Made by a program: the position numbers and the translations under genes | Shown: piece by piece, positions 1 through 64,000 of the stretch | How the letters are laid out: each line of letters starts with the position of its first letter | How positions within the stretch are numbered: the first letter of the stretch is position 1 | IMG/VR virus record: IMGVR_UViG_3300042197_003184 | Coordinates: 75,965 to 139,964 of that record | DNA from: a virus | Strand: one strand, 5' to 3' | DNA: 64,000 nt | Notes under the pieces: generated by a model | Database searches by the model: none | The model's input: the letters and a program-made list of their open reading frames with translations, nothing else | What the model was told of the DNA's origin: nothing

Positions 1-137
1 GATGGTGTGGAACACAAGAATAGCGATATTAGTAGCACCAAGGAAATGTGGGAATGGATACCGTATGAATACTACAATAAGCCCTTTATAGAATAAACAA
101 TAGGCTGGACTGCTAATATTTAGATTAACTAATCATT

Positions 138-3053
138 ATGAATGATCCTTTATTTTTAATACGTTTTAGTGCTGATGTTGGTGCCTACGACAGTTCTTAT
201 CCGCAAAAGGATTTGAGTAGTTATAATCTTGCTTTTAATGTAGGGCTCGGCAGATTCACCGAGGCTGCATCATTTAATGGACAAGACAGTCATGTTTTGA
301 TTCATGATTCATTGCCCGCTAACGATTACACTATAGAGATATGGTTCTATACTATAAGCAGTAACAATAAACACGTATTATATCAATATAATAATCAAAA
401 TAATTCTAAAACAGTTATTGTTTATGCTTATAATCAAAATTTATATGTTAGCATTAATAATGTAACTAAATTAATTTTACCTATTACCTATAATCAATGG
501 ACACACTTTGCGTTAGTTAAAAAGCCTGACCTTATTAAGTGTTACATACAGGGAATACCCGGTGACAATACCATACCGGACATCATTAATGATACCGAAA
601 TTAACATGATCATAGGTAATACTTTCGGGTTGGGCAATACAGCCAATAGCGATTTGTTTGGTTGGTACGGCTATATAGACGAAATCAGAGGAATGCCAGA
701 AATAGTATACATAAATGGAGGATTTCCTGTACCAACCGCCCCTTTTCCGGATGTGACCCCAAGTCCCATTCCAACGCCAACCAATAGCGAGACTCCAACT
801 AACACCCCCACCATTACGCCCACTGAAACTCCAACAGAAACTCCAACAGAAACTCCAACAGTAACGCCAACCGAGACCCCAACGGCAACGCCAACAGCAA
901 CTACGACAGTTACTCCGACTGAAACGCCAACTACTACTCCCACAGTAACTCCTACCACAACCCCAACCAATACTCCATCGATAACCCCAACCGAAACACC
1001 GACCAATACTCCAACAATAACGCCAACTGAGACCCCAACGGTTACGCCGACCAATACTCCAACAATAACGCCAACTGAGACCCCAACGGTTACGCCGACT
1101 AATACTCCAACAATAACGCCAACTGAGACCCCAACGGTTACGCCGACTAATACTCCAACAGTAACGCCAACTGAGACCCCAACGGTTACGCCGACTAATA
1201 CTCCAACAATAACGCCAACTGAGACCCCAACGGTTACGCCGACTAATACTCCAACAGTAACGCCAACCAAGACACCCACAAATACACCAACAACAACACC
1301 CACTACGACCCCCACAAATACTTCTACTCAAACACCGTGGTACACGCCGAGCACAACCCCCACAAACAGTCCGACTAACACCACGACTCCAACACCAACT
1401 GTTTCTTCTACAGCTACAGCTACCCCAACAGTATCGGTGTCGGTATCGTGTTCTGCGACCCCTTCTGCAACAGTTACTCCAACAGAAACCCCGACACCTA
1501 CGGCTACTCATACCCCTGTTGTTTCCGTAACTCCTACCCAGACTCCTTCCCCAACAGCAACAGCAACAAATACTCCTCAACCAACAGCAACACCAACAAA
1601 AACAGTCACCGCCACACCAACCAATACGCGTACACAGCCCATATCTGGTACTCCAACACAAACTCCAAACCCAACATCCACACCCACATCGACTCCCACT
1701 GTTTCTCCTACAGCTACTAGCACGCCCACTAAGACAGCCACACCCACCAGAACGCCATCAAGAACACCCAAACCCACCAGGGCTATTGTCACGAAACCCA
1801 AACTAAAGGGCTTGGGCACTAAAAACAACCCTGTTATTGTTAATACCTTAAATAAAGACGAAATTATTACATTCTTTCCTAATCTCAATGGAGAAATCAA
1901 ATATACTTCTGATATTTCTGGGGCTGTCATTGCTGCCAAAAAGAATGGCTTGGTTATAGCTTTAACAACCCCCACTCCTACGCCAACATCCACAAAAACA
2001 CCGACACCAACCGCGACACCGACCAGAACAGCCACTTCTACTGTTACTCGTACGGTAACGCCAACAGTTTCTTCCACCCCTTCCAATACCCCAACAACAT
2101 CCGTAACTGCGACCCCAACAACTACAGTAACCAACACACCGTCTACCACTAATACCCCCACTGTAACCCCATCATTAACATCAACAGCTACGCCAACACC
2201 GTCTATTAGTCCGACAACAACAGTCACGGCAACACCAACATCCACAACATTTCGGACACCTACACCAACAACAACGGTCACTGTATCTAGTACTCCCACC
2301 ACCACAGTTAGCGCTACGCCTACCGTAACACCCACCCCAACTACCACCGCCACCCCCACCTGTTCCGTAAGTCAATCAATAGGATATATACCTTCCCCCC
2401 AAAACATACCACCTACGGCAACTATAACTCCCACCACTACGGTTACAGAAACCATAACACCCACCGTTACTACAACACTTACTGTCACGCCAACAGTTAG
2501 TATTACAACCAGTAATACAGAAACGCCATACCCAACCGCCACACCAACGCCTACTATTACCACAACCAATACAACAACCCCAACAAGAACCGCTATTGCT
2601 ACACCCACCCCAACCGGCACCGCATACGAAACGCCAACCCCCACCCAGACAGTATCCTCAACCCCAACCGCTACCCTAACCTCAACAGCAACAATTACGC
2701 CGACACCCAGTATCACAGAATCTCAAACCCCAACTCCTTCGCCGACCAATACTCGCACCGCAACTCCCACCCCAACAAGCACCACTACCGGATCAACGAC
2801 TCCCACGCCGACCAAAACACCAAGACCAGGAACAAATACAGGTCCTGGATGTGCATTATTTGTTACAACAAGAGATCAGATACAGATTTATTTAGATGAG
2901 TCATTCACAGGAGAAAGCTCTAGCGGAGAGATTAAGATATGGATAGAACCAAAAGTTAGTTGCAATTCTATTCCTAACAGAAGGGGTTTTTCTCCGCCAC
3001 CCACCCCAACATCACAATCTTCTCAAACTAATTCATCACCATCTACGAGTTGA
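138..3053 (+). CDS. LamG/ConA-like domain protein with very long Pro/Thr (mucin-like) repeats; putative virion fibre/adhesin
   Basis: N-terminal LamG motifs ([25 protein letters not shown]) followed by long TPT repeat tracts; a second globular segment is interrupted by PT repeats. Confidence 0.75.
999..1267 (+). repeat. 48-bp tandem repeat, about 5.5 copies, encoding [15 protein letters not shown](I/V)
   Basis: Unit cgccaactgagaccccaacggttacgccgacYaatactccaacaRtaa starts at 1021, 1069, 1117, 1165 and 1213. Confidence 0.9.
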
Positions 3054-3448
3054 TTATGCAGCATATTGTTCTGGATCAGTTTATATTTTGTAATTTTATT
3101 ACTAACAATATGATAGACTTTACGTGCTCTATCTGTGGAAGAAAGATAAAAGCCCAAGAAATACAAACAGAGATACCAAAATTTATATGTTTGGGCTCTA
3201 AGAACGGAGAAGACATTATCGACAAAATTAAAACAATATCTGCTATGTCTAATCAAAAGTCTTCGGGGTCATTATGTAATGATCAAGAGATACAAAAAAG
3301 ATACAATATATGCCAATCATGTATACACTTCAACCACAGCACATGCTCGTTGTGTGGGTGTCCATTGAGCAGAGAGAGGGATTTTGTCAATAAGTTAGCA
3401 TTTAAAAAAGAAAAGTGTCCGGAAGGAAAATGGGACCAAGAATCTTAG
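3050..3448 (+). CDS. Small Cys-rich phage protein (true start may be ATG 3110)
   Basis: CxxC motifs: [13 protein letters not shown]...CSLCGC...KCPEGKW. Confidence 0.6.
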
Positions 3449-3780
3449 TTCTTGTCCTTGGTCCATTTATGCCAACCCTTATTTTGCAAATAATTACCGT
3501 CGTCGTCTTTGCGTTTTGGAAAAAGAGTTCCTCCCTTTTTGTGTTGGCCAAAGGATAAAACACCCCCGCAACCATTACATCTGAGTTCGTAATAGTCGTT
3601 GCCATCAACATTCCTAACCACAAATCTCAGATTATCCTTATCGCACAATCCACAAGATTCTTCCGAGAAAATCTCTTGTATAAGAGCCAACTCCTTAAAA
3701 ATTTCTTTTTGGCCCGAACCCTCTAATTCAAAAGACAACCTATCATTTGCTTTAAAAAATACTTTCATGATTACTTCCAT
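3445..3780 (-). CDS. Hypothetical Zn-ribbon protein
   Basis: CGLC...CNGCG; tightly coupled to the upstream gene. Confidence 0.6.
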   Translation of the reverse strand: MEVIMKVFFKANDRLSFELEGSGQKEIFKELALIQEIFSEESCGLCDKDNLRFVVRNVDGNDYYELRCNGCGGVLSFGQHKKGGTLFPKRKDDDGNYLQNKGWHKWTKDKN

Positions 3781-4517
3781 TCGTTGTGATAGCCAATAAT
3801 ATTTTCTGATATATTGGTCATATCTTGTTGGTATGAAGACAATAACCTAATAACCGTTACTGCATCATCATGGGACAGAGCATAGATATTCTGATTTTCC
3901 ATGTTGTTTTCTTGCAGTAATTTGGTCACATTTATATTAAGTCTTTTTGACAATACGTCAATGAAGTTAATCTGATTATTTGTAATTTTTGATACAGAAT
4001 TGTGGTCAGGATGATCTTCGATATCTTTGGCCAATTCTTCAGCAGCCACCACTTTTCGTAACTTAAGAGCCCTTCTCAGAGCCCTACCTTCTGCTCTGGT
4101 TTCTGCTACGGCCACTGGATGATTACGATACACCTTATCACAGTTACCCCAATAAACGTCTGCTGAGCCATCTATAGACACGGTATTTAATTCTGGTCTC
4201 TCCGGATTACCAGTATTTAAACAGTACGTTATGGAGTGAACCACAGTGGCTCTTTTTTCATTATCCGGACTAGGAGACTGAACCACAGAACTAGTAGACA
4301 TAATAATCTTACAATCCAGAGCCTTCTCAAATACTCTCCTTAAACCATCCGTAGTAGGATTGCCACTAATTTTTTCATCATCGCTCAATAAGCTTAGAAC
4401 ATGATCTGTCCACTCCAGATCATTAGGTGTGACAGATACCTGACTCGGTGTTGATATATTTTGTTCTTCTGTATTGACAACATCTTGCTGGGTTTCTTTC
4501 TTAGTAGCTTTAGCCAT
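3771..4517 (-). CDS. Putative single-strand annealing protein (Rad52/Sak-like)
   Basis: AVAETRAEGRALRRAL helix motif resembling the Rad52/Sak fold; C-terminal ITNNQINFI...LSHDDA segment; replication context. Confidence 0.5.
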   Translation of the reverse strand: MAKATKKETQQDVVNTEEQNISTPSQVSVTPNDLEWTDHVLSLLSDDEKISGNPTTDGLRRVFEKALDCKIIMSTSSVVQSPSPDNEKRATVVHSITYCLNTGNPERPELNTVSIDGSADVYWGNCDKVYRNHPVAVAETRAEGRALRRALKLRKVVAAEELAKDIEDHPDHNSVSKITNNQINFIDVLSKRLNINVTKLLQENNMENQNIYALSHDDAVTVIRLLSSYQQDMTNISENIIGYHNEWK

Positions 4518-4522
4518 ATAAT

Positions 4523-5329
4523 TTAATCCTCTATTAAAAACTTTCTATTGTCTGCTGTTGGAAATTGAGATGAAATTTGTTTGATAATATCCACTAAACG
4601 ATTATAAATAATTGTGGCTCTGGTTTTTGAGAAGTCCTTGGTCTGCTTGATCCTGATTAAAACCATTCCTCTACCCAAGATCAGACCTTCTTTTTTTTGA
4701 TCATATGCTATATTTTTTTGCAGAGCATCCTCTCCCCAAACTGGTAAAAAGTGAGACGGACCATCCACTTCTATAGCTGTAGATATGCTAGGAACAAACA
4801 GATCTATTTGCAACTTGGTATTTGATAGGGTTTGCTCTTTATGAAATTCAATCTTATAGCCGTCCTCCAATAACCTATTAAGCAAAAAACTCTCCAGTTT
4901 CGATCCTGTTTTACTGGCTTTTCTAACCGCGTTATTGGCTGATTTAGTAATGTTTTGTTTCACATTGTCGTCTAGGTTTTCCCAAGCCTCCTTGCATTTT
5001 CTTTTTCTATCGGCCAGCTCTTTTGACGTTAGATTTTCCCATGATGTCATAACGCCCATACCTATTTTTTGCTTGGTTAGTTCGTTCCTTTTTGATCCTT
5101 TGGTTGGATGTTTATGTTTACCTGTTTTCAAAGCATTTTTTTGAGCATCAGATTTGTCTCTGATTGGTATTTTGAGAGATATAGCGTCTCTTCTGATTTT
5201 ATTAGGGTATGTATTGTATTCGTGGGCTATATCGGCAAAGCTCTTATTCTGATTTATATACATACCTTGAATAAGGTCTTTTTTTTGATCCTTAGATAAT
5301 TTATCATAGGATTTTGATAATTGATTCAT
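4523..5329 (-). CDS. DUF559/Vsr-like PD-(D/E)XK endonuclease with basic N-terminal region (homing-endonuclease-like)
   Basis: SKLE...QIDLF...AIEVDGPSH...DQKK...LIRI motif set. Confidence 0.65.
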   Translation of the reverse strand: MNQLSKSYDKLSKDQKKDLIQGMYINQNKSFADIAHEYNTYPNKIRRDAISLKIPIRDKSDAQKNALKTGKHKHPTKGSKRNELTKQKIGMGVMTSWENLTSKELADRKRKCKEAWENLDDNVKQNITKSANNAVRKASKTGSKLESFLLNRLLEDGYKIEFHKEQTLSNTKLQIDLFVPSISTAIEVDGPSHFLPVWGEDALQKNIAYDQKKEGLILGRGMVLIRIKQTKDFSKTRATIIYNRLVDIIKQISSQFPTADNRKFLIED

Positions 5330-5798
5330 GATTAAATTCCTCCATAATACCTACCGGTGTTTTCCAGCATATGCTGTATATGTCATTAATTTCTTTATTT
5401 TTTGCTATTATACTCAAATTGTCTTTCATAAAAATATCATACCATTCCTGATATGATCCGCTGATGTGTTCTGTCCATGGAATGTTTTCAGCATACCAAT
5501 ATCTAGCATGTATATTGGGACAATTTTGAGTGAGTACGATAGATGTTATATCGAATAAAAAAAGATTTCCATAGAAGAATTTAGATTCATTTAAGTGCAA
5601 TATTGGAACGTTATGCGTCGATATGCGTTCATTATAACTAGCAAAAACACAAATATGTCTGTCTATTTCGGCGTCTATCAAAGACTTAACAGATCTTAGT
5701 ATGTGATCATGGGCATTATTGTTTAATAGTTTTGGTATTACAAATCCGATATCTTTTATGCTTGGATCGATTTTTCTTTTTTTTGTTTTAAGTGTCAT
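5304..5798 (-). CDS. Hypothetical protein, possible glycosyltransferase fragment
   Basis: Overlapping-operon position within the GT cluster; only weak GT-B N-domain resemblance. Confidence 0.45.
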   Translation of the reverse strand: MTLKTKKRKIDPSIKDIGFVIPKLLNNNAHDHILRSVKSLIDAEIDRHICVFASYNERISTHNVPILHLNESKFFYGNLFLFDITSIVLTQNCPNIHARYWYAENIPWTEHISGSYQEWYDIFMKDNLSIIAKNKEINDIYSICWKTPVGIMEEFNHESIIKIL

Positions 5799-6553
5799 GG
5801 TAATATATTTTTGGTTATGAAATCTGCATAAGATACTGCCGAGGATAGTTTTTGTTTCCAGTATTTATTTTTATTGGTGTCTATTAAAAAATTCTTAGTT
5901 TTTGTGTTTTTCGATACGTTAGCAGAACTAACGAGGCTACAGCCGCACGACACAGCCTCTAATGAATAGTAATCATTGATATCTACAAAAAAACTACTTT
6001 TCTTCAATATGTTGGCCTTATGGAATTCATTTAATAAGCCTAAATTTTGTTTATGCTTGATATTGATGTTATTAAACATTTTTATAGGCAATTGACTATT
6101 AGGGTATAGGTATTTGGTCAAGGTGTCTGGAATCTCATTACCACATTGATCCAAAAATACTGTAGCAAAATTTTCTTTAGTGGTTGTTTTGTCGGCTATA
6201 AACAACGATGTATTTAAAATATTTTCTGGGATAACTATATTAGTATTATCGATAGCAGACCAATGAAAGGTTTTACAAACTCTATTAAAATCCATAAGTT
6301 CAGTATATTGACTATTATTAGGATAGTACAACATAAATGTTTTGTTTTTATTATGATATTCTGATATGAATTGTGCTATTTCGTTTGAAAATAAATCTGA
6401 TATAAAAACATATGCATCAAACTTATACAAATAGTCTAGCTTATAAAGAGTATTGTTTATATTGGCGGATATAGTTTCAGTAGATAATTGACGTAAAGAT
6501 ATAATTAGATTATTAATAAATTTATCATTAAATTGTTGTACAAATATTTTCAT
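5795..6553 (-). CDS. Divergent glycosyltransferase-like protein
   Basis: C-terminal NLGLL...ILKKS..F...YSLEAVSCGC resembles the GT-B donor-binding motif. Confidence 0.5.
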   Translation of the reverse strand: MKIFVQQFNDKFINNLIISLRQLSTETISANINNTLYKLDYLYKFDAYVFISDLFSNEIAQFISEYHNKNKTFMLYYPNNSQYTELMDFNRVCKTFHWSAIDNTNIVIPENILNTSLFIADKTTTKENFATVFLDQCGNEIPDTLTKYLYPNSQLPIKMFNNINIKHKQNLGLLNEFHKANILKKSSFFVDINDYYSLEAVSCGCSLVSSANVSKNTKTKNFLIDTNKNKYWKQKLSSAVSYADFITKNILP

Positions 6554-7269
6554 ATAAATGCCTTGGCTTTGGATATGTCCTTAAGACCAGTTACTTTCAT
6601 AATTTTTTGCTTAGGTATGATACAGCTATCAAAACCATGACCAGAGTCTATCAAAAGATTAATAATCTCGAACAGATATAGCTGATCCATATTGTGTTTG
6701 TCCAACAGGGATTTTAGTCTGGTTATTGCAGAACTATTGAGATATACGCATTCTGACCATTTTTGGGGAAGATCATAAAATAGATAATCCACCGTTGTTG
6801 TGTCATGACACCCAACATCAAAATAGTTTTTAGGTTTACTGAGTATATAAATTCTAGAATGTTTTTTATTGATCGTAAAAACATGCTTAAACATAATTCC
6901 ACTACTTAATATTAAAGCATTGTCGAGCTTGCCAGAAACTATACACTGCACAATACCCTTGCCCTGATTACTGTTTTTATAGTCCTGATTATACATTATT
7001 TCTATATTTTTATACTGTTGTGCTATTTTATGTATTTTTTCAGACTCAAACCCTGTAGAAATGTATATTTTACTACCAGGATAAAATTTTTGTAGTGATA
7101 TGATTTGGTGTTCTATTAAAGATGTTGAGTTCTTAAGTTTTAGCAAAGACTTGGAACCAACCGACTTCATGCCTTTGGTGATCTCGGCTGCTGTAATAAT
7201 AATATTAAGTTGTTCTTTTTTATGTTCCATATTCATATGAAATAATTTCTGGCGTACTATTAATAGCAT
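6550..7269 (-). CDS. Nucleotidyltransferase (LicC/NTP-transferase-like)
   Basis: IIITAA...GMKSVGSKSLLKL...LIEHQI...TGFESEKI...YNQDY..SN motifs. Confidence 0.7.
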   Translation of the reverse strand: MLLIVRQKLFHMNMEHKKEQLNIIITAAEITKGMKSVGSKSLLKLKNSTSLIEHQIISLQKFYPGSKIYISTGFESEKIHKIAQQYKNIEIMYNQDYKNSNQGKGIVQCIVSGKLDNALILSSGIMFKHVFTINKKHSRIYILSKPKNYFDVGCHDTTTVDYLFYDLPQKWSECVYLNSSAITRLKSLLDKHNMDQLYLFEIINLLIDSGHGFDSCIIPKQKIMKVTGLKDISKAKAFI

Positions 7270-7981
7270 TCAAAATATTTTCTTCTGCTCTCCGTGCCGT
7301 AAAATAGTTTGTATAAGATATTAATAAGCCAGTAAAGTCAGTATTATCATGGCCTCTTTTTTTCATAACATGGAAATCTCTTTGTTCTATAATACAAATG
7401 GTATTGATTTCGTTAATGTCTTGTTCTAGTTCTGATGATTTATCAATATTGTAAATCAGGACAAACTTAGCGCCATTAGCGTTTTTATTTCCACCGATTA
7501 TAGAATGTAATGCTTCGGTGTATGAAGTGCCTTCTAAAAATACATGAGTCTTCCATGGAATGTCCAATGCTAGTGTTTTACGTATAGTTTCTATTTTTTC
7601 TTGATTGTGTTTACTATGAGAAAATAAACAGAACGATATAAATTTGGGGAGTATAGACCCACCACTGATGGTTTGACAGTGTTTTGTCAGAGTTTCTGTA
7701 TTAATATCTGTAATATCTAAGACGAGATGTATTTGAATAGCAGCATTATTTAATATAGATCTTTTAATATCTTCTATAGAAATAGAGTCTTTGTTAGTTT
7801 CGAAAGTCTCTTTGGAGAAACCCATTCTACACTGGTAGTCTTCTATTTCGTAGTATTCATCTACTACTGATAGTTTTTTATGGTTTGTAGACAGCAGATG
7901 TTCGACAACTCCGTGCTCGCAGGCTTCGTTTTGTAACGCTGGGTGTGCAAAAAGACATTTTCTACATGATGTTTTTTTCAT
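7220..7981 (-). CDS. Hypothetical protein with Cys-rich N-terminus
   Basis: TSCRKCLFA...C...C; lies in the GT operon. Confidence 0.55.
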   Translation of the reverse strand: MKKTSCRKCLFAHPALQNEACEHGVVEHLLSTNHKKLSVVDEYYEIEDYQCRMGFSKETFETNKDSISIEDIKRSILNNAAIQIHLVLDITDINTETLTKHCQTISGGSILPKFISFCLFSHSKHNQEKIETIRKTLALDIPWKTHVFLEGTSYTEALHSIIGGNKNANGAKFVLIYNIDKSSELEQDINEINTICIIEQRDFHVMKKRGHDNTDFTGLLISYTNYFTARRAEENILNAINSTPEIISYEYGT

Positions 7982-8391
7982 ATAAGATTGATTCTAGTAA
8001 TAGTTGCTAATATATGATAGTCTTGATATTCTATTCTTGAAATAATAAAATTATCATCAATTAAAGCGTTTAATTTATCAATACTGAGTAATGACTTGTT
8101 ATCCTGAAAAAATAACACAATATCATCATCTGATATGCTATTATCATAGTAGGCTTTAGTAATAATTTTCGCATTAATAAATTTGAATACGGCAGTACCC
8201 CCAACCCTAATTTTAGACATAATGGATGATACTAGGTTTTGTCTTTGCTCGTTATTTAATTCATTAATATTATCGCAATATAAAGTATCTACGGAATGAT
8301 TGATTATTCTATCGACCATACCAACAGAGATACTATCGAAATTAGCAATTGATCCTTGTTTATTCCCATAAAGATAAATATTTCTACTCAT
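7978..8391 (-). CDS. Hypothetical protein, degenerate methyltransferase-like
   Basis: NHSVDTLY...SKIRVGG resembles class I methyltransferase motifs; no clear SAM-binding GxGxG. Confidence 0.4.
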   Translation of the reverse strand: MSRNIYLYGNKQGSIANFDSISVGMVDRIINHSVDTLYCDNINELNNEQRQNLVSSIMSKIRVGGTAVFKFINAKIITKAYYDNSISDDDIVLFFQDNKSLLSIDKLNALIDDNFIISRIEYQDYHILATITRINLI

Positions 8392-9233
8392 ATTGTAAAT
8401 GGCTCCCCTGCTTGTTTAATAAAAATCTCCGATATAGCTCCATCAAATACCTCAAAGCTATGAGACTGTAAAAGGCGGTTTCTTATATCTAGGTTTCTTT
8501 TTTTATCGTAATTTTTTATGGATTTCTGTATACTGTCATTCAGGCTATTACTGTCTTTAAAGGTTAGTATATGATCATGATCATAGGTATGATTAGATAT
8601 AATAGAACATCCACAAACAGAGGCAAACAAAGTATTAACATAACCATCAAATATCAGAGCAACTTTATATTGATTCAGATTGTCCGCTATACTGTCTAAA
8701 TTATTAAATTCCGTTATTATACCCGCATCTGGTAGTATATCTAAAATTTGCTGATGAATAATTCTGCATTGTCTTATATTCTGATTGGATACTAATACTA
8801 TAGATTTTCTGTTCTGTTCATTGATAGGGTATTCTGGAATACCAATTTTCATAGTATCTATTTTTATGGGCCAAGCTTTAGCTACAGACTCATTGAAACA
8901 TATCTTGGTTATGTTTTTAAGAGAGTTATTCAATATAATGAGGTCTTCTTTTTTTAAATAGGTCGCCGGTAAATTATCTATAAATACTAGACCATTAATA
9001 TATTCTTGAAACATAATGGTTTTGATACTTTGATGATCTAAGTAGTTGGTAGATACGCACAGTGACCAGTCTGTGCTTACTCCGCAACTAGAGTGTAGTA
9101 TGTTAGCTTTTTTTATTTTGTATAATATTAGGTCTATAATAGAACTATTTGAGTTGCTAATAATATTCAAACCATGATTGTGTTTAATCTTGGCTGCTGT
9201 ATTAATAATATTGGCTGTGGCTGAGTGTTGCAT
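8388..9233 (-). CDS. Divergent glycosyltransferase-like protein
   Basis: LNQYKV...LFASVCGCSIIS resembles a GT-B C-domain. Confidence 0.45.
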   Translation of the reverse strand: MQHSATANIINTAAKIKHNHGLNIISNSNSSIIDLILYKIKKANILHSSCGVSTDWSLCVSTNYLDHQSIKTIMFQEYINGLVFIDNLPATYLKKEDLIILNNSLKNITKICFNESVAKAWPIKIDTMKIGIPEYPINEQNRKSIVLVSNQNIRQCRIIHQQILDILPDAGIITEFNNLDSIADNLNQYKVALIFDGYVNTLFASVCGCSIISNHTYDHDHILTFKDSNSLNDSIQKSIKNYDKKRNLDIRNRLLQSHSFEVFDGAISEIFIKQAGEPFTI

Positions 9234-9234
9234 A

Positions 9235-10242
9235 TTATATTAATCTAGATATCGGTATAGTATTTTTTTGACGAGGTTTTTCTGGTTGTTTATAGACAAA
9301 TTCTCTCATATTGTTAATCAAAGAGTTGGTGAGAACAGAAGCGTGATTATCATCTGGTAAATATTTTCTATGTTCGTTAGAGTAGCACGGAACGTCAACA
9401 ATAACGGTATTATCTTCATCCATAATATGATTATTCACAACTTCTGCAATTTCTTTGTGAAGAACTGTCGTACTACGAGAAAAACAAAGCAGGGTTTCAC
9501 AAGTTTTATGTAAGGCAATTTGGTCTTGTATGCTCATAGGGGTGAATAAGAACAGCTCTACTAGACTCTTATTAGATACATTAATATTGAGTTCTTGTTT
9601 GGTTTGTTGAATAAATCTGGTCAGATCCTTCTGGTCCTCAGAGTCTCCGGTAATTGACAGAATAATACTCTGTCCATCTCTGCATCTAAAAGCTATGTAG
9701 AAAGATAGTAGTATTTTTTTTATTAAGTCGTGTTCACGCTTATAGTGAAAAAAACCATAGAATTTATGGTTGTAGTTGTGTGCCCCAAAATTAAATCTTT
9801 TATCTCCTATCGCAGATATTGTTTCAGATAAATCCACGTCTGTTTTAAGTATTTTAGACTTGATCTCCGACTTTAGCAATAGGCTTATATCCTGATCTGT
9901 ATTAACTATAACTTTATCAAACCTATTTAAATTTTCGATAATACGATCATCTGTTATATTAGAGTAGCCTCCAAATATTGGTATCGCAACGTGTTGTGGA
10001 AAAAAACCAGAATAAGCTAGTTTATCTATTGGGAGATGCTGTATGCAGCAATCATATTTCTCAGACCCGGACGTTTTTTCTAGTTTAGAGATTGATTCGT
10101 TAATGGGACTATATGGGTTATTTTCCAAATAAAATGGTCTTAAATGTAACATATGACTATCTTGTAACGTTTTTATATACCGACGACTAATTTCGCCATA
10201 GTGCGTGTCGTCCCTATATGGTCCCAGATATAAAATATTCAT
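9235..10242 (-). CDS. Glycosyltransferase (GT-B/GT4-like, divergent)
   Basis: MNILYLGPY...YGEISRRY...YDCCIQH N-domain pattern; C-terminal motif degenerate. Confidence 0.6.
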   Translation of the reverse strand: MNILYLGPYRDDTHYGEISRRYIKTLQDSHMLHLRPFYLENNPYSPINESISKLEKTSGSEKYDCCIQHLPIDKLAYSGFFPQHVAIPIFGGYSNITDDRIIENLNRFDKVIVNTDQDISLLLKSEIKSKILKTDVDLSETISAIGDKRFNFGAHNYNHKFYGFFHYKREHDLIKKILLSFYIAFRCRDGQSIILSITGDSEDQKDLTRFIQQTKQELNINVSNKSLVELFLFTPMSIQDQIALHKTCETLLCFSRSTTVLHKEIAEVVNNHIMDEDNTVIVDVPCYSNEHRKYLPDDNHASVLTNSLINNMREFVYKQPEKPRQKNTIPISRLI

Positions 10243-11909
10243 GAAGACCCCTTGATTCTAGCATACTCTAAGTAGTCATCATTGAATACAACCTTACCAT
10301 GCCTTACTCTCTCCGAATTATTGATGTTATCTATATAAGTAGAGATAGTTTCTTCCATATTGTTGAGGCCGTATGAATCGATAGTGGTTCCGCTTTGAAC
10401 GAATCCATAATCTAAATCCTTAAGCATATCTAGAAAAAACATAGAAGACATTAGTTGATAGTTGTGTAGATGGTTATTGCATATGTTTATTAGAAGATCA
10501 AAATATTGACCATTAATTTGTTGTTTATCTAGGGATTGGATAGGTACCAAATGTCTGGGATCAATATCCCAATTTGATCTGAAACCTTTGGCATCTAATT
10601 TATCTAGATACGCCTCCCACTTTTTTGCAACATCATCCCAGTTATAATATTTTTCTGTGAGTTTTCTGGTTTTAGTTTTGATCTTATCGAGTTCCTCCGA
10701 AGACATAGCCAACAAACACAATAACTTATCTGCTAAATCGTCGTTATCGGGGTAGGCCCTAAAGGCTTTAGTTTCTAGCTCTTTGAATTTTGTCTGTACT
10801 TTAATTTTTTGAGCCCCTAACTTTTCTATAATATCCACCATAGCGCTATAATCAACAGTTAGAATTGGTAATCCACTAGCACCAGCTTCTACTTGTGGCA
10901 TACCGGCTCCTTCGCATATGGCATATTGTACATAATAGTCGAATATGTTATATATAGAAGCTAGTTGTTTGCTACTAATTCCTCTGGTCACAGTGGGAAA
11001 AGCACATGAAACCTCCATACAATTTTGGCAACCCGTAGCTGGACCACAAAATGTTTTGGCTATAATGTCATTACATTTTTTACAAGAATAGGTAAAAAAG
11101 ACCCTATTAGATAGTCTATTAGATTTCAGTAGTTCTGGTATATCCCATCCGATATCTGGATAGCTTGTATGTAGATATAGAAAAGTTTTATTATATAGTG
11201 GGGAATTTTGTTTCTTTAGGTTGTCAAGTACTTTGCGAAAAGATATCAATAGATCTGGGATGAGTTTTCTTTTTTGGTTCCTCATAACGGACCCAACGAT
11301 TACAGAATCTTCTGGTAACCCAAGATTTTGTTTAATAGTGCGCTTTATAGAATCATTAACGGGTTTAAATGTCTCAAGATCCACACCCGGGGCTGCTGTA
11401 TCAATATAATTTATTTGATTCGATGTTTGGTCTAATAAAACCTTCGCACCCCAGTCCGAATATGTAAAGACGGCATCCGCGGAGAGATACGTGTCTAGCC
11501 ATGATTCTTGTTGAGGGGCCGAATCAACTGTTGGCATTAGTATCCAATGAAAATATTTTCTCAGAGGAGATGTTGCCTGATAATGGCTCATCCAGTAGTC
11601 TCTTACGTCTATTACTACATCTGGTTTAAAGTCCAACAGAACCTTTTCGAATCTCCATCTACCAAATTGGTTATCTGGTCTAGATGTATATTCCTTATGT
11701 CTGGGGTCGTCGTTACCGACAGCATTGGCATAATATCTCCATTTGATGGTTACGTCCTTGGGATCATTCACCAAGCCATACGAAGCAAATTCAGCTATTT
11801 CATATTTGTTGGTGGAGTGTAGCCGAGATAAAAGCTCTTTTGCATAGATTGCGAATCCGGAACTCAGGAAGCTTGCTTCGGAGCACATCAAAATTTTCAT
11901 CTTAGACAT
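10239..11909 (-). CDS. Glycosyltransferase family 4 (start refined to ATG 11909)
   Basis: KILM..A....SGF, PGVDLETFKP, VMRNQKRK, EGAGMPQVEAGASGLP, YNWDDVAKKW; CxxC...CxxC insertion. Confidence 0.85.
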   Translation of the reverse strand: MSKMKILMCSEASFLSSGFAIYAKELLSRLHSTNKYEIAEFASYGLVNDPKDVTIKWRYYANAVGNDDPRHKEYTSRPDNQFGRWRFEKVLLDFKPDVVIDVRDYWMSHYQATSPLRKYFHWILMPTVDSAPQQESWLDTYLSADAVFTYSDWGAKVLLDQTSNQINYIDTAAPGVDLETFKPVNDSIKRTIKQNLGLPEDSVIVGSVMRNQKRKLIPDLLISFRKVLDNLKKQNSPLYNKTFLYLHTSYPDIGWDIPELLKSNRLSNRVFFTYSCKKCNDIIAKTFCGPATGCQNCMEVSCAFPTVTRGISSKQLASIYNIFDYYVQYAICEGAGMPQVEAGASGLPILTVDYSAMVDIIEKLGAQKIKVQTKFKELETKAFRAYPDNDDLADKLLCLLAMSSEELDKIKTKTRKLTEKYYNWDDVAKKWEAYLDKLDAKGFRSNWDIDPRHLVPIQSLDKQQINGQYFDLLINICNNHLHNYQLMSSMFFLDMLKDLDYGFVQSGTTIDSYGLNNMEETISTYIDNINNSERVRHGKVVFNDDYLEYARIKGSS

Positions 11910-11924
11910 AATTAGCTCTCTATA

Positions 11925-11952
11925 CGAATAAGGGGGCGCGTGATACGCCCCC
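11925..11952 (-). terminator. Putative intrinsic terminator after ssb
   Basis: Minus strand GGGGGCG-tatcacg-CGCCCCC stem followed by TTATT. Confidence 0.55.
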
Positions 11953-11975
11953 ATATCGCTTCATCTTTTTAGATA

Positions 11976-12350
11976 TTAGAAACTAACAGGTTCCTCTTCA
12001 GCAGAAGCCTTCGATGGCTTGCTTAGCTTAGTAATCTTAGAGAAATTATTTACTCTAACCTTGAGACTACTATGCTTAACTCCGTCCTTTTCCCAGGAAT
12101 CATTCCTTAAAGAACCCTCTACCAATACCAAGTCGCCCTTCTTAAAGGATGAACCTATAATCTCTGCTCCAGTATCCCATGCTTCGCAGTTAATAAAAGA
12201 AGCAACCTTATCCTTTTCTCCGTTGGACTTAGTATACTCTCTAGACACTGCAACTGTGAAATTAACCACAGATGTCTGCTTACCGCCGGTATTAACCACT
12301 CTTAGTTCTGGATCACGAGCTAGGTTACCTCTCAGAATTGTAATATTCAT
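11976..12350 (-). CDS. ssb: Single-stranded DNA-binding protein
   Basis: LRGNLARDPELR, FTVAV, KKGDLVLVEGSL; acidic tail ending EEEPVSF. Confidence 0.95.
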   Translation of the reverse strand: MNITILRGNLARDPELRVVNTGGKQTSVVNFTVAVSREYTKSNGEKDKVASFINCEAWDTGAEIIGSSFKKGDLVLVEGSLRNDSWEKDGVKHSSLKVRVNNFSKITKLSKPSKASAEEEPVSF

Positions 12351-12391
12351 ATCTATCTCCTTGAATCAAAAATTAAAAAACACAACACTCT

Positions 12392-12419
12392 ATCATAAAA
12401 CGCCGCGCACGGGTGTCAA
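12392..12419 (-). promoter_or_regulatory. Sigma70-like promoter for ssb
   Basis: TTGACA (12419-12414), 16-bp spacer, TATGAT (12397-12392). Confidence 0.65.
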
Positions 12420-14041
12420 GACGATGGAATAAAACACTTATCTACAACGAAAGCGTCTTTATTCTTGGTTTTGCTACCAATAAAAACCAGCACATTACCA
12501 CTAAAGATATGGTGCTTATATTCTATCCACTTTTCTGGAAACAGTACAACAGAATCCACAATACCCGTATTATCCTCTATGGTTGTGAAAGCCATTTCTT
12601 GACCTGGATTTTTCCCCTTTTTTGTTTTCACTATATTAACATTTGTAACTTCTCCAGCAATAATTATATTCTGTGATACTGTAGAGTTTTTTAGTTCTTT
12701 GCAATTAGCATTGGTCATACTAATGTCGTACGTATCCAATTTTGAACAGGTTATGGCTGCACCAAGTAGGGAACTTTCCGAATCGGATAGCCATTCTATC
12801 TTGTCAATTAAGGAATATGGCGGCTTCTTTATAAGGTTTACTAAATTAGATATAACGTCTTTTCTGTTCTTGTTGATCTTTCCATACTGTATAATATGTT
12901 CTAATGAGTGTATAATGTTTGTATTATTAGTCGCGTATGCTGTAGAGAATTGTTCGAGTTCTTTTTTTGTAAGAGTTGATAGTATGTCGAAGTCGAATAA
13001 CATCTCAGTTCTGTTTTTCTTAAAATAGTCAAAAGCCCCACACGATATTAGTGCTTTAGCTGCTGTGGATGTTATATTCATTAATACTTTAGTTAGAATA
13101 TCTAACCAGCTATATGTATTGATATCTTGATTTTTGACCAAATCTGTTAACTTGGCATATACAGAATCCCCCACACCTTTAATGTCTGTGAGACCAAAGT
13201 ATATTTTATTGTCTTTGATCAGAAATAATTTATTCATATTTCTAATATCTGGAATATGAATATCAATATTCATCTCATTAGCATTACGTACCAATTCTTT
13301 GATTTCTTGCTGAGGATCTATTTTATCTTTAGCAAATCTTAAATACGAAGCAAAGAAAACTTTTGGAAAGTGGGCTTTGGTATATGCAGATAAATATGCA
13401 TTGATAGCGTACGATACAGCATGGCTTTTATTAAATGAATATCTCTGGCTTTTTTCGATCCAGCTAAAAATCTCATCGGCCTGATCGTCGGTTACCACTC
13501 CTTGTGTTTTGGCTCCTACTATAAACTTCTGTTTGATCTTGGCCATTTCTTCTGGTTTCTTTTTACCAATGGCCTTTCTTAACATGTCTGCCTCTTTAAG
13601 ATCGAATCCTGCTATGTTTTGTGCTATTTCCATAGCTTGTTCCTGATAAATCATCTCCCCGTATGTTGCACCAAGGGTGGTTTCCAAAGATGCATGAAAA
13701 TGGTCTATGCTTTCTTGTCCATTTTTTCTGTCTATGTAGTGATTGGACACGCTTTTGCCATCTCTGATAGCCTCTAAGCACCCAGGTCTTAATATACTAA
13801 TAAGAGCAGATAGTTGTTCTATATTTTCTGGACGTAATTTTTTTGCCATAGATTGCCCAAGTCTGCTCTCCAGCTGAAAACACCCTTTGGTATTACCGCT
13901 AGATATTAAATCCCATGTTCTGTGACAATCCAAATTTATTGCTTCGATTCTAGGATCGAAATCCAAACTAACAGTACCGTCTTGTTTTTTTTCCAAAACT
14001 TTAAATTTACAACCACAATCAAATGACAAAAAATCAGGCAT
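12416..14041 (-). CDS. dnaE: DNA polymerase III alpha subunit, C-terminal fragment (fingers, HhH, OB)
   Basis: GCFQLES, RPG, IYQEQ, LRKAIGKK, YSFNKSHA, GLTDIKGVG, MAFTTIED. Confidence 0.9.
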   Translation of the reverse strand: MPDFLSFDCGCKFKVLEKKQDGTVSLDFDPRIEAINLDCHRTWDLISSGNTKGCFQLESRLGQSMAKKLRPENIEQLSALISILRPGCLEAIRDGKSVSNHYIDRKNGQESIDHFHASLETTLGATYGEMIYQEQAMEIAQNIAGFDLKEADMLRKAIGKKKPEEMAKIKQKFIVGAKTQGVVTDDQADEIFSWIEKSQRYSFNKSHAVSYAINAYLSAYTKAHFPKVFFASYLRFAKDKIDPQQEIKELVRNANEMNIDIHIPDIRNMNKLFLIKDNKIYFGLTDIKGVGDSVYAKLTDLVKNQDINTYSWLDILTKVLMNITSTAAKALISCGAFDYFKKNRTEMLFDFDILSTLTKKELEQFSTAYATNNTNIIHSLEHIIQYGKINKNRKDVISNLVNLIKKPPYSLIDKIEWLSDSESSLLGAAITCSKLDTYDISMTNANCKELKNSTVSQNIIIAGEVTNVNIVKTKKGKNPGQEMAFTTIEDNTGIVDSVVLFPEKWIEYKHHIFSGNVLVFIGSKTKNKDAFVVDKCFIPSS

Positions 14042-14729
14042 TTACAAAAGATCCTTTAAATTTTACCTTTTTGGACATGTTACGATGTAATTTAAGAAAT
14101 CTAATCAACAAGTTTGCTGTATCCTTAACGTCTTTTAAAGCGTCGTGAGAACCTTCGGCACTTAAGCCAAAATATTCTCTTACATGATCCAGAGTATAGT
14201 TCTTAAGTTCGTTGTTTCCTTCAAACCAATAAAACATCATGTTCATAAGATCTATAACGTCTCTAGGATAAAAAAGAGAACTTCTGCCTTCTTTATTAAG
14301 GTTATTATATTTGATACTAAGTCTTTCTACAATTCTTAGATCGAATCTGTTTATGTTGTAACCAGCAGCTATAGGAGCAGTAAAGCAAGATTTTTTATCG
14401 GATCTTGTATGATACATGCTCAGATAAGAAACAAACATTTGCCATCCCTGATCCTGTTTTTGGAATTCTTTCCAGCTGTCCAGAATAGCAGCCTTAGTAG
14501 AGTTACGAACCTTGGCATGAAAGTCTAGCACATCACTATCGGCGTAGTCATAGTCTGGATTGTCTTGTAGAGCAGACGGTTTGAGACTTATATTGAATTC
14601 TGAGTCTTTTACTATCTCTAACTTGAGAGGGTCCACAATCACAGCAGCTATTTGAACTGGACTACAAATATCCGGATTCGCCCCGTCTGTTTCGAGATCG
14701 AAAACGCACAGTTTTTGAAAATTAGCCAT
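14034..14729 (-). CDS. DEDDh 3'-5' exonuclease (DnaQ/epsilon-like)
   Basis: FDLETDG, AGYNINRFD, HDALKD. Confidence 0.85.
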   Translation of the reverse strand: MANFQKLCVFDLETDGANPDICSPVQIAAVIVDPLKLEIVKDSEFNISLKPSALQDNPDYDYADSDVLDFHAKVRNSTKAAILDSWKEFQKQDQGWQMFVSYLSMYHTRSDKKSCFTAPIAAGYNINRFDLRIVERLSIKYNNLNKEGRSSLFYPRDVIDLMNMMFYWFEGNNELKNYTLDHVREYFGLSAEGSHDALKDVKDTANLLIRFLKLHRNMSKKVKFKGSFVNA

Positions 14730-14901
14730 TAAATGTTACCTTTGTGTCGTCTGAAAAATATGTCTGATTATTTGGGTTGGTAACCGCCTGAGCATTGGTC
14801 ACCTTACAACAGCTAATTCTGTTATCTTGCGTTCTGATATACTCGATATCGTTATACAGGAAGCGCTGTCCAACCCCGATATCCCTAAAGTTTTTCTCCA
14901 T
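14722..14901 (-). CDS. 59-aa hypothetical protein (not in the ORF track)
   Basis: Translated by hand: MEKNFRDIGVGQRFLYNDIEYIRTQDNRISCCKV...TFNG; fills the gap and overlaps the exonuclease start. Confidence 0.6.
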   Translation of the reverse strand: MEKNFRDIGVGQRFLYNDIEYIRTQDNRISCCKVTNAQAVTNPNNQTYFSDDTKVTFNG

Positions 14902-14903
14902 AA

Positions 14904-16772
14904 TTAAATTGCTCCAGTTTTTAAAATATCTGATATGGCCATAATTTTATCTAACATTGCTATACCCAATACGTCAAATTTAATAATACCCAAAGCTTCC
15001 AGGTCTTGCATTTCCATCCCGGCTATAGGTTGTTTGTTTTTGGTATCGTAGACCATTGGACATAGATCGCTTAATTTATCATTACTAATAACTATGCCAG
15101 CGGCATGTTTAGACTGGTTGGACTTGGTGCCCTCCAATCTTATTGCTTGCTCAAACCTTTTAGATAACGGTCCCGAAAGCTGGCCTTCACTATCAATATA
15201 ACACCACTCCTTTAGTTTGTCAACGTTGTTTTCCAACGCCCATCTGATAATGGAAGCTTCTCCGGTATCTTCTTTCATTTCCTGAAGTTCGTCAGCAATC
15301 TTGGCTTCGTCCGGTATGCATTTGGTAATACGATTCATCTCTTCAAAGGATATATTTCCGTAAACCCTTAAAACCTCTTTTAATGCTCCTCTCCCTTTCA
15401 TAGTATTAAAAGTGATCATCTGAGATACTTTATCTGATCCGTATTTATTTTTTATATACTCTATGATTTCTTCTCTTTTGTTAATAGGAACATCTACGTC
15501 AATATCTGGCATAGAAATTCTATCTGTTGTGTTTCTACCAGCATTATAAAATCTCTCAAAAATTAAGTTATATTTTATGGGATCTATAGATGTAATACCT
15601 ACTAAATATGAGACCAAACACCCTGCTGCCGAACCTCTTCCTGGGCCCGGTAGCCAACCCTCTTTTCTGACTTTATCCAGAATATCACCAACTATTAAAA
15701 AGTAACTAGATAAACCCGCACCTTGTAAAACTTCTAGCTCATATTTTATTCTGTCGGTATAGGTGTTTTGTTGGTCTTTATCTATGATGTTGGATATTTT
15801 TTCTCTCCATCCTTTGCGACAAAGTTCTCTTAGATATTCATCTGGATTTGTATTATTAGGACACGAAAATGGAGGTAGGACTGGTTTGCTTAATATGTCA
15901 TATTCTTCGCATAAACTATCTACGTATATAGTATTTTCTATTTCTTCCGAAGTATGAAGTTCTTGTATTTCCTCAGGCGATAGAATATGGAAATTCTCTG
16001 ATCTAAAAAAACATTCCATCGGTATTTTTTCATTATTTAGCATCTTTTTGTTAATATCTACCAACGTGGTTTTTAGATTATTACAAAGTAATATACGTTG
16101 GTCTATTGCGTCTTCTTTCTCGCAATAGTGGGCATCTGGCGTACAGATAACCTTAGTGTTGGTATTTTTTCCCAGCCTGCGAATCATGTCTGTGACTTCT
16201 TGTTGTATTGGGGTGTGGACAACATCCATTAGCTGGGACTCTAAGAAGAAATTATCTTTGCCAAAAATCTCTTTCATTTTATCAACATAGCTAGTGCCTA
16301 TGTTCATAGCGTCGTCTTTGTTTTGTAGCATAAGGTCCGTAATATGGGATCCCAAGTGCCCGGCTATGCCTATCATATTACCGTCTAGCAGGCCGGATAA
16401 GGTTTCGATATCGAGTCTAGGCTTATGGTAAAAGTTACCAGCTTCGTTGGATGCTGATACTATGCGTATCAGGGTTTTCCATCCTTCATGGTTTTTGGCC
16501 AGTACGATAAAATGACTTAGATCGCTATTGTCGCTATTTTTTATAGTACAATTCTGGTGCGAAACATAAATTTCGCAACCCAAAATAGGCTTGATACCGG
16601 CAGATTTCATTACTTGGTAAAACTGTACAGTGCCAGAGATAGTACCATGGTCTGTTAATGCACAAGACTTAACTCCTATTTTTTTGCACCTATCAGCAAT
16701 TTGTTGCGGTTTACTAAGCCCATCCAATAAAGAATAATGAGAATGTACATGCAAAGGAATATATGGTTTCAT
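14904..16772 (-). CDS. dnaE: DNA polymerase III alpha subunit, N-terminal fragment (PHP + palm/thumb)
   Basis: HVHSHYSLLDG, TDHG, GPGRGSAAG, MPDIDVD, HAAG, KFDVLG. Confidence 0.92.
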   Translation of the reverse strand: MKPYIPLHVHSHYSLLDGLSKPQQIADRCKKIGVKSCALTDHGTISGTVQFYQVMKSAGIKPILGCEIYVSHQNCTIKNSDNSDLSHFIVLAKNHEGWKTLIRIVSASNEAGNFYHKPRLDIETLSGLLDGNMIGIAGHLGSHITDLMLQNKDDAMNIGTSYVDKMKEIFGKDNFFLESQLMDVVHTPIQQEVTDMIRRLGKNTNTKVICTPDAHYCEKEDAIDQRILLCNNLKTTLVDINKKMLNNEKIPMECFFRSENFHILSPEEIQELHTSEEIENTIYVDSLCEEYDILSKPVLPPFSCPNNTNPDEYLRELCRKGWREKISNIIDKDQQNTYTDRIKYELEVLQGAGLSSYFLIVGDILDKVRKEGWLPGPGRGSAAGCLVSYLVGITSIDPIKYNLIFERFYNAGRNTTDRISMPDIDVDVPINKREEIIEYIKNKYGSDKVSQMITFNTMKGRGALKEVLRVYGNISFEEMNRITKCIPDEAKIADELQEMKEDTGEASIIRWALENNVDKLKEWCYIDSEGQLSGPLSKRFEQAIRLEGTKSNQSKHAAGIVISNDKLSDLCPMVYDTKNKQPIAGMEMQDLEALGIIKFDVLGIAMLDKIMAISDILKTGAI

Positions 16773-17851
16773 TCTGTGCTTCCTGGGGCTTTATATTTTC
16801 CAAATGAGTGAGACGGATTCTTATATTGTTGTACCACAAAATCCATGCCGTGCAAGTCCATATCGTGTTTGACTTGTTCGCATTTGGTCATAGAGGAACC
16901 CATATTGCATATTTGTTTTTCTCTATATTCGATTTGTGGAGAAATGTGAGAGTTTTCAAATGTGGTCTTTCCAAAATGACACAATTTGGTACACATCCAG
17001 CTTTTGTTGAGTCTGGGTTTTCTGGTGTTTTTTACTATTTCAAATTTTTGTCTTAACATTTCCTCCGTAGCCTTAAGGTCAGATTTGTCAAAACATATAG
17101 AAAAAGGACCGCCATCATTAATAAAATATATTGAGAATATAATATGGTTTATATGAGGGTATAAATGATTTATGGCATAGTGATATATTCTTAACTGAGG
17201 GTCTTTCTCTAGTTTCTCTTGGGTTTTTTCTTGACCCGTTGCCCAATCAAGCCTTCTTCCTGTTTTCCAGTCTATTATCTCTATCGTGTCTTCGTTGACT
17301 AATGTAATTAAGTCTATAGTACCTTTAATAGCCAGATTACCTTCTAGTTTGCCTTCATTGGTATCATAAGAATACGCAGACCAAGGTTTTTTGATTTCTA
17401 TATCAAAATGTTGTTCAGGACATAGTATAAGTCTGTTTCTTGGATCGAACATACCCCCATTAAAATTGATAGCCTTATAAACCCAACTATGACAATCTTT
17501 GTAATCTTTTAGTGACCACTTGTGATGTGTTGTGGCGTCTGTATAGTGTTTATATACTTTTTCTATTAGGGTGTCCAAACTATACTTATCGCAATTGATG
17601 TTACCAACCACATCGTCGGTAACCTCATTTATATTGTCTTGCTGTGCTTTTTTTATTACCGCCAGAATCTCTAATACTTTATGTACAATGGTTCCTTTGT
17701 CTGCCTTTTGACCCGAAGGCCCACGATAGCCAAGAACGTACTCAAGAAAATACTGTTGTTCGCACATGGAGTGCGTGTTATAAGAACTACTCCTAAAATA
17801 TGTGACTATAATGATAAGGTCTCCTGTAAAAACTTTTGAATATCCATGCAT
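16769..17851 (-). CDS. Cas4/RecB-like PD-(D/E)XK exonuclease
   Basis: GTIVHKVLE, KGTIDL, IIDWKTG, QLRIY, Cys cluster C..LC. Confidence 0.8.
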   Translation of the reverse strand: MHGYSKVFTGDLIIIVTYFRSSSYNTHSMCEQQYFLEYVLGYRGPSGQKADKGTIVHKVLEILAVIKKAQQDNINEVTDDVVGNINCDKYSLDTLIEKVYKHYTDATTHHKWSLKDYKDCHSWVYKAINFNGGMFDPRNRLILCPEQHFDIEIKKPWSAYSYDTNEGKLEGNLAIKGTIDLITLVNEDTIEIIDWKTGRRLDWATGQEKTQEKLEKDPQLRIYHYAINHLYPHINHIIFSIYFINDGGPFSICFDKSDLKATEEMLRQKFEIVKNTRKPRLNKSWMCTKLCHFGKTTFENSHISPQIEYREKQICNMGSSMTKCEQVKHDMDLHGMDFVVQQYKNPSHSFGKYKAPGSTE

Positions 17852-18549
17852 TGATCATATATTGTCATGTTTTCATTATTGATAATATAATCAAAATTAG
17901 TCCAATCATAATTGTAAGAGTCTAGTGCTGCTTCGGCTGTAGCAGACGAATTGAATGGGTTTCTTGTCAAACGTATAATTTTACCACCGTGGGTCTTAAT
18001 ACTATCTACTTCATTCGGAAACCTACAATCAACTATCACAGCAATCTCTGCTTTATCTTGCTGTATTTTACGTAAAGTTGTGGATACCCATACATCGCCT
18101 TTTATTTTGCGAAACAGGTCCGTTCCAACAACCTCCATAACTTCTCTGGCTGTCATAGGTCCTTGTTTGGATATATTTCCTGGTATGTTTTCCCAAAAGA
18201 TATCTGTTATACTGTTTTTGTCGTCGTCCGAACCATAACACTGATCATATGATAGTCCTAGCATATTCATGCATATGTCCTGTTTAAGAGGATCAGCAAA
18301 GCTATATACTTTGATATATGGATCAAGAAGATTATACAGCTTATTTAGCATAAAATCATTATTTCTTACTGATATGTCTAGTATACCCGAATAATTTTTA
18401 TCACCAAATAAATCCGACACTACTATGCGTCCACAGTGGTCAATGTCTATTTTCTCACAAATGCCGAGTTCGGCCAATTTGAGTGATACAATAAAATTAC
18501 CTGTGGTTGTTTTTCCCGATTGTTTACGTCCAGAAATACCAATTATCAC
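17806..18549 (-). CDS. Deoxynucleoside monophosphate kinase
   Basis: IGISGRKQSGKTT, SFADPLK, TAREVMEVVGTD, DCRFPNE. Confidence 0.85.
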   Translation of the reverse strand: MIIGISGRKQSGKTTTGNFIVSLKLAELGICEKIDIDHCGRIVVSDLFGDKNYSGILDISVRNNDFMLNKLYNLLDPYIKVYSFADPLKQDICMNMLGLSYDQCYGSDDDKNSITDIFWENIPGNISKQGPMTAREVMEVVGTDLFRKIKGDVWVSTTLRKIQQDKAEIAVIVDCRFPNEVDSIKTHGGKIIRLTRNPFNSSATAEAALDSYNYDWTNFDYIINNENMTIYDQCMDIQKFLQETLSL

Positions 18550-18556
18550 AAATACC

Positions 18557-19714
18557 TCATCTGATTAGAGAAATAATATTATTACGAATATAATCCACAC
18601 TGAGTTCTCCAACATCATCAGCAGGAATTTCTATGTTTTTAACGTTGTATGTTTTGTGGCACTTTTGCCTGATTTGTTCTGTGGCTTTGTGACCAGCAGT
18701 ATCGTTGTCCATCATAGTAATGATAGTCATGGCTCCTGATGCATCAAGTATCATTTTTTGTCTATCGCTCAACGAAGAACCGAATATCGCTACGCTGTTT
18801 TGTATACCTGCCTCTGCCAAGCGCCATACATTACCAGGGCTCTCTACAAGAATTACGACGCCAGTTTCCAAAATAGATTGCTTAGCGAACCATATGTTAT
18901 ATAGGTGGTTCTGAGACTGAAAATTAAAACTATGCTTCCATTTCGAGTAGAACCTTTGATTTTCCGCAGATGGGCACGATTCGGGCTCTGGATGATAGGC
19001 AGAGCACTTAGGACACTTATCAAATATGCTTCTGCCTGTGCATCCGACCATATATTGGTATTTATGATCATAAATAGGAACCACTATTCTATTGCTCATT
19101 TCTTTATTTGGTTTATCACATAGTCCCACGTCATATCTGTCTAGTATTTCTTGCGAATACCCCCTATCGAGATAATATTGTGCTGGTATTTTGAGATTTT
19201 GTCTAATTTTGACTCTAGTGATTTTATTATTATCTTCTGGTGTTTTGGTCACAGACATATGTTTTATAGCACCAATAAAAGACTTCTTATTGCGTTCAGT
19301 ATGAGATATACGAATCTTACTAAGATCCTTATTAATAAAGCTTAGACAAAAAGCCAGAGCTTCCTGAAAAGAACACTGATTGTCTCCTGGCTTTGTCCAT
19401 CCATACTTAACGTTGGATATAACACCCCTAATGAAGCCTATGATAGATCCTTTAAAATGCTTTTCACACCCGTGTGTTCGGCATTTCCAATTACCTCTAT
19501 ATACTTCTCCATCCGGATATATATTTAATGCTGATTGGTTATCTCCTCCATGTATAGGACATGGCATTATAATCATTTTACCATTGGAATTGTATTCCAA
19601 ATTAAAATGATCCAAAATCGGCTCTATTTGATCACAAATGTCATCGCAAACAACTTTTAGTTTTGCTTGATCATTCGAAGAGTATTTCTTCTTCATCGCT
19701 AGTGTCTGTTTCAT
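18557..19714 (-). CDS. dnaG: DNA primase (Zn-finger + TOPRIM)
   Basis: CPIH...C.THGC, NRIVVPI, GR, LVESPG, MDNDTAG. Confidence 0.85.
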   Translation of the reverse strand: MKQTLAMKKKYSSNDQAKLKVVCDDICDQIEPILDHFNLEYNSNGKMIIMPCPIHGGDNQSALNIYPDGEVYRGNWKCRTHGCEKHFKGSIIGFIRGVISNVKYGWTKPGDNQCSFQEALAFCLSFINKDLSKIRISHTERNKKSFIGAIKHMSVTKTPEDNNKITRVKIRQNLKIPAQYYLDRGYSQEILDRYDVGLCDKPNKEMSNRIVVPIYDHKYQYMVGCTGRSIFDKCPKCSAYHPEPESCPSAENQRFYSKWKHSFNFQSQNHLYNIWFAKQSILETGVVILVESPGNVWRLAEAGIQNSVAIFGSSLSDRQKMILDASGAMTIITMMDNDTAGHKATEQIRQKCHKTYNVKNIEIPADDVGELSVDYIRNNIISLIR

Positions 19715-21137
19715 TGACTAAAAATCCACCTTTATCTTGTTTATTATTGTGCATTAGTTCCAGTCGTGTTTGACCTTCTGTAATTTTAGCACACCAACCC
19801 TTCATATGACAATTAATATAATCGTTATCGTCCAAACCTCCGCCATGACGACTAATTAAGGGAACCAATTTACGATTACCATGATTAGGTCCGTCTTCAG
19901 CTATTTCCTCGTCCGATTTTCTTTTGAAAATAGAGAAGTTGCTACATAACCAAATAATCCTGTCCGAACCGCTTGCCGTATCAGTGCTTTCTTTGGTGAT
20001 GCCGTCTCGATTTAATTGTATGAATGCCACTATTGGTACTTGATATCTAACGGCAAAATTATGTAGTGCAGTCATCATAAATCCAAGCACCTGATATTCT
20101 TTGAGATCCTGACTAATCCCAGCACTATCCATAAGTTTTAGGTAGTCATAAAATATCACGCATTCTTTTGCTGTTCCGTCGTCATTTAAGCCAACCTCTT
20201 TAAGAAGCCACCTTCTCATAATCGCTAATTGTTCCTCGAATGGTTTTCCGGCTATAGATTTATGATACCATCTGCTTTTCTTAAGCACCCCAGCGGCCTG
20301 CTCTATTTTAGCTTTCTTGTCTGGAGAATCTGCAAATTTACCTGTTTCTATAGCATTAATTTCTGTTTCTGTCATCATGGCTAAAATTCTATGAATATGA
20401 TCCTCTTTATTCATTTCTGTATCCATATTCAAAACAGGCAACCCTGCTGTATTAGCTATGTATTGACCCATATTGTCTGATAAAAGAGTTTTACCTGTTT
20501 TTGGTCTGGCAGCAATAACATTTACAGTACCCTTTCTTAAGCCTCCTCCGATTGACTGGTCGTATATAGGAAAACCTGTGGATATACCAACCTGATCAAC
20601 TTTATTGTCAACTAATCGAACCAAATAATCATCTATGTCTTTACCAAAACATACAGGATGATTGTCTGTATCATTTAGTAAAGAAGAGAAATTAAAAACG
20701 GTGTCTTCCGCTATTCCTAATATAGAGGCTATTGGTTCGCTACCGTTGATCTCTAATAGCTTGTCTTGTGCCTGCTCTAGCTGTTTGCGTAAAAGCCTAG
20801 TGATTTCTAGCTTTCTAATTTTAGCAGCAAATTTCCTAACATTTTCTATGTTAACAGGAAAATCTATTATGGCTTTCAGATGTTGAATTTCTTCTTTTTT
20901 GGATAAGATGTGTCCAAAATTTAATTCTTGTGCTACAGAAAAAATCGAAGCTATATCTATGCTTGGTTTGTGTTCTTTTTCGCATATGGTTTTAAGACAA
21001 GTATATATGATACTATTGCTGTCGATAGTAAAAGTCGAGGGTTGTAGAATATCTGTCACATCCAGATATGCGTCTTCTCCAAACTTACATATACCAGCCA
21101 ATACGGCTCTTTCAGCCGAAGGATCGCACAAAATCAT
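19671..21137 (-). CDS. dnaB: Replicative helicase, DnaB family
   Basis: AERAVLA, AARPKTGKT, DTEM, DYLKLM, QLNR. Confidence 0.92.
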   Translation of the reverse strand: MILCDPSAERAVLAGICKFGEDAYLDVTDILQPSTFTIDSNSIIYTCLKTICEKEHKPSIDIASIFSVAQELNFGHILSKKEEIQHLKAIIDFPVNIENVRKFAAKIRKLEITRLLRKQLEQAQDKLLEINGSEPIASILGIAEDTVFNFSSLLNDTDNHPVCFGKDIDDYLVRLVDNKVDQVGISTGFPIYDQSIGGGLRKGTVNVIAARPKTGKTLLSDNMGQYIANTAGLPVLNMDTEMNKEDHIHRILAMMTETEINAIETGKFADSPDKKAKIEQAAGVLKKSRWYHKSIAGKPFEEQLAIMRRWLLKEVGLNDDGTAKECVIFYDYLKLMDSAGISQDLKEYQVLGFMMTALHNFAVRYQVPIVAFIQLNRDGITKESTDTASGSDRIIWLCSNFSIFKRKSDEEIAEDGPNHGNRKLVPLISRHGGGLDDNDYINCHMKGWCAKITEGQTRLELMHNNKQDKGGFLVNETDTSDEEEILFE

Positions 21138-21150
21138 AACGGTTCCTTAT

Positions 21151-21534
21151 TTATCCAGCTTGTGTTGCACAATTATTGCACTTGTATCTTTCTGGTGCCT
21201 CAAATAACAGTGATGGGCTTATGGTTTCTTTTCTGCCACACACACGGCACGTTACATCAATCATATGAAAAGATCTGGATCGTGCAACGGGAGGAAACTT
21301 AGACAGTTTCTTATCCACTGAGATGTCGTCTTTATGCATATCTTTTTCCGACATTTGCAAAAACTTATTACTTGATTGTTCGCCAGCCTTTGTTTTTCTT
21401 CTGCCTCTAGTTTTTATAGGAGAAGACTGTTTTTCGCTGGTAATATTGCTATCGTCGCTAGGTAACATACTTTGTAACAAAGTTATGAGACTTTTTAGTT
21501 GGTCGGGATTTTTAGTTAAATCATTGAGATCCAT
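21151..21534 (-). CDS. Hypothetical protein with C-terminal Zn ribbon
   Basis: CRVCG...CNNC. Confidence 0.6.
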   Translation of the reverse strand: MDLNDLTKNPDQLKSLITLLQSMLPSDDSNITSEKQSSPIKTRGRRKTKAGEQSSNKFLQMSEKDMHKDDISVDKKLSKFPPVARSRSFHMIDVTCRVCGRKETISPSLLFEAPERYKCNNCATQAG

Positions 21535-22006
21535 GTTTCACCTTTGTTTTTTGAATTGACAACATAATATCCGATAAGTGTTTTATACTATTAGCCAAAT
21601 ATTGAAGTCTATCGCTGCGTTGTTTGGCGTACTTTTTGATCTTATTTAAGGCAGTAGCTTTCTCATTATTATTGATGGCTTGACCAGCCTTTTCAACGTA
21701 CCCATACCCTTTATAATTATTCAATTCATTGGCTATGGTTTCTTTGATGGTTTCGTCAGCCCAATTCAAACGAGATATTTCTCGATTAATGGATCTTTGC
21801 ACATGAAAAGCAAATTGTCCTAATCTGTAGGCTATTTCACCGCAAGTCTCCGGTGTAGTTTTCTCCAGTTCGTCCCTACTCATCTGAAAATAATTGTTAA
21901 GTTCTTCCTCAGGAAAAGCATCGGCTCTGTATGTTCCAAGACCGATACTTTTTTCGTATTCGTCTAGAACTTTATCCCACTCATTCACTTGTTCTTTAGT
22001 GTTCAT
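21521..22006 (-). CDS. Hypothetical helical protein (start refined to ATG 22006)
   Basis: Coupled ORF downstream of recA and a nuclease; helical/coiled-coil character. Confidence 0.55.
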   Translation of the reverse strand: MNTKEQVNEWDKVLDEYEKSIGLGTYRADAFPEEELNNYFQMSRDELEKTTPETCGEIAYRLGQFAFHVQRSINREISRLNWADETIKETIANELNNYKGYGYVEKAGQAINNNEKATALNKIKKYAKQRSDRLQYLANSIKHLSDIMLSIQKTKVKHGSQ

Positions 22007-22403
22007 TTTTGATCCTTGATACCCACTGTTCCATTTGGTCGAACGGTAATTCGATATATTCAATACCGTTTAATTCACACCAATCTTTTTTGTCTTGATC
22101 TCTTTTCTTGTGTCTTATGAAGCCTAATGCTGTGTTATGGAAAAACCTACTAAATTTGTAATGTTGTTCGCCATGAACTTCTACGCACCGTTTAATTAGT
22201 GGCAAATAAAAGTCTAAATATAAAGTTTCTGATCTTCTAACATTAACGGGTACTTCTTCTAATACTTGCAGTGTTGGAAAACACTCATGAATTAAATTTC
22301 TGGCCTGTAAATGTAGACTAGATTTATTTTGAATAGATCCATGAGCAATATTACCAATTAGTTGCCAATTATAAGAATTACCATCTAAATCTTTTACTTG
22401 CAT
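21996..22403 (-). CDS. PD-(D/E)XK (DUF559-like) endonuclease
   Basis: LDFYLP...VEVHGEQHY...RDQDKKDWC. Confidence 0.7.
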   Translation of the reverse strand: MQVKDLDGNSYNWQLIGNIAHGSIQNKSSLHLQARNLIHECFPTLQVLEEVPVNVRRSETLYLDFYLPLIKRCVEVHGEQHYKFSRFFHNTALGFIRHKKRDQDKKDWCELNGIEYIELPFDQMEQWVSRIKNEH

Positions 22404-23413
22404 TTGATTCCCATAGTATCCTTAACCTTTGTCCATAAGTCTTCATAGACTTCGGGATGATCAACTAGATATTGTCTCGTTTTTTCAAGTCCCTGGAACT
22501 TGGGCTTGTCCTCAACAGACGACATAGTATACCATGCTCCGCCCTTTGACACAAGCCCCAAATCTACAGCCAGAGTCAATAATTCCATCTGCTTATCAAT
22601 TCCCTGTCCGTATCTGATATAGCTGGTAATCTTGCCTCCGGGAGCACCCAAAGCAGAACAAACTACCTGCCAATGTACCTCTTGTCCAATCTGAGGACTA
22701 TCAGTACTTAATGTCCATGGACTAAAATAATTAGCTTTAAGCTTTATGTCTGTCTGATATGCAATGGCCTGACCTGATTTCTCTTTCCATTCGCTATGAC
22801 CCATACCAGGATTACCCATTTGGTGAGTGATTCCTATCACAATATTTCTATTAACAGGGATAACATTAGCCACCTTCCTGCAAAACTTAGCTAATAACTT
22901 AGCACCATCAGCTCTTTGCATCTTGTTCATTTCACTAGTAATCTCAGCTTCTGTACAAAGAGCAGAATAAGAGTCTATAATCACCACAGACCCAGGAATC
23001 TCATTAATAATTCTTTCACCTATCTGTAGATATTCTTCTGCATGTAAAATCTTACCTTCTTGAGATCCTATAATATTGAATCTGTCTAGATCTAATCCTG
23101 GTATACCTTCTAGATCTCTCTTTTTCAATCTACCTTCGATATTTAGGTAGTACACTTCTCTACCATCCTTGAATGATCCGTGGGCGTACTCTTTCTTTTG
23201 AGCGGTGGCACAGAAGTCCAAAGATGTTGTAGTCTTGCCGCATTTGGGCTGTCCCGTAAAGATAACAAAACTTCCCTCTGGGATACCCCCATTTAAAACA
23301 ACGTCCAGTGCGGGGCTGACCGGAATATTGATCAGCTTTTTATCGATAACAGAATTAGCTGTCAACATAATATTGTCGCCAAAATTTTTCTTTACGTCTT
23401 CTTTAAGTGCCAT
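22394..23413 (-). CDS. recA: RecA/UvsX-like recombinase
   Basis: LDVVLNGGIPEG, GQPKCGKTT, IIDS, GLVSKGGAWY. Confidence 0.85.
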   Translation of the reverse strand: MALKEDVKKNFGDNIMLTANSVIDKKLINIPVSPALDVVLNGGIPEGSFVIFTGQPKCGKTTTSLDFCATAQKKEYAHGSFKDGREVYYLNIEGRLKKRDLEGIPGLDLDRFNIIGSQEGKILHAEEYLQIGERIINEIPGSVVIIDSYSALCTEAEITSEMNKMQRADGAKLLAKFCRKVANVIPVNRNIVIGITHQMGNPGMGHSEWKEKSGQAIAYQTDIKLKANYFSPWTLSTDSPQIGQEVHWQVVCSALGAPGGKITSYIRYGQGIDKQMELLTLAVDLGLVSKGGAWYTMSSVEDKPKFQGLEKTRQYLVDHPEVYEDLWTKVKDTMGIKCK

Positions 23414-23828
23414 CGTCTAGGTCCTTTAATTTGGAAAGTATATTTTTTTTGTCGATACTATTGATTTTGTATGTTTTGTTTTCTTTTCTGTCAAGCTCCA
23501 GACTTAGTGTCTGGTTTTGGCTGTCTAGAATTTTCTGTTGTTGCTCTATAATAGGTAAGAGATGAGGAGCACGTAAGGAATAAATTTTTGATGCTTCCGG
23601 TGTGTTCAATGCCTTAACTATTGCCATTTCCGAATATGTTTTTAGCAGCTTATTGGCGCTGCCGATTTGATTCCTATAATAAGCAGCCCATTTGGCACTG
23701 GCCCAAAACCTGTGATGCAAGTCTTGGCCTGTCATTTTAGCCTTCTTCTCGCATATGATCTCTGTGATGTATTGTGCCGCAGAAACTAGCTTACCATTCG
23801 AATATTTCGAAGGGTATTTATTGGCCAT
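23403..23828 (-). CDS. Hypothetical protein
   Basis: Coupled ORF in the operon. Confidence 0.6.
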   Translation of the reverse strand: MANKYPSKYSNGKLVSAAQYITEIICEKKAKMTGQDLHHRFWASAKWAAYYRNQIGSANKLLKTYSEMAIVKALNTPEASKIYSLRAPHLLPIIEQQQKILDSQNQTLSLELDRKENKTYKINSIDKKNILSKLKDLDDGT

Positions 23829-23831
23829 GGA

Positions 23832-24182
23832 TCATCCGTTGGGTCTAAAAATATTTTTCTGGATATTAGGATTCGTTTGATATTGCTGTCGAGCGTGATC
23901 GTTTACTTCGGACGCTTCTTTTGTCATAATAGCCACACTGTTGGTTTTTTTAGCAGAAGTGTGTCTTATCATTAAATCTTTGGATGATTGTTTAGTGTTT
24001 TGACCAACGGGTTCTGCTTTGGTCGGTATGCTAGCATTATTTGCTAAATTTACATTTTTTTCCAAGACACTATTGATTTGTTTATTTTCTAGACTTAATT
24101 CTGTTGATATATCATCAACGGACATGCCAGTGCTATTTAACCATAAAATTGCATATTTTTGTGTTTTATTTAGTCTAGCCAT
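23832..24182 (-). CDS. Hypothetical protein, possible N-terminal HTH
   Basis: GMSVDDISTELSL pattern. Confidence 0.5.
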   Translation of the reverse strand: MARLNKTQKYAILWLNSTGMSVDDISTELSLENKQINSVLEKNVNLANNASIPTKAEPVGQNTKQSSKDLMIRHTSAKKTNSVAIMTKEASEVNDHARQQYQTNPNIQKNIFRPNG

Positions 24183-24565
24183 TACAAAATCTCTCTTTCT
24201 GCATTATGTAACCATGATGTGTTTTTGGTTCTTAAAAAACTAATATACATATCAAAAACCTTTTGGTTTACTTCTCGGAATTTAGATCCAGGTTTACAAA
24301 CCCTGTCTAGGAAACTACTGGTTTTATCTCCATATAAAGATATTGGATTATAAATATTGCCATTAATGTTGATCTTAATATAGTTTTTATGTGTCCCGTC
24401 CGCCCTATAAACCTTCTTAGCTAATACTTGATCTGTTTCTTCTGATAATCTTGGATTATTATCATTATCTTTATAGTCTTCTGTGCCCGTTATGGTATAG
24501 AATTCATCTGGTTTGGACTTATTAGAAACAGTATTTTGTTTTGGTTGGTATATGTATTCACTCAT
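24182..24565 (-). CDS. Hypothetical protein, paralog of 25269-25673
   Basis: Shared FYT..G..D..D....PRL, CK....FREV, W...A.REI. Confidence 0.65.
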   Translation of the reverse strand: MSEYIYQPKQNTVSNKSKPDEFYTITGTEDYKDNDNNPRLSEETDQVLAKKVYRADGTHKNYIKININGNIYNPISLYGDKTSSFLDRVCKPGSKFREVNQKVFDMYISFLRTKNTSWLHNAEREIL

Positions 24566-24932
24566 TAATAGAGTCCTTAGATGTGGTTTTTAGTTCCGCT
24601 TGTTCTATAGAAGCCTGTAAGGTTGTTTCAAAAAAACCAAAGAAAGCATCCATATACTCTTTATAGTCTTTGTGTGGAGGTATGGGAATGTGGTATGTTC
24701 TAACACAAAGCTCTTTGGATCCTATTGTTTGTCCGTCTTCGTTTTGTTCTAATACATTAGCATTAATAGAAAATACAATTTCGTGTGGACAATCTATAAG
24801 TTTAGTGTCCTCAGGAAAAAAATTCGATTCTCCTTCAAAAATTCTTTCTTTGATAAGTTCGTATTGTTCTGGGTCCAGAATACCCCTAAGTTTATCTAGG
24901 ATATCTCCATTATGATTTTCGTTTATGTCCAT
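24558..24932 (-). CDS. Hypothetical protein
   Basis: Coupled ORF in the operon. Confidence 0.55.
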   Translation of the reverse strand: MDINENHNGDILDKLRGILDPEQYELIKERIFEGESNFFPEDTKLIDCPHEIVFSINANVLEQNEDGQTIGSKELCVRTYHIPIPPHKDYKEYMDAFFGFFETTLQASIEQAELKTTSKDSINE

Positions 24933-25267
24933 TTAGTTCCTTTACTTTTTTGCATTCTTGTCATACCGCTTGGCAAATCCGACAAAGGCCCGGTATCTCT
25001 ATAGGCGTTGTGTTTTGTATGTAAGGCTTGTTTTTGGTCTTCACTCATTCTGTCCCTATTCCTATTTGCCAGATCTCCAAGTGTTTTTAATTCGCTGTCT
25101 GTCTTTATAACAGAAGCGGCCATATTAGTTAAGTCATCTTGATACGATCTGTATGTTTGAGAAGCTTTGCAATGAGCACATTGTGGATTCTCTTTGTATT
25201 GAGCAATGGTGAAGAATAGTTCGAATTTGTGATGACATTTATCACATTGATATGTATATGTCGGCAT
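24923..25267 (-). CDS. FmdB-family zinc-ribbon protein (start refined to ATG 25267)
   Basis: MPTYTYQCDKCHHKFE...CAHC. Confidence 0.75.
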   Translation of the reverse strand: MPTYTYQCDKCHHKFELFFTIAQYKENPQCAHCKASQTYRSYQDDLTNMAASVIKTDSELKTLGDLANRNRDRMSEDQKQALHTKHNAYRDTGPLSDLPSGMTRMQKSKGTKWT

Positions 25268-25268
25268 T

Positions 25269-25673
25269 TTATCTAATTTCTCTTTGAGCACTAATTAGCC
25301 ATTGTGTGCTCTTGGTTTTTAAATAGTTAATATACTTATTGAATATAGATTCACTCACTTCTCTAAAATCTGATTCTGTTTTACATATCTTATCTATAAA
25401 AGAAGCTTTGGGTTTTTCTATGGTATATAGTTGCACGGGGTCTACTATATTTTTATTAGGGTCTGTTCTGATATAAAATCGATAACCATAGGTTGTGCTG
25501 TTCATATGTTTCGATTGTTTATTCTTAATAGCTTTTGCAAACACTTTGGTATTCTCTGTGTTTAGTCTAGGTGCTCCATCGTCGTCGTAGAAGTCTTGTG
25601 AGCCATTAACGGTATAAAACTTGGTATCTGGTTCTGTTTGTTTGGTGTTGAATTCTTGTAAATTAACTCGCAT
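25269..25673 (-). CDS. Hypothetical protein, paralog of 24182-24565
   Basis: Same motifs as 24182-24565. Confidence 0.65.
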   Translation of the reverse strand: MRVNLQEFNTKQTEPDTKFYTVNGSQDFYDDDGAPRLNTENTKVFAKAIKNKQSKHMNSTTYGYRFYIRTDPNKNIVDPVQLYTIEKPKASFIDKICKTESDFREVSESIFNKYINYLKTKSTQWLISAQREIR

Positions 25674-26268
25674 AATATGTACTGTAAAAAGGATATGAGT
25701 CTGGTAAAAATAGTTTCCACTCTTGTGGTATGTCTGATCTTATCCTAACTAAAAACGATGAGATTGGCAAGTACTTAGGTCCTTTATTTGGTATGGTAGG
25801 TAAATTTTTTAATGGCATATTTGCTTGTTTGGGTGTTTTATTTCCCTTTTTATGGTTACAGCTTATACAGGCAGTTACTATGTTTTGCCAGTTAGTAGGC
25901 GACCCTTTTTCATAATTCCATGCAGATTTTGGTATAACATGATCGTATGTCAACATTTTAATATGATATTTATCGCCACAATATTGACACGTAAAATCAT
26001 CTCTAATGAAAAGATTTTTTCGAGAAAAATTAACCTTCTGATTATGCAAACGAAAATACTTTGCAGTTTTTACTACTGCTGGTATTGGAATTTTTTTATT
26101 ATTAACACCACATATAAAATCATCTTTATAAAAATCAATGATTTCCACCCCCAGTTGGGGGTTGTGTTCGTGTGTTACAGACCAAACTATAGCTCTTTTC
26201 CAGTCTATTATACTTAGTGGAGAATAATCAGCATTAAGTACTAGACATTTACTGTTGCGAATTTGCAT
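25663..26268 (-). CDS. HNH endonuclease (McrA-like)
   Basis: LVLNADY.PL, RDDFTCQYCG, TYDHVIP, WQNIVTACISCNHKK. Confidence 0.9.
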   Translation of the reverse strand: MQIRNSKCLVLNADYSPLSIIDWKRAIVWSVTHEHNPQLGVEIIDFYKDDFICGVNNKKIPIPAVVKTAKYFRLHNQKVNFSRKNLFIRDDFTCQYCGDKYHIKMLTYDHVIPKSAWNYEKGSPTNWQNIVTACISCNHKKGNKTPKQANMPLKNLPTIPNKGPKYLPISSFLVRIRSDIPQEWKLFLPDSYPFYSTYYAS

Positions 26269-26980
26269 TTTCGTATGAGTCTAATCGTCCTATGATTTTT
26301 CCTATAATTGGATGTCTAACAATATCTGAGTGATCCAGTCTGGATACTCCTATACCTTCTAGACCTTCCAGAACACTGATCATATTATAGAAGCCTCCCT
26401 GCATATGTCTATGTAGGTCTGATTGGCTTACGTCTCCTGTCAGTACCATCTTACTGTTATTGCCTATTCTTGTCAATAACATTTTAAGTTGGTCATATGA
26501 GGCATTTTGACATTCATCCGCAACGATAAACGCATTATGAAAATTACGACCCCTCATCAGTCCCAATGGCACTATTTCTATTTTATTATTAGTTTTCAAA
26601 CCTGTATATTGCGATGTAGATATAAAGTGATTAACCTCATCTAATAAAGGCAATAAATATGGATGTATCTTTTCTTCGGCTGTTCCTGGTAAATAACCTA
26701 TTTTTTCTCCGGACTCTACTACTGGTCTGGTGATAACAATCTTAGATATTTTTTCATCTAACAAATATTCTAAAGCCATACCTATAGCAATATGTGTTTT
26801 GCCACTACCGGCAACACCTTGACAAAAGGTAATAACGTTTTCAGCAACAGTACGAATATATTCTTTTTGATTAACTGTTCTGGGTTTTAATCTGTTTCTA
26901 TAGATTGGTGAGGAAGGGAGGAGATCATTGGTGGCGTCGATAACCTTATTTTTTTTCTTAGAGTTTTTTCTGTTTCTCAA
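26249..26980 (-). CDS. phoH: PhoH-like ATPase
   Basis: GVAGSGKT, ITRPVVE, GYLPG, MRGRNF, DECQN, TGDVSQSD. Confidence 0.92.
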   Translation of the reverse strand: MRNRKNSKKKNKVIDATNDLLPSSPIYRNRLKPRTVNQKEYIRTVAENVITFCQGVAGSGKTHIAIGMALEYLLDEKISKIVITRPVVESGEKIGYLPGTAEEKIHPYLLPLLDEVNHFISTSQYTGLKTNNKIEIVPLGLMRGRNFHNAFIVADECQNASYDQLKMLLTRIGNNSKMVLTGDVSQSDLHRHMQGGFYNMISVLEGLEGIGVSRLDHSDIVRHPIIGKIIGRLDSYENANSQQ

Positions 26981-27026
26981 GTTATGCCCTTTACTACAGA
27001 GGATTAGTGTACCAACATACTATTAA

Positions 27027-27034
27027 TATACACC
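27027..27034 (-). promoter_or_regulatory. GGTGTATA intergenic motif (putative phage promoter)
   Basis: Exact copies also at 30966, 50339 and 51706; variants at 29820, 47847, 50756 and 62165. Confidence 0.5.
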
Positions 27035-27050
27035 GCTTACTGTAGTTATG

Positions 27051-27479
27051 TTATTTTATACCACTAGAACCAAATCCATTAACCGATCTATTAGAATCAG
27101 TCAAATCTTCTACTTCGGTCAAAGGTAGACAAAGATGTTGTTCAAATATAATTTGAGCAATCCTGTCTCCTTGTTTGATTTCATATGTGTTGTCTTTGTC
27201 TGTATTGAAAAGCAGAACACATATTTCTCCTCTATATCCGGAATCTACAACACCGGCTAACACATCAATACCGCGCTTTAATGCAAGGCCCGATCTTGGG
27301 GCTATTCTTCCGTAAATTGATTGTGATGGTATCTCTAGACTGATTCCCGTATGTATCAATGCTCGTGACAAAGGCGGAATGTCAATATTTTCAATCGAGT
27401 ATAAATCGGCACCAGCATCTGTCTCATTAGCTCTTTTGGGTATTGTTGCTAACGGATGGATTTTTTTGACTTTAATCAT
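27051..27479 (-). CDS. dut: dUTPase (start refined; TAATG-coupled to RNR)
   Basis: AGADL, RSGLA, GVVDSGYRGE, DRIAQ, GFGSSG. Confidence 0.95.
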   Translation of the reverse strand: MIKVKKIHPLATIPKRANETDAGADLYSIENIDIPPLSRALIHTGISLEIPSQSIYGRIAPRSGLALKRGIDVLAGVVDSGYRGEICVLLFNTDKDNTYEIKQGDRIAQIIFEQHLCLPLTEVEDLTDSNRSVNGFGSSGIK

Positions 27480-29674
27480 TATAGTAAACATGCCCCGCCA
27501 GCACAACTTATCTCTTCAATACCTGCCGTATTGTCTTCTGTTTCCAATAGTTGTGTATAGTCTACCTTCTTAAAGCTATTAAATAGATCACAATATATTT
27601 TCCAATTATAAACATCTTTCATACAATAGGTTAATCGTTTAACATCTCCTTCAAAATACTTACCTGCAAAATTCTTCATTTTAGTAACAAACTTTAACCT
27701 ACTAGCGTCATCATCTTCTTTTGCTTGATTCATACTAACATAGTCGCAGGCTGCCCATAGATTATTATTAAAAGCATTTAAACCCAACTCTATTAGTCCA
27801 GAACACCACAAAGCCGCATCTCCGTATTCTTTTACTATCTCACGACTAGAATAAACCGTAGTAAATGGAGCTTGTGGATAATCCTTATCTCCGCTTTGAG
27901 GAATAAGACTAATTCCGGCAAAATACTTTCTATTATTGTAGATATATTTTGTTACATCATCCCATTCATCAGGTTTAACGGTAACGGTATTACTCACATT
28001 ATGACTCAGATATTCCTGAGTACACAATGATCGATTTTTACCAGAATAGACCCAATTCTTTTGAGTATCTTTGACTATAGATAGCATTTCTACTGCTGGT
28101 AATTGATTCTTTAGTTTTGCACCATCTGGGACCTCTATTGGGAATTTAACAACCTCATCTGTATTATTGGCCGACCACGAAGACTTCTCACAGGCTTGTG
28201 GGTTATAAGATTTAAAGTGTTGGTATGGTGCTTCTAAAATATTGGCTTGTACGTGTCTTATATATCGTTTAGCGTGATGCGGATGAATACCAGACGATGT
28301 TCCCAACATAGAACTAGAAGTTCCTTCTGGCTTTAAGCAGGTTACTCTAGCGGCCTGATTGATACCAATCTTTTTAGATATTTCCTTGTTAGTTTCTACC
28401 GCTATTTTAGCCCCTTGCTTGAGAGTTTTTTCTGTTAGTACAACATCATGCTTTTCCATAATACCGGTCAATGATACTCCTAGCAAAGCTTCTCTTTCAA
28501 AGATTTTTTGGCTAATTTCGCCCAAATAATCTAACTTGGTAAAACCAGCTTGTAATGTACCTATAATTGCAGCAGCCTTGCAACGCTCATAAAAATCGTC
28601 CTCATCTGCAACACTAGAGCAATTAATGGTTGATAGATTACAGCCCTGCCACCCACTCTTTCCGCTTTCCTCATCCACCGGCCACATACCCACCTCTACA
28701 CACGGATTAAAAGTCATCTCTGTGGAATCGCTCCATATAAATCCTGGCTCTCCGAATTCTTTAACGCTTTCCATTAGAGTTTGAAATTCTTCTAGAGATG
28801 TATCGTCTTTGAGTAATAAGGCTGAATTGTTGCTTCTTGCTCTTTGGGGATTTTCCATATACCAATTACCGGTTTTGGCTTTTGCCATTTCTTCATCATT
28901 AGCACTAAATAAAGCTAATGACGCACTACGCCGAACACCACCCGATAGGACAGCATCACTGCTGTGCATAATAATATCATATGCGTCTAGCGGACGTAGT
29001 TTCTTTTGTCCAGATGCTACACATCTATCTAATAGCGCTCTAATTTTTTCAAGACCATTTTGTAACGGTTCAAATCCTGGAGCTTTGCCTACTCCAGACG
29101 ATAAAGAGGCGCCTTTAGATCTAATATTAGAATAATCAAAAACTACATAATGATCTTTGTATTCTTTGAAACGATCTTCTGCTGGTTTAACAAAATATGA
29201 GCTTAATAGAACACCAAGAGCATCTGCCCAGCCTTCGATACTATCTTCAATAACATATTTCTTGCCTTGTTCAGCTTTTGGTTCGTGAGATAATGCTGGT
29301 AGTTTAGCCACATGGTGCTTCTGCACACTAAATCCTGTGCCGCTACCACACAACAATAACCAAAAACACTCTTGGAAAAATCGTAGACGATCACAGTAAG
29401 AGCTTGTACAGTTATAGATCTTGGCGTGACGCTTTAGAATAGGGTCTCCGCCAAACTGTAGGGCTCTTTGAGATCCTAATACTTTCTTTTTATACATCAT
29501 GTCGTATGCCCAATCTATATCATTTCCGATATTTTTATCAGCATACATAGTGTGCATCATATCTCGCACTCTATCAACTGCTTCTTTCCATGTTTCTCTG
29601 CGATTCTTGTCTTCTAACCAACGAGCATATTTACTAACAAATGTATAGTTCTGTAATTCTTGAAGCGCAGACAT
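27479..29674 (-). CDS. nrdJ: Class II (adenosylcobalamin-dependent) ribonucleotide reductase, monomeric RTPR-like
   Basis: KYARW...ETW, YNC, GGVRRSA, NPCVE, CNLS, TCLKPEGT, C-terminal CAGGAC; no small-subunit gene nearby. Confidence 0.88.
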   Translation of the reverse strand: MSALQELQNYTFVSKYARWLEDKNRRETWKEAVDRVRDMMHTMYADKNIGNDIDWAYDMMYKKKVLGSQRALQFGGDPILKRHAKIYNCTSSYCDRLRFFQECFWLLLCGSGTGFSVQKHHVAKLPALSHEPKAEQGKKYVIEDSIEGWADALGVLLSSYFVKPAEDRFKEYKDHYVVFDYSNIRSKGASLSSGVGKAPGFEPLQNGLEKIRALLDRCVASGQKKLRPLDAYDIIMHSSDAVLSGGVRRSASLALFSANDEEMAKAKTGNWYMENPQRARSNNSALLLKDDTSLEEFQTLMESVKEFGEPGFIWSDSTEMTFNPCVEVGMWPVDEESGKSGWQGCNLSTINCSSVADEDDFYERCKAAAIIGTLQAGFTKLDYLGEISQKIFEREALLGVSLTGIMEKHDVVLTEKTLKQGAKIAVETNKEISKKIGINQAARVTCLKPEGTSSSMLGTSSGIHPHHAKRYIRHVQANILEAPYQHFKSYNPQACEKSSWSANNTDEVVKFPIEVPDGAKLKNQLPAVEMLSIVKDTQKNWVYSGKNRSLCTQEYLSHNVSNTVTVKPDEWDDVTKYIYNNRKYFAGISLIPQSGDKDYPQAPFTTVYSSREIVKEYGDAALWCSGLIELGLNAFNNNLWAACDYVSMNQAKEDDDASRLKFVTKMKNFAGKYFEGDVKRLTYCMKDVYNWKIYCDLFNSFKKVDYTQLLETEDNTAGIEEISCAGGACLL

Positions 29675-29675
29675 A

Positions 29676-29819
29676 TTATCTCCTACTTGATAATGCTAAA
29701 AATGCTAGGGTAATGGTGATCAAAATATTCATCATGATTGTGCTGTTTGAATCACCTTTGTATATTGAATGAATAGAGCACATTAAAGATATGAAAAAAC
29801 AAACCGTAGATGTATTCAT
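29676..29819 (-). CDS. 47-aa putative membrane protein (not in the ORF track)
   Basis: MNTSTVCFFISLMCSIHSIYKGDSNSTIMMNILITITLAFLALSSRR; ATGA overlap with the deaminase stop. Confidence 0.5.
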   Translation of the reverse strand: MNTSTVCFFISLMCSIHSIYKGDSNSTIMMNILITITLAFLALSSRR

Positions 29820-30283
29820 AATACACCACAGAGGTTCTTGATCCAAGATAGATCTGGTGTTACTTTAGAAATTTTTATACCACTCATCTCAACAAAAGTA
29901 TCAAATATTTTTTTTGCATTTTCATCGAACAAGTGAGTACCATGATCATCGATCATATAAACTGTTTGAACTCCTTCTTGCCATAAGGCCATAATACAAT
30001 CATTACAGCATTGACCAGTAACATAAGCGATGCCGTTGTCTGGCCTTACAACACAGTTGGACAAGGCGTTTCTTTCACTATGAACCATCCACGGATATTT
30101 ATCCGGGCGATTTTTGGGCAGCTTTGAATCATCCAATCCTCTTGGATAACCATTATATCCTACGCCCAGAATTCTATTATGTTGATCAGTAATTACACAA
30201 CCGTGCTGGGTGTGTATATCATGACTTCTTTGGGAAATAACTTTTGCTAATCCCAAAAAATAATCTGTCCAGTTTGGTCTCAT
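29816..30283 (-). CDS. dCMP deaminase
   Basis: W..YF..LA, GYNG.P.G, HSERNA, CNDC. Confidence 0.88.
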   Translation of the reverse strand: MRPNWTDYFLGLAKVISQRSHDIHTQHGCVITDQHNRILGVGYNGYPRGLDDSKLPKNRPDKYPWMVHSERNALSNCVVRPDNGIAYVTGQCCNDCIMALWQEGVQTVYMIDDHGTHLFDENAKKIFDTFVEMSGIKISKVTPDLSWIKNLCGVL

Positions 30284-30298
30284 TCCTTTTGTTTTTGA

Positions 30299-30544
30299 CT
30301 ATTTTTCTAAGAGTTTTTTGTAAAATACCAAAGAAGCCACTGCTCCTGCGACTCCCATGATTACGCCAGATGGTTGTAAGGGCGTCATGCCCAACAGATA
30401 GGTTATTATACCACCGGCGTACGATCCTGCAACCCCTAGTGCTATAGTTTTCCAGAAACCGAAATTTTCTTCCCCTGGAACTATACTCTTGGCTATGGAC
30501 CCTACAAATAAACCATAAACACTCCAGACCATTAGACTAAACAT
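30299..30544 (-). CDS. GlsB/YeaQ/YmgE-family (transglycosylase-associated) membrane protein
   Basis: W...GL.VG.IAK.IVPG....G...TI.LGVAGS..GG pattern. Confidence 0.75.
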   Translation of the reverse strand: MFSLMVWSVYGLFVGSIAKSIVPGEENFGFWKTIALGVAGSYAGGIITYLLGMTPLQPSGVIMGVAGAVASLVFYKKLLEK

Positions 30545-30932
30545 TTGCTGCCTCCACTAAAGTAGCTACCTCATCATCCGTGAGAAATTCTCCTGTATCT
30601 AACAAAGCACTCAATATCGGTATAGAATACTTATTATAATCTTCTTTGCTCATTTCCTTTCGAAGAATTTTTTTAATTCTCATTTTAGTAAACCATCCCT
30701 TGCGTATGCTATATGAGCGTATTTGTTCGCCATATAATTGACATTTTTTTTGAGCCGTACAATATTCGTCGGCTTTGTCTTTGTTGCATTCTTGTAATAT
30801 GCGAACACAAGTTAATACTATACTGATAATCATTAAAACGGTGATAATAGCAAAACCGTAATTATCTTCTTTTGGTATATTGGTTTTAGATAGTATTTTA
30901 ACGGCAATATTTTTTAGTTTTTCATTAGGCAT
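30537..30932 (-). CDS. Hypothetical membrane-anchored protein
   Basis: Hydrophobic FAIITVLMIISIVLTCV segment. Confidence 0.6.
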   Translation of the reverse strand: MPNEKLKNIAVKILSKTNIPKEDNYGFAIITVLMIISIVLTCVRILQECNKDKADEYCTAQKKCQLYGEQIRSYSIRKGWFTKMRIKKILRKEMSKEDYNKYSIPILSALLDTGEFLTDDEVATLVEAANV

Positions 30933-30965
30933 TCTGTTGTTCTTTCTTAAATATTGGTAGTATAT

Positions 30966-30973
30966 TATACACC
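30966..30973 (-). promoter_or_regulatory. GGTGTATA intergenic motif
   Basis: About 34 bp upstream of the start at 30932. Confidence 0.5.
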
Positions 30974-30979
30974 ATAGAA

Positions 30980-32110
30980 CTATCTAATATATATCTCTAC
31001 TCTCATGCTACGATTAAGTCCTTGAGTACCGGCGGTAGAATACCAGTCACCAGCGGAGTATGATGCTCCATTGACAGATAAGCCTATTCCACCACTAGCA
31101 TCACAAGTATTAGCGTCATTTTCATTATTCCACACAAATCCCCACCTAGCATTAACAGAAGATCCAGAAGTATTCCCTATCATATTAAATCCATATCTTT
31201 TATATCCTGTTTGATGACTCCAGATAGCAGTATTCATACCAGGAAAATTTAGAGCATTATTAGAAATTTCTCTGGTATTTTGAAATAGATTTAATAGGGT
31301 AGATGGAGTAGTTATATCTTCTTTCCATATCCATCCATAAGACGGGGCGTATAGACTACCGCCTACCACTCCAACATCAGGCCAAACAGCCATAACCTGA
31401 GTACCTACATAAGTATTGAAAATATGGTACTTAGCATCAGCGTCGTTTCTGGTGGTATCGCTTGGATTTAAAGTATTGTTGGTGGTCCAATAATTGCTGG
31501 AATAATTAAATGTTGTGTCTCTGGTAGCTTTCATAGCAAGCATCCAGCCACCGTTTTCCAAAGAAGGATCCATTAAGCAATAGGTGTTTTGTCCGTTGAT
31601 TAGATAGGTTCCGTTATTGGCCGTGCCGCCCGATCTGTCTAGTATGGTTTTTGCGTTTGGCCAATTATATTCAGATGTCAACATTAAATCTCCACTTAAA
31701 ATCCATTTATTAGTATCTATTTTAGAGATTGCTGCTATGCCATAATTAATAATGTAATCACCTAGAGAGGAATTTATGGTTACTCCTGTATCCCCGACTA
31801 TTCTTAAAGACGACAGACTATTATTGGAGATATCTATAGATGCACCAATAGGAATATTTTCATTATCATTATTGGGTAAAATAATCTGAATATTGGATCC
31901 CTGAGTAGGATTAAAAACTATTAGGGATTTTCTGTCCGAATCTGTTAAGGTATAATCTACCGTACGATAGTATGCTTCTTTTCCAACTATAAAATCAGCA
32001 ACGTTTTTAAGAGAAACCTTGTAGGTCTTATTGTTGTTCGTTGCTGGAAACACCATAGATTCGCCGATGTTAACAACGTCTGGTAATAAACTGAGCTTAT
32101 TATTAATCAT
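30980..32110 (-). CDS. Fibre protein G: N-terminal anchor-like domains + fibrinogen-like domain
   Basis: N-terminal half paralogous to 50770-51675; C-terminal half (YCLMD...GGWMLAMK) paralogous to 32395-33249. Confidence 0.7.
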   Translation of the reverse strand: MINNKLSLLPDVVNIGESMVFPATNNNKTYKVSLKNVADFIVGKEAYYRTVDYTLTDSDRKSLIVFNPTQGSNIQIILPNNDNENIPIGASIDISNNSLSSLRIVGDTGVTINSSLGDYIINYGIAAISKIDTNKWILSGDLMLTSEYNWPNAKTILDRSGGTANNGTYLINGQNTYCLMDPSLENGGWMLAMKATRDTTFNYSSNYWTTNNTLNPSDTTRNDADAKYHIFNTYVGTQVMAVWPDVGVVGGSLYAPSYGWIWKEDITTPSTLLNLFQNTREISNNALNFPGMNTAIWSHQTGYKRYGFNMIGNTSGSSVNARWGFVWNNENDANTCDASGGIGLSVNGASYSAGDWYSTAGTQGLNRSMRVEIYIR

Positions 32111-32111
32111 T

Positions 32112-32381
32112 TCAGAGAATTTCTATATTAAACAAATTCTGTAATCCATTTTGTAGATCTTCGCCCAAAACCTCTAATACTCTATCTTCTAATTGAGCTT
32201 GAGTATAGTCTCCAGCGTTATCATACTCCGGACCTCTCCACACCATTAGTGGTCGGGCTGCTGGATGAAGTCTAACTAATACTGTTTTTCTTGACGGATG
32301 ATCAAAAATAACAATATCTAGATCGTCAAGCACTATTTCCGAACCATTTGCATTAACCGTAATTGGATTATTTAATTTCAT
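32112..32381 (-). CDS. Small fibre-associated hypothetical protein
   Basis: 89-aa ORF between fibre genes. Confidence 0.55.
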   Translation of the reverse strand: MKLNNPITVNANGSEIVLDDLDIVIFDHPSRKTVLVRLHPAARPLMVWRGPEYDNAGDYTQAQLEDRVLEVLGEDLQNGLQNLFNIEIL

Positions 32382-32394
32382 AATTGATACCCTT

Positions 32395-33249
32395 TTATCT
32401 AACGTAAATTTCTACTCTCATACTTCTATTGTATCTTTGCGTCCCAGCGGTATTGTATTTATCTCCAGCAGAATAATTCACTCCATAGCTCATACCAATT
32501 CCACCACTAGCATCACAACTATTAGCGTCATTTTCACCATTCCACACAAATCCCCACCGAGCTGCTGCTGAACCAGCACCACTTACTCCATTATGTCCGC
32601 CAGAAGCCCCCTGAACATTAAAGCCATATTGTCTATATCCGTCTTGATAACTCCAAACATTACTATTAAAACCACCAAAATTAAATCCTGTGCCATAATA
32701 TGTAGTGGTTTGAAATAGATTTAATAATGTAGATGCTGTTGGCATGGTTTGTTTCCATATCCATCCATATGCTGGTGCATTTATACTACCACCTGTCACA
32801 TTTAAATCTGGCCATATAGCCATAACTTCAGTACCAACAAAAGTATTAAATATATGATATTTAGCATCAGCATCATTTCTGGTAACATCTGTTGCATTTA
32901 GTATGTTATTAGTAGTCCAATAATTTGCACTATAATTGAATGTTGTACCTCTCGTAGCTTTCATAGCCAACATCCATCCTCCTCCGTCTACCGCACTATC
33001 CATAATACAGTAAGTTGGGTTATTATTAATTATATAAGATCCATTGTCTGCTGATGGTATAATATTTTTAAGAGCAGAGGCACTATTCCAAGATGTTTCT
33101 GTTAAGTCCGTAAATCCTCCAGAATATGGAACTACACCAGTAACTGCTGTGGAATAATTTCCTGTGCCTATTGGGTTTACGGCTGCCACTTGGAATGAGT
33201 AGGACAAATCGTTAGTTAGTCCTGTAAGTAGTTTATTGAGTTTGGCCAT
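32395..33249 (-). CDS. Fibre protein F: FN3 C-half + fibrinogen-like domain
   Basis: Starts LTGLTNDLSYSFQVAAVN; YCIMD...GGWMLAMK; RBS AGGAG. Confidence 0.75.
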   Translation of the reverse strand: MAKLNKLLTGLTNDLSYSFQVAAVNPIGTGNYSTAVTGVVPYSGGFTDLTETSWNSASALKNIIPSADNGSYIINNNPTYCIMDSAVDGGGWMLAMKATRGTTFNYSANYWTTNNILNATDVTRNDADAKYHIFNTFVGTEVMAIWPDLNVTGGSINAPAYGWIWKQTMPTASTLLNLFQTTTYYGTGFNFGGFNSNVWSYQDGYRQYGFNVQGASGGHNGVSGAGSAAARWGFVWNGENDANSCDASGGIGMSYGVNYSAGDKYNTAGTQRYNRSMRVEIYVR

Positions 33250-33257
33250 ATATTCTC

Positions 33258-35138
33258 CTAGAATGTGATGCTCCCGCTGCCTGTGAACGTGTAGTATGTG
33301 TATCCGCCGCTCTCGGTGCGCGTTGGCGAGCCGGTTGTAGACGCAGCAGTCACGGAGCCAAGCGTTCGCAAAATCACAACGCCAGAACCGCCAGCGCCGC
33401 CGCTTCCAGCAACGCCACTGCTTGACCCACCACCACCGCCGCCCGTGTTAGCGATTCCAGCCGAACCGGGATTGTTGGGATTCCCATTTCCGCCGGCACC
33501 GCCTCCGCCGAGTCCGGCTGCGCCGACCGTGCCGCCGTCCCACAGACCCCCAGAGCCACCGCCCGCGTAGTAGGTTCCGTTGAGCCACTGCGACCCGTTG
33601 CCACCAGCGCCGGAGTACCCAGTATTAGATGCACCACTTGCAGCACCGCCAGCGGCACCTGCGCCACCACCGCCACCACCGTGTCCAGCGGTTGCGTCGG
33701 ACGAACCTGCGCCGCCGCTGTTGCCCTGTCCTGACGTGCCGGTGCCAGCCGTTGTGGGATTTGTTCCAGCCCCGCCACCACCGGAGCCTCCGGTGCCGCC
33801 AGCGTAGGTTTGCCCGGTGCTTATGCGAGTGCCGCCGCCACCACCGCCGGCCGATGTAACCGTGAAGGCCGATGAGTTGCTTCCAGCAACACCAGCGCCG
33901 CCGATGTTTACCCCGCCAGCGCCACCAGAACCGACCGTTACCGTGTATTGAGTACCGGCCGTCAACGTCGTTGAGCCAGACCGATACCCGCCAGCGCCGC
34001 CGCCACCGCCGTGCGAGCCGCCGCCACCGCCACCGCCTGCTATGACGAGGTATTCAACCGTAATGGATCCAGATGAAGAAACAATTAACGTTGCAACACT
34101 GCTAATGAGGCTCACTCCTCCTGTTGATTTGACTATACAACGATAAATTTCTCCATTATTATCAGCTTCAGTTAAATTTGATAAAGATAATGTACTGCTA
34201 GTGGCTCCAGAAATATTAGAAAAAGATGAATTGCCTTTCTTTTTCTGCCACTGATAACTTAGTGTTGCTCCTAATGTAACACTAGCGGTTATGCTAAATG
34301 AAGCATTTCCAGCACTAACAGTTTGATTAGATGGTTGAGAGCTTATGGTAATAATTGGAGAAACTGGGAATGGTACAGGTGATGGTGTGAAGTTGGATGA
34401 ATAACGGGCTATTCCTTTGGTTATTCTGATTTCGTCAATATATCCTGATAATAGATAGTTAGTATCATAATATCCTCCAACACAAAGATGTTGACCAGAA
34501 CAGTTGCCACTAGCTGTGCCAGAAGCTGCAAGATTACCATTGACAAATATTCTAATAATCCCAGACTGTCTACAGACCGCAATATGATACCACTGATTAG
34601 TATTGATCAACGATGCTGGTGTTGCGATGCTTGTTCCGGCAACATTTACTCTAAGAGCACCATTATTATAATTGATTATAATGCCGGTTGTATATGAGGT
34701 TGATAGTCCTCCGGACTGATTAGTGGTTTGGATCCAGCCTCTTTGGGTAGTAGAAGATACATCACTGGAATAAACCCAAGCTTCTACTGTAAAATCACCA
34801 GTATCAAAAGCAAAAGACGAACTACTAGCCGACAAATAATCTCCAGACCCATCAAAATAAGCCGAAGACCCACCGAACTTGCTCTGATCTGACGATTGAG
34901 TAGCATCCCCCGATACTGTTAACGTATGATTATACGACGAACTATCAACAAAAGAATTTCCAGTTCCGTCCATATGCATCAACAAACTCACATTACCAAA
35001 ATAAGGATCTGGTACTGGCATAGCAGTATATAATGTATTGTAAGCTCCTTGTCCAATACTATTAAGAGCAGCAACTCTAAAAATATAGTCGCCACTAGGA
35101 AGAGGAGAAATATTAGCTGTAGTATTAAGTGTTGTCAT
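33258..35138 (-). CDS. Fibre protein E: FN3 C-half + LamG + Ig-like + Gly-rich domain (start refined to 35138)
   Basis: TAATG coupling to gene D; DPYF..VSLLMH LamG; YQWQ Ig; VEYLVIAGGGGGG...FTGSGSITF. Confidence 0.78.
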   Translation of the reverse strand: MTTLNTTANISPLPSGDYIFRVAALNSIGQGAYNTLYTAMPVPDPYFGNVSLLMHMDGTGNSFVDSSSYNHTLTVSGDATQSSDQSKFGGSSAYFDGSGDYLSASSSSFAFDTGDFTVEAWVYSSDVSSTTQRGWIQTTNQSGGLSTSYTTGIIINYNNGALRVNVAGTSIATPASLINTNQWYHIAVCRQSGIIRIFVNGNLAASGTASGNCSGQHLCVGGYYDTNYLLSGYIDEIRITKGIARYSSNFTPSPVPFPVSPIITISSQPSNQTVSAGNASFSITASVTLGATLSYQWQKKKGNSSFSNISGATSSTLSLSNLTEADNNGEIYRCIVKSTGGVSLISSVATLIVSSSGSITVEYLVIAGGGGGGGSHGGGGGAGGYRSGSTTLTAGTQYTVTVGSGGAGGVNIGGAGVAGSNSSAFTVTSAGGGGGGTRISTGQTYAGGTGGSGGGGAGTNPTTAGTGTSGQGNSGGAGSSDATAGHGGGGGGAGAAGGAASGASNTGYSGAGGNGSQWLNGTYYAGGGSGGLWDGGTVGAAGLGGGGAGGNGNPNNPGSAGIANTGGGGGGSSSGVAGSGGAGGSGVVILRTLGSVTAASTTGSPTRTESGGYTYYTFTGSGSITF

Positions 35139-38100
35139 TATACTATACCCCATTTAGATATTAGATACGCTTCAACAAGGTCGGCTTCGGCGTCGCTGAT
35201 TTTGCTGTTATAGGCGACGATCTCGCAGATGTACCCGCTCCACGGATATTCATTGTTATAGGGGTATGCGCCGATCTGCGTCGGTTGGTTTGTTGTTGTA
35301 ATGCCAGAAACGTTAGTATCTGCCGTGCCGTCAACACCATTTAGGCCCACAAATCCGTTGTCGGCACCCAGCCTGAGCGCGGCTAGGAATGTCGTGTTTG
35401 CAGAAATACTGCCCTTCGTTGGCGCGCGAAGACTCGGGGTCCACCAATGCGTTTCAACATTAGACCCGTTGATGCGAAGAAACTGATGGGCGCGTGGGTT
35501 GACATTAGGGTTGTCCTTGTTCACCAGCAAACCAATGCTTGACGTGGATGTTTTTTGTGCGACAACAAACAGCGACACATGCCCAGACCCGTTTTCAATA
35601 TTGCCACTGAACTCCAGCCCGTCGTTACTGCCGTCAAAAAACAGCGCATCCTTAGCGCTGACGACGCCCGCCTTTCGCAGCGGCCGATTTGCACTCGTCC
35701 CCTGCGTCGCGTGCCGCCCGTTCCCCGACTTGTCCTCCCACCGCGCCACGCTGCCATCGGCTGCGACGAGACTGCCCCCACTAGTCGAATCATAGAGCGT
35801 AGAAGCATCACTACTATCTAGCCACAACTGCAATCCTGATATTGAGCTGGGACTAAATGTTGGGGGTGTTGGCGGCGTTTCAATATGAGAAGTCCAATTA
35901 TTTCCTCCATCATTACTATATTGTACTAAGTATCCAGTTATTGCTGGTAACACTAGTTCATTAGACCAATTTAATTGGACACCACTAACAGAAGTTTGGT
36001 TAATAGTAAAGTTTGGTGGAGGTGGAGGAACTTCTTGATAATCTATCCAATTATTACCACCGTCAGTAGAGTATCTAACATTATAAGAAATTGGCAATGA
36101 ACGACCATCATCCGCTGGACTGTCCCAAGTTAATAATGCTCTACTATCACCAGCAGCTCCTGTCAAGTTGTTGATGATTGAAGGCACAGTAGCCTCAGAA
36201 ATATTAGGAGTAGCAGAAATTATAGAGGTATAGCTACTTGAACCAACACTATTTACAGCTTTCATTCTGAAATAATATGTTGTTCCATTGGTTAGTCCCG
36301 TAACATAAATACCACTATTTGAAAATGCTAAAGTATCAGTAAAAGTAGTCCAATTAGTTTGATCAGTACTATATTCTATAGAATACGTTGTGCTAGATGG
36401 CAATCCACCGCTATTTCCTTTTGTCCAAGATAGTGCTACTAGCTGATCTCCTGGATCAGCAGCAAAATTAGTTACTGATGATGGGACTATAGCGGTAAAG
36501 TCTATGTAAAAATAATTATTGTAACCGTCTTGAACTACAGAATACTCGGATTCTGTTGTGGAACTTGACCCGTTAGTAATACCACTATACGGCCATAAGT
36601 CTTTTAATACTGTTCTAAAATATACTCTTCCACTCAGATCTACCAATGGAGTTAAATGATTATCAGTATTTCCGTATGATATATATTTAAGATTTATGTC
36701 GTTTGCAGAGTTTGTGTATGTCCATAATCCTTCGGCAGGATTTAATGAATATTGGAATTTTAGAGCCGTATCATTGCCTGTATACCAACTATTGTCTGGC
36801 GTTGGACCATATCCATTAGCGTATACACCTATATTAAGTCTTTCATTAGCATTAGCATACAAACCAAAATAAGATTTATTATTTATAGTTTCATATTGTC
36901 CGGTATGTCTATTATAATCATGATAGAACTCATAATTATAATAATTGTAACTTAGATTGACTAATCTAACAGCTGGTGTTACCACAGTTGTTGAGTATGC
37001 AGAAGTTACTACGCATCTTACAGGATCTTTTCCTGCTGGACTATTATAAGAATAGTTATTTGCAGCATTAAATGATTGAGTATTAATAGTTAAACTTGAT
37101 GATGTGGCACCATCAATATTTTGCCAACTTCTTCCATAGTCTCCATAATAGTTATTAATGTCTGTATCGTATTTTTGCCACTGATATGTTAATGCAGAAT
37201 TGTCCGGGATTGTCGCGGTAACAGTGAAAGTTGTGCTTTCATTATAGCTTATTACTCTATCGTTTTTCGGTGCTGAAGTTATTGTTAGTACTGGAGGAGG
37301 AGCAACCAGAGTCGAAGAGCTTGTTAGATAATTGCTATATCCTCCACTATTTTGTGCTCTAACTCTGAAGATATAATTTTTATTATTTGGCAAGTTAATT
37401 ACTCTAGCATTAGCAAATTCCGTACTGAACACAGCCGTAAATGCTTCTGTGTACAATGCCTCTCCAACGGTATATCTTAATTCGTCTAGTCTTCCTAGTA
37501 TATAGTTGTTTGGATTATGAGATGCTGATTCTCCTCCCATAATAACAAGACCTCCGGATGAGAAATTGTCATTATTAGTATCTGCTATTTCTAATATCTT
37601 TGCTCCTTCGAGGAAAATTCTCATTGTTCCATTATTGCGACAAAAGGCTAAGTGTATTGGTTTCTTATTGTATTGACCGACACCGTAATTATTTGTATTA
37701 CCTCTTAATGAACCAGATACATTGACACTATAAACGGAAGACCCATTAACATATTTATGAATTCTAACAGTATTCCAGTCAATATTTTGTATACCAAAAT
37801 ATGATCCAGATGAACCGTTGTGGGAGCCAAATAGTCTACCTATACCACCAACAGCATATGGTTCATCAAACATGACAAACATTTCAAGAGTGTAATTCCC
37901 TGTCCCGGGATTTAGATCACTAGAACTGTCAACTTTAACAATATAAGGAGAAGAGTATCCTGATGTTCTATTGTATTGTATGTCTAAACATCCTGTTCCA
38001 AATTTTTGATATGTACCAGCAGATGATGCTCCTCCAATGAATGCTGGATTGTTATTAGTATTCCAAAGAACATTTCTATTATAAAGAGAATAATCTTTAA

Positions 38101-39910
38101 CTTTAGCATTACCTCTAATATCCCCCTTATTAAAGTGGAGCAATAGTCTGGTTGGAGATGACGAAACCGATGTCCATGATTGGGGATCTGTATCTTCTGT
38201 ATATTGTAGATCATAAGATACTAATACTGATTTGTCGCTTGGAGGAGCAGAGAAGTCTATTTCTGCCGAAGCATCTCTACCATAAGCTGTTATACTAGGT
38301 GGAGCTTCTGGAGCAGTTATGGTTGGGGCTATATTTGAGAATGGTAGGGTTGGAGGTGTGAATATTGTGCCATCCGGATATCTGCATACTCCGCGAGTAA
38401 TACGAATATCATCTAGATAACCTGCATAAAATGCAGTGTTATGGTATCTTCCAATATTTAAAGGACCAGTACCAGTAGCTATTCTACCACTAGAAGATCT
38501 TGTTGTTATTTGAGTACCATTCTGATAAGTTCTTAAAGTATTGCCTTGTCGAACAACAGCATAATGAACCCAATTATTTAAACTAATAGCGCCCATATCC
38601 ATTTCGCTAGCAATATTCCAATTGTCATAGTTAGGATCTTGACAAAAATAAGCCCGAACTCTGTTATTAGCTGCATAGCCTATTAAAAATGGGTTATATC
38701 CTTGATCGGTATTTGTGCGACACATTACTGATCTACCACTAGTACTATCAGTTCTATATTCCCAATACTCTATTGTGAAATCTTCAGCACCAAAATCAAA
38801 TCCAGGATGATCCGGAATCGTCACATAGTCTCCACTACCATCAAAATACATACTTGATCCACCAAATTTATTTCGTGCAATACTGATTTTGGCATCGCCT
38901 TGAGCTGTGGAAGTTTTGGGTAAGTACGATGAGTCTACAATGTTTGTACTATTATGACTTTCGTCAAAATGCAATAACAGCGAAGTGCTGTAGAAATATG
39001 GGTCTGGGTTGGTGTCAACTGCTGGTTCTGCTGGAACTAGATTTGATTCGCTAACATATGAACCAATACCAGTATAATTAACAGCACCCACTCTAACGCT
39101 ATATGTTGTGCCGTTTGTGAGTCCCGTAACACTAATAGCAGGAACAACACTGGGAGAGTGAGCAAAATCCGTCCAGTTAGTGCCGTCTGTTGAATATTGG
39201 ATACTATAATCAGTTATTATTCCACCATTATCCTCAGCGGGTGCTGTCCAAATCATATTAATTTTTTGTACCAATGGACCAGCGATAAGCTCTGTTGGAG
39301 CATTGGGCGGGGTGACAGGAGTTCCAGTAGAAGGAAATGGAGCATGTAGTGTTTTGATATCAAAATTAGATGTATATTTGGCAGATCCTATGCCTTTGGT
39401 GATTCTGATTTCGTCCATAAAGCCACTAAAGGTTTCACTACCATTAGTACGTCCCCCAATGAATAATGACTTGCTTGCTCCTAGATCACCACCATTACTA
39501 ATAGACAATGATGCTGTACCATTAATAAAAACCTTAACGGTGCTGCCGCTTCTAACAAGAGCCAAATGACTCCAAGAGTTTAAAGGAACATTGCCAGGAT
39601 TCCAATTATATTGAGAGTTATTAATATATAGATTATCACCACCAGTACCCATTCTCCATAGTATACCGCTTGTATAAGATCCTATTTCAAATAATGTTCT
39701 CCAATTATTATTATCATAAGCGTAAACCCATAATTCTACTGTAAAATCACCGGTTCCGAAACCAAAATCAGTATTATCAGCAACTGAAGCATAAGCCCCA
39801 TTATTCAAGTATAAAGAAGCTCCACCAAATCGACTTCTTAGGGAGCTGATAGCTGCTCCATTATTTAGTGTGACGGTTTTAGGTTTTGGTGACGAATCTA
39901 TTATACTCAT
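35138..39910 (-). CDS. Fibre protein D: multiple LamG, FN3 and Ig-like domains
   Basis: Starts inside a LamG domain; contains two unpaired FN3 N-halves before a high-GC terminal LamG-like domain. Confidence 0.8.
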   Translation of the reverse strand: MSIIDSSPKPKTVTLNNGAAISSLRSRFGGASLYLNNGAYASVADNTDFGFGTGDFTVELWVYAYDNNNWRTLFEIGSYTSGILWRMGTGGDNLYINNSQYNWNPGNVPLNSWSHLALVRSGSTVKVFINGTASLSISNGGDLGASKSLFIGGRTNGSETFSGFMDEIRITKGIGSAKYTSNFDIKTLHAPFPSTGTPVTPPNAPTELIAGPLVQKINMIWTAPAEDNGGIITDYSIQYSTDGTNWTDFAHSPSVVPAISVTGLTNGTTYSVRVGAVNYTGIGSYVSESNLVPAEPAVDTNPDPYFYSTSLLLHFDESHNSTNIVDSSYLPKTSTAQGDAKISIARNKFGGSSMYFDGSGDYVTIPDHPGFDFGAEDFTIEYWEYRTDSTSGRSVMCRTNTDQGYNPFLIGYAANNRVRAYFCQDPNYDNWNIASEMDMGAISLNNWVHYAVVRQGNTLRTYQNGTQITTRSSSGRIATGTGPLNIGRYHNTAFYAGYLDDIRITRGVCRYPDGTIFTPPTLPFSNIAPTITAPEAPPSITAYGRDASAEIDFSAPPSDKSVLVSYDLQYTEDTDPQSWTSVSSSPTRLLLHFNKGDIRGNAKVKDYSLYNRNVLWNTNNNPAFIGGASSAGTYQKFGTGCLDIQYNRTSGYSSPYIVKVDSSSDLNPGTGNYTLEMFVMFDEPYAVGGIGRLFGSHNGSSGSYFGIQNIDWNTVRIHKYVNGSSVYSVNVSGSLRGNTNNYGVGQYNKKPIHLAFCRNNGTMRIFLEGAKILEIADTNNDNFSSGGLVIMGGESASHNPNNYILGRLDELRYTVGEALYTEAFTAVFSTEFANARVINLPNNKNYIFRVRAQNSGGYSNYLTSSSTLVAPPPVLTITSAPKNDRVISYNESTTFTVTATIPDNSALTYQWQKYDTDINNYYGDYGRSWQNIDGATSSSLTINTQSFNAANNYSYNSPAGKDPVRCVVTSAYSTTVVTPAVRLVNLSYNYYNYEFYHDYNRHTGQYETINNKSYFGLYANANERLNIGVYANGYGPTPDNSWYTGNDTALKFQYSLNPAEGLWTYTNSANDINLKYISYGNTDNHLTPLVDLSGRVYFRTVLKDLWPYSGITNGSSSTTESEYSVVQDGYNNYFYIDFTAIVPSSVTNFAADPGDQLVALSWTKGNSGGLPSSTTYSIEYSTDQTNWTTFTDTLAFSNSGIYVTGLTNGTTYYFRMKAVNSVGSSSYTSIISATPNISEATVPSIINNLTGAAGDSRALLTWDSPADDGRSLPISYNVRYSTDGGNNWIDYQEVPPPPPNFTINQTSVSGVQLNWSNELVLPAITGYLVQYSNDGGNNWTSHIETPPTPPTFSPSSISGLQLWLDSSDASTLYDSTSGGSLVAADGSVARWEDKSGNGRHATQGTSANRPLRKAGVVSAKDALFFDGSNDGLEFSGNIENGSGHVSLFVVAQKTSTSSIGLLVNKDNPNVNPRAHQFLRINGSNVETHWWTPSLRAPTKGSISANTTFLAALRLGADNGFVGLNGVDGTADTNVSGITTTNQPTQIGAYPYNNEYPWSGYICEIVAYNSKISDAEADLVEAYLISKWGIV

Positions 39911-39925
39911 TTTATTATGGCCCTA

Positions 39926-42900
39926 TTAATTTGAATCTAAATGTAATAGTAATCTTGTTTTGTTATATGTGTTGTCTTCTCTAAGAACCGTTAGTGTCGG
40001 AGAAACCGTTGAAACATAACTTCCTGTACCAGCTATATTAATCGCTGCTACCCTGAAAGAGTAGCTAGTACCAACAGTTAATCCGTCAACCACAATAGAT
40101 GTACTTATACTAGGACTATGAATATAGTCTGTCCATGTGCTTCCATTATCTGATGAATATTGTACGGAATAGTCTTTGATAGCCGAATTATTAGCTGTTG
40201 GAGCTGTCCAACTTAAATAAGCTCTATCGCTGTCTGGTATAACATTAAGGTTTGTTGGTGCTCCTAAAGTACTGATAGCGCTAGTGGTTGAAGAACTATA
40301 ATTACTAGCTCCTATAGCATTAACTGATCGTGCTCTAAAAGTATATGGAGTACCAATTGTGGATAGTCCGGTTATTCTATTAGCAGGGGCCTGTGGTAGT
40401 GATCTTGGGTCAAAATTACTTGTATATCTTGCTACCCCTTTAGTGATTCGTATATCGTTCATGTGTCCATAAAAATATTCATTTCCAGCAGGCCAGCCAC
40501 CAACATACACCTTACGATTAGTATTATAGACAGTATCTGCAACAAAATTTAATACCGAAATACCATTAAGATACAGAGTTATGATTCTGCCACTACGCAC
40601 AACAGCAACATGATTCCAAACATTAGCATACGGTACGGCACTGCTTTCTTGTTGACCGCCAGTTACGGCGGTATAAAAAGATAGCACACCAGTACTCTGT
40701 CTCAAATATAGCTGCCAGTCTCCGTCCGTGCCTTCGCTTCCACCATTACCTCGTTTACTTATGACGGTATTGTATTTACTCCAATCTCCTGTTGGCCTTA
40801 TCCAACCCTCTATAGTCCAGTCTTGATTACGCAAATCAAAAGCCGAGTTATTTTCTATTACTAAATTATCATTAGATCCATCAAATACTACGCTACCATT
40901 ACTAAACCACCCTTGAGATGTAGTAATTTTTGTATCTCCAACAATACTAACATTATGATTGTGTTTTGAATCATCAATAATATCAAAAGAGTTATTGGTT
41001 CCCGTCATTGGTAACAATAATGATACCTTGTCATAATAAGGATCAGAAACTACTGACAAGTTATTCCATGTTGATCCGTCTTCCGAATACTGAAAATTAT
41101 AAGCCGTTATAGGAGAACGACCATCGTTTGTTGGTGGAGTCAAGGACACTTTAAAGATATTGTCTCTTTCGGTAACAGCTAATCCGCTAGGAGATGATGG
41201 TGCTGTTGGGGCAGGACCAAGGTTTGGTGCGGGGGCTGCTGGTTTTGTAAAGCTTGAGGTGTATCTTGATATTCCTTTGGTTATTCTAAGGTCGTCAATA
41301 TATCCTTTATAATTATCTGTTATAGAGTTACTAGATGATCGACTAGCTCCTACTGTTAGACCGTTGGAGTTGATTCTGTTTATGTTATCTGTAAATGGTC
41401 CTTGGTTTGGAAATGAACTGCTGGGTGGAGTAAAATTAGAAGTATAGCGAGCTATACCTTTAGTGATACGAATCTCATCAATAAAGCCACCACCCCACGA
41501 CGGATAACCAGAACTTCGTCGTCCTGCAACATCTCCAATCCACAAAGCCTGACCATTCAAATTAGCATTGCCAATATCAGCTGGGGTTCCGGCCACGCCA
41601 TTAACCCATATGGTTGCGATACTACCGCTTCTGGTCATAGCAATATGAGTCCATTGACCAACAGCCAAGCCAGTAGAATGAGAAGCGTAACTTGCTGTGA
41701 CAGCGAAATATGTGGACATACCATTCGTACCTCCTGCCAAAACCCAAGGACTGCCCACTGCCGAAGAACGAAAATCCATAATGTTTCTAGAATCGAACCC
41801 AACATCAAGATAAATCCATGCCTCTATCGTAAAATCGCTCGTTCCTAGTTGTAGATCCGAGTCGCTGGCAACAGAGATAGCTCCGTCTGTACCAAGGCTT
41901 AGACTAGTTGCTCCAAACTTGCTTTGTGCTGTCGAAAGTTTAGCAGTTCCATGGACAGAGATGGCTCTTGTGTCAAGACTGGAGTCTGTTAAAGAAATAG
42001 CTTCATCGACCCCATCCATATGCAACAATAACGACACATTACTATAGTATGGGTCTACTGCGGATGTTCCTAGTTCGTTGCCGTCTAAGAATAGCTTCAA
42101 ACTATCGCTAGAACGACTGGCGGCTAAATGATACCATGTTCCAGAAGCTAATGGAGGAGATACTTCTTTTTCTACTATTGTAGTATTGCCATTTCGGAAT
42201 TGTACGATAGAAGAATTTACTGTGCAGCCCAGTATCTCTTTACGTGTGTACGAGAAAGCTCCTCCACCACCACTTTGCCAGCTCGTAAACTTAATTGCCC
42301 AATATCTATTGGTGGGTACATGCTTCATTATGAGTTCTTTACCAACCATCTCTGGAGTAGAATAACAGCTTCTTACAATGCCATAGTCTCTCCAATTACC
42401 ATATGTTCGTGTGGTGTAATTACAAATATTGGTCCAGTTATTAGCATCTTCAACGCAACAATTATAATTATCTGATTGATATTGTCTACATCTATTCCAA
42501 ACAGTATTAGCAGGAGAAGAACTCTGACTATAACCACCTTCTATAGCACTATTATATATACCTTGCCCATCTCCTCGTGTAATTTCCAAAACGCCAGGAA
42601 TAATCACATCCACTTCATTACCATAGTTTGTTGCAGTAAAGGAGACCTCTGGTCCGTAATTGACCGTGCCACCAGTAGACGGCGAGCCTACTGCTAATCT
42701 CCAACCCCCATCAGCTCCATCATAATTACCAACAATAGCTTTGGTGCCATTCATATCATCTGGATTGATCCAAGCTTCTACGGTAAAGTCATCTGTACCT
42801 AATTGCCAAGCCTTATCTCCTGGAACGCTCAGATAAGAATTGCCGTCGAAATATGCGCTAGTTCCACCAAATTTACTTTGTGCCGAACTAATAACAACAG

Positions 42901-43483
42901 GACCTTTGTTTCCTACTGGTTTATCAAAACGTGAGCCGTCATCAAACGAAGAAATTGTTGCAGGATCGAGGGGGTTGGGTACAAAATTAGCAGTGTATCT
43001 TGCAACACCCTTACTAATGCGCAATCCGTCTATCCACCCATCAATAGGATAAGATCCTGTATCTCCGTTACCTATGGCTAAATTTCTAGAACTGTCATTA
43101 ACTAATGAGGAGCTGTTGTTCCATGATGATGTAAGAGATCCGTTTACAAATGTTCGAAAAGTTGAACCTGATCTTGTAACAGCAACGTGGTACCATGTAT
43201 TCAGAGTTATGCTAGGCGCAACAGTTTGATTATTAGCAATGTCCCAGCTTGATCCGTTGCTAGAAGCATAAAATGCTATTCTAGAATCTCCTGTGGCATA
43301 TATTAAAAAAGCACCAGTATGAGAAGGCCAGCCTTTGGTTACTATACCTCTGTCATTAAGCCAGCTATTAAACTTTACCCAACACTCTATAGTAAAATCC
43401 CCTGAGCCAAAGTTAAAGTCTTCGCTATGAGGAACTCTTAAAGATGAACTATTAGATACTCTAAGACTACTAGGTAATGGCAT
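39926..43483 (-). CDS. Fibre protein C: nested LamG and FN3 domains
   Basis: Starts and ends inside LamG domains; GDFT.E.W and D..RITKG.ARY motifs recur. Confidence 0.8.
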   Translation of the reverse strand: MPLPSSLRVSNSSSLRVPHSEDFNFGSGDFTIECWVKFNSWLNDRGIVTKGWPSHTGAFLIYATGDSRIAFYASSNGSSWDIANNQTVAPSITLNTWYHVAVTRSGSTFRTFVNGSLTSSWNNSSSLVNDSSRNLAIGNGDTGSYPIDGWIDGLRISKGVARYTANFVPNPLDPATISSFDDGSRFDKPVGNKGPVVISSAQSKFGGTSAYFDGNSYLSVPGDKAWQLGTDDFTVEAWINPDDMNGTKAIVGNYDGADGGWRLAVGSPSTGGTVNYGPEVSFTATNYGNEVDVIIPGVLEITRGDGQGIYNSAIEGGYSQSSSPANTVWNRCRQYQSDNYNCCVEDANNWTNICNYTTRTYGNWRDYGIVRSCYSTPEMVGKELIMKHVPTNRYWAIKFTSWQSGGGGAFSYTRKEILGCTVNSSIVQFRNGNTTIVEKEVSPPLASGTWYHLAASRSSDSLKLFLDGNELGTSAVDPYYSNVSLLLHMDGVDEAISLTDSSLDTRAISVHGTAKLSTAQSKFGATSLSLGTDGAISVASDSDLQLGTSDFTIEAWIYLDVGFDSRNIMDFRSSAVGSPWVLAGGTNGMSTYFAVTASYASHSTGLAVGQWTHIAMTRSGSIATIWVNGVAGTPADIGNANLNGQALWIGDVAGRRSSGYPSWGGGFIDEIRITKGIARYTSNFTPPSSSFPNQGPFTDNINRINSNGLTVGASRSSSNSITDNYKGYIDDLRITKGISRYTSSFTKPAAPAPNLGPAPTAPSSPSGLAVTERDNIFKVSLTPPTNDGRSPITAYNFQYSEDGSTWNNLSVVSDPYYDKVSLLLPMTGTNNSFDIIDDSKHNHNVSIVGDTKITTSQGWFSNGSVVFDGSNDNLVIENNSAFDLRNQDWTIEGWIRPTGDWSKYNTVISKRGNGGSEGTDGDWQLYLRQSTGVLSFYTAVTGGQQESSAVPYANVWNHVAVVRSGRIITLYLNGISVLNFVADTVYNTNRKVYVGGWPAGNEYFYGHMNDIRITKGVARYTSNFDPRSLPQAPANRITGLSTIGTPYTFRARSVNAIGASNYSSSTTSAISTLGAPTNLNVIPDSDRAYLSWTAPTANNSAIKDYSVQYSSDNGSTWTDYIHSPSISTSIVVDGLTVGTSYSFRVAAINIAGTGSYVSTVSPTLTVLREDNTYNKTRLLLHLDSN

Positions 43484-43495
43484 TATAATCTTTCC

Positions 43496-43858
43496 TTATG
43501 TTGTTAGTTCTACCCAATTTTGAGACTCTTCATCCCACTTGTAAACCTTGCCGTCTGTTGGGTGGTCTACTGGGGCTTTCCATCGACAACTGTTAGTATC
43601 CAAAGTCCATGAAGCAAAAGGCTGGGGAGCAACAAAAGCATCCAAACCCTCATTATAACTATACCCTATACCAGCATAATTTTTCCTAATTTTGCCGTTG
43701 TACGATGTTTGTTTCCATCTATTATGACCAAATAAAGAGGCTAAGAAATTTACTCCTTTGCTCTCACTTTCTTCTCCATTATCAATTAATTCATTATTGT
43801 TAACAACAATCACTTGAGTTACAATATTATTGTCATCTAATTCAGCAAAATGGGCCAT
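43496..43858 (-). CDS. Small fibre-associated protein (MAHFA-type companion/chaperone)
   Basis: MAHFAELD.NN.V..V.VV...WKQTSYN...RKNYAGIG; follows a Gly-rich fibre gene; RBS AAGGAG. Confidence 0.65.
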   Translation of the reverse strand: MAHFAELDDNNIVTQVIVVNNNELIDNGEESESKGVNFLASLFGHNRWKQTSYNGKIRKNYAGIGYSYNEGLDAFVAPQPFASWTLDTNSCRWKAPVDHPTDGKVYKWDEESQNWVELTT

Positions 43859-43871
43859 TTTATTCTCCTTC

Positions 43872-46800
43872 TTAGAATGTTATAGAACCTGTTCCTGTGA
43901 AAATATAAAGTTTACCACCGTCACTGTTAGAATCAGGGAATTGGGAATCCGGTACGCTTATAGAGGATCCTGTATAATTCCTGCCACTGCCGATAGTAAA
44001 TCTTACATCATCTATATAGTAGTTGGGTGATGACCAGCCATAACCAGTAAAATCAAAATTTGCTCCTATAAACCCATACGGTAAACTAGCTAGATTATAG
44101 TTGTTGTTATCTGTGGTACTATCCACTAGTATTCCGTCCACATAGGTTCTAGTAGTACCAGATGTGCGAGCAATAGCAATATAAACCCATTGAGATAAAG
44201 GCAGGGTAGCGATCCATTGTCTACCATTAGATGGTAAATTTAAAGATAGTCTTCTGCTCTGATCTATTTCTACATTAAATCCTGTGACACCCGGATATCG
44301 AAAATCGAAAAGAGCACTATTATCAGATTGAGACCCAGCAATAAATACCCAGCTTTCCAGTGTGAAATCTTGAGTTCCTATGTTAGACATAGAGCCTATT
44401 CTTAAATAAGATCCATTACCTAATAATGCTGCGCTTTTACCTCCCCATTTAGATTGAGTCGATGACTGTGTAGCAGAACCGAATGCCGTAATAGTCTTTG
44501 GATTTGGTGAGACATCTGTAAATACTGATGCATTGTCGTTCATATGTAATAATATTGATACATCTTTAAAATAAAGATCACTAGCTGGACTAATAATAGG
44601 GGATCCGGTTGTTGATGTTGCTGCTACAGAAGATTTGATTACTACTACGCCAGAGGCACCTGAGCCAGCAGCGTTGTTGCCGGAACCTCCAGCGCCTCCA
44701 CCTCCGCCGGTATTTGCGACGGCTGCTGTTCCGGTACTTCCGGCTCCTCCTGTGCCGCCACCCCCACTACCGCCAGAACCAGCCGTTGCGCTGCCGGTAT
44801 TGGTACCTCCACCACCACCACCTGCGTATGTTGTTCCGTACCACGACCTACCATTGCCTCCAGAACCACCTACAGAGCTGGTTCCATTGCTGCCAGCCGT
44901 CTCTGCCCCGCCACCGCCACCTCCTCCATATGCTGGGGAATTATAGTTTGACGATCCCCCGTTATTTCCGTATCCTATAAATGGTCCGGAACTGGTTTGT
45001 GTAGCGGTGCCGCCAACAGATCCTTCGTTATTTGATCCTCCGCCAGAACCTCCGTTTTTGCCGTTGGCATTAGGAGAACATCCGCCACCACCACCACCAT
45101 TCGCCGTATGACCAGCAAACGTAGAATCAGATCCGGTATTGCCAGCATTGCTGGATACTGCTGTTCCACCAGCACCAACAGAAACAATGTAGGTTTCTCC
45201 CACAGTAAGAGATAAAGCAGTAGCTTCTAACAAACCTCCAGCGCCGCCGCCACCGCCTCCACCATTACCAGAACCGCCAGCGCCGCCTCCTGCCACAACT
45301 AAGGCTTCAACAGAAACGTCTGGAATTGGTAGAGTTACTGACTTAGCTTTCCAACCTCCTTGGCCATTACTATTAATGGCCGCCACTCTAAAATAGTAGT
45401 TTCCATCAGCTAGTCCAGAAATTGTAACACTATTGGTGCTAGATGTTCCGTCGTTTACGGTAGTCCAATTAGATTCGTTTTCTGTACGGTATTGAATCAC
45501 ATAATCAGTAGCTCCGTCTATAGAGTCCCATGATAGGGTCGCCTCTCCTGGAGTGCTAGAGCTGGCAGTTATATTGGTTGGAGGAGTAGGGGGAGATGCT
45601 GATGGAAAAGTTATGGATCCAGTACCAGTAAACATATAAATATTGTATAAACCATCAGCTGATACTGTTGGGCTTCCTGTTGTTGAAGTTGCGGTGGCTT
45701 TTGTTCTTAGAATAACAGCACCAGAACCTCCAGTTCCTCCATAGTTATTAGAATTGTAATGAGAGCCTCCACCACCACCTCCTCCAGTATTAGCTCCACC
45801 ATTTCCACCAGGAGTATTAGTTTGAGAATTTGTACTACCTCCACCTCCAGATGCTCCATTATTTATGCCAGCTCCACCAACCGTTGTACCAACAGCCCCG
45901 CCACCTCCACCACCAATACCTCCGTCTCCTCCGGTAGTAGTATAACCAGAACCACCGCCGCCACCTGCCCAGTAATAAAGAGTTCCTAATATTCTGCTAA
46001 GTACTCCAGGACCGCCGTGGCCTCTTACGCTACCATTTCCAATACCAGCACCTCCGGCTCCACCACCGCCACCAGGATACCAGTGTGGTCCGCTGCCAGC
46101 ACCATCATATCCTTGTTTGGCAGTACCGCTTCCAGGCAAGCCACCATAACTACTACCGTTTTGACGACCACCTGATCCACCACCACCACAACCTCCACTA
46201 TTTGCATTCCATCCGTTACCGTTATGTTGACTAGCCCCGTAACCTCCGCCTAGTGCTGTAACCAGAGCGTTGCCTATTACGGAAATAATACTGTTACCTC
46301 CATTGGTGCCTGACCCACCACTACCAGCAGGTGCTCCAGACCCACCAGCACCCACAACCACATTCAGAGTACTAACATTTGCTAAATACATAGGAGATTC
46401 TGCTGTTGATCCTCCGCCAGAAGTTGCTCCCTCAACGTTGGTGATCAAACCACCGGCACCACCGCCACCACCCATATCGTTACCTCCGCCTCCTCCACCA
46501 GCGACCACTAGATATTCAACAGAAATTCCTGTTAATGGCAGAGCTAGATCTATAGAAGTCCAAGAACTTTGTAGATCTCCATTGGTACCAGCTATTCTAA
46601 AAGTATATGTTCCATTGGGTAAATTATTGATAGTGGTACTATTATTAGATGATACTCCGTCATTAACGGTTGTCCAAACTATTCCTCCGTCTGTGCTGTA
46701 CTGAATAATATAGTCTGATGCTCCTGGAGGTAGTGTGGGTGCTGTCCAAGACAGCGTTAACGACCCACTTTGTGGTTGAGATGGTACAATATTAGTTGGT

Positions 46801-47801
46801 GCAGGTAGCGGGCCTGAGTACGTTGATGTTGAGGGGCCGTTAATGGCATAAATAGTTTTGGGGTTAGGAGACAAATCTCTAAAAGGATTAGAAGGATTAG
46901 GATATGCCGAAGTGGGTAATGTAATATTACGAGCAACACCGTTGGTGAATCTGAATTCATCTATCTGACCATCAAAACCACCAACACTAGCCACCCTACC
47001 AACACTAAATCCATTCTGATTAAAATTAGTAGAAGAGAAAATAGTACTATTACTTACTGTTTGTTCTACTCCATCAATAAATATTTTTATAGTACCGCTT
47101 TGTCTAAGTATGGCTAAGTGATACCACGTATTTGTTGAAGCAGACCACGGGGAGGTGCAATAATTACTCGTGGCGTGTTGTCCAACCATCAGATTACCAG
47201 AACTATACTGAATATACCATTTGCCACCATCTGCACCATTAGGGTCTGATGTTGGATTACAAATAGGGTTTGCACTATTGATAGATCTAAACTTAACAAA
47301 TAACTCAACAGTAAAATCTCCTGTCCCAACACTAAAATCATTAGACGAATCAAAAGTTAGATAATTAGACCCATTAAAAGATAAAGAGCCTGTGCCAAAT
47401 CTACTGTCGGATATTGTTTGAACTGGTACGGCCCCGTTAGTATAAACATTTTTGTTACCAAGAGAAGAGTCTGTTAAAGCTATACCATCGCCATGTAATA
47501 ACAATTTTGTTTCTAAAGAATAGGGATCATCATTAGGACCGTATTGAGTTGTTCCCAGGATAAAAGCATCATTGCCATAATATGAGTCTCCATTAATTAC
47601 CTCATCCATATTTAGCAATAATTCTACATTATGATAATTGTCGTCTATAGCAAATAAAGACGGCGTTGCTAATACATAGTCTGTAAATGGGCCAACGCCT
47701 ATAGAATTTACTGCTGCTACTCTAACTCGATAAGTAACATCGTTAGTTAAGCCGGTAATAGTGTAACTTCTATTAGCACTATTGGTATTAATAGTTGGCA
47801 T
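43872..47801 (-). CDS. Fibre protein B: FN3 C-half, nested LamG, two FN3, two Gly-rich domains
   Basis: Starts YTITGLTNDVTYRVRVAAVN; V(E/D).LVVAGGG...FTGTGSITF domains; one LamG inserted inside the last Gly-rich domain. Confidence 0.8.
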   Translation of the reverse strand: MPTINTNSANRSYTITGLTNDVTYRVRVAAVNSIGVGPFTDYVLATPSLFAIDDNYHNVELLLNMDEVINGDSYYGNDAFILGTTQYGPNDDPYSLETKLLLHGDGIALTDSSLGNKNVYTNGAVPVQTISDSRFGTGSLSFNGSNYLTFDSSNDFSVGTGDFTVELFVKFRSINSANPICNPTSDPNGADGGKWYIQYSSGNLMVGQHATSNYCTSPWSASTNTWYHLAILRQSGTIKIFIDGVEQTVSNSTIFSSTNFNQNGFSVGRVASVGGFDGQIDEFRFTNGVARNITLPTSAYPNPSNPFRDLSPNPKTIYAINGPSTSTYSGPLPAPTNIVPSQPQSGSLTLSWTAPTLPPGASDYIIQYSTDGGIVWTTVNDGVSSNNSTTINNLPNGTYTFRIAGTNGDLQSSWTSIDLALPLTGISVEYLVVAGGGGGGNDMGGGGGAGGLITNVEGATSGGGSTAESPMYLANVSTLNVVVGAGGSGAPAGSGGSGTNGGNSIISVIGNALVTALGGGYGASQHNGNGWNANSGGCGGGGSGGRQNGSSYGGLPGSGTAKQGYDGAGSGPHWYPGGGGGAGGAGIGNGSVRGHGGPGVLSRILGTLYYWAGGGGGSGYTTTGGDGGIGGGGGGAVGTTVGGAGINNGASGGGGSTNSQTNTPGGNGGANTGGGGGGGSHYNSNNYGGTGGSGAVILRTKATATSTTGSPTVSADGLYNIYMFTGTGSITFPSASPPTPPTNITASSSTPGEATLSWDSIDGATDYVIQYRTENESNWTTVNDGTSSTNSVTISGLADGNYYFRVAAINSNGQGGWKAKSVTLPIPDVSVEALVVAGGGAGGSGNGGGGGGGAGGLLEATALSLTVGETYIVSVGAGGTAVSSNAGNTGSDSTFAGHTANGGGGGGCSPNANGKNGGSGGGSNNEGSVGGTATQTSSGPFIGYGNNGGSSNYNSPAYGGGGGGGAETAGSNGTSSVGGSGGNGRSWYGTTYAGGGGGGTNTGSATAGSGGSGGGGTGGAGSTGTAAVANTGGGGGAGGSGNNAAGSGASGVVVIKSSVAATSTTGSPIISPASDLYFKDVSILLHMNDNASVFTDVSPNPKTITAFGSATQSSTQSKWGGKSAALLGNGSYLRIGSMSNIGTQDFTLESWVFIAGSQSDNSALFDFRYPGVTGFNVEIDQSRRLSLNLPSNGRQWIATLPLSQWVYIAIARTSGTTRTYVDGILVDSTTDNNNYNLASLPYGFIGANFDFTGYGWSSPNYYIDDVRFTIGSGRNYTGSSISVPDSQFPDSNSDGGKLYIFTGTGSITF

Positions 47802-47856
47802 ATTTATCCTAAAAAGAAAGCGTATGACTAAACTTAGTTATTTATGCATACACCTT

Positions 47857-48714
47857 TTATGATATTAACTGCGGAGTTTGTGGAATTCTAGTAGTAATTT
47901 GACCATAATCAATATAGCTTTTTTCTGCTAATCCACTAGATCGGTGTCCTAGGTGAAATTTAGCCATACCCGGCTGGTTTATTTCTATATGGGTAGCTCC
48001 GCTACGTCTTAAGAATTTACTGGAGCCTTTTATATTGCAGAATTTAAGAAAATCATACATAATAATTTGAGCCCTTCTTTTACCACACAACCATCCTAAT
48101 ATTCTATTGTCGTCAGAAGATTTGTATGATAATAATTCATTAATACTATCTACGCAAGCGGAGCTTAAGACCTTAGTCATAGGATCGCCAGTTTTGCTCA
48201 TGGTCCAGCGTAATATGTTGTTATCAATATGGTCTATTGTAAAAGTTAATAAGTCTCCAAAACGAGCACCACTTTCATAACCTAATAATAACCATGCTCT
48301 AATAAAACATCCTAATGGAACTCCTTTTTTACTAATTTTATCAAATTCATAACTTTTATCTATCAACATTTTACACTCATCAATCGTCCAAGCTTTTGTT
48401 GGGGCTTTTCTAGCTTTAATAGACACAATATTTTTGGGAGCAAATTTTACCAAATTATTTTCATAAGCATAATTCCATAAGGTTAACAAAATGGTACGCT
48501 CTGATTTAACAGTAATAGAACTAGCTTTAGTTAGACGATCTTTTAAATAGTTATTAACAACATCTTTTAAGATATATTTACATCTTTTAGCAATTCTATA
48601 AACATTGCTCTCATATTCTTTAGACACTATATGATTATTCATATAATGCTTAACAATACTAACAAAAGTTACATTCTTAGTTTTAGTCTTGGTCTTGGTC
48701 CTGGTCTTAGTCAT
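47857..48714 (-). CDS. Tyrosine recombinase/integrase
   Basis: Catalytic set: R (GARFGDL), K (MSKTG), K-F-L-R in place of HxxR, H (LGH), Y (KSYID); perfect SD AAGGAGG. Confidence 0.85.
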   Translation of the reverse strand: MTKTRTKTKTKTKNVTFVSIVKHYMNNHIVSKEYESNVYRIAKRCKYILKDVVNNYLKDRLTKASSITVKSERTILLTLWNYAYENNLVKFAPKNIVSIKARKAPTKAWTIDECKMLIDKSYEFDKISKKGVPLGCFIRAWLLLGYESGARFGDLLTFTIDHIDNNILRWTMSKTGDPMTKVLSSACVDSINELLSYKSSDDNRILGWLCGKRRAQIIMYDFLKFCNIKGSSKFLRRSGATHIEINQPGMAKFHLGHRSSGLAEKSYIDYGQITTRIPQTPQLIS

Positions 48715-48722
48715 ATTAATAT

Positions 48723-48784
48723 CCTCCTTAGAGGTATTATAAGACTTTGTAACGAATAGTCAGCAACGCTTTTATTATTCGTTA
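48723..48784 (-). promoter_or_regulatory. Recombinase leader: SD, -10 box and 9-bp inverted repeat
   Basis: AAGGAGG 48723-48729; TATAAT 48736-48741; taacgaata 48750-48758 and tattcgtta 48776-48784. Confidence 0.5.
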
Positions 48785-48802
48785 TCTTTGTCGTATAGCG
48801 CA

Positions 48803-49813
48803 CTAGGCGCCAGGGAACGCTTCCGTGGGCGGCGTGAACGTCGTGCCGTTGGGATAGCGACACGCGGCAGTGAGTCGCACATCGTCAAAGCTATGGGTCT
48901 GCCACAGAACCAGATTGGACATCGCAATATTTGTGAACTCACCAGAGTGTATCTGCTGACCGTTGTAATACCACCTGCCGGTGCTGCCCTGTCGCACGAA
49001 CGCAAAGTGATACCACTGTCCGTTCGTTGCGGCGGAGGTGGACACGTATCCGCCATCAAAGTTTTCCACTTGGAAACCACTGGTCGTTACTTGTAACTCA
49101 AGAAACAGCCCGGAGCCTATATTGCCCAGCAAAACCGCCCTGTTGCCGACGCCGCCGTTGAATTTTTTGACCCAGAACTCCAACGTGAAATCTGTGGACG
49201 CCGGAGCCGTGACTCCGTAGGTAAGTTGAGTGTTTGAAGAGAGAGTTGCCGCATTTCCAAATTTACCTGCGGCATACGAGATATTGCTGTAACCCAGATT
49301 GGTATATGACGGCAGGCGACTGTCTGGCCCAATGTCGTTCGGAGTATTGTCAAATGGAACGAGCAGCAGAACGTCTCCCCACAGAGGGTCGCCGGGCGAA
49401 ACGGTCAGCGTGGCGCTGCTGCTCGTCACGCTCTCGGCACCACCCGTTGCGCTGACCACCACTCGGTACACATCGCCGTCGTCATCGGCGTGCGTCAGGC
49501 CGGACAGCGCGAGAGTGCTACTTGTCGCGCCGCCCACGTTAGTGAACGAACCAGAACCGCTTTCTTGCTTCTGCCACTGGTAAGACAGGGTGGCATTTTG
49601 CGTGACCGTCGCCGAAACGCTAAACGCGGCACTGCCGCTAGAGGCTGTTTGATTGCCGGGCTGGCTGGTGATGGTGATAGCCGGTGCCACTGGCCACGCT
49701 GCCGCCCGTTTCTGCCGCTCGGCCGTCCGCAAGTCCCAGATGCCGCTGGCGACACTCGTCGTCGGCCCATCCGGTCGCGGCCCGATGTACGAACCGTTCG
49801 CTCGCAGACTCAT
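48803..49813 (-). CDS. High-GC Ig-like + LamG fibre protein
   Basis: N-terminal G.YIG...ASGIW.L...WP motif, YQWQ Ig, DFTLEFW and FDDVRLT LamG motifs. Confidence 0.78.
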   Translation of the reverse strand: MSLRANGSYIGPRPDGPTTSVASGIWDLRTAERQKRAAAWPVAPAITITSQPGNQTASSGSAAFSVSATVTQNATLSYQWQKQESGSGSFTNVGGATSSTLALSGLTHADDDGDVYRVVVSATGGAESVTSSSATLTVSPGDPLWGDVLLLVPFDNTPNDIGPDSRLPSYTNLGYSNISYAAGKFGNAATLSSNTQLTYGVTAPASTDFTLEFWVKKFNGGVGNRAVLLGNIGSGLFLELQVTTSGFQVENFDGGYVSTSAATNGQWYHFAFVRQGSTGRWYYNGQQIHSGEFTNIAMSNLVLWQTHSFDDVRLTAACRYPNGTTFTPPTEAFPGA

Positions 49814-50271
49814 TCCGCACCTCCCGCGCTCAACGCCGCCCGAGCCGCACCATACGCGAGCATCAGCGGCTCAAACTCCGCGAACGTCATGGTGTGCCGC
49901 TCGCCCGCCATGTCGGTGACGATGACCGGCTGCGACACGCCCAACTCGGCCGCCCGAGCCGCCAGCACATAGAGGCCGGTGAGCAACGCCACGTCGTCAG
50001 GCTGCCACGCGAGCCGCCAGCCGCCTGGCGTCTCCCAGCCTGCCTCAAACGGCGACGGCTCCGGTGGTGGAGGCGGTGGGGGAAACAGGGCGTCTAGGTC
50101 GTCCTGCGTCAGCGTGGACGCGGCCCAGCCGGTCGCCTCCAGCACTGCGGCATCCAGCGACCACTGCGCCGGGTCGGTGCGGGTGCTGCCATCAGGCATC
50201 CGCACCCGGAAGGGCAAGGCCAGGGCGGCTACGCCGTTACGTCGCCAGCAGGGATCGCCGAGAGCAGGCAT
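49810..50271 (-). CDS. High-GC putative fibre assembly/chaperone protein
   Basis: 153 aa; ATGA-coupled to 48803-49813; high-GC codon usage. Confidence 0.6.
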   Translation of the reverse strand: MPALGDPCWRRNGVAALALPFRVRMPDGSTRTDPAQWSLDAAVLEATGWAASTLTQDDLDALFPPPPPPPEPSPFEAGWETPGGWRLAWQPDDVALLTGLYVLAARAAELGVSQPVIVTDMAGERHTMTFAEFEPLMLAYGAARAALSAGGAE

Positions 50272-50350
50272 GGAAGTTCTCTATTGTTGTGAGGTAATGT
50301 ACTATCAAACTTATACGGTGATAGTGTCCGTTAATTTTTATACACCAGAA

Positions 50351-50716
50351 TCAAGAGATCTCTTCATACACTATTATAGCGCTAACATCTCCACTAGCGC
50401 TGCATTGTAGATACAACGAATCTCCTTCCATCATGTATATGTTGCTATCTTTAGTTAGAGGTAGTAAACTAGCGTCTGCTGGAACACTAACGGTTTTAGC
50501 TAAATAGCCCGTATTATTTTGAGCATTTGTCATATAGACACTTATATCAGCAGCATTAGCTCCATCAATATTTGAACAATAAATACTACTAAGTCTTAGT
50601 GTTTTGCCACTATCTGCCGAATTGGTAAGGTATGATGTTGCTGATGCGGGAACATCTGAAACCAAAACATTTTTTCCTTCTACTTTAATTGGATTATTTA
50701 AATTTGGTATGGCCAT
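50351..50716 (-). CDS. Small phage virion/adaptor-like protein
   Basis: MA.PN...SNIDG.NAAD...VSVPADA.L...IY..E...YEEIS pattern, familiar from phage fibre cassettes. Confidence 0.6.
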   Translation of the reverse strand: MAIPNLNNPIKVEGKNVLVSDVPASATSYLTNSADSGKTLRLSSIYCSNIDGANAADISVYMTNAQNNTGYLAKTVSVPADASLLPLTKDSNIYMMEGDSLYLQCSASGDVSAIIVYEEIS

Positions 50717-50769
50717 GATTTTCTCCAGACTTTAGATATAAGATTGATAACTATATATACACATTTTAT

Positions 50770-51675
50770 TTAATGCCAGCTATATATTTTGTTTTTATCA
50801 TATAGTACAGATTGAACCACTACAAATGACCCGGAACTTGGGGTTACCGAAGGTGTTACGGTATTTGTTGGGGTAACTGTTGGTGTGGGGGTGTTTGTAG
50901 GGGTTTGTGTTGGGGTTGGTGTGGGGGTAGGCGTTGGCGTAGCACTAGGATTCATCTCATAATCAACAACATAATCAATAATATCTAAACGACCATTACT
51001 AGCTGGAGAATTCCAAGATAATAGTATTTCTTGATTACCTCCATAGGCCGATAGATTTTGTGGTGCGCTTGGCGCCCCGTATCTTGTAGAGGACGGAGTA
51101 ACAGTTTGTGTGGGTGTTTTTGTTGGTGTTGGTGAACGAGTTGGAGTAACTGTTGGAGTGGGAGATCGAGTCGGGGTAACTGTTGGTGTTGCGGTAGGTG
51201 TTGGGGTAGCAGTTGGAGTGCCTGTGGGCGTTGGAGTAGCACTTAAAGCAAGGTCTCCGCTAACAATCCAGGTGTTATTGCTAATCTTTGACAATACGGC
51301 CTTACTATATACTGCTCGTAAAGTCCACCCAGAAGCAGAATTAATAACTATACCTTCTGCTCCAGTCACATTAACAATACCCTGACCTAATCTAACCAAT
51401 TCTACAGTTGTGCCTACTGGTAGAGACTGATTAGTATCGTTCGGAATAGTAACCAATACCGGTTCCGTATTGGTAAATGTTACTATGGATTTAGCATCAG
51501 TTTGAACCAGATTATAATCGGTAGTTGTGGTGTTTTTAACGCTCTTTAAACTAATCCAATCTGATAATTGTTCTAAACTAATTTTATAGGTAGAATTAAT
51601 GCTACTAATAGGAAATATGTAACTTCCTGATACTACCGGGGCTGGTTGTAGTTCACTAATTCTAATATTGGCCAT
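50770..51675 (-). CDS. Fibre protein A: anchor-like domains + PT linker + FN3 N-half + PT linker
   Basis: MANIRISEL; Y.L...D....V.F...IP.D....P.G...W...GDL; PSAPQNL...LSW.SP...DY.V.Y. Confidence 0.75.
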
Positions 51676-51724
51676 AATGTTTTTCCGTTAATATAATATT
51701 TAGTTTATACACCTTAATAATAGA

Positions 51725-54379
51725 TTACCAAGTGGTACAGATGAACCCTTTCGAAACCAGGCTTTCGGCTTTTCCCGTTGCTGCTCCGCAGTCTGGAAAA
51801 AACTCGTTTGGATTGTTCTTCATGAATTCTAGATTAGTAGCATTGTAGCTAGTAATTTTATCTATAGTTGCGATTTTAATAGGGGTAGCATCTGGGCTGT
51901 TGGGATTGTTACATTGTTTAGGAATACTATGGGCACCGCAACTGATAGGACCAGAATCGCAAGCATAAGAAGATCCACCAACAGACACAGAATACCATAC
52001 TTTGCACATATCACACTCGTCACCAATTTTTTCATAAGTATCATAGACCGTATCATAGTACGAGTTGAGGGCTGGAGCTATAACTATACCATCTCGTTTA
52101 ATTTCTGGAGATAATTGTTTTGTTTTACTTATGTCTTTGATGGGTTTAAATTTACTAATAATTAACACATCTCCTGGTTGAATCTGTTTCTGAGCTGCTG
52201 CTTTAGCCTCATTGTAACTTGCAAACAAGTTTTTAGACGGATCGGCTATTTCTCCACATGTTCTTGGTCTCTCTATGATAGTGACCTGTTGTATAGTAAC
52301 AGCATTGGCGGAGGTAGGAGCGGGACATGCCGCTAGACCCATGTGTACATCTTCTGATAATTGAATTGATATTGATTGATTACAGGCTTTAGCCGAGGAA
52401 CCACCATTAGACAACACAAAAATAGTAGCTTTGGGACTATTGCAACACAGAGGACCGTCGCATTCGGCACCGCATTTATCTCCTTTAAAATAACAATCAG
52501 CATACTCTCCAGCACTTACTCCAAATAAACAGCCGCTATCAACATACGCAGGAAGATCGCATGTTGTTGGAATAGCAGGAATGGAGTAGGAGTATTTTGG
52601 ACTTAAAGACGCCCCTTCCAATTGAGAGCCGTTGGTCAATGAACATTCACACGAAGATCCTGGCTTACCAGTATATGATTTTATGTACCAGTCACAATTC
52701 TTTTCTTCTTTCATCGGACCAACAGAACCGCTGTAAGTTTGTCCGTTTCTTTGGCATATGCAATTGTATTGTGGGCTTGCTCCTTTGTTTATGTCTTGTT
52801 CTTTGTCGGAATAGTCTATTGCAACTCCGCCGCTACCAGATGTTCGTTTATCTAAAGTGGATATTTCTATAAGAGGTCCATGTTTACATTGTATGCGTTT
52901 CTTAAAATATCTTTTAGCACATGTATATGCTTGCACCGGTTTGTTTCTCCACCAAATAACAGCGCCTACCACACCAGCAGCTATCAAACCAACCACTACT
53001 GTAGCTCCAACAGCTACCCAATTAACCCCTGGTCTTAGAGGTGGTTGCGGTGATGAACCACCGCTCCCGCCCATCATCGCCCTTAAAGCCGCCGATGCTG
53101 TGCGAACACTTTTAAAAACCCAATTGCCGTTACCGTCGGAATATGCAGGCGGAGCAGGTCTATCATATGGCCTAAGATGGGGAGATATGTCGCCAGTTAA
53201 GGGTAGTCCGCTGAATGAAGCCAACACGAATCCTCCTGAACCATCGGCAGTAACCGGAGCATAAACCACCATAGGATCTTTACAACCACAAAGTTCGTCA
53301 TCATCAGATGTGGCCAAGGTGGGTTCTCCTGGACCGTCTTCGTAGCTATTAGGATCACAATCAGCGCCCTGAATATTTCCAATTGTCCAGTCTCCATTCG
53401 AACAACTAGCCAAACCCCCATCACATACTGTTTCTGGATCTAAACAGCATACAAAATTTGTTGTTTTTATGACTGTTTGCGTGTCCCAGATTTCGATTCT
53501 TTTTGTTGGTATCGTTCCTATTTTATCATTAGTTTTTATAGTTACATCAGTATCGCTACTATTAAAATTACAAGCATTAGCAGAAACACACTCATTTAAA
53601 GAAGCATAATTAGCAAGACCATCATGAAAAAAATCATCATAAGGAACACATTCCCGATATTTCAATACTGTGTTACAACCAACGGAGGATTCGTTGGTAA
53701 TTTTGGCGTATCCTGCGGTTTGAATACTTATATTTTGAGTTTGGGTAGGCAACACAATATTTGGTAATGTATCATCTTCTAAAAACACATCTAAAGGATC
53801 ATTATTTATATTTTGAGCTACACTGTTTCTTGCAGAAATGCCTTGACCAGAATTTATTGTATCGGCCATTTCGGCATCAATCAAAGGATCGAAGGTTGCG
53901 GCTTCGTCAGTAACGGCCATACTGTCTATAATATCAACTGCTGTTTCTGATGTGCCGGTATTAGCAATACTAACACTTGATACATTATTATTAGTAGTGT
54001 TTTGTATAGACAATAAGCCAGTAGAGTCCACCAACAACACCCCACCAACCTCTGCCGATAGCACATCTCCGTCCTCTGTTAATAGCAGGTTATCTAAATC
54101 TATTAAAGTAACTTCTAGTCTATATATTTCATTAAAAAATGAAGACGATATATTTTCTAAAGTAAGAGTATCTAGATCTGGTCCAGCAGTTATATAGGTG
54201 CTGCCACCATCCCTAGAAACCAACCAATTATAACTGTAAAAATAGTTATTATTGTCACTATAGCTTATTGTGTTCTCTATATATTGAGTAGCTTGGAAAA
54301 CAACAGTATCTCCAGGCAAAGGGTCTTTTGGTGACTGAGTAACAGTAACAACTATATTATTAGAGAGTAAAATATTCAT
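51725..54379 (-). CDS. Large Cys-rich protein with N-terminal Ig-like domain and internal hydrophobic helix
   Basis: YSYNW...YRLEVT Ig; LLTEDGDVL motif; dozens of Cys; WVAVGATVVVGLIAAGVVGAVIWW. Confidence 0.65.
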   Translation of the reverse strand: MNILLSNNIVVTVTQSPKDPLPGDTVVFQATQYIENTISYSDNNNYFYSYNWLVSRDGGSTYITAGPDLDTLTLENISSSFFNEIYRLEVTLIDLDNLLLTEDGDVLSAEVGGVLLVDSTGLLSIQNTTNNNVSSVSIANTGTSETAVDIIDSMAVTDEAATFDPLIDAEMADTINSGQGISARNSVAQNINNDPLDVFLEDDTLPNIVLPTQTQNISIQTAGYAKITNESSVGCNTVLKYRECVPYDDFFHDGLANYASLNECVSANACNFNSSDTDVTIKTNDKIGTIPTKRIEIWDTQTVIKTTNFVCCLDPETVCDGGLASCSNGDWTIGNIQGADCDPNSYEDGPGEPTLATSDDDELCGCKDPMVVYAPVTADGSGGFVLASFSGLPLTGDISPHLRPYDRPAPPAYSDGNGNWVFKSVRTASAALRAMMGGSGGSSPQPPLRPGVNWVAVGATVVVGLIAAGVVGAVIWWRNKPVQAYTCAKRYFKKRIQCKHGPLIEISTLDKRTSGSGGVAIDYSDKEQDINKGASPQYNCICQRNGQTYSGSVGPMKEEKNCDWYIKSYTGKPGSSCECSLTNGSQLEGASLSPKYSYSIPAIPTTCDLPAYVDSGCLFGVSAGEYADCYFKGDKCGAECDGPLCCNSPKATIFVLSNGGSSAKACNQSISIQLSEDVHMGLAACPAPTSANAVTIQQVTIIERPRTCGEIADPSKNLFASYNEAKAAAQKQIQPGDVLIISKFKPIKDISKTKQLSPEIKRDGIVIAPALNSYYDTVYDTYEKIGDECDMCKVWYSVSVGGSSYACDSGPISCGAHSIPKQCNNPNSPDATPIKIATIDKITSYNATNLEFMKNNPNEFFPDCGAATGKAESLVSKGFICTTW

Positions 54380-57300
54380 ATTAAATTCACCGGTACTGTT
54401 ATAGTATCCACCCCATTCTTTACTACGACCCTATATCTATATAAGGAATATGAACTCTTTCTAAGATTACGAATACCAACAGCACTTGACGTAGCGCCAA
54501 CAATATTGCTATATGAATATCCTCTATTAGATGACTGCTGCCACTGATAAGTTAGTGTTCCTGTTGTAGTACTAGCATTTATCTGGAAAGTCAGATCAAT
54601 ATATTCTACACCAGAAACGGTTTTGTTGGTCATGTTAATAGATATTGGGGCATAACTAATGGTCGGTAATATTGTCAATTTGGCGGCTCGGGATATGGCG
54701 CTAAATGTTCCGACGGACATTACAACTCTATAATAATAGTTATTATTACTTCTAGTTAAATTATTAATAGATAATACGGACTGTTTGGCATTGGCAATAT
54801 TGTACCAGGTTCTGTTATTGGAGGAATATTGCCATTGATATGTTAAGGGAGTGCTAGAACTTAGTACGTTATTATGGTTAGCTGTAACGCTGAATATTAC
54901 AGAATTAGAGCTTACTGTTTTATCTATGGGTTGGGACGTTATATCAATTGAAGGAACAGCAATTAATTTGACACCATTTGATACAAAAGTTTCATTTCTG
55001 TTTTTGAGCACTACTCTGTAGTAGGTATTGTTTTGACTATAAGAAACGACACCTACAACAAGATCCGCACTATTAGCTTTAGCAATATTAGAATATGTTC
55101 TATTGTTTGATGAGACTTGCCACTGATATGATAATGAACCATCTGAAGAACTAGCCCTTATGCTATAAGTAGCCTTACCTCCTATCGATTGTTGTTGTGT
55201 TGGAAAACTAGACACAGCAATGGTTGGCAGTACGGTTAGCACAGACGGTTGGCTGTATTTAGTAATGGCACCAGAAGAACTTATACTCAATCTATAATAT
55301 CTGTTATGATATAACAGAGAAGGCTTTTTAATAACCAATGTATTAGTTCCTGTGCCACCATATTCTGTACCATCAGCAATATTGGAATATGATAGTCCGT
55401 TATTGGCACTAACCTGCCAACGATAAATAATAGTATTTTTACTAGTACTATAAGCCGTAGCGTCCATCGATACTGCCACATTAGTAGTGGTTAATCTATT
55501 GCCAGGATGTTTAGCAAAATATAGCACGTTGCGTACAAAATACTTATCGTTTGGTGTTAATCCTCTTAATAGTTTTGACATATTTTTCCAAAAACGATCA
55601 CTTAATGATATTTCCTCTGTGATAGCATTAATAGCCGATGATCCATCAGCAGCATTAACAGCATTAGACAACATAGTACGAGATATGCCGTATGGCTTCA
55701 TAACAAGATCGTATCCTGCTATTTTGCTACCTCTGATGGTTCCTTTCCATCCAGCATATTTGGCATCTTTGGGTGTTTTTTTATGTTCTATTAATGATTT
55801 GAGTATCCAATATAAAGCACCCCCTATTTTAGCTTTGCCTTTATATGATAATGTTGAGTTCCATCTGATATATAACAGATACCATACTCTATTTGCCCAG
55901 GTTCCACTACCTGGCTTATATATAATATCCAGCATATTACCAATATTGACTGTTTGTTGACTAGCTAGTTGAGGTAAACACTGTTCGCTATGATAAAAGA
56001 TTGTTGAACCGGGCTTCGCAGAAACTATAGAGGTTTCAGTTCCTGCTATGTTTTCACTTAAAAATTGAAAATCGGTTGATACCCCAGTGTTTAGTACCGA
56101 ATCGGCCATATTTTGAATATACCTAATGGGAGATTTATTGGTATATCTAGAGGTGGGATATACGGGGACGACATCTGAAAGCAGGCTCATTTTACCAACA
56201 GCAATATTCCAAATAACCCATTCGCTAGTCAATAAGCCCCCACCTTTAGTAACAAAATCTTTTAAAGCTTGTTGCCCCGCAGCTGGAATGGTCGCACTAC
56301 TCCAATTATAATTATTTTGCAATATAACCACATTAGTAGATGCTAAGATATTATTTGAGTTTGTAAAAGTGTTCATATCTATGATGGATATGGTTTTATT
56401 GGTTGTGCTAGCTATAGCATTTTTCAAAGCGTTGTCTTGCGTGGTTTTACCACTGCTAAAAATAATGATGGAAGGATTGCTTTGATTCTTATATAACCAT
56501 TTAACTGAATTTTTTAATAATTGAACATAGTTAGTATTGGTAAGATTTTTGGCTCCTGCCGTAGTAGAAAAAGATAAACATCTTCCACTAAAATAATTCC
56601 ATCCTGTAACCCCCGCGTATGTACAGCTACTCAGGGTCAATGATGTAGAAGGTACTGCTGTGGATTTATCGAAAGAGTTTGGTGTTCCGGTATACCTGAT
56701 ACCGTTTTTTTCTACCCAAATATCTGTTAAAGCTGTTGGTCCAGATGATGCTCCGGCACCAAATTTTGAATCACAAACAACTTTGTAAGATTCTCCATTT
56801 TCGTACTTTAGATAAAACAACACTATTGGTCCAGACGCTTGGTTGTCGTCCAAGGAAGCTAACGCTCCTCTACTGGAGGCTATATTCATATGCGGATCGC
56901 CCCAGATAGATGTACTATTATAAAGCTTGTCTGTTAGAGGTAAATCTATTTCATTTATAAGCGTAGCGGCTTGGCTGGTAATTGATCCAGAATCTGACGA
57001 TACAATTACTCTATATTGAAACTGATTTTTATCTTCTGGATTTTCTATATTATTGATAAAGAGATTAGCACTATCTGTAAAAGGCAAATTAACAAAAGTG
57101 GTACCGTCAAGAGATTCTTGCCATTGATACGACAATGGTTCGCTACTAACTAATGAAACCGCTGACACAGAAAATAATGGAGATGTTGTTGCCAAATCTG
57201 TTAAAACATAATCAGATGGATGGTTAGTAATATTTATTGGTGGACCTATAAAGTCTAGATTGGCAGTATTAGAATAAGCAACTACAGGCAACTTGTCATA

Positions 57301-57780
57301 GAAATAGGCTGTAATTCTTACCCTATACGCAGTATTGTCATCTGCTGCATCAATGTCATTAAGCAGTAGGTTGGTCTGATTGGCTCCTGGTATGGCCTCA
57401 AAAGAAGATGGACTACTGGAACGTGCTATTTCCCACTGATACAATACCTGCGCCCCATTAGAAGCATCAACAGCAACGCTAAATATAGCGCTATTACCAT
57501 TATCGGCATCGACTACCTGATCAATTGGTTGACTGGTAATATTTAATTCTGGTATAGCAATCAATCTTGCTGGTTTAGATATAACACTAGAACTCCCCGA
57601 AGTCGCTATGACCCTATAATAGTGATTATGTTGTTCTGCAAGCACATTAGATATGGTCAAAGAAGAACCATTTGGCGCAGAAGACAGGTTCGTGAATGTG
57701 GTGGCGTTATCGACTGATACTTGCCATTGGTAATTAATTGTGTTCGTTGATATAGAAGTGTCTAGTGGTGAATTATTCAT
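54376..57780 (-). CDS. Multi-Ig-like fibre protein with WGDPH domain and inserted GATase1-like domain
   Basis: Seven YQW/YRW Ig repeats, the first lacking its leading strands; IWGDPH; ALKDFVTKGGGL. Confidence 0.75.
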   Translation of the reverse strand: MNNSPLDTSISTNTINYQWQVSVDNATTFTNLSSAPNGSSLTISNVLAEQHNHYYRVIATSGSSSVISKPARLIAIPELNITSQPIDQVVDADNGNSAIFSVAVDASNGAQVLYQWEIARSSSPSSFEAIPGANQTNLLLNDIDAADDNTAYRVRITAYFYDKLPVVAYSNTANLDFIGPPINITNHPSDYVLTDLATTSPLFSVSAVSLVSSEPLSYQWQESLDGTTFVNLPFTDSANLFINNIENPEDKNQFQYRVIVSSDSGSITSQAATLINEIDLPLTDKLYNSTSIWGDPHMNIASSRGALASLDDNQASGPIVLFYLKYENGESYKVVCDSKFGAGASSGPTALTDIWVEKNGIRYTGTPNSFDKSTAVPSTSLTLSSCTYAGVTGWNYFSGRCLSFSTTAGAKNLTNTNYVQLLKNSVKWLYKNQSNPSIIIFSSGKTTQDNALKNAIASTTNKTISIIDMNTFTNSNNILASTNVVILQNNYNWSSATIPAAGQQALKDFVTKGGGLLTSEWVIWNIAVGKMSLLSDVVPVYPTSRYTNKSPIRYIQNMADSVLNTGVSTDFQFLSENIAGTETSIVSAKPGSTIFYHSEQCLPQLASQQTVNIGNMLDIIYKPGSGTWANRVWYLLYIRWNSTLSYKGKAKIGGALYWILKSLIEHKKTPKDAKYAGWKGTIRGSKIAGYDLVMKPYGISRTMLSNAVNAADGSSAINAITEEISLSDRFWKNMSKLLRGLTPNDKYFVRNVLYFAKHPGNRLTTTNVAVSMDATAYSTSKNTIIYRWQVSANNGLSYSNIADGTEYGGTGTNTLVIKKPSLLYHNRYYRLSISSSGAITKYSQPSVLTVLPTIAVSSFPTQQQSIGGKATYSIRASSSDGSLSYQWQVSSNNRTYSNIAKANSADLVVGVVSYSQNNTYYRVVLKNRNETFVSNGVKLIAVPSIDITSQPIDKTVSSNSVIFSVTANHNNVLSSSTPLTYQWQYSSNNRTWYNIANAKQSVLSINNLTRSNNNYYYRVVMSVGTFSAISRAAKLTILPTISYAPISINMTNKTVSGVEYIDLTFQINASTTTGTLTYQWQQSSNRGYSYSNIVGATSSAVGIRNLRKSSYSLYRYRVVVKNGVDTITVPVNLI

Positions 57781-57785
57781 TGTAA

Positions 57786-60700
57786 TTACCCTATCATGGG
57801 GGCTCCGAGCCTAATCTTGTACGGTCCAAAAGTAAGAGTATTGGGTATCCACGAAGCAGCTACTTCGACATATGCATCCACATCATATGTTTGACCACCC
57901 CATGCTTCGAAATTATATTTGTATATTATGCGATAAGGATATGTGTTCAAGCATTCTTTCAATTTGTTTGTTGTGGAGTATGCCATTATATTAGATGTTC
58001 CGCTCCAATATGTCTGGGTTGGTAAGCTTTTGAATCTTTGGAGTATGGGATCATAGTATCTGGCATTAATAACATTGATGGTATTTGAGCCAGAATAGTT
58101 GCCATCTAGATGCGTTATGAATGAACAATCTTTATAGTATGATGATAAAGGATTCAATTTCATTTGGAGGTCTATTTGTGTGGTCCACCATCCATAGGTA
58201 CCGCCAGAACTAGTTAACAAAGGACCGCTGCTAGATGCTATTCCAGATATGGGAAGCTGTGGTGATGGGGTTGGAGTTCTAGTTTTTGTTGGTGTGACTG
58301 TCGGTATAATTAGTTTGGTGGCTGTAGGAGTTTTAGTTGGAGTGCTAGTGATAGTGTTGGTTGGGGTAATGGTGGGCGTTATACTAATGGTTGGCGTAAT
58401 AGTAGGAGTTGCGGTTCTGGTCGGGGTAATCGAAGAGGTTGGGCTTGGCGTACTAGTATTGGTTGGTGTTTGTGTGTTGGTTGGAGTTCTGGTTGGTGTT
58501 ATGGATGGAGTTTGAGAGACTGTTGGTGTTATTGTCGGTGTTAAGGTTAACGTGGGAGTAGGTGTTGGAAAAATAGTGTCTAACGAAACAGTAAATGTCA
58601 CACTTCCATTAGTTCCTATGGTCTGGTCTGTTGGTTGACTTACAATAGATAAAGAAGGCCCTAGCACTGTTAATAGTGCAGTATTGCTTGTTACGGAACC
58701 AAAAGCGTTGGTGAGTTTTACTCTATAGAAAACATTGTTATCTAATGTGGTCAAGTCATCTAGAGTTAGATAGGAGCCGTTAGAGTTAGGAATAGCTGTC
58801 CAAGATGTACCATTGACAGATTTTTCCCACTGGTATATAGCATAAAATGGTCCGCCGACTACCTCAAATATTGCCGCCCCATCTCCTATTGGTTTTTGTG
58901 TAGTGGTTGTATCTGTTGGCTGTATAGTAATATACGGAGGAATCGGAGAAGCTGTTGGTGTTTGTGTTCTGGTAGGCGTTATGGTGGGTGTTGCTGTGGG
59001 GGTGCGTGTGGGTGTTTTAGTTGGAGTAACAGTTGATGTTTTGGTTGGACTGGGTGTTGGTGTTGGTGTTACTAAAATGCTATTTAGTATAGCTATAGAT
59101 TTTGGTTGTAATCCTACTGTGAGAGTTTTGAGATACGTATTAGTTTCAATAGCATATACGTCTACTATAGTTGAATCTGAATATAGTATATATCCAAAAG
59201 ATCCGTTGTCTGTTATGCCTATAACATAAGGAACGAATTGATTATTAGTGCTAAAAGAGGTTAATACGGCATTTGTGTCGGCATCTATGACCACCACGGT
59301 TTTGCTATTAGAACATACAACATAAATATCTCCGCTATATCTATTGACCGTAATATCTGAGATTCCGTTATGGCTAGAGCTAAGAATAATATTGGTTATC
59401 AGCGATGGTGCGCCAGAAGATATGTCATAAACAGATATCGTATTATTAGAAAGAGCAATATATAATCTATTATTTTCTATATTAAGAAAACTAGTTTTGT
59501 ATGAATGACTTAGTGCATTCGAATATAACAATGACGTTAGATCTGCTGAAAATACATATAAATTTGATATGTCAAAAACATACAGTTGGTTGTTATGAAA
59601 CAACACTTTTCGAATATCTGTTCCGGCATATGTGTAGTATATTATGCTGGGGGTACTGGTATTAGAAAATAATCTAACAATATCTGATGGCTGAGAAGAG
59701 GAAGGAGACGAACAGACATATAATTCCGTGTCTGTATCATTGAGTTCCAGATACTTAATATTAGTATCAGATCCTAAATTTAAGGTTCTAGAGGACCTAT
59801 CATAATTAGAGGCATCTATTAAGACTATATCGGTGGAGTCTTCTGTTGCAACATAAACTACGGACTCGTTTTGATTAGTGGTAAGCTGTGTTGGCTTTGT
59901 AATATTGTTGAGAGTATTTAAGACTGTTTGATTAACGGTGTGTAAAATTGTAATACTATTAGAGCCATAATTAGCAATATACGCTCTTGAAATAGTTGGG
60001 TCTGATGGTGTCGGAGTTACGGTTGGTGTTCTGGTGTTTGTGGGTGTTGTGGTCGGGGTTCTGGTTGGCGTAACTGTAGGTGTGCTCGTTGGTGTGGGCG
60101 TTATGGTTGGAGTAGGGGTTTTAGTGGGTGTTGTAGTGGGTGTTGTGGTTGGGGTTTTAGTTGGTGTGGGTGTTGGTGTAGCAGGAATAACGTAGTCGCA
60201 GTTACATCCACTAGAAGCTATACAAATATTATCAATAGCGGCACCGTAACAACCACAAGATGGGCATGTGCTTTCAAATCTAATTATGGTGCTGCTACTG
60301 ACGGCGGTAAAGGACTGGCTAGCGAATAACCACCCCATAGCATTATAGTCCCCAAAGTATCCAAGATATTGAGTCACATCAAAACTATAATTTTGCGTAC
60401 TATATACCGTATTATTTAAGGCATTAATAATTTTAACAGTAAATGTTTTTATTGGATTGTCTAGATTGGTTTTATGAGAATAATTATTTGCCGCATAATT
60501 AAATCTTAAATTATATACAGTACCGGATACTGTATTGATGGTTTGCTGCAAATATCCCGACGTACAACCATTCAAGTCTACTGCGTAATGATTATCTGTA
60601 GTCCCGAATTGCCATAAATCAATATCAGACGACAACCATCCGTTTGTTGTTCCTACGGGTTGGCTAAAATTACCGTTGGTTATCAAGCAACCAGCTCGTG

Positions 60701-62156
60701 TTTGTGTCGGGGTGGCGGTTGGTGTGCGAGTAGCAGTTATTGATGGTGTTACCGTATTGGTTGGAGTAACTGTTGATGTGGGAGTGTTGGTTGGGGTCAG
60801 TGTGTTGGTCGGTGTGATGGTGGGTGTGGGGGTGCTGGTTACAGTAGGAGTAATTGTGGGAGTTATAGAAGGCGTAGGAGATGGCAATACTCCTACAGCA
60901 AAACCTATGGCCACAGGATTTTGACCAACACTAACACGAGCTTTAATATTGGGGTCAACACCAGTAGCTTGACCATCCAATACAATAATATTATCTCCAA
61001 TATTATTTACTAAAAATACATTGTCATTATCATCAGACTCTATTTCAGAAAAATTAGCAGCATTCAGTATATTGGTATATTCTGCCAACACAGCACTATT
61101 TGTTTTGTCTATAATTTGTAGTTTGGCTGGACCAGACACGTTAGACAAATTTAGTTTTTGTGCAAAAATATTATCTTTATCGAATCCTACTGTTGTGTTT
61201 TCTGTTGTGTCTATTTCTATAAGAGAATAAGTATTATTATCAGCTATTATTCGCGATAACTTACTGTTATTGACTGAAACATTAGATACCAACCCATTTA
61301 TTCCTGTTTCTATATCATATGGTTGATAAACAACATAGACCTTGTTGTCTTTGTCTTTTTTCAGTTGTATAGGATTTTGATTCAAGGATAGTACGGTGTC
61401 TATGTACCATGTTAGTTCGTATTTCTTAATGGCTGTGAGAGTTTTTTGTGGGGTGTTACAGACATAGGTTGTGTGGGATTCGTAATCTACTATGATTTGA
61501 TTAGCTCCGGAAGCAACGTCCACTGTATGAACTATTTCGTCAATGGTTGTATCTATGATATAAACTTTATTATTGTAATGATTTAAAACATATCCATGAT
61601 TAGTTAGCGGGTCGATGTCAATTGATACTGTACCATTACCCGTAGAAATTTCTTTGATAATGGTGTGTGTTAGCGTGTCTATTACACACATATTTTTAGA
61701 GTCATTTGTTACATAAATTTTATTATTGTAGCCAATAACATCGGTAGGATTACCATCCACCTGAATTCGACCATATTCTTTGAATAGGTTATTTAATAAT
61801 GGGAGTATTGTTTGTGTTGGTGTCGGAGTAGGTGTGGGATTAATATAATCAACTATGTGTGTGACCGATTGAGACAATCCTATATTTTTAGCATCAATAG
61901 AGTTGGTATCTGTTGGTGATACGGTAATAGTGTATGTCTCTCCATTATTTAATGGAATACTCCAAGATTTAGTTGTGGTGTTTTGACCAATAAAGTCAGA
62001 TAAACCCAAAAAGTATGTTCCGTGAGGTCCACTAAACGATGTCGATAGTATTCGCACACTATAGTATTTATGCAACGGGTCTGCAAAATCCCACGAGATT
62101 AGAGTTCTATTGTTGATAGTTGGGTGGTTGTAAACAACCAGATTAGTGATATTCAT
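57786..62156 (-). CDS. Fibre protein: two YVTN-like beta-propellers, galactose-binding-like domain, Ig, PT linkers
   Basis: IYVTN/AYIANY...V.VID blades; LITNGNF...VDLNG...YGAAIDNI; one full Ig and one Ig N-fragment. Confidence 0.75.
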   Translation of the reverse strand: MNITNLVVYNHPTINNRTLISWDFADPLHKYYSVRILSTSFSGPHGTYFLGLSDFIGQNTTTKSWSIPLNNGETYTITVSPTDTNSIDAKNIGLSQSVTHIVDYINPTPTPTPTQTILPLLNNLFKEYGRIQVDGNPTDVIGYNNKIYVTNDSKNMCVIDTLTHTIIKEISTGNGTVSIDIDPLTNHGYVLNHYNNKVYIIDTTIDEIVHTVDVASGANQIIVDYESHTTYVCNTPQKTLTAIKKYELTWYIDTVLSLNQNPIQLKKDKDNKVYVVYQPYDIETGINGLVSNVSVNNSKLSRIIADNNTYSLIEIDTTENTTVGFDKDNIFAQKLNLSNVSGPAKLQIIDKTNSAVLAEYTNILNAANFSEIESDDNDNVFLVNNIGDNIIVLDGQATGVDPNIKARVSVGQNPVAIGFAVGVLPSPTPSITPTITPTVTSTPTPTITPTNTLTPTNTPTSTVTPTNTVTPSITATRTPTATPTQTRAGCLITNGNFSQPVGTTNGWLSSDIDLWQFGTTDNHYAVDLNGCTSGYLQQTINTVSGTVYNLRFNYAANNYSHKTNLDNPIKTFTVKIINALNNTVYSTQNYSFDVTQYLGYFGDYNAMGWLFASQSFTAVSSSTIIRFESTCPSCGCYGAAIDNICIASSGCNCDYVIPATPTPTPTKTPTTTPTTTPTKTPTPTITPTPTSTPTVTPTRTPTTTPTNTRTPTVTPTPSDPTISRAYIANYGSNSITILHTVNQTVLNTLNNITKPTQLTTNQNESVVYVATEDSTDIVLIDASNYDRSSRTLNLGSDTNIKYLELNDTDTELYVCSSPSSSQPSDIVRLFSNTSTPSIIYYTYAGTDIRKVLFHNNQLYVFDISNLYVFSADLTSLLYSNALSHSYKTSFLNIENNRLYIALSNNTISVYDISSGAPSLITNIILSSSHNGISDITVNRYSGDIYVVCSNSKTVVVIDADTNAVLTSFSTNNQFVPYVIGITDNGSFGYILYSDSTIVDVYAIETNTYLKTLTVGLQPKSIAILNSILVTPTPTPSPTKTSTVTPTKTPTRTPTATPTITPTRTQTPTASPIPPYITIQPTDTTTTQKPIGDGAAIFEVVGGPFYAIYQWEKSVNGTSWTAIPNSNGSYLTLDDLTTLDNNVFYRVKLTNAFGSVTSNTALLTVLGPSLSIVSQPTDQTIGTNGSVTFTVSLDTIFPTPTPTLTLTPTITPTVSQTPSITPTRTPTNTQTPTNTSTPSPTSSITPTRTATPTITPTISITPTITPTNTITSTPTKTPTATKLIIPTVTPTKTRTPTPSPQLPISGIASSSGPLLTSSGGTYGWWTTQIDLQMKLNPLSSYYKDCSFITHLDGNYSGSNTINVINARYYDPILQRFKSLPTQTYWSGTSNIMAYSTTNKLKECLNTYPYRIIYKYNFEAWGGQTYDVDAYVEVAASWIPNTLTFGPYKIRLGAPMIG

Positions 62157-62181
62157 ATCATTCTTTTACACCATTAAACAA

Positions 62182-63300
62182 CTATGAACCAAGACACAAT
62201 AACGAATGAAAGGATCCGCAGCCAACAACATTCCAGTTGGTGGTATTTGCTGGACTTTCTAATTTGGTAATATTGATACTATTACCCGTGGCGGTTCTGC
62301 CCAGTTGACCCAAAGAATTATTACCAAAAGAGTATACTTCTCCGTTGATGTTTGTTAGCAAGGCATGTTCTCTACCACAAGCTAATCTAAGCCAGTTTTG
62401 ACTTTCATCAATCGTTACCAATTCATTAGAATCTGGATAAAATGTAGGTAAATTATTAGTTATATTTTGATAGGAGTATCTGATACCATACGCCCCAATA
62501 GAAGTATATGCTTGAGAAGGATAAGAGGTCGGAATTATGGTGTTGGGGTTTGCCGAATTTTGGGTTAGATTATGAGTGTAGCCCTTAAATGTATATCCAT
62601 ATAATTTTCCGTCTTGTTTAATTGCTAATAAAAACTGATTTCCAATATCTAAAGATATATAATAACTATTATTTGAATTAGGCACTATGCCTGTAGCAGT
62701 ATTGATAGAGCTTGGGGTATAGATGCCATTGGCGGTAACAAAATCATAGGTTCCTCTTACATATATTGCTCCAAGCCTAGCAGCAGCACAGCATGTTGGA
62801 CCAGCAGCAATTAAAGTAGAGCCCTGAAAGTCTGCAATTTGCGTAGGTGTAGTTAGGAAGTTGGAAGTTAGGCCAGAGATGGTTTTATATGTATTATCTC
62901 CTGTCCCAAATACCAAACTATTATAGGTAAGAAATAAACTATAATCACTAGAAGCCGCTATCTGAGCAACAGATCCTGTCATTGTTACTAGAGACGGTGT
63001 GGTAATATTGCCTCCGGTACTAGAACCACATTGACCCAAGGTGTTTTTGCCCCAAGCATAAACTGCTCCGTTACTTTTTAACGCTAAGGAGTGATAGTCT
63101 CCACACGCGACATCAATCCAGTCCGTTGCTGTACCTATGCGTGTTGGCGATGTCTTATTGACCAGTGTACCATCTCCTAGTTGTCCATTGGCATTTAATC
63201 CCCAAGAGTATAGCTCACCAGAAGAAGTAATCGCTAATGAGTGACCATATCCTCCCGACACTTTGGTAACATTTGATAAATTTAAACTAGAAAGTGGCAT
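62182..63300 (-). CDS. RCC1/BLIP-II repeat beta-propeller protein
   Basis: HSLA...G.LYSWG.N..GQLG repeats. Confidence 0.88.
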   Translation of the reverse strand: MPLSSLNLSNVTKVSGGYGHSLAITSSGELYSWGLNANGQLGDGTLVNKTSPTRIGTATDWIDVACGDYHSLALKSNGAVYAWGKNTLGQCGSSTGGNITTPSLVTMTGSVAQIAASSDYSLFLTYNSLVFGTGDNTYKTISGLTSNFLTTPTQIADFQGSTLIAAGPTCCAAARLGAIYVRGTYDFVTANGIYTPSSINTATGIVPNSNNSYYISLDIGNQFLLAIKQDGKLYGYTFKGYTHNLTQNSANPNTIIPTSYPSQAYTSIGAYGIRYSYQNITNNLPTFYPDSNELVTIDESQNWLRLACGREHALLTNINGEVYSFGNNSLGQLGRTATGNSINITKLESPANTTNWNVVGCGSFHSLLCLGS

Positions 63301-63311
63301 GACTGTTCTCC

Positions 63312-64000
63312 TTATGAAGTTGAGTGTAGAGTTCCAGAGCCTTGCTGATCAAACAAGGACTGTTGTGTTGAATGTAAAGAGCCATTACCTCGCTGATCTA
63401 ACGAGAATTGTTGTGTCGAGCTTAAGTCTCCTGAGCCTCGTTGATCCAACTCTGTTTGTTGAGTTGAATGAGTAGAACCCGTACCTCTAGAATCCAATAA
63501 TGATTCTTGTGTGCTATATAGTCCAGACTGAACAACAATATTAGCAGATGGTGTGGGTGTGGATGTTGGTGCCGGGGTTTCAGTTTGAGTTGGTGTGGGC
63601 GTAGATGTTGGAATTGAAGAAACAGACCCTACTTGGGCTATACCTATAATACTAATATCTCCACTGTCATAATTAGCTACATATGCTATAGACGATAATC
63701 CTGATGTGGGTGTTGGTGTAACTGTTGGGGTTTCGGTTGGGGTTACTGTGGACGTGGCAGATGGGGTGTTTAGGGGCTCTTCATTAACCGGTGTTACTGA
63801 TGGAGTATTGGTTGGTGTTTCTGTGGGAGTTTCAGTTGGGGTAACCGTTGGTGTTTCGGTCGGTGTTACTGTGGGAGTTTCAGTTGGGGTTACTGATGGA
63901 GTATTGGTTGGTGTTTCTGTGGGAGTTTCAGTTGGGGTTACTGATGGAGTATTGGTTGGTGTTTCTGTGGGAGTTTCAGTTGGGGTAACCGTTGGTGTTT
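63312..64000 (-). CDS. 3' part of a PT-repeat fibre protein (start lies outside the window)
   Basis: Frame is open from 63998 to the stop at 63312: PT repeats, AYVANYDSGDISII, then 16-aa STQQ repeats. Confidence 0.75.
   Translation of the reverse strand, partial: TPTVTPTETPTETPTNTPSVTPTETPTETPTNTPSVTPTETPTVTPTETPTVTPTETPTETPTNTPSVTPVNEEPLNTPSATSTVTPTETPTVTPTPTSGLSSIAYVANYDSGDISIIGIAQVGSVSSIPTSTPTPTQTETPAPTSTPTPSANIVVQSGLYSTQESLLDSRGTGSTHSTQQTELDQRGSGDLSSTQQFSLDQRGNGSLHSTQQSLFDQQGSGTLHSTS
63797..64000. repeat. 48-bp-based tandem repeats encoding [16 protein letters not shown]
   Basis: gtattggttggtgtttctgtgggagtttcagttgggg recurs at about 63805, 63901 and 63949. Confidence 0.8.

Follow-up and report, generated by a model that had tools for sequence, protein, structure and literature searches.

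How does a phage use a run of neighbouring genes whose products begin or end in the middle of a protein domain? The question is raised by six genes, A to F, in a 64,000-nt stretch of DNA (the window; positions 75,965 to 139,964 of IMG/VR virus record IMGVR_UViG_3300042197_003184), where all genes of the locus lie on the minus strand (Table 1). A first-pass annotation proposed that FN3 and LamG domains opened in one gene are closed in later genes in bracket order, and that the split domains act as joints and branch points of a fibre. Every refutation test named there that could be run supported this proposal; physical complementation itself is inferred. The locus probably encodes one multi-chain, branched tail fibre or adhesin, in which the chains are linked by beta-sandwich domains divided between two polypeptides.

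A putative role in the virion tail and in host binding would agree with the profile matches. The anchor of gene A matches phrog_8780 ‘minor tail protein’ and is 33% identical to the anchor of o376 (E 9e-23), which is a minimal paralogue of A to F. The PHROG annotations matched by the anchor are ‘minor tail protein’ and ‘tail fiber protein’, and those matched by the LamG units are ‘baseplate wedge subunit’ and ‘virion structural protein’. Among the Pfam and PHROG matches of genes B to F there is no second anchor domain.

We searched the locus with Pfam fn3 and with HMMs built from its own intact domain copies (six in the case of LamG), and the half-matches found at the joints are complementary and without overlap, as the annotation had anticipated. 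Five FN3 N-halves and five C-halves occur in the order ()()()(()), and every break falls in the C′-E loop. On the 84-position Pfam fn3 profile no single chain spans the whole profile at the joints, whereas cognate pairs jointly do: the orphan N-half recognized in A is completed by the C-half that starts B, and 2-42 or 5-41 in D by 53-83 in E or F. N-halves cover positions 2-55 of the locus FN3 HMM and C-halves 51-95, and the annotated pair of tandem N-halves in D, with E and F each starting with a C-half, was recovered by this model (Table 1).

Three LamG domains are likewise begun in one gene and finished in a later one, in bracket order. On the 219-position LamG model D begins at 23 and C at 56, with the missing strands in the preceding genes, and the gene C pieces match positions 56-213, 23-106, 120-162 and 167-217. 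The claim that B opens LamG-A and then LamG-B, and that C closes LamG-B before LamG-A, was upheld by joining the pieces in silico, which gave full-length matches of 127 and 161 bits. Joining the C tail (...RLLLHLDSN) to D (SIIDSS, taken by the annotation as the next LamG residues) gave 163 bits vs 142 bits for D alone. These joins span model positions 2 or 3 to 212-216. For both split FN3 (PF00041) and split LamG (PF13385 Laminin_G_3), the cognate pieces together cover the full profile, and the bracket order is fully balanced here and in the scanned relatives. Chance is excluded because the same half-matches occur at the same positions in eight other loci. The FN3 and LamG break loops also host in-frame inserted domains within C and D, which suggests that the halves are made to come together again across an interruption.

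Table 1 Features of the split-domain locus, in window coordinates and in order of transcription
Feature	Position	Strand	Description
Gene A	50770..51675	-	301 aa; anchor (aa 1-145), PT linker, orphan FN3 N-half, second PT linker, 20-aa tail
A, orphan FN3 N-half	50944-51072	-	aa 202-244; Pfam fn3 1-39; locus FN3 HMM 2-43
A-B island	47857..50716	-	about 3 kb; window-specific
o121	50351-50716	-	Island gene
o153	49810-50271	-	Island gene; GC 0.71
o336	48803-49813	-	Island gene; Ig + LamG; GC 0.59
Tyrosine integrase-like gene	47857-48714	-	Island gene; GC 0.32; Pfam Phage_integrase; phrog_1 integrase, E 3.6e-16
Gene B	43872..47801	-	1309 aa; FN3 C-half, LamG-A first strand (aa 52-70), LamG-B first strand (aa 70-89), intact LamG (aa 90-304), LamG-B strands 2-3, then branch of FN3, Gly_rich_2, FN3, Gly_rich_2, LamG
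B, FN3 C-half	47661-47801	-	aa 1-47; Pfam fn3 42-80
B, LamG-B strands 2-3	ends at 46803	-	aa 304-333
o120	43496..43858	-	Small conserved gene between B and C; phrog_7759 (function unknown), E 2.4e-46
Gene C	39926..43483	-	1185 aa; remainder of LamG-B (aa 1-173); remainder of LamG-A in three pieces (aa 179-260, 427-472, 700-755) flanking an inserted domain and a nested in-frame LamG (aa 476-695); FN3 interrupted by an internal LamG (aa 762-808 and 1032-1067); intact FN3 (aa 1073-1165)
C, C-terminal first LamG strand	39929-39970	-	...YNKTRLLLHLDSN
C/D junction	39908..39928	-	TAA TAG GGC CAT AAT AAA ATG: two stops, AGG(G) motif, start; genes in frame
Gene D	35138..39910	-	1590 aa; LamG without first strand (aa 2-191), then more FN3 and LamG units
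D, outer FN3 N-half	about 36026-36184	-	aa 1243-1295; locus HMM 2-53
D, inner FN3 N-half	about 35867-36028	-	aa 1295-1348; locus HMM 2-55
D, GC-rich LamG-like end module	35138-35860	-	aa 1351-1590; jump in GC3
Gene E	33258..35153	-	631 aa, or 626 aa from TAATG start at 35138; inner FN3 C-half (aa 8-48; locus HMM 54-95), intact LamG, Ig-like domain, GC-rich Gly_rich_2 module (aa 351-631)
Gene F	32395..33249	-	284 aa; outer FN3 C-half (aa 1-40; Pfam fn3 53-83; aa 8-37 match locus HMM 61-90), tip domain (aa 52-284, phrog_1325)
o89	32112-32381	-	Kept after last fibre gene in all relatives
o376	30980-32110	-	Anchor and tip in one unsplit chain

A ribosome-binding site or TAATG coupling accompanies every restart, and the signals annotated from the sequence were found: AGGA ahead of B, AAGGAAAG ahead of C, TAATG where D meets E, and TAGGAGAAT ahead of F. 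They bear on the proposal that the chains are in fact covalently joined, by stop readthrough, frameshifting or hopping, or RNA or protein splicing, a proposal we regard as very unlikely. All seven genomes have C and D in frame, with spacers that are multiples of three, and F in L069 and L070 starts only 2 nt past the D stop in the -1 frame, which is open upstream. However, the C/D spacer holds two stops here and two or three in G001, L069, L070, L072, L073 and L074; we found no suppressor tRNA and no stop-codon recoding, all three stop codons being in normal use; a Pfam search returned no intein or intron signatures; and the A/B spacer, 27-50 nt in relatives, measures 3 kb in this window.

The splits are conserved across a family of large environmental phages, in relatives assembled independently, from different samples and with different pipelines (IMG/VR, ENA GROS21 and three Logan runs). 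The A/B, B/C, C/D and D/F splits recur there, including in G001, a complete 238-kb genome with terminal repeats, and the nested D((E)F) arrangement is present in two more contigs; splits are kept at 55-88% amino-acid identity in G001, L069, L070, L072, L073, L074 and L075. The identical FN3 position opens at least 16 distinct B-like proteins, five E-like proteins (P0062-64, P0074, P0081) begin with the inner C-half, and the N-half/C-half layout is shared by L077, a GC-rich phage contig that is unrelated. Gene A has orthologues of 63-67% identity in G001, L069 and L070, aa 1-1291 of D are 68% identical to D1 of G001, the nested LamG of gene C is missing from G001, and the layout of E is identical in L074 and L075, where D stops immediately past the inner N-half. 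The LamG-A and LamG-B N-terminal strands in B are just 56-60% conserved and the LamG-B strand 2-3 piece 40-50%, and in L073 the strand-less LamG opening an A-like protein has no obvious upstream strand donor. A metagenomic contig with repeated modules and abrupt GC shifts might raise the suspicion of an assembly artefact, with chimeric joins among repeated FN3, LamG and Gly-rich modules, but this is scarcely credible: independent assemblies hold the same stops, restarts and half-domains, and joins between repeats would stay in register instead of producing a half-domain, a stop and a start. The splits are neither assembly errors nor recent debris.

Fused and differently split versions, which the annotation had proposed to seek among related phages, do exist (fused B+C; simple D/F and nested D/E/F). 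In the more distant relatives P0013 and P0021, B and C form one continuous gene, and P0013 aligns end to end with B 1-325 and C 5-1185. This fused, ancestor-like form indicates that LamG-B is a single domain split by a cassette made up of the branch, o120 and the restart. The o120 gene is 79% identical to o126 of G001, has the same place in L069 and L070, and is missing where B and C are fused (L072, L073). An unsplit orthologue and an insert at the break, the hallmarks of a gene in pieces, are found for B/C and not for C/D, which is without inserted DNA. No homing endonuclease was found in the locus, and the o120 insert is without a Pfam match; the only mobility gene of the locus, the integrase, belongs to the A-B island rather than to a domain break.

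Such insertions could also be read as the whole story, with the splits as scars of cassettes, only the upstream piece attached to the virion, and the downstream genes independent or decaying. We consider this improbable. GC-rich foreign modules and the integrase island do show that DNA is inserted into the locus, and the B/C split coincides with the cassette that distinguishes it from P0013; yet open reading frames of 631-1590 aa are still intact, at least eight assemblies keep the splits, the C/D split consists of just stops, a ribosome-binding site and a start, and B to F have no anchor domain of their own. Selection moreover constrains the orphan halves more tightly than most other segments (dN/dS 0.02-0.06 in the C-half of B and the C-terminal strand of C). 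Half-domain dN/dS ranges from 0.02 to 0.36 overall, not above that of intact domains, although dS is saturated (>1) in most comparisons and the values are rough. Within this limit, the B C-half gave 0.035-0.063, the C-terminal strand of C 0.02-0.05, the A N-half 0.17-0.30, the outer and inner N-halves of D 0.12-0.18 and 0.16-0.17, and the F C-half 0.07-0.09 (against L074 and L075); intact FN3 and LamG domains gave 0.07-0.29 in most comparisons, and the last intact FN3 of D about 0.67 vs L069/L070. Relaxed selection on the orphan halves would have spoken against joints, and the pieces are instead under purifying selection.

Whether each half pairs with its cognate neighbour is a further question. 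The annotation held that FN3 subtypes support the pairing independently, and this survived in part. The F C-half clearly resembles the C/D-type FN3s (16/29 vs 6-10/28 identities), and support for E is modest (16/39 for the B type vs 11-13/39, with the one-residue deletion of the B type also present in E); the inner N-half has a B-type gap, yet its identity does not discriminate subtype. Comparison of cognate and control structure predictions for the A and B halves favoured the cognate pair, with an ipSAE of 0.52 against 0.00 for the best control, rated ‘weak support’. Of 80 solved complexes, 58 reach that mark, as do 2 of 110 mismatched pairs; scores of 0.60 or below include only 7 of the 80 solved complexes yet both passing mismatches. 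Runs agree in at least 94% of contacts, the partner pLDDT is at least 74, and either half falls to pLDDT 39-46 with an unrelated partner. Since FN3 is a well-solved fold, the pass may reflect resemblance to known structures. Two single-chain AlphaFold folds had low confidence.

The halves might be conserved docking pieces that do not pair with the cognate neighbour, acting through strand addition to intact neighbouring FN3 or LamG domains, swapping between copies of one protein or binding to a baseplate protein, with the bracket order recording insertion history only. Successive DNA insertions would leave exactly this nesting, the complex prediction for cognate pairing is weak, and sequence identity by itself does not clearly place the inner N-half in E's subtype. 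We nevertheless think this unlikely, though less so than the readings above: N-half and C-half counts are equal in every scanned locus, the complement always comes after each half, and the predicted halves are ordered only with their partner. Furthermore, the final ~200 aa of D change type jointly with the N-terminus of F in L069 and L070, so that both halves of the D/F joint switch together. Between F and F1 of G001 only aa 1-48 are common (69%) and the tip domains differ. Modules are swapped behind a constant half-domain, a pattern that is adapter-like.

In the cognate joint reading, then, the halves would physically co-fold and the product would be a branched fibre on the virion. At an FN3 joint, cut in the C′-E loop, strands A-C′ would lie in the upstream protein and strands E-G would form the N-terminus of the next; at a LamG joint, the jelly roll would receive its first strand, or first three, from the upstream protein. 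Branching is proposed because the chains of A, B and D run past their half-domains into further domains of their own. The side branch would be this continuation of the upstream chain: the A tail, the FN3/Gly-rich/LamG arm of B, and the inner half and end module of D. Where the upstream chain ends at its half-domain, as in C, the joint would merely lengthen the fibre. Close gene spacing and coupling would bring both halves together, and the half-domains would serve as conserved connectors behind which distal modules are traded.

We found no published description of split-domain fibre joints in the literature, and the closest known systems differ in several respects. In chaperone-usher and type V pili, the next subunit supplies the strand that an incomplete Ig-like beta-sandwich lacks, and the resulting fibre is non-covalent yet very stable; every subunit has the same incomplete fold type, and a periplasmic chaperone and an usher catalyse the exchange. 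By its sequence anatomy the C/D joint, with one LamG strand at the C-terminus of C, would follow the same principle. Unlike in pili, the folds here are FN3 and LamG, the FN3 joints divide the domain about in half (3-4 strands each), the joints are heterologous, operon-ordered and nestable, and the donor chain may go on as a branch. No chaperone-usher genes were found among the Pfam and PHROG matches of the locus, a phage structural operon. ‘Genes in pieces’, of which the split NrdA in Aeromonas phage Aeh1 and the T4 topoisomerase gp39/gp60 are examples, arise when an insert brings a stop and a restart, and their products reassemble non-covalently into a functional protein; these are single enzyme splits caused by homing-endonuclease genes. 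Compared with fused P0013, the B/C split fits this class, but here the breaks fall inside small structural domains, at several nested joints that would add branches and serve as module-exchange connectors.

In CBA120, G7C and Klebsiella dual-RBP phages, receptor-binding proteins of neighbouring genes attach via conserved N-terminal adapters and their distal domains are swapped. Those adapters are complete, dedicated docking domains on trimeric spikes, whereas the adapter here would be half a domain, a fold only when both chains are present. Engineered split monobodies, split GFP and SpyTag/SpyCatcher demonstrate that an FN3 cut in a loop can be rebuilt from its two fragments with high affinity; they are laboratory constructs, and ours would be a natural, conserved use.

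There is about an even chance, in our estimate, that environmental phages have a general connector system built from split beta-sandwich domains, in which each half type accepts no partner but its complement, fibre order and branching are specified by how the halves are ordered and nested along the operon, and arms are added by inserting an ‘N-half ... stop, restart, C-half’ cassette into a joint. Under such a system, the step from simple D/F to nested D/E/F would show arm addition by cassette insertion. If the halves co-fold, they would offer a natural route to long, branched, modular adhesins without dedicated docking domains, and a new assembly principle for phage host-recognition organs. 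This would explain how binding modules are gained and swapped, by recombination at constant half-domain connectors, and would supply protein engineering, and the re-targeting of phages in laboratory strains, with natural split-domain connectors that may be mutually orthogonal. It also matters for annotation: proteins opening with a half FN3 or a strand-less LamG are common in metagenomic phage data and would otherwise be taken as truncated or mis-called.

The first-pass annotation treated A and B as neighbours, which does not hold for this window. Here the integrase island separates them, so A and B are not translationally coupled; the island is missing from all relatives, and a GGTGTAT motif is present at both of its flanks. 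Other window-specific extras are the GC-rich foreign modules in D and E. Elsewhere, the window also encodes a split DnaE-type polymerase.

Genes A to F form a run of fibre genes, all on the minus strand, in the final 64 kb of a 139,964-bp IMG/VR virus contig, and several of their domains are begun in one gene and completed in a later one. Pfam assigns fn3, Laminin_G_3, Gly_rich_2 and Ig-like domains to B-E, and its sole match in F is a C-terminal fn3 piece at the start. Pfam scans of sub-sequences placed fn3 model positions 1-39 of 84 in A and 42-80 at the N-terminus of B, positions 5-41 and 2-42 in two pieces of D, and 53-83 at the N-terminus of F, and the N-terminus of E matches the related Y_Y_Y model in its C-terminal part. 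An HMM trained on the locus's five intact FN3s puts every FN3 break at model positions 43-55, the C'-E loop. Two of the pairs of front (N-) and rear (C-) halves are intrachain, one in C and one in D, each with a complete LamG in between, and the remaining three span separate genes, so that the order of halves along the locus reads ()()()(()).

Features of the split-domain fibre locus and other genes of the window. FN3 halves (aa of the gene product) were placed with the locus FN3 HMM and GC-rich pieces by GC3 profile; dN/dS values are rough, since dS was saturated in most comparisons.
Feature	Position	Strand	dN/dS	Remark
A	50770-51675	-		first in transcription order
A-B island	47857-50716	-		3 kb; o121, o153, o336, integrase-like gene
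B	43872-47801	-		after island
o120	43496-43858	-		between B and C
C	39926-43483	-		after o120
D	35138-39910	-		after C
E	33258-35153	-		after D
F	32395-33249	-		after E; o89 and o376 come next
o376	30980-32110
A FN3 N-half	aa 202-244	-	0.17-0.30
B FN3 C-half	aa 5-47	-	0.035-0.063
C FN3 N-half	aa 762-808	-
C FN3 C-half	aa 1032-1067	-
D FN3 N-half	aa 534-586	-
D FN3 C-half	aa 832-870	-
D outer FN3 N-half	aa 1243-1295	-	0.12-0.18	dN/dS from closer relatives
D inner FN3 N-half	aa 1295-1348	-	0.16-0.17
E FN3 C-half	aa 8-48	-	0.20-0.36
F FN3 C-half	aa 8-37	-	0.07-0.09	dN/dS from L074, L075
C-terminal strand of C			0.02-0.05
Intact FN3/LamG domains			0.07-0.29	up to ~0.67 for D's last FN3 vs L069/L070
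GC-rich piece 1				o153 + o336, in A-B island
GC-rich piece 2	35138-35860	-		D LamG-like end module, aa 1351-1590
GC-rich piece 3	33258-34103	-		E Gly-rich end, aa 351-631
DnaE piece, PHP + NTPase domains	14904-16772	-
RNase_T/DEDD exonuclease gene	14034-14729
DnaE piece, finger, HHH, OB domains	12416-14041	-
tRNA-Pro(AGG)	2930-3010

The LamG domains are divided in the same manner. An HMM from six intact copies aligns the start of C with model position 56, the second LamG of C from position 23, its three pieces separated by an inserted domain and a LamG nested in frame, and the start of D with position 23. The absent strands were located at aa 52-70, 70-89 and 304-333 of B and at the C-terminus of C, and in silico joins made in bracket order gave full-length LamG matches of 161, 127 and 163 bits. 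These scores, together with the half-profile FN3 matches, bear out the coordinates and bracket order proposed in the first-pass annotation, and the junction sequences that we inspected agree with its description of the restart signals. The C|D junction reads ...LLLHLDSN TAA TAG GGC CAT AAT AAA ATG SIIDSS, in frame. No DNA has been added there; this split looks like a fission in place, inside the loop that follows strand one.

The locus gave no megablast match among GenBank phages, and tblastn with D and with the polymerase returned only distant matches at domain level, so that no cultured close relative is seen. As IMG/VR queries, F recovered only its own tip domain in other architectures and D recovered nothing of use. 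A search with A led to G001, a phage genome of 237,915 bp that is complete and has terminal repeats, whose locus (A1, B1, o126, C1, D1, F1, o89) is collinear with the window at 52-80% identity. It keeps the A|B FN3 split and the B|C LamG split, and its C|D junction (TAA TAG GGT AAT AAT AAA ATG) is laid out as in the window; D1 stops directly past the outer FN3 N-half, and the C-half opens F1. Two ENA scaffolds (L069, L070) share this layout. The nested form is kept in contigs from two different Logan runs (L074, L075), where D closes with both N-halves, the inner after the outer; the inner C-half opens E and the outer one opens F. Five E-like proteins have the inner C-half at their N-terminus, and no fewer than 16 different B-like proteins share the N-terminal sequence M[TP]TINTNS..RSYTITG and an identical FN3 start position. 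The anatomy of the split domains and their conservation are solid, and the independent assemblies exclude assembly error.

Similar joints occur at greater distance. Positions 3-2577 of L077, a GC-rich contig from a phage that has an integrase of its own and is otherwise unrelated to the window, show this layout: after an FN3 N-half come an Ig domain, an end domain and a stop, and then a gene that opens with an FN3 C-half, so the split-FN3 arrangement extends beyond one phage family. In the more distant relative L072 (4513-9973), a 747-aa upstream structural protein ends in a LamG first-strand motif (...HSNISLLASFSDES... / ...HSNISLLASFSDESVTSS*); the following 1065-aa protein picks up the LamG at model position 26 and closes with the FN3 N-half located ahead of the B-like gene. 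The two make an extra split-LamG joint, which takes the place of the A-type anchor.

That the chains are nevertheless joined covalently is unlikely. The C|D spacer holds 2-3 stop codons, the genome lacks a suppressor tRNA and uses all three stops normally, and the A|B spacer is 27-50 nt in relatives and 3 kb in the window. Stop-codon recoding was rejected on the same tRNA and stop-usage grounds.

The search of relatives for fused or differently split versions, suggested in the first-pass annotation, returned both. In L072 and L073, which are more distant, a single gene encodes B and C, and in the 1530-aa protein P0013 B 1-325 is followed directly by C 5-1185, from which it follows that LamG-B is a single domain. 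In the window lineage, this domain was interrupted by a cassette of the FN3/Gly-rich branch, o120 and a restart. The LamG nested in frame within C (aa 476-695) is missing from C1 of G001. The D|F split is simple in G001, L069 and L070 and nested as D|E|F in the window, L074 and L075; comparison of the two forms shows a module, "inner N-half, stop, E", set exactly into an existing joint. A derivation of the F start codon from an o120-like gene start, based on similar junction sequences, was dropped after a homologous E-F junction was found in L074; simple conservation is the better explanation.

Two small genes accompany the locus. The o120 gene (also at 21614-21982 of L070) is phrog_7759, of unknown function; Gly-rich genes ending ...GSITF* precede it in several loci but not in all, and loci with a fused B and C lack it. 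A role as an assembly factor moving with the Gly-rich cassette is possible. The o376 product joins, in a single unsplit chain, an anchor 33% identical to that of A (E 9e-23) and a tip 63% identical to that of F, and looks like a minimal form of the A...F assembly. Its counterpart in L075 is 376 aa, and its position in G001, L069 and L070 is taken by a ~590-aa protein with an anchor, a LamG and a LamG-like module.

By Nei-Gojobori dN/dS against five relatives, rough as these values are with dS saturated in most comparisons, the orphan halves are not under relaxed selection, and few parts of the locus are as constrained as two of them. A reading of the splits as mere scars is contradicted by their conservation, by this constraint and by the intact ORFs. 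F and F1 have the half-FN3 alone in common (69%) and carry unlike tips, which are a phrog_1325 domain in the window and L069 and a Gly-rich domain in G001, L070, L074 and L075. In L069 and L070 the final part of D and the N-terminus of F have diverged jointly. Such behaviour is expected of a half-FN3 that would act as a conserved connector with exchangeable cargo behind it.

Whether the halves pair physically was approached by complex prediction from paired alignments of six genomes, with the N-half of A and the C-half of B as partners. All three runs gave an ipSAE of 0.52 (best control, 0.00), rated "weak support" by the tool, with at least 94% contact agreement and partner pLDDT of at least 74; with an unrelated protein, each half fell to pLDDT 39-46. 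Of 80 solved complexes, 58 reached the ipSAE mark, as did 2 of 110 mismatched pairs, and values of at most 0.60 comprised just 7 of those 80 plus both mismatches that passed. Many FN3 structures have been solved, and similarity to them may account for the pass. AlphaFold2 gave a mean pLDDT of 62.8 (junction <50) for a C-D read-through with stops as Q and a 6-row alignment, and 56.5 (N-terminal strands ~25-30) for the fused nested LamG of P0013. In both, confidence was low at the very strands at issue, the alignments being too shallow to inform on strand docking; MAFFT misplaced C rows once several B rows were included. We infer that the halves probably complement each other physically. The serious remaining alternative is that they are docking pieces that do not pair with the neighbour's half.

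Complementation of this kind would resemble donor-strand complementation in pili and the reassembling "genes in pieces" of large phages in mechanism, and branched receptor-binding complexes with conserved adapters in function. Unlike in all three, the connectors here are FN3 halves and strand-less LamG domains that are heterologous, ordered and nestable, and the donor chain can run on as a branch. Moreover, the locus lacks the chaperone-usher machinery of donor-strand pili, and its breaks lack the homing endonuclease of known systems. For phage tail fibres, we found no account of FN3 or LamG domains that are split, of complementation by fragments or strands, or of gene fission in the literature, of which our coverage was incomplete, and novelty is unproven.

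Three GC-rich pieces (GC3 0.5-0.86) stand out from an otherwise AT-rich locus (GC3 about 0.2-0.3) and look like modules acquired from GC-rich phages. GC3 rises abruptly inside the D and E ORFs, from about 0.2 to 0.5-0.7, which suggests in-frame acquisition of their end modules from such phages. Relatives lack o153, o336 and the D end module at these places; in L075 a similar LamG-like end module (...INKWGIA*) ends E rather than D. The A-B island, missing from all relatives, combines o121, o153 (GC 0.71), o336 (GC 0.59; Ig and LamG) and a tyrosine integrase-like gene of native low GC. An integron- or shufflon-like role of this integrase in the splits was rejected: the modules share a single strand, the integrase occurs at this place in none of the relatives, and no repeated recombination sites were seen at the domain breaks. 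The motif GGTGTAT...TAAGTTT flanks the integrase-like gene, o153 and o336 on both sides (about 50340 and 47850). Most relatives also carry GGTGTAT between A and B (G001 and L069, and in degenerate form L073 and L072); the motif may serve as a (late) promoter or for attachment.

Elsewhere, the fibre proteins contain long Pro/Thr linkers, and tRNA-Pro(AGG) is the sole tRNA gene in the whole 140-kb contig. A DnaE-type DNA polymerase III alpha (12416-16772, minus strand) is divided into two genes with an exonuclease gene between them, which gives this genome a second gene in pieces.

Follow-up and report, generated by a model that had tools for sequence, protein, structure and literature searches.

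Genes A and B lie next to each other on the minus strand of the window, a 64-kb stretch of DNA from an uncultured 140-kb phage (Table 1). From its N-terminus, gene A encodes an FN3-like region followed by YVTN-type beta-propeller-like repeats (both recognised by eye) and a DUF642-like domain, which Pfam matches at residues 520-646. Next come a second propeller-like region, one intact Ig-like domain, a half-Ig, a Pro/Thr linker and an orphan C-terminal domain, and the stop codon occupies positions 57786-57788. Gene B, which starts with MNNSPLDTSISTNTINYQWQ and is read in a different frame from gene A, encodes a 16-residue leader, an Ig domain lacking strands A-B and two intact Ig domains. The rest of the protein consists of a conserved central domain, ~480 residues long and bearing a WGDPH motif, and four further Ig-like domains. 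The Ig repeats of gene B have PHROG matches to head and Hoc-like decoration families, and the neighbourhood and PHROG family names together suggest that the products of both genes may be part of the virion.

Table 1. Features at the boundary between genes A and B; coordinates are those of the window.
Feature	Coordinates	Strand	Length or residues	Remarks
Gene A	57786..62156	minus	1456 aa	from the ORF list and translation
Last intact Ig-like domain of gene A	58662..58910	minus	residues ~1083-1165	I-set type
Half-Ig of gene A	58575..58661	minus	residues 1166-1194	strands A and B only; LGPSLSIVSQPTDQTIGTNGSVTFTVSLDT
TAGACACT, first copy	58575-58582	minus		Leu-Asp-Thr of the gene A trailer
Pro/Thr-rich linker of gene A	58260..58574	minus	residues 1195-1299	from the translation
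Orphan C-terminal domain (cargo) of gene A	57789..58259	minus	157 residues, 1300-1456	
Spacer, gene A stop to gene B start	57781..57785	minus	5 nt	
Gene B	54376..57780	minus	1134 aa	from the translation
Gene B leader	57733..57780	minus		MNNSPLDTSISTNTIN; free end of the broken B-C loop
TAGACACT, second copy	57757-57764	minus		Leu-Asp-Thr of the gene B leader
Partial Ig of gene B	57550..57732	minus	residues 17-77	strands C to G; begins at the YQWQ motif

An initial annotation of this DNA had proposed that a single Ig domain is split across genes A and B, and comparison with a profile bears this out. Against a profile HMM of 98 positions, built from 25 intact Ig domains of the protein family, the gene A fragment covers positions 6-31 and the head of gene B covers positions 32-97. 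The same tiling (6-31 by A, approximately 32-97 by B) holds in every locus, both by HMM and in alignment A4, in which the intact Ig-like domain of gene A can be aligned from end to end with its intact counterparts elsewhere in the family. Its recurrence at all related loci puts the tiling, taken as a sequence pattern, certainly beyond chance. Within the gene A half lies a 25-residue core, GPSLSIVSQPTDQTIGTNGSVTFTV. The descriptive statements of the annotation (the half-Ig, the Pro/Thr linker, the terminal domain, the start of gene B, the sites of a short repeat and the in-frame removal of the DNA between them) all hold; indeed, deletion of the intervening 818 bp gives an in-frame product that the profile HMM scores as one Ig domain at 83.6 bits.

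The division of the domain recurs throughout the relatives examined. Homologues of gene B numbered 27 (44-89% identity; 1107-1176 aa), and every one of them opens with a truncated Ig, in which a leader of 3-35 residues runs directly into the Y-x-W-Q motif of the C strand. This motif and a Y-R-V motif are invariant or nearly so throughout the gene B family. Upstream sequence was available for 18 related loci, and in every one the matching half-Ig is found at the end of, or inside, the gene preceding B. The initial annotation had set the truncated start of gene B against the possibility that homologues normally begin in this way without a partner: they do begin in this way, but not without a partner. 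As the partner half is always present, the split-domain reading is strengthened rather than killed. Gene A orthologues lie upstream of gene B in every related locus, gene A is still a separate gene in 18 of 18 loci with upstream sequence, and the two pieces are adjacent and in the same order in 19 of 19 loci when the window is included. The related loci counted here are L001-L005 and L018-L029; L006-L017 were left out, being matches to Ig repeats only.

The two cores are preserved without insertions or deletions, the 25-residue A core in the 13 loci measured (mean identity 52%) and the 61-residue B core in 14 loci (mean identity 56%), and the gene A trailer and gene B leader vary freely in length among loci. 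The leader is polyproline in L002 and L026. In L018 and L005 it is reduced to Met-Ile-Asn, and gene B would therefore be unable to complete its own fold. Among relatives, the distance from the A stop to the B start ranges from -14 to +58 nt with frame offsets of 0, 1 or 2; in L021 and L028 the A stop is in frame with the B start, 3 nt apart. The domain at the boundary has the sequence and fold characters of an I-set Ig domain, a beta-sandwich of seven to nine strands in which strand C carries a conserved Trp and strand F a Tyr-x-(Arg/Cys) motif. In none of the 19 loci, window included, is it encoded whole in one polypeptide; gene A always provides strands A-B, and strands C-G always come from gene B. 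With its span of positions 32-97 of 98, the first domain of protein B has the make-up of an incomplete Ig-like fold that requires one or more strands from another chain.

A fused A-B homologue was absent from the 27 gene B homologues, whose lengths are all within 1107-1176 aa, and none was found among proteins of 1986-5000 aa, a search that by itself carries little weight. Because loci without the insert are also split, and because no fused form was found, the sequences suggest that this conserved split is probably old and not the product of a recent insertion. Nucleotide and protein searches of a phage collection brought up nothing close, with no megablast match and only weak Ig-repeat matches in cyanophages; a T4-like cyanophage affinity was set aside. 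Scans of viral contigs with single sequences, either the cargo domain or gene B, brought up no relatives, and a profile scan of viral contigs gave two true loci together with Ig-repeat noise (L006-L017).

The annotation had also recommended predicting the structure of the two fragments, which would have to assemble into one Ig fold, and modelling of an orthologue is in keeping with this. The pair from L021 was used for AlphaFold2, with its in-frame A stop read as Gly, so that the model describes a single artificial chain and not the out-of-frame pair of the window. This read-through chain was predicted as one Ig domain with a mean pLDDT of 91.1 and a pTM of 0.83; the A-half had pLDDT values of 85-96, and the score was low at the junction loop only. 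As a single-chain model it speaks for the compatibility of the halves, not for their binding. The alignment behind this first model included intact domains, which guide the fold. In a control using an alignment without rows over the A-half, the best model had the same strands (pLDDT 85.4, pTM 0.78, A-half 76-88), and the remaining four of five reached only moderate confidence (70.5-75.9). Alignments A4 and A6 were used for folding; the MAFFT alignments A2, A3 and A5 were left out, their half-domain rows being misplaced. When the L021 model was submitted to Foldseek, it matched I-set Ig domains with query TM-scores of 0.6-0.72 and E-values of 3e-5 and higher (139 matches at E <= 0.001). The phage N4 capsid decoration protein was the top match, and contactins, Robo and titin were also among the matches.

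These results are consistent with a model in which a conserved, probably ancient split leaves two halves that dock in trans by two-strand complementation, thereby joining proteins A and B. We consider this account likely, if by no great measure. Gene A supplies strands A and B, in the form of the 25-residue core, and gene B strands C to G, the cut falling in the B-C loop. The two genes would be translated as separate polypeptides, probably with translational coupling. Once both are made, the hairpin formed by strands A and B of protein A most likely slots into the incomplete sandwich at the N-terminus of protein B. Its insertion would rebuild one I-set-type Ig domain and join two phage fibre or adhesin segments non-covalently. 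Both the pairing in trans and its role as the joint between the proteins are inferences, whereas the split itself, its conservation and exact register, the lack of a fused form in the relatives sampled and the variation in cargo are observed directly.

Alternatively, the halves may not pair at all. The A-B segment could have another role, serve a different partner or pack on the preceding Ig domain of protein A, with the adjacency of the pieces reflecting common descent from one gene; the truncated Ig of gene B would then be completed by a different protein, or be tolerated as an open domain. The AlphaFold2 result leaves room for this, coming as it does from a single artificial chain. However, a useless remnant should decay, and the A core instead keeps its exact length, at an identity (52%) similar to that of the B part (56%), across lineages whose gene B is only 44% identical. 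Furthermore, an Ig sandwich without two of its strands exposes its core and needs a partner, and the pieces have kept their adjacency and order at every one of the 19 loci. We therefore regard the absence of pairing as unlikely.

If the halves do dock by strand complementation, both chain ends would exit the rebuilt domain at the same loop, and that loop would therefore be able to carry extra material. In the clade to which the window belongs, gene A runs on from the loop via the Pro/Thr linker into a swappable C-terminal cargo domain. The linker starts a few residues past strand B, at the point where gene A of most relatives ends. Indeed, the annotation's view of the linker and terminal domain as an add-on is upheld by the many relatives that do without it. 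In 12 related loci without the insert, a stop codon follows immediately past the half-Ig, with gene B's own start 1-14 nt away or overlapping, and the Pro/Thr linker is absent from these direct splits. What is attached at the split loop by Pro/Thr linkage accordingly varies: nothing, a linker only with no cargo domain (L018, L004 and L005), the orphan 157-residue domain (the window and L001) or a metalloprotease-like domain (L002). Among the related loci, the orphan domain is common to the window and L001 only, and the add-on of L001, the closest relative, is the same and collinear, at 73.5% nucleotide identity. The orphan domain has no paralogue in the genome and no Pfam match, and among 1.84 billion representative proteins it had no relative except for a 100%-identical entry, probably the same gene. 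A protein-language-model search pointed weakly to the C-terminal tips of RHS/YD-shell proteins, a lead to which we give no weight: its score was 0.92, but with only 139 shared features, fewer than true relatives typically have.

The distribution of these extensions bears on how the split arose. In one scenario, the ancestor of the whole family acquired, within the B-C loop, a cassette of linker, domain, stop and restart; most descendant lineages then shed the cargo but retained the other two. This concerns the origin only; it is compatible with docking by complementation in present-day phages, and under it the modern 8-mer described below would be a coincidence. The gene B tree groups the window with L001 and L002 in a single clade (support 100), in which all three carry a Pro/Thr extension, and direct splits fill the other large clades and include L026. 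Extensions thus occur in two separated parts of the tree, the window/L001/L002 part and L018, and the linker start of the window is homologous at the DNA level to those of L002 and L018, as the scenario would have it. L018 also resembles a remnant, with a linker only, a 58-nt non-coding gap and a three-residue leader. Lateral exchange of the extension would equally give homology of the linker, however, and two gains set against three or more losses, with the direct split of L026 placed beside L018, weakly favour the direct split as the ancestral state, on a tree that is midpoint-rooted and has long branches. An ancestral cassette is in our judgement decidedly unlikely.

The initial annotation had instead read the boundary as a visible insertion scar: linker, domain, stop and restart, arriving together as a recent element of 818 bp, would have broken a continuous A-B gene and duplicated 8 bp, making the split a young accident. 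The 8-mer TAGACACT does flank the segment in the same codon phase, as was claimed. The two copies are the only ones on the minus strand of the 64-kb window, and each starts at codon position 2 of its own gene; random in-frame coding segments of the window share an in-phase 8-mer in only 1.3% (30 x 48 nt) to 4.6% (75 x 60 nt) of trials, and deletion of the segment restores the Ig domain. However, the same 1,051 nt hold twelve different repeated 8-mers, counting those for which at least one copy lies outside the linker DNA. In L001 the 8-mer is absent, the two sites reading TAGATACA and CAGACGTA, and each copy in the window has its own orthologous counterpart in relatives. Counterparts of the gene A trailer are SLN followed by the stop codon in L026, SLNVV in L002 and GLDIV in L018. 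The gene B leader of L021 reads KDTS, with Asp-Thr-Ser in common with the leader of the window, and gene A of L021 ends with ITNS and a stop. The flanking 8-mer is most likely coincidental, and the claim of a scar is not supported by these comparisons.

Other expectations of a recent insertion fare no better. The insert was supposed to have brought in both stop and restart, but the 12 insert-free loci have a stop and a separate B start as well, so these are not part of it. Related genomes without the insert, for which the annotation had recommended a search, therefore exist, but none has a continuous A-B frame; likewise, none of the 12 has the continuous target with a single copy expected of an empty site for a target-site duplication, or the 8-mer arrangement. 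The 818 bp do not end in inverted repeats, and no gene for a transposase, integrase or endonuclease lies within the segment: its sole long coding-strand frame is the end of gene A, whose terminal domain has no Pfam match, and beyond this there are only the first codons of gene B. Sharing of the insert with L001, at the nucleotide divergence noted above, means that it is not young. That the deletion product and the intact neighbour have the same F-to-YQW spacing, also cited in favour, is a weak argument, because the intact domains of gene B have spacings of anywhere from 13 to 18 residues. What was read as an 818-bp insert is instead a 783-bp extension of the C-terminus of gene A, in frame (~58572-57789) and without stop or restart, and we find a recent insertion very improbable.

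Finally, a fused protein made by recoding (frameshift, read-through or a T4 gene 60-like bypass with the 8-mer copies as take-off and landing sites) is scarcely credible: the in-frame arrangement of L021 and L028 and the matching sequence at both sites in the window would suit it, but the varying stop-to-start gaps and frame offsets amount to no conserved geometry and make it unlikely, the window lacks a stop after the putative take-off site, a bypass of 818 nt would far exceed the 50 nt of T4 gene 60, and by eye no matching codon pairs recur across loci. A split intein was also considered and ruled out, as gene A has no Hint-type family.

Joining by strand complementation has a well-known counterpart in chaperone-usher pili. 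There, in donor-strand complementation and exchange, an incomplete Ig-like subunit is completed by a beta-strand from its neighbour, so that the subunits of an extracellular fibre are held together very stably without a covalent bond. By analogy, the Ig-like fold is encoded incomplete here too, and strands from a neighbour would complete it. The two systems differ in several respects. In pili one strand (G) is missing and the donor is an N-terminal extension, whereas here protein B lacks strands A and B at its N-terminus and the donor would be the C-terminal region of protein A; the donor hairpin can, unlike that of pili, be internal, with linker and cargo following. The partners are not repeated pilins but two different large multidomain phage proteins. 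In addition, no chaperone or usher is evident here: Pfam and PHROG scans of genes A, B and C and their neighbours, a phage locus, gave no pilin, chaperone or usher families.

In fold and sequence signature the divided domain resembles the I-set-type Ig-like decoration and adhesin domains of phages, such as those of T4 Hoc-like proteins and the N4 capsid decoration protein. To our knowledge, Hoc-like and N4-type Ig domains are each encoded whole in one protein, and a non-exhaustive literature search brought up no account of phage fibres with split Ig domains. Divided genes as such are familiar in T4-type phages, in which mobile elements have split the topoisomerase gene (gp39/gp60) and, beside homing endonuclease genes, the nrd genes. 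As in those cases, one ancestral protein would here be encoded by two adjacent genes whose products reassemble. However, the T4-type splits involve a mobile endonuclease gene or a bypass element, whereas here no such gene lies between the halves, and in most relatives nothing does.

Taken more broadly, widespread uncultured large phages may join their fibre or adhesin proteins by two-strand Ig complementation, with the B-C loop as a port for interchangeable Pro/Thr-tethered cargo, as a phage counterpart of donor-strand complementation in pili; on this wider proposal we are evenly divided. Fragments of this kind count as noise to gene callers and domain annotators, and short flanking repeats can mimic insertion scars. 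If correct, the proposal would account for gene boundaries that fall inside domains in the gene A/gene B cluster, and would provide a simple sequence rule for recognising partners among fibre proteins, namely that they carry complementary domain fragments. The split loop would be a natural, tolerant site of cargo exchange, which could be useful in the engineering of phage fibres. Above all, if the halves pair, phages would possess their own version of the strand-complementation joints of pili, bolting together very large fibre proteins made from separate genes.

The window forms the final 64 kb of one 139,964-bp contig, and its genes are nearly all on the minus strand with little space between them; phage structural matches were obtained for many of them. 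It also holds an RCC1-repeat propeller gene and a tRNA-Pro (anticodon AGG), predicted by ARAGORN within a long plus-strand ORF (138-3053) and lying in a region of unusually strong negative GC skew. In gene A, an intact Ig-like domain is followed by a half-Ig fragment; gene B starts 5 nt past the gene A stop in another frame, and its N-terminus reads MNNSPLDTSISTNTINYQWQ and continues without a break into strands C to G of an Ig-like domain. Against an Ig profile of 98 positions, built from 25 intact Ig domains of the same protein family, the gene A fragment matched positions 6-31, and positions 32-97 were matched by the head of gene B. The joined pieces scored 77.7 bits, compared with 83.6 bits for the product of the deletion proposed in the initial annotation. 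When aligned with intact domains (alignment A4), the fragments fell on strands A-B and C-G with no overlap, the only gap being the B-C loop. By these alignments, the gene A fragment and the gene B head are the halves of one Ig domain, as the initial annotation had suggested.

Features of the window discussed in the text
Feature	Position	Strand	Extent
Gene A	57786-62156	-	1456 aa
Intact Ig-like domain, gene A			residues ~1083-1165
Half-Ig fragment, gene A, LGPSLSIVSQPTDQTIGTNGSVTFTVSLDT			residues 1166-1194
Pro/Thr linker, after half-Ig			105 residues
Terminal domain (cargo), after linker	57789-58259	-	157 residues
Gene B	54376-57780	-	1134 aa
Central domain, gene B	55471-56928	-	residues 285-770
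Ig-like domain past central domain	55240-55551	-	residues ~744-847
Overlap of genes B and C (ATGA)	54376-54379		
Copies of TAGACACT	58575-58582; 57757-57764		
RCC1-repeat propeller gene, after another ORF running off contig end	62182-63998	-	372 aa
tRNA-Pro	2930-3010	-	

Homologs of gene B were sought using its specific central domain as the query. All 27 (44-89% identity, each 1107-1176 aa) have Y-x-W-Q immediately after an opening leader of 3-35 residues, so that a truncated first domain is the normal state of the family. The surrounding DNA of 18 related loci was then compared, and in every one the gene upstream of B is a gene A ortholog bearing the matching half-Ig, always as a separate gene. 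Thus, the split-domain design is borne out: gene B homologs do normally start in this way, but not without a partner. No fused A-B form was found among gene B homologs of near length, and none came from searching proteins 1986-5000 aa long, the latter being weak evidence. The two cores show signs of selection. Their length is constant: 25 residues for strands A-B in each of the 13 loci where it was measured, at a mean pairwise identity of 52%, and 61 residues for strands C-G in each of 14 loci, averaging 56% identity. The gene A trailer after strand B (3-13 residues) and the gene B leader vary freely in length. The half-Ig kept its length and similarity while gene B diverged to 44% identity, which would not be expected of a decaying remnant. 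In two lineages the gene B leader preceding strand C is a polyproline run (PPPPPPP in L002, 6628-6700; PPAPPGPPGPPPPPPPPPPP in L026, 419-520), suggesting that the split loop has a stiff spacer.

Conservation is strong in the central domain of gene B: all 28 sequences compared share the W-G-D-P-H motif, and many Gly, Trp and Cys positions are likewise invariant among them. The only family that this domain matched, and weakly, was a ThuA-like one in Pfam (E = 0.021). The first Ig-like domain past it begins ...HPGNRLTTTNVAVSMDA and has no 'ITSQP', the motif usual in strand A; the central domain may lend it a first strand. The B/C boundary lies between Ig domains, gene B ending after a short last strand and gene C beginning with a complete Ig; a domain is therefore not cut at every junction of the cluster.

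The loci, including the window, were sorted into four types by what comes after the half-Ig in gene A. Among the direct splits, gene A of L021 ends '...TVTFNIQITNS' (stop) before a gene B reading 'MNNTKDTSAQVFPVIYKWQ', and that of L026 ends '...ATFTVSLN' (stop) before 'MSNPIF...'.

Types of locus according to the sequence following the half-Ig
Type	Loci	Arrangement
Direct split	L003, L019-L029 (12 loci)	stop 3-13 residues past strand B; gene B start 1-14 nt later or 4-nt overlap
Linker only	L018, L004, L005	short Pro/Thr linker, then stop
Linker and orphan domain	window, L001	Pro/Thr linker and 157-residue domain
Linker and other domain	L002	Pro/Thr linker and different domain, ~330 residues

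The initial annotation ascribed the split to an 818-bp insert supplying both stop and restart and leaving an 8-bp direct repeat as a scar. Its observations were correct in every detail: the two copies of TAGACACT are the only ones on that strand of the window, and both start at codon position 2 of their own gene. This part of its interpretation is not supported. All 12 insert-free loci are still split by a stop and a restart, and neither therefore belongs to any insert; the extra DNA of the window amounts to ~783 bp that extend gene A in frame at its C-terminus. The related locus L001 shares the entire extension collinearly (73.5% nucleotide identity over 1,514 nt) and reads TAGATACA and CAGACGTA at the two repeat sites. 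Each copy can be accounted for by descent, the gene A trailer reading SLN (stop) in L026, SLNVV in L002 and GLDIV in L018, and the Asp-Thr-Ser of the window's gene B leader recurring as KDTS in L021, where gene A ends ITNS (stop). Statistically, the case for a scar is weak: an in-phase 8-mer is common to 1.3-4.6% of random coding-segment pairs of comparable size, and the same 1,051 nt contain twelve 8-mers that are repeated and have one or more copies outside linker DNA. Neither terminal inverted repeats nor a mobility gene were found at or in the segment. We conclude that the repeat is a coincidence arising from two Leu-Asp-Thr tripeptides.

A maximum-likelihood tree of gene B groups the window with L001 and L002 in a single clade (support 100); each of the three has a Pro/Thr extension, yet between them they carry two unrelated cargo domains. 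L018 lies elsewhere, beside the direct-split L026, and the remaining large clades are direct splits; the linker start is homologous at the DNA level in the window, L002 and L018. By parsimony, the direct split is slightly preferred as the ancestral state (two gains versus at least three losses, with midpoint rooting and some long branches). Given that rooting and those branches, it is conceivable that the split itself came from an older insertion. The window cargo had no relative among 1.84 billion representative proteins except one 100%-identical entry, probably the same gene; a protein-language-model search pointed weakly to RHS/YD-shell proteins, namely to their small C-terminal tips, at scores of 0.90-0.92 and with few features in common. 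The domain in its place in L002 (5640-6638) carries the sequence THELGHALG, an HExxH motif, and matched leishmanolysin (Peptidase_M8) weakly, below threshold (E = 0.0022). In L018 (6840-7001), gene A ends without cargo, and a 58-nt non-coding gap precedes a gene B whose leader is Met-Ile-Asn; L004 and L005 are arranged likewise. This looks like deletion of a former cargo and most of the leader.

In L021 the gene A TAA stop is in frame with the gene B ATG, 3 nt apart (4626-4634), as also in L028 (3313-3321), the other loci being in other frames. The L021 junction is therefore translatable, and a read-through construct of 109 residues was folded as a single chain, half plus half, with TAA read as Gly. 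AlphaFold2 with alignment A4 gave a mean pLDDT of 91.1 and a pTM of 0.83, with the A-half at 85-96 and only the junction loop low (~61). A4 includes intact domains able to guide the fold; with a control alignment (A6) having no rows over the A-half, the best model built the same strands (pLDDT 85.4, pTM 0.78, A-half 76-88), the other four being weaker (70.5-75.9). Foldseek with the A4 model returned I-set Ig domains; the phage N4 capsid decoration protein ranked first, ahead of contactins, Robo and titin. The predicted structure thus shows the halves to be compatible with one fold, as an artificial single chain of an ortholog.

We propose that A and B are translated into two chains. Their genes lie close together or overlap, which suggests translational coupling. 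Production of one A-B polypeptide by recoding is unlikely, because neither frame offset (0, 1 or 2) nor spacing (-14 to +58 nt) is conserved. Once both chains are made, the A-B hairpin of protein A would complete the sandwich that protein B leaves open at its N-terminus. A full-text literature search found no published description of such a split Ig domain. The logic of the proposed joint resembles donor-strand complementation in chaperone-usher pili. However, two N-terminal strands would be donated here rather than a C-terminal G strand, the donor's place within its protein and the kind of proteins joined differ, and the chaperone and usher are absent. By analogy, the joint would work like donor-strand complementation without being a member of it. 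Both chain ends would meet at the B-C loop, and a linker exiting there would leave the fold undisturbed, which would explain why just this point accepts different kinds of cargo.
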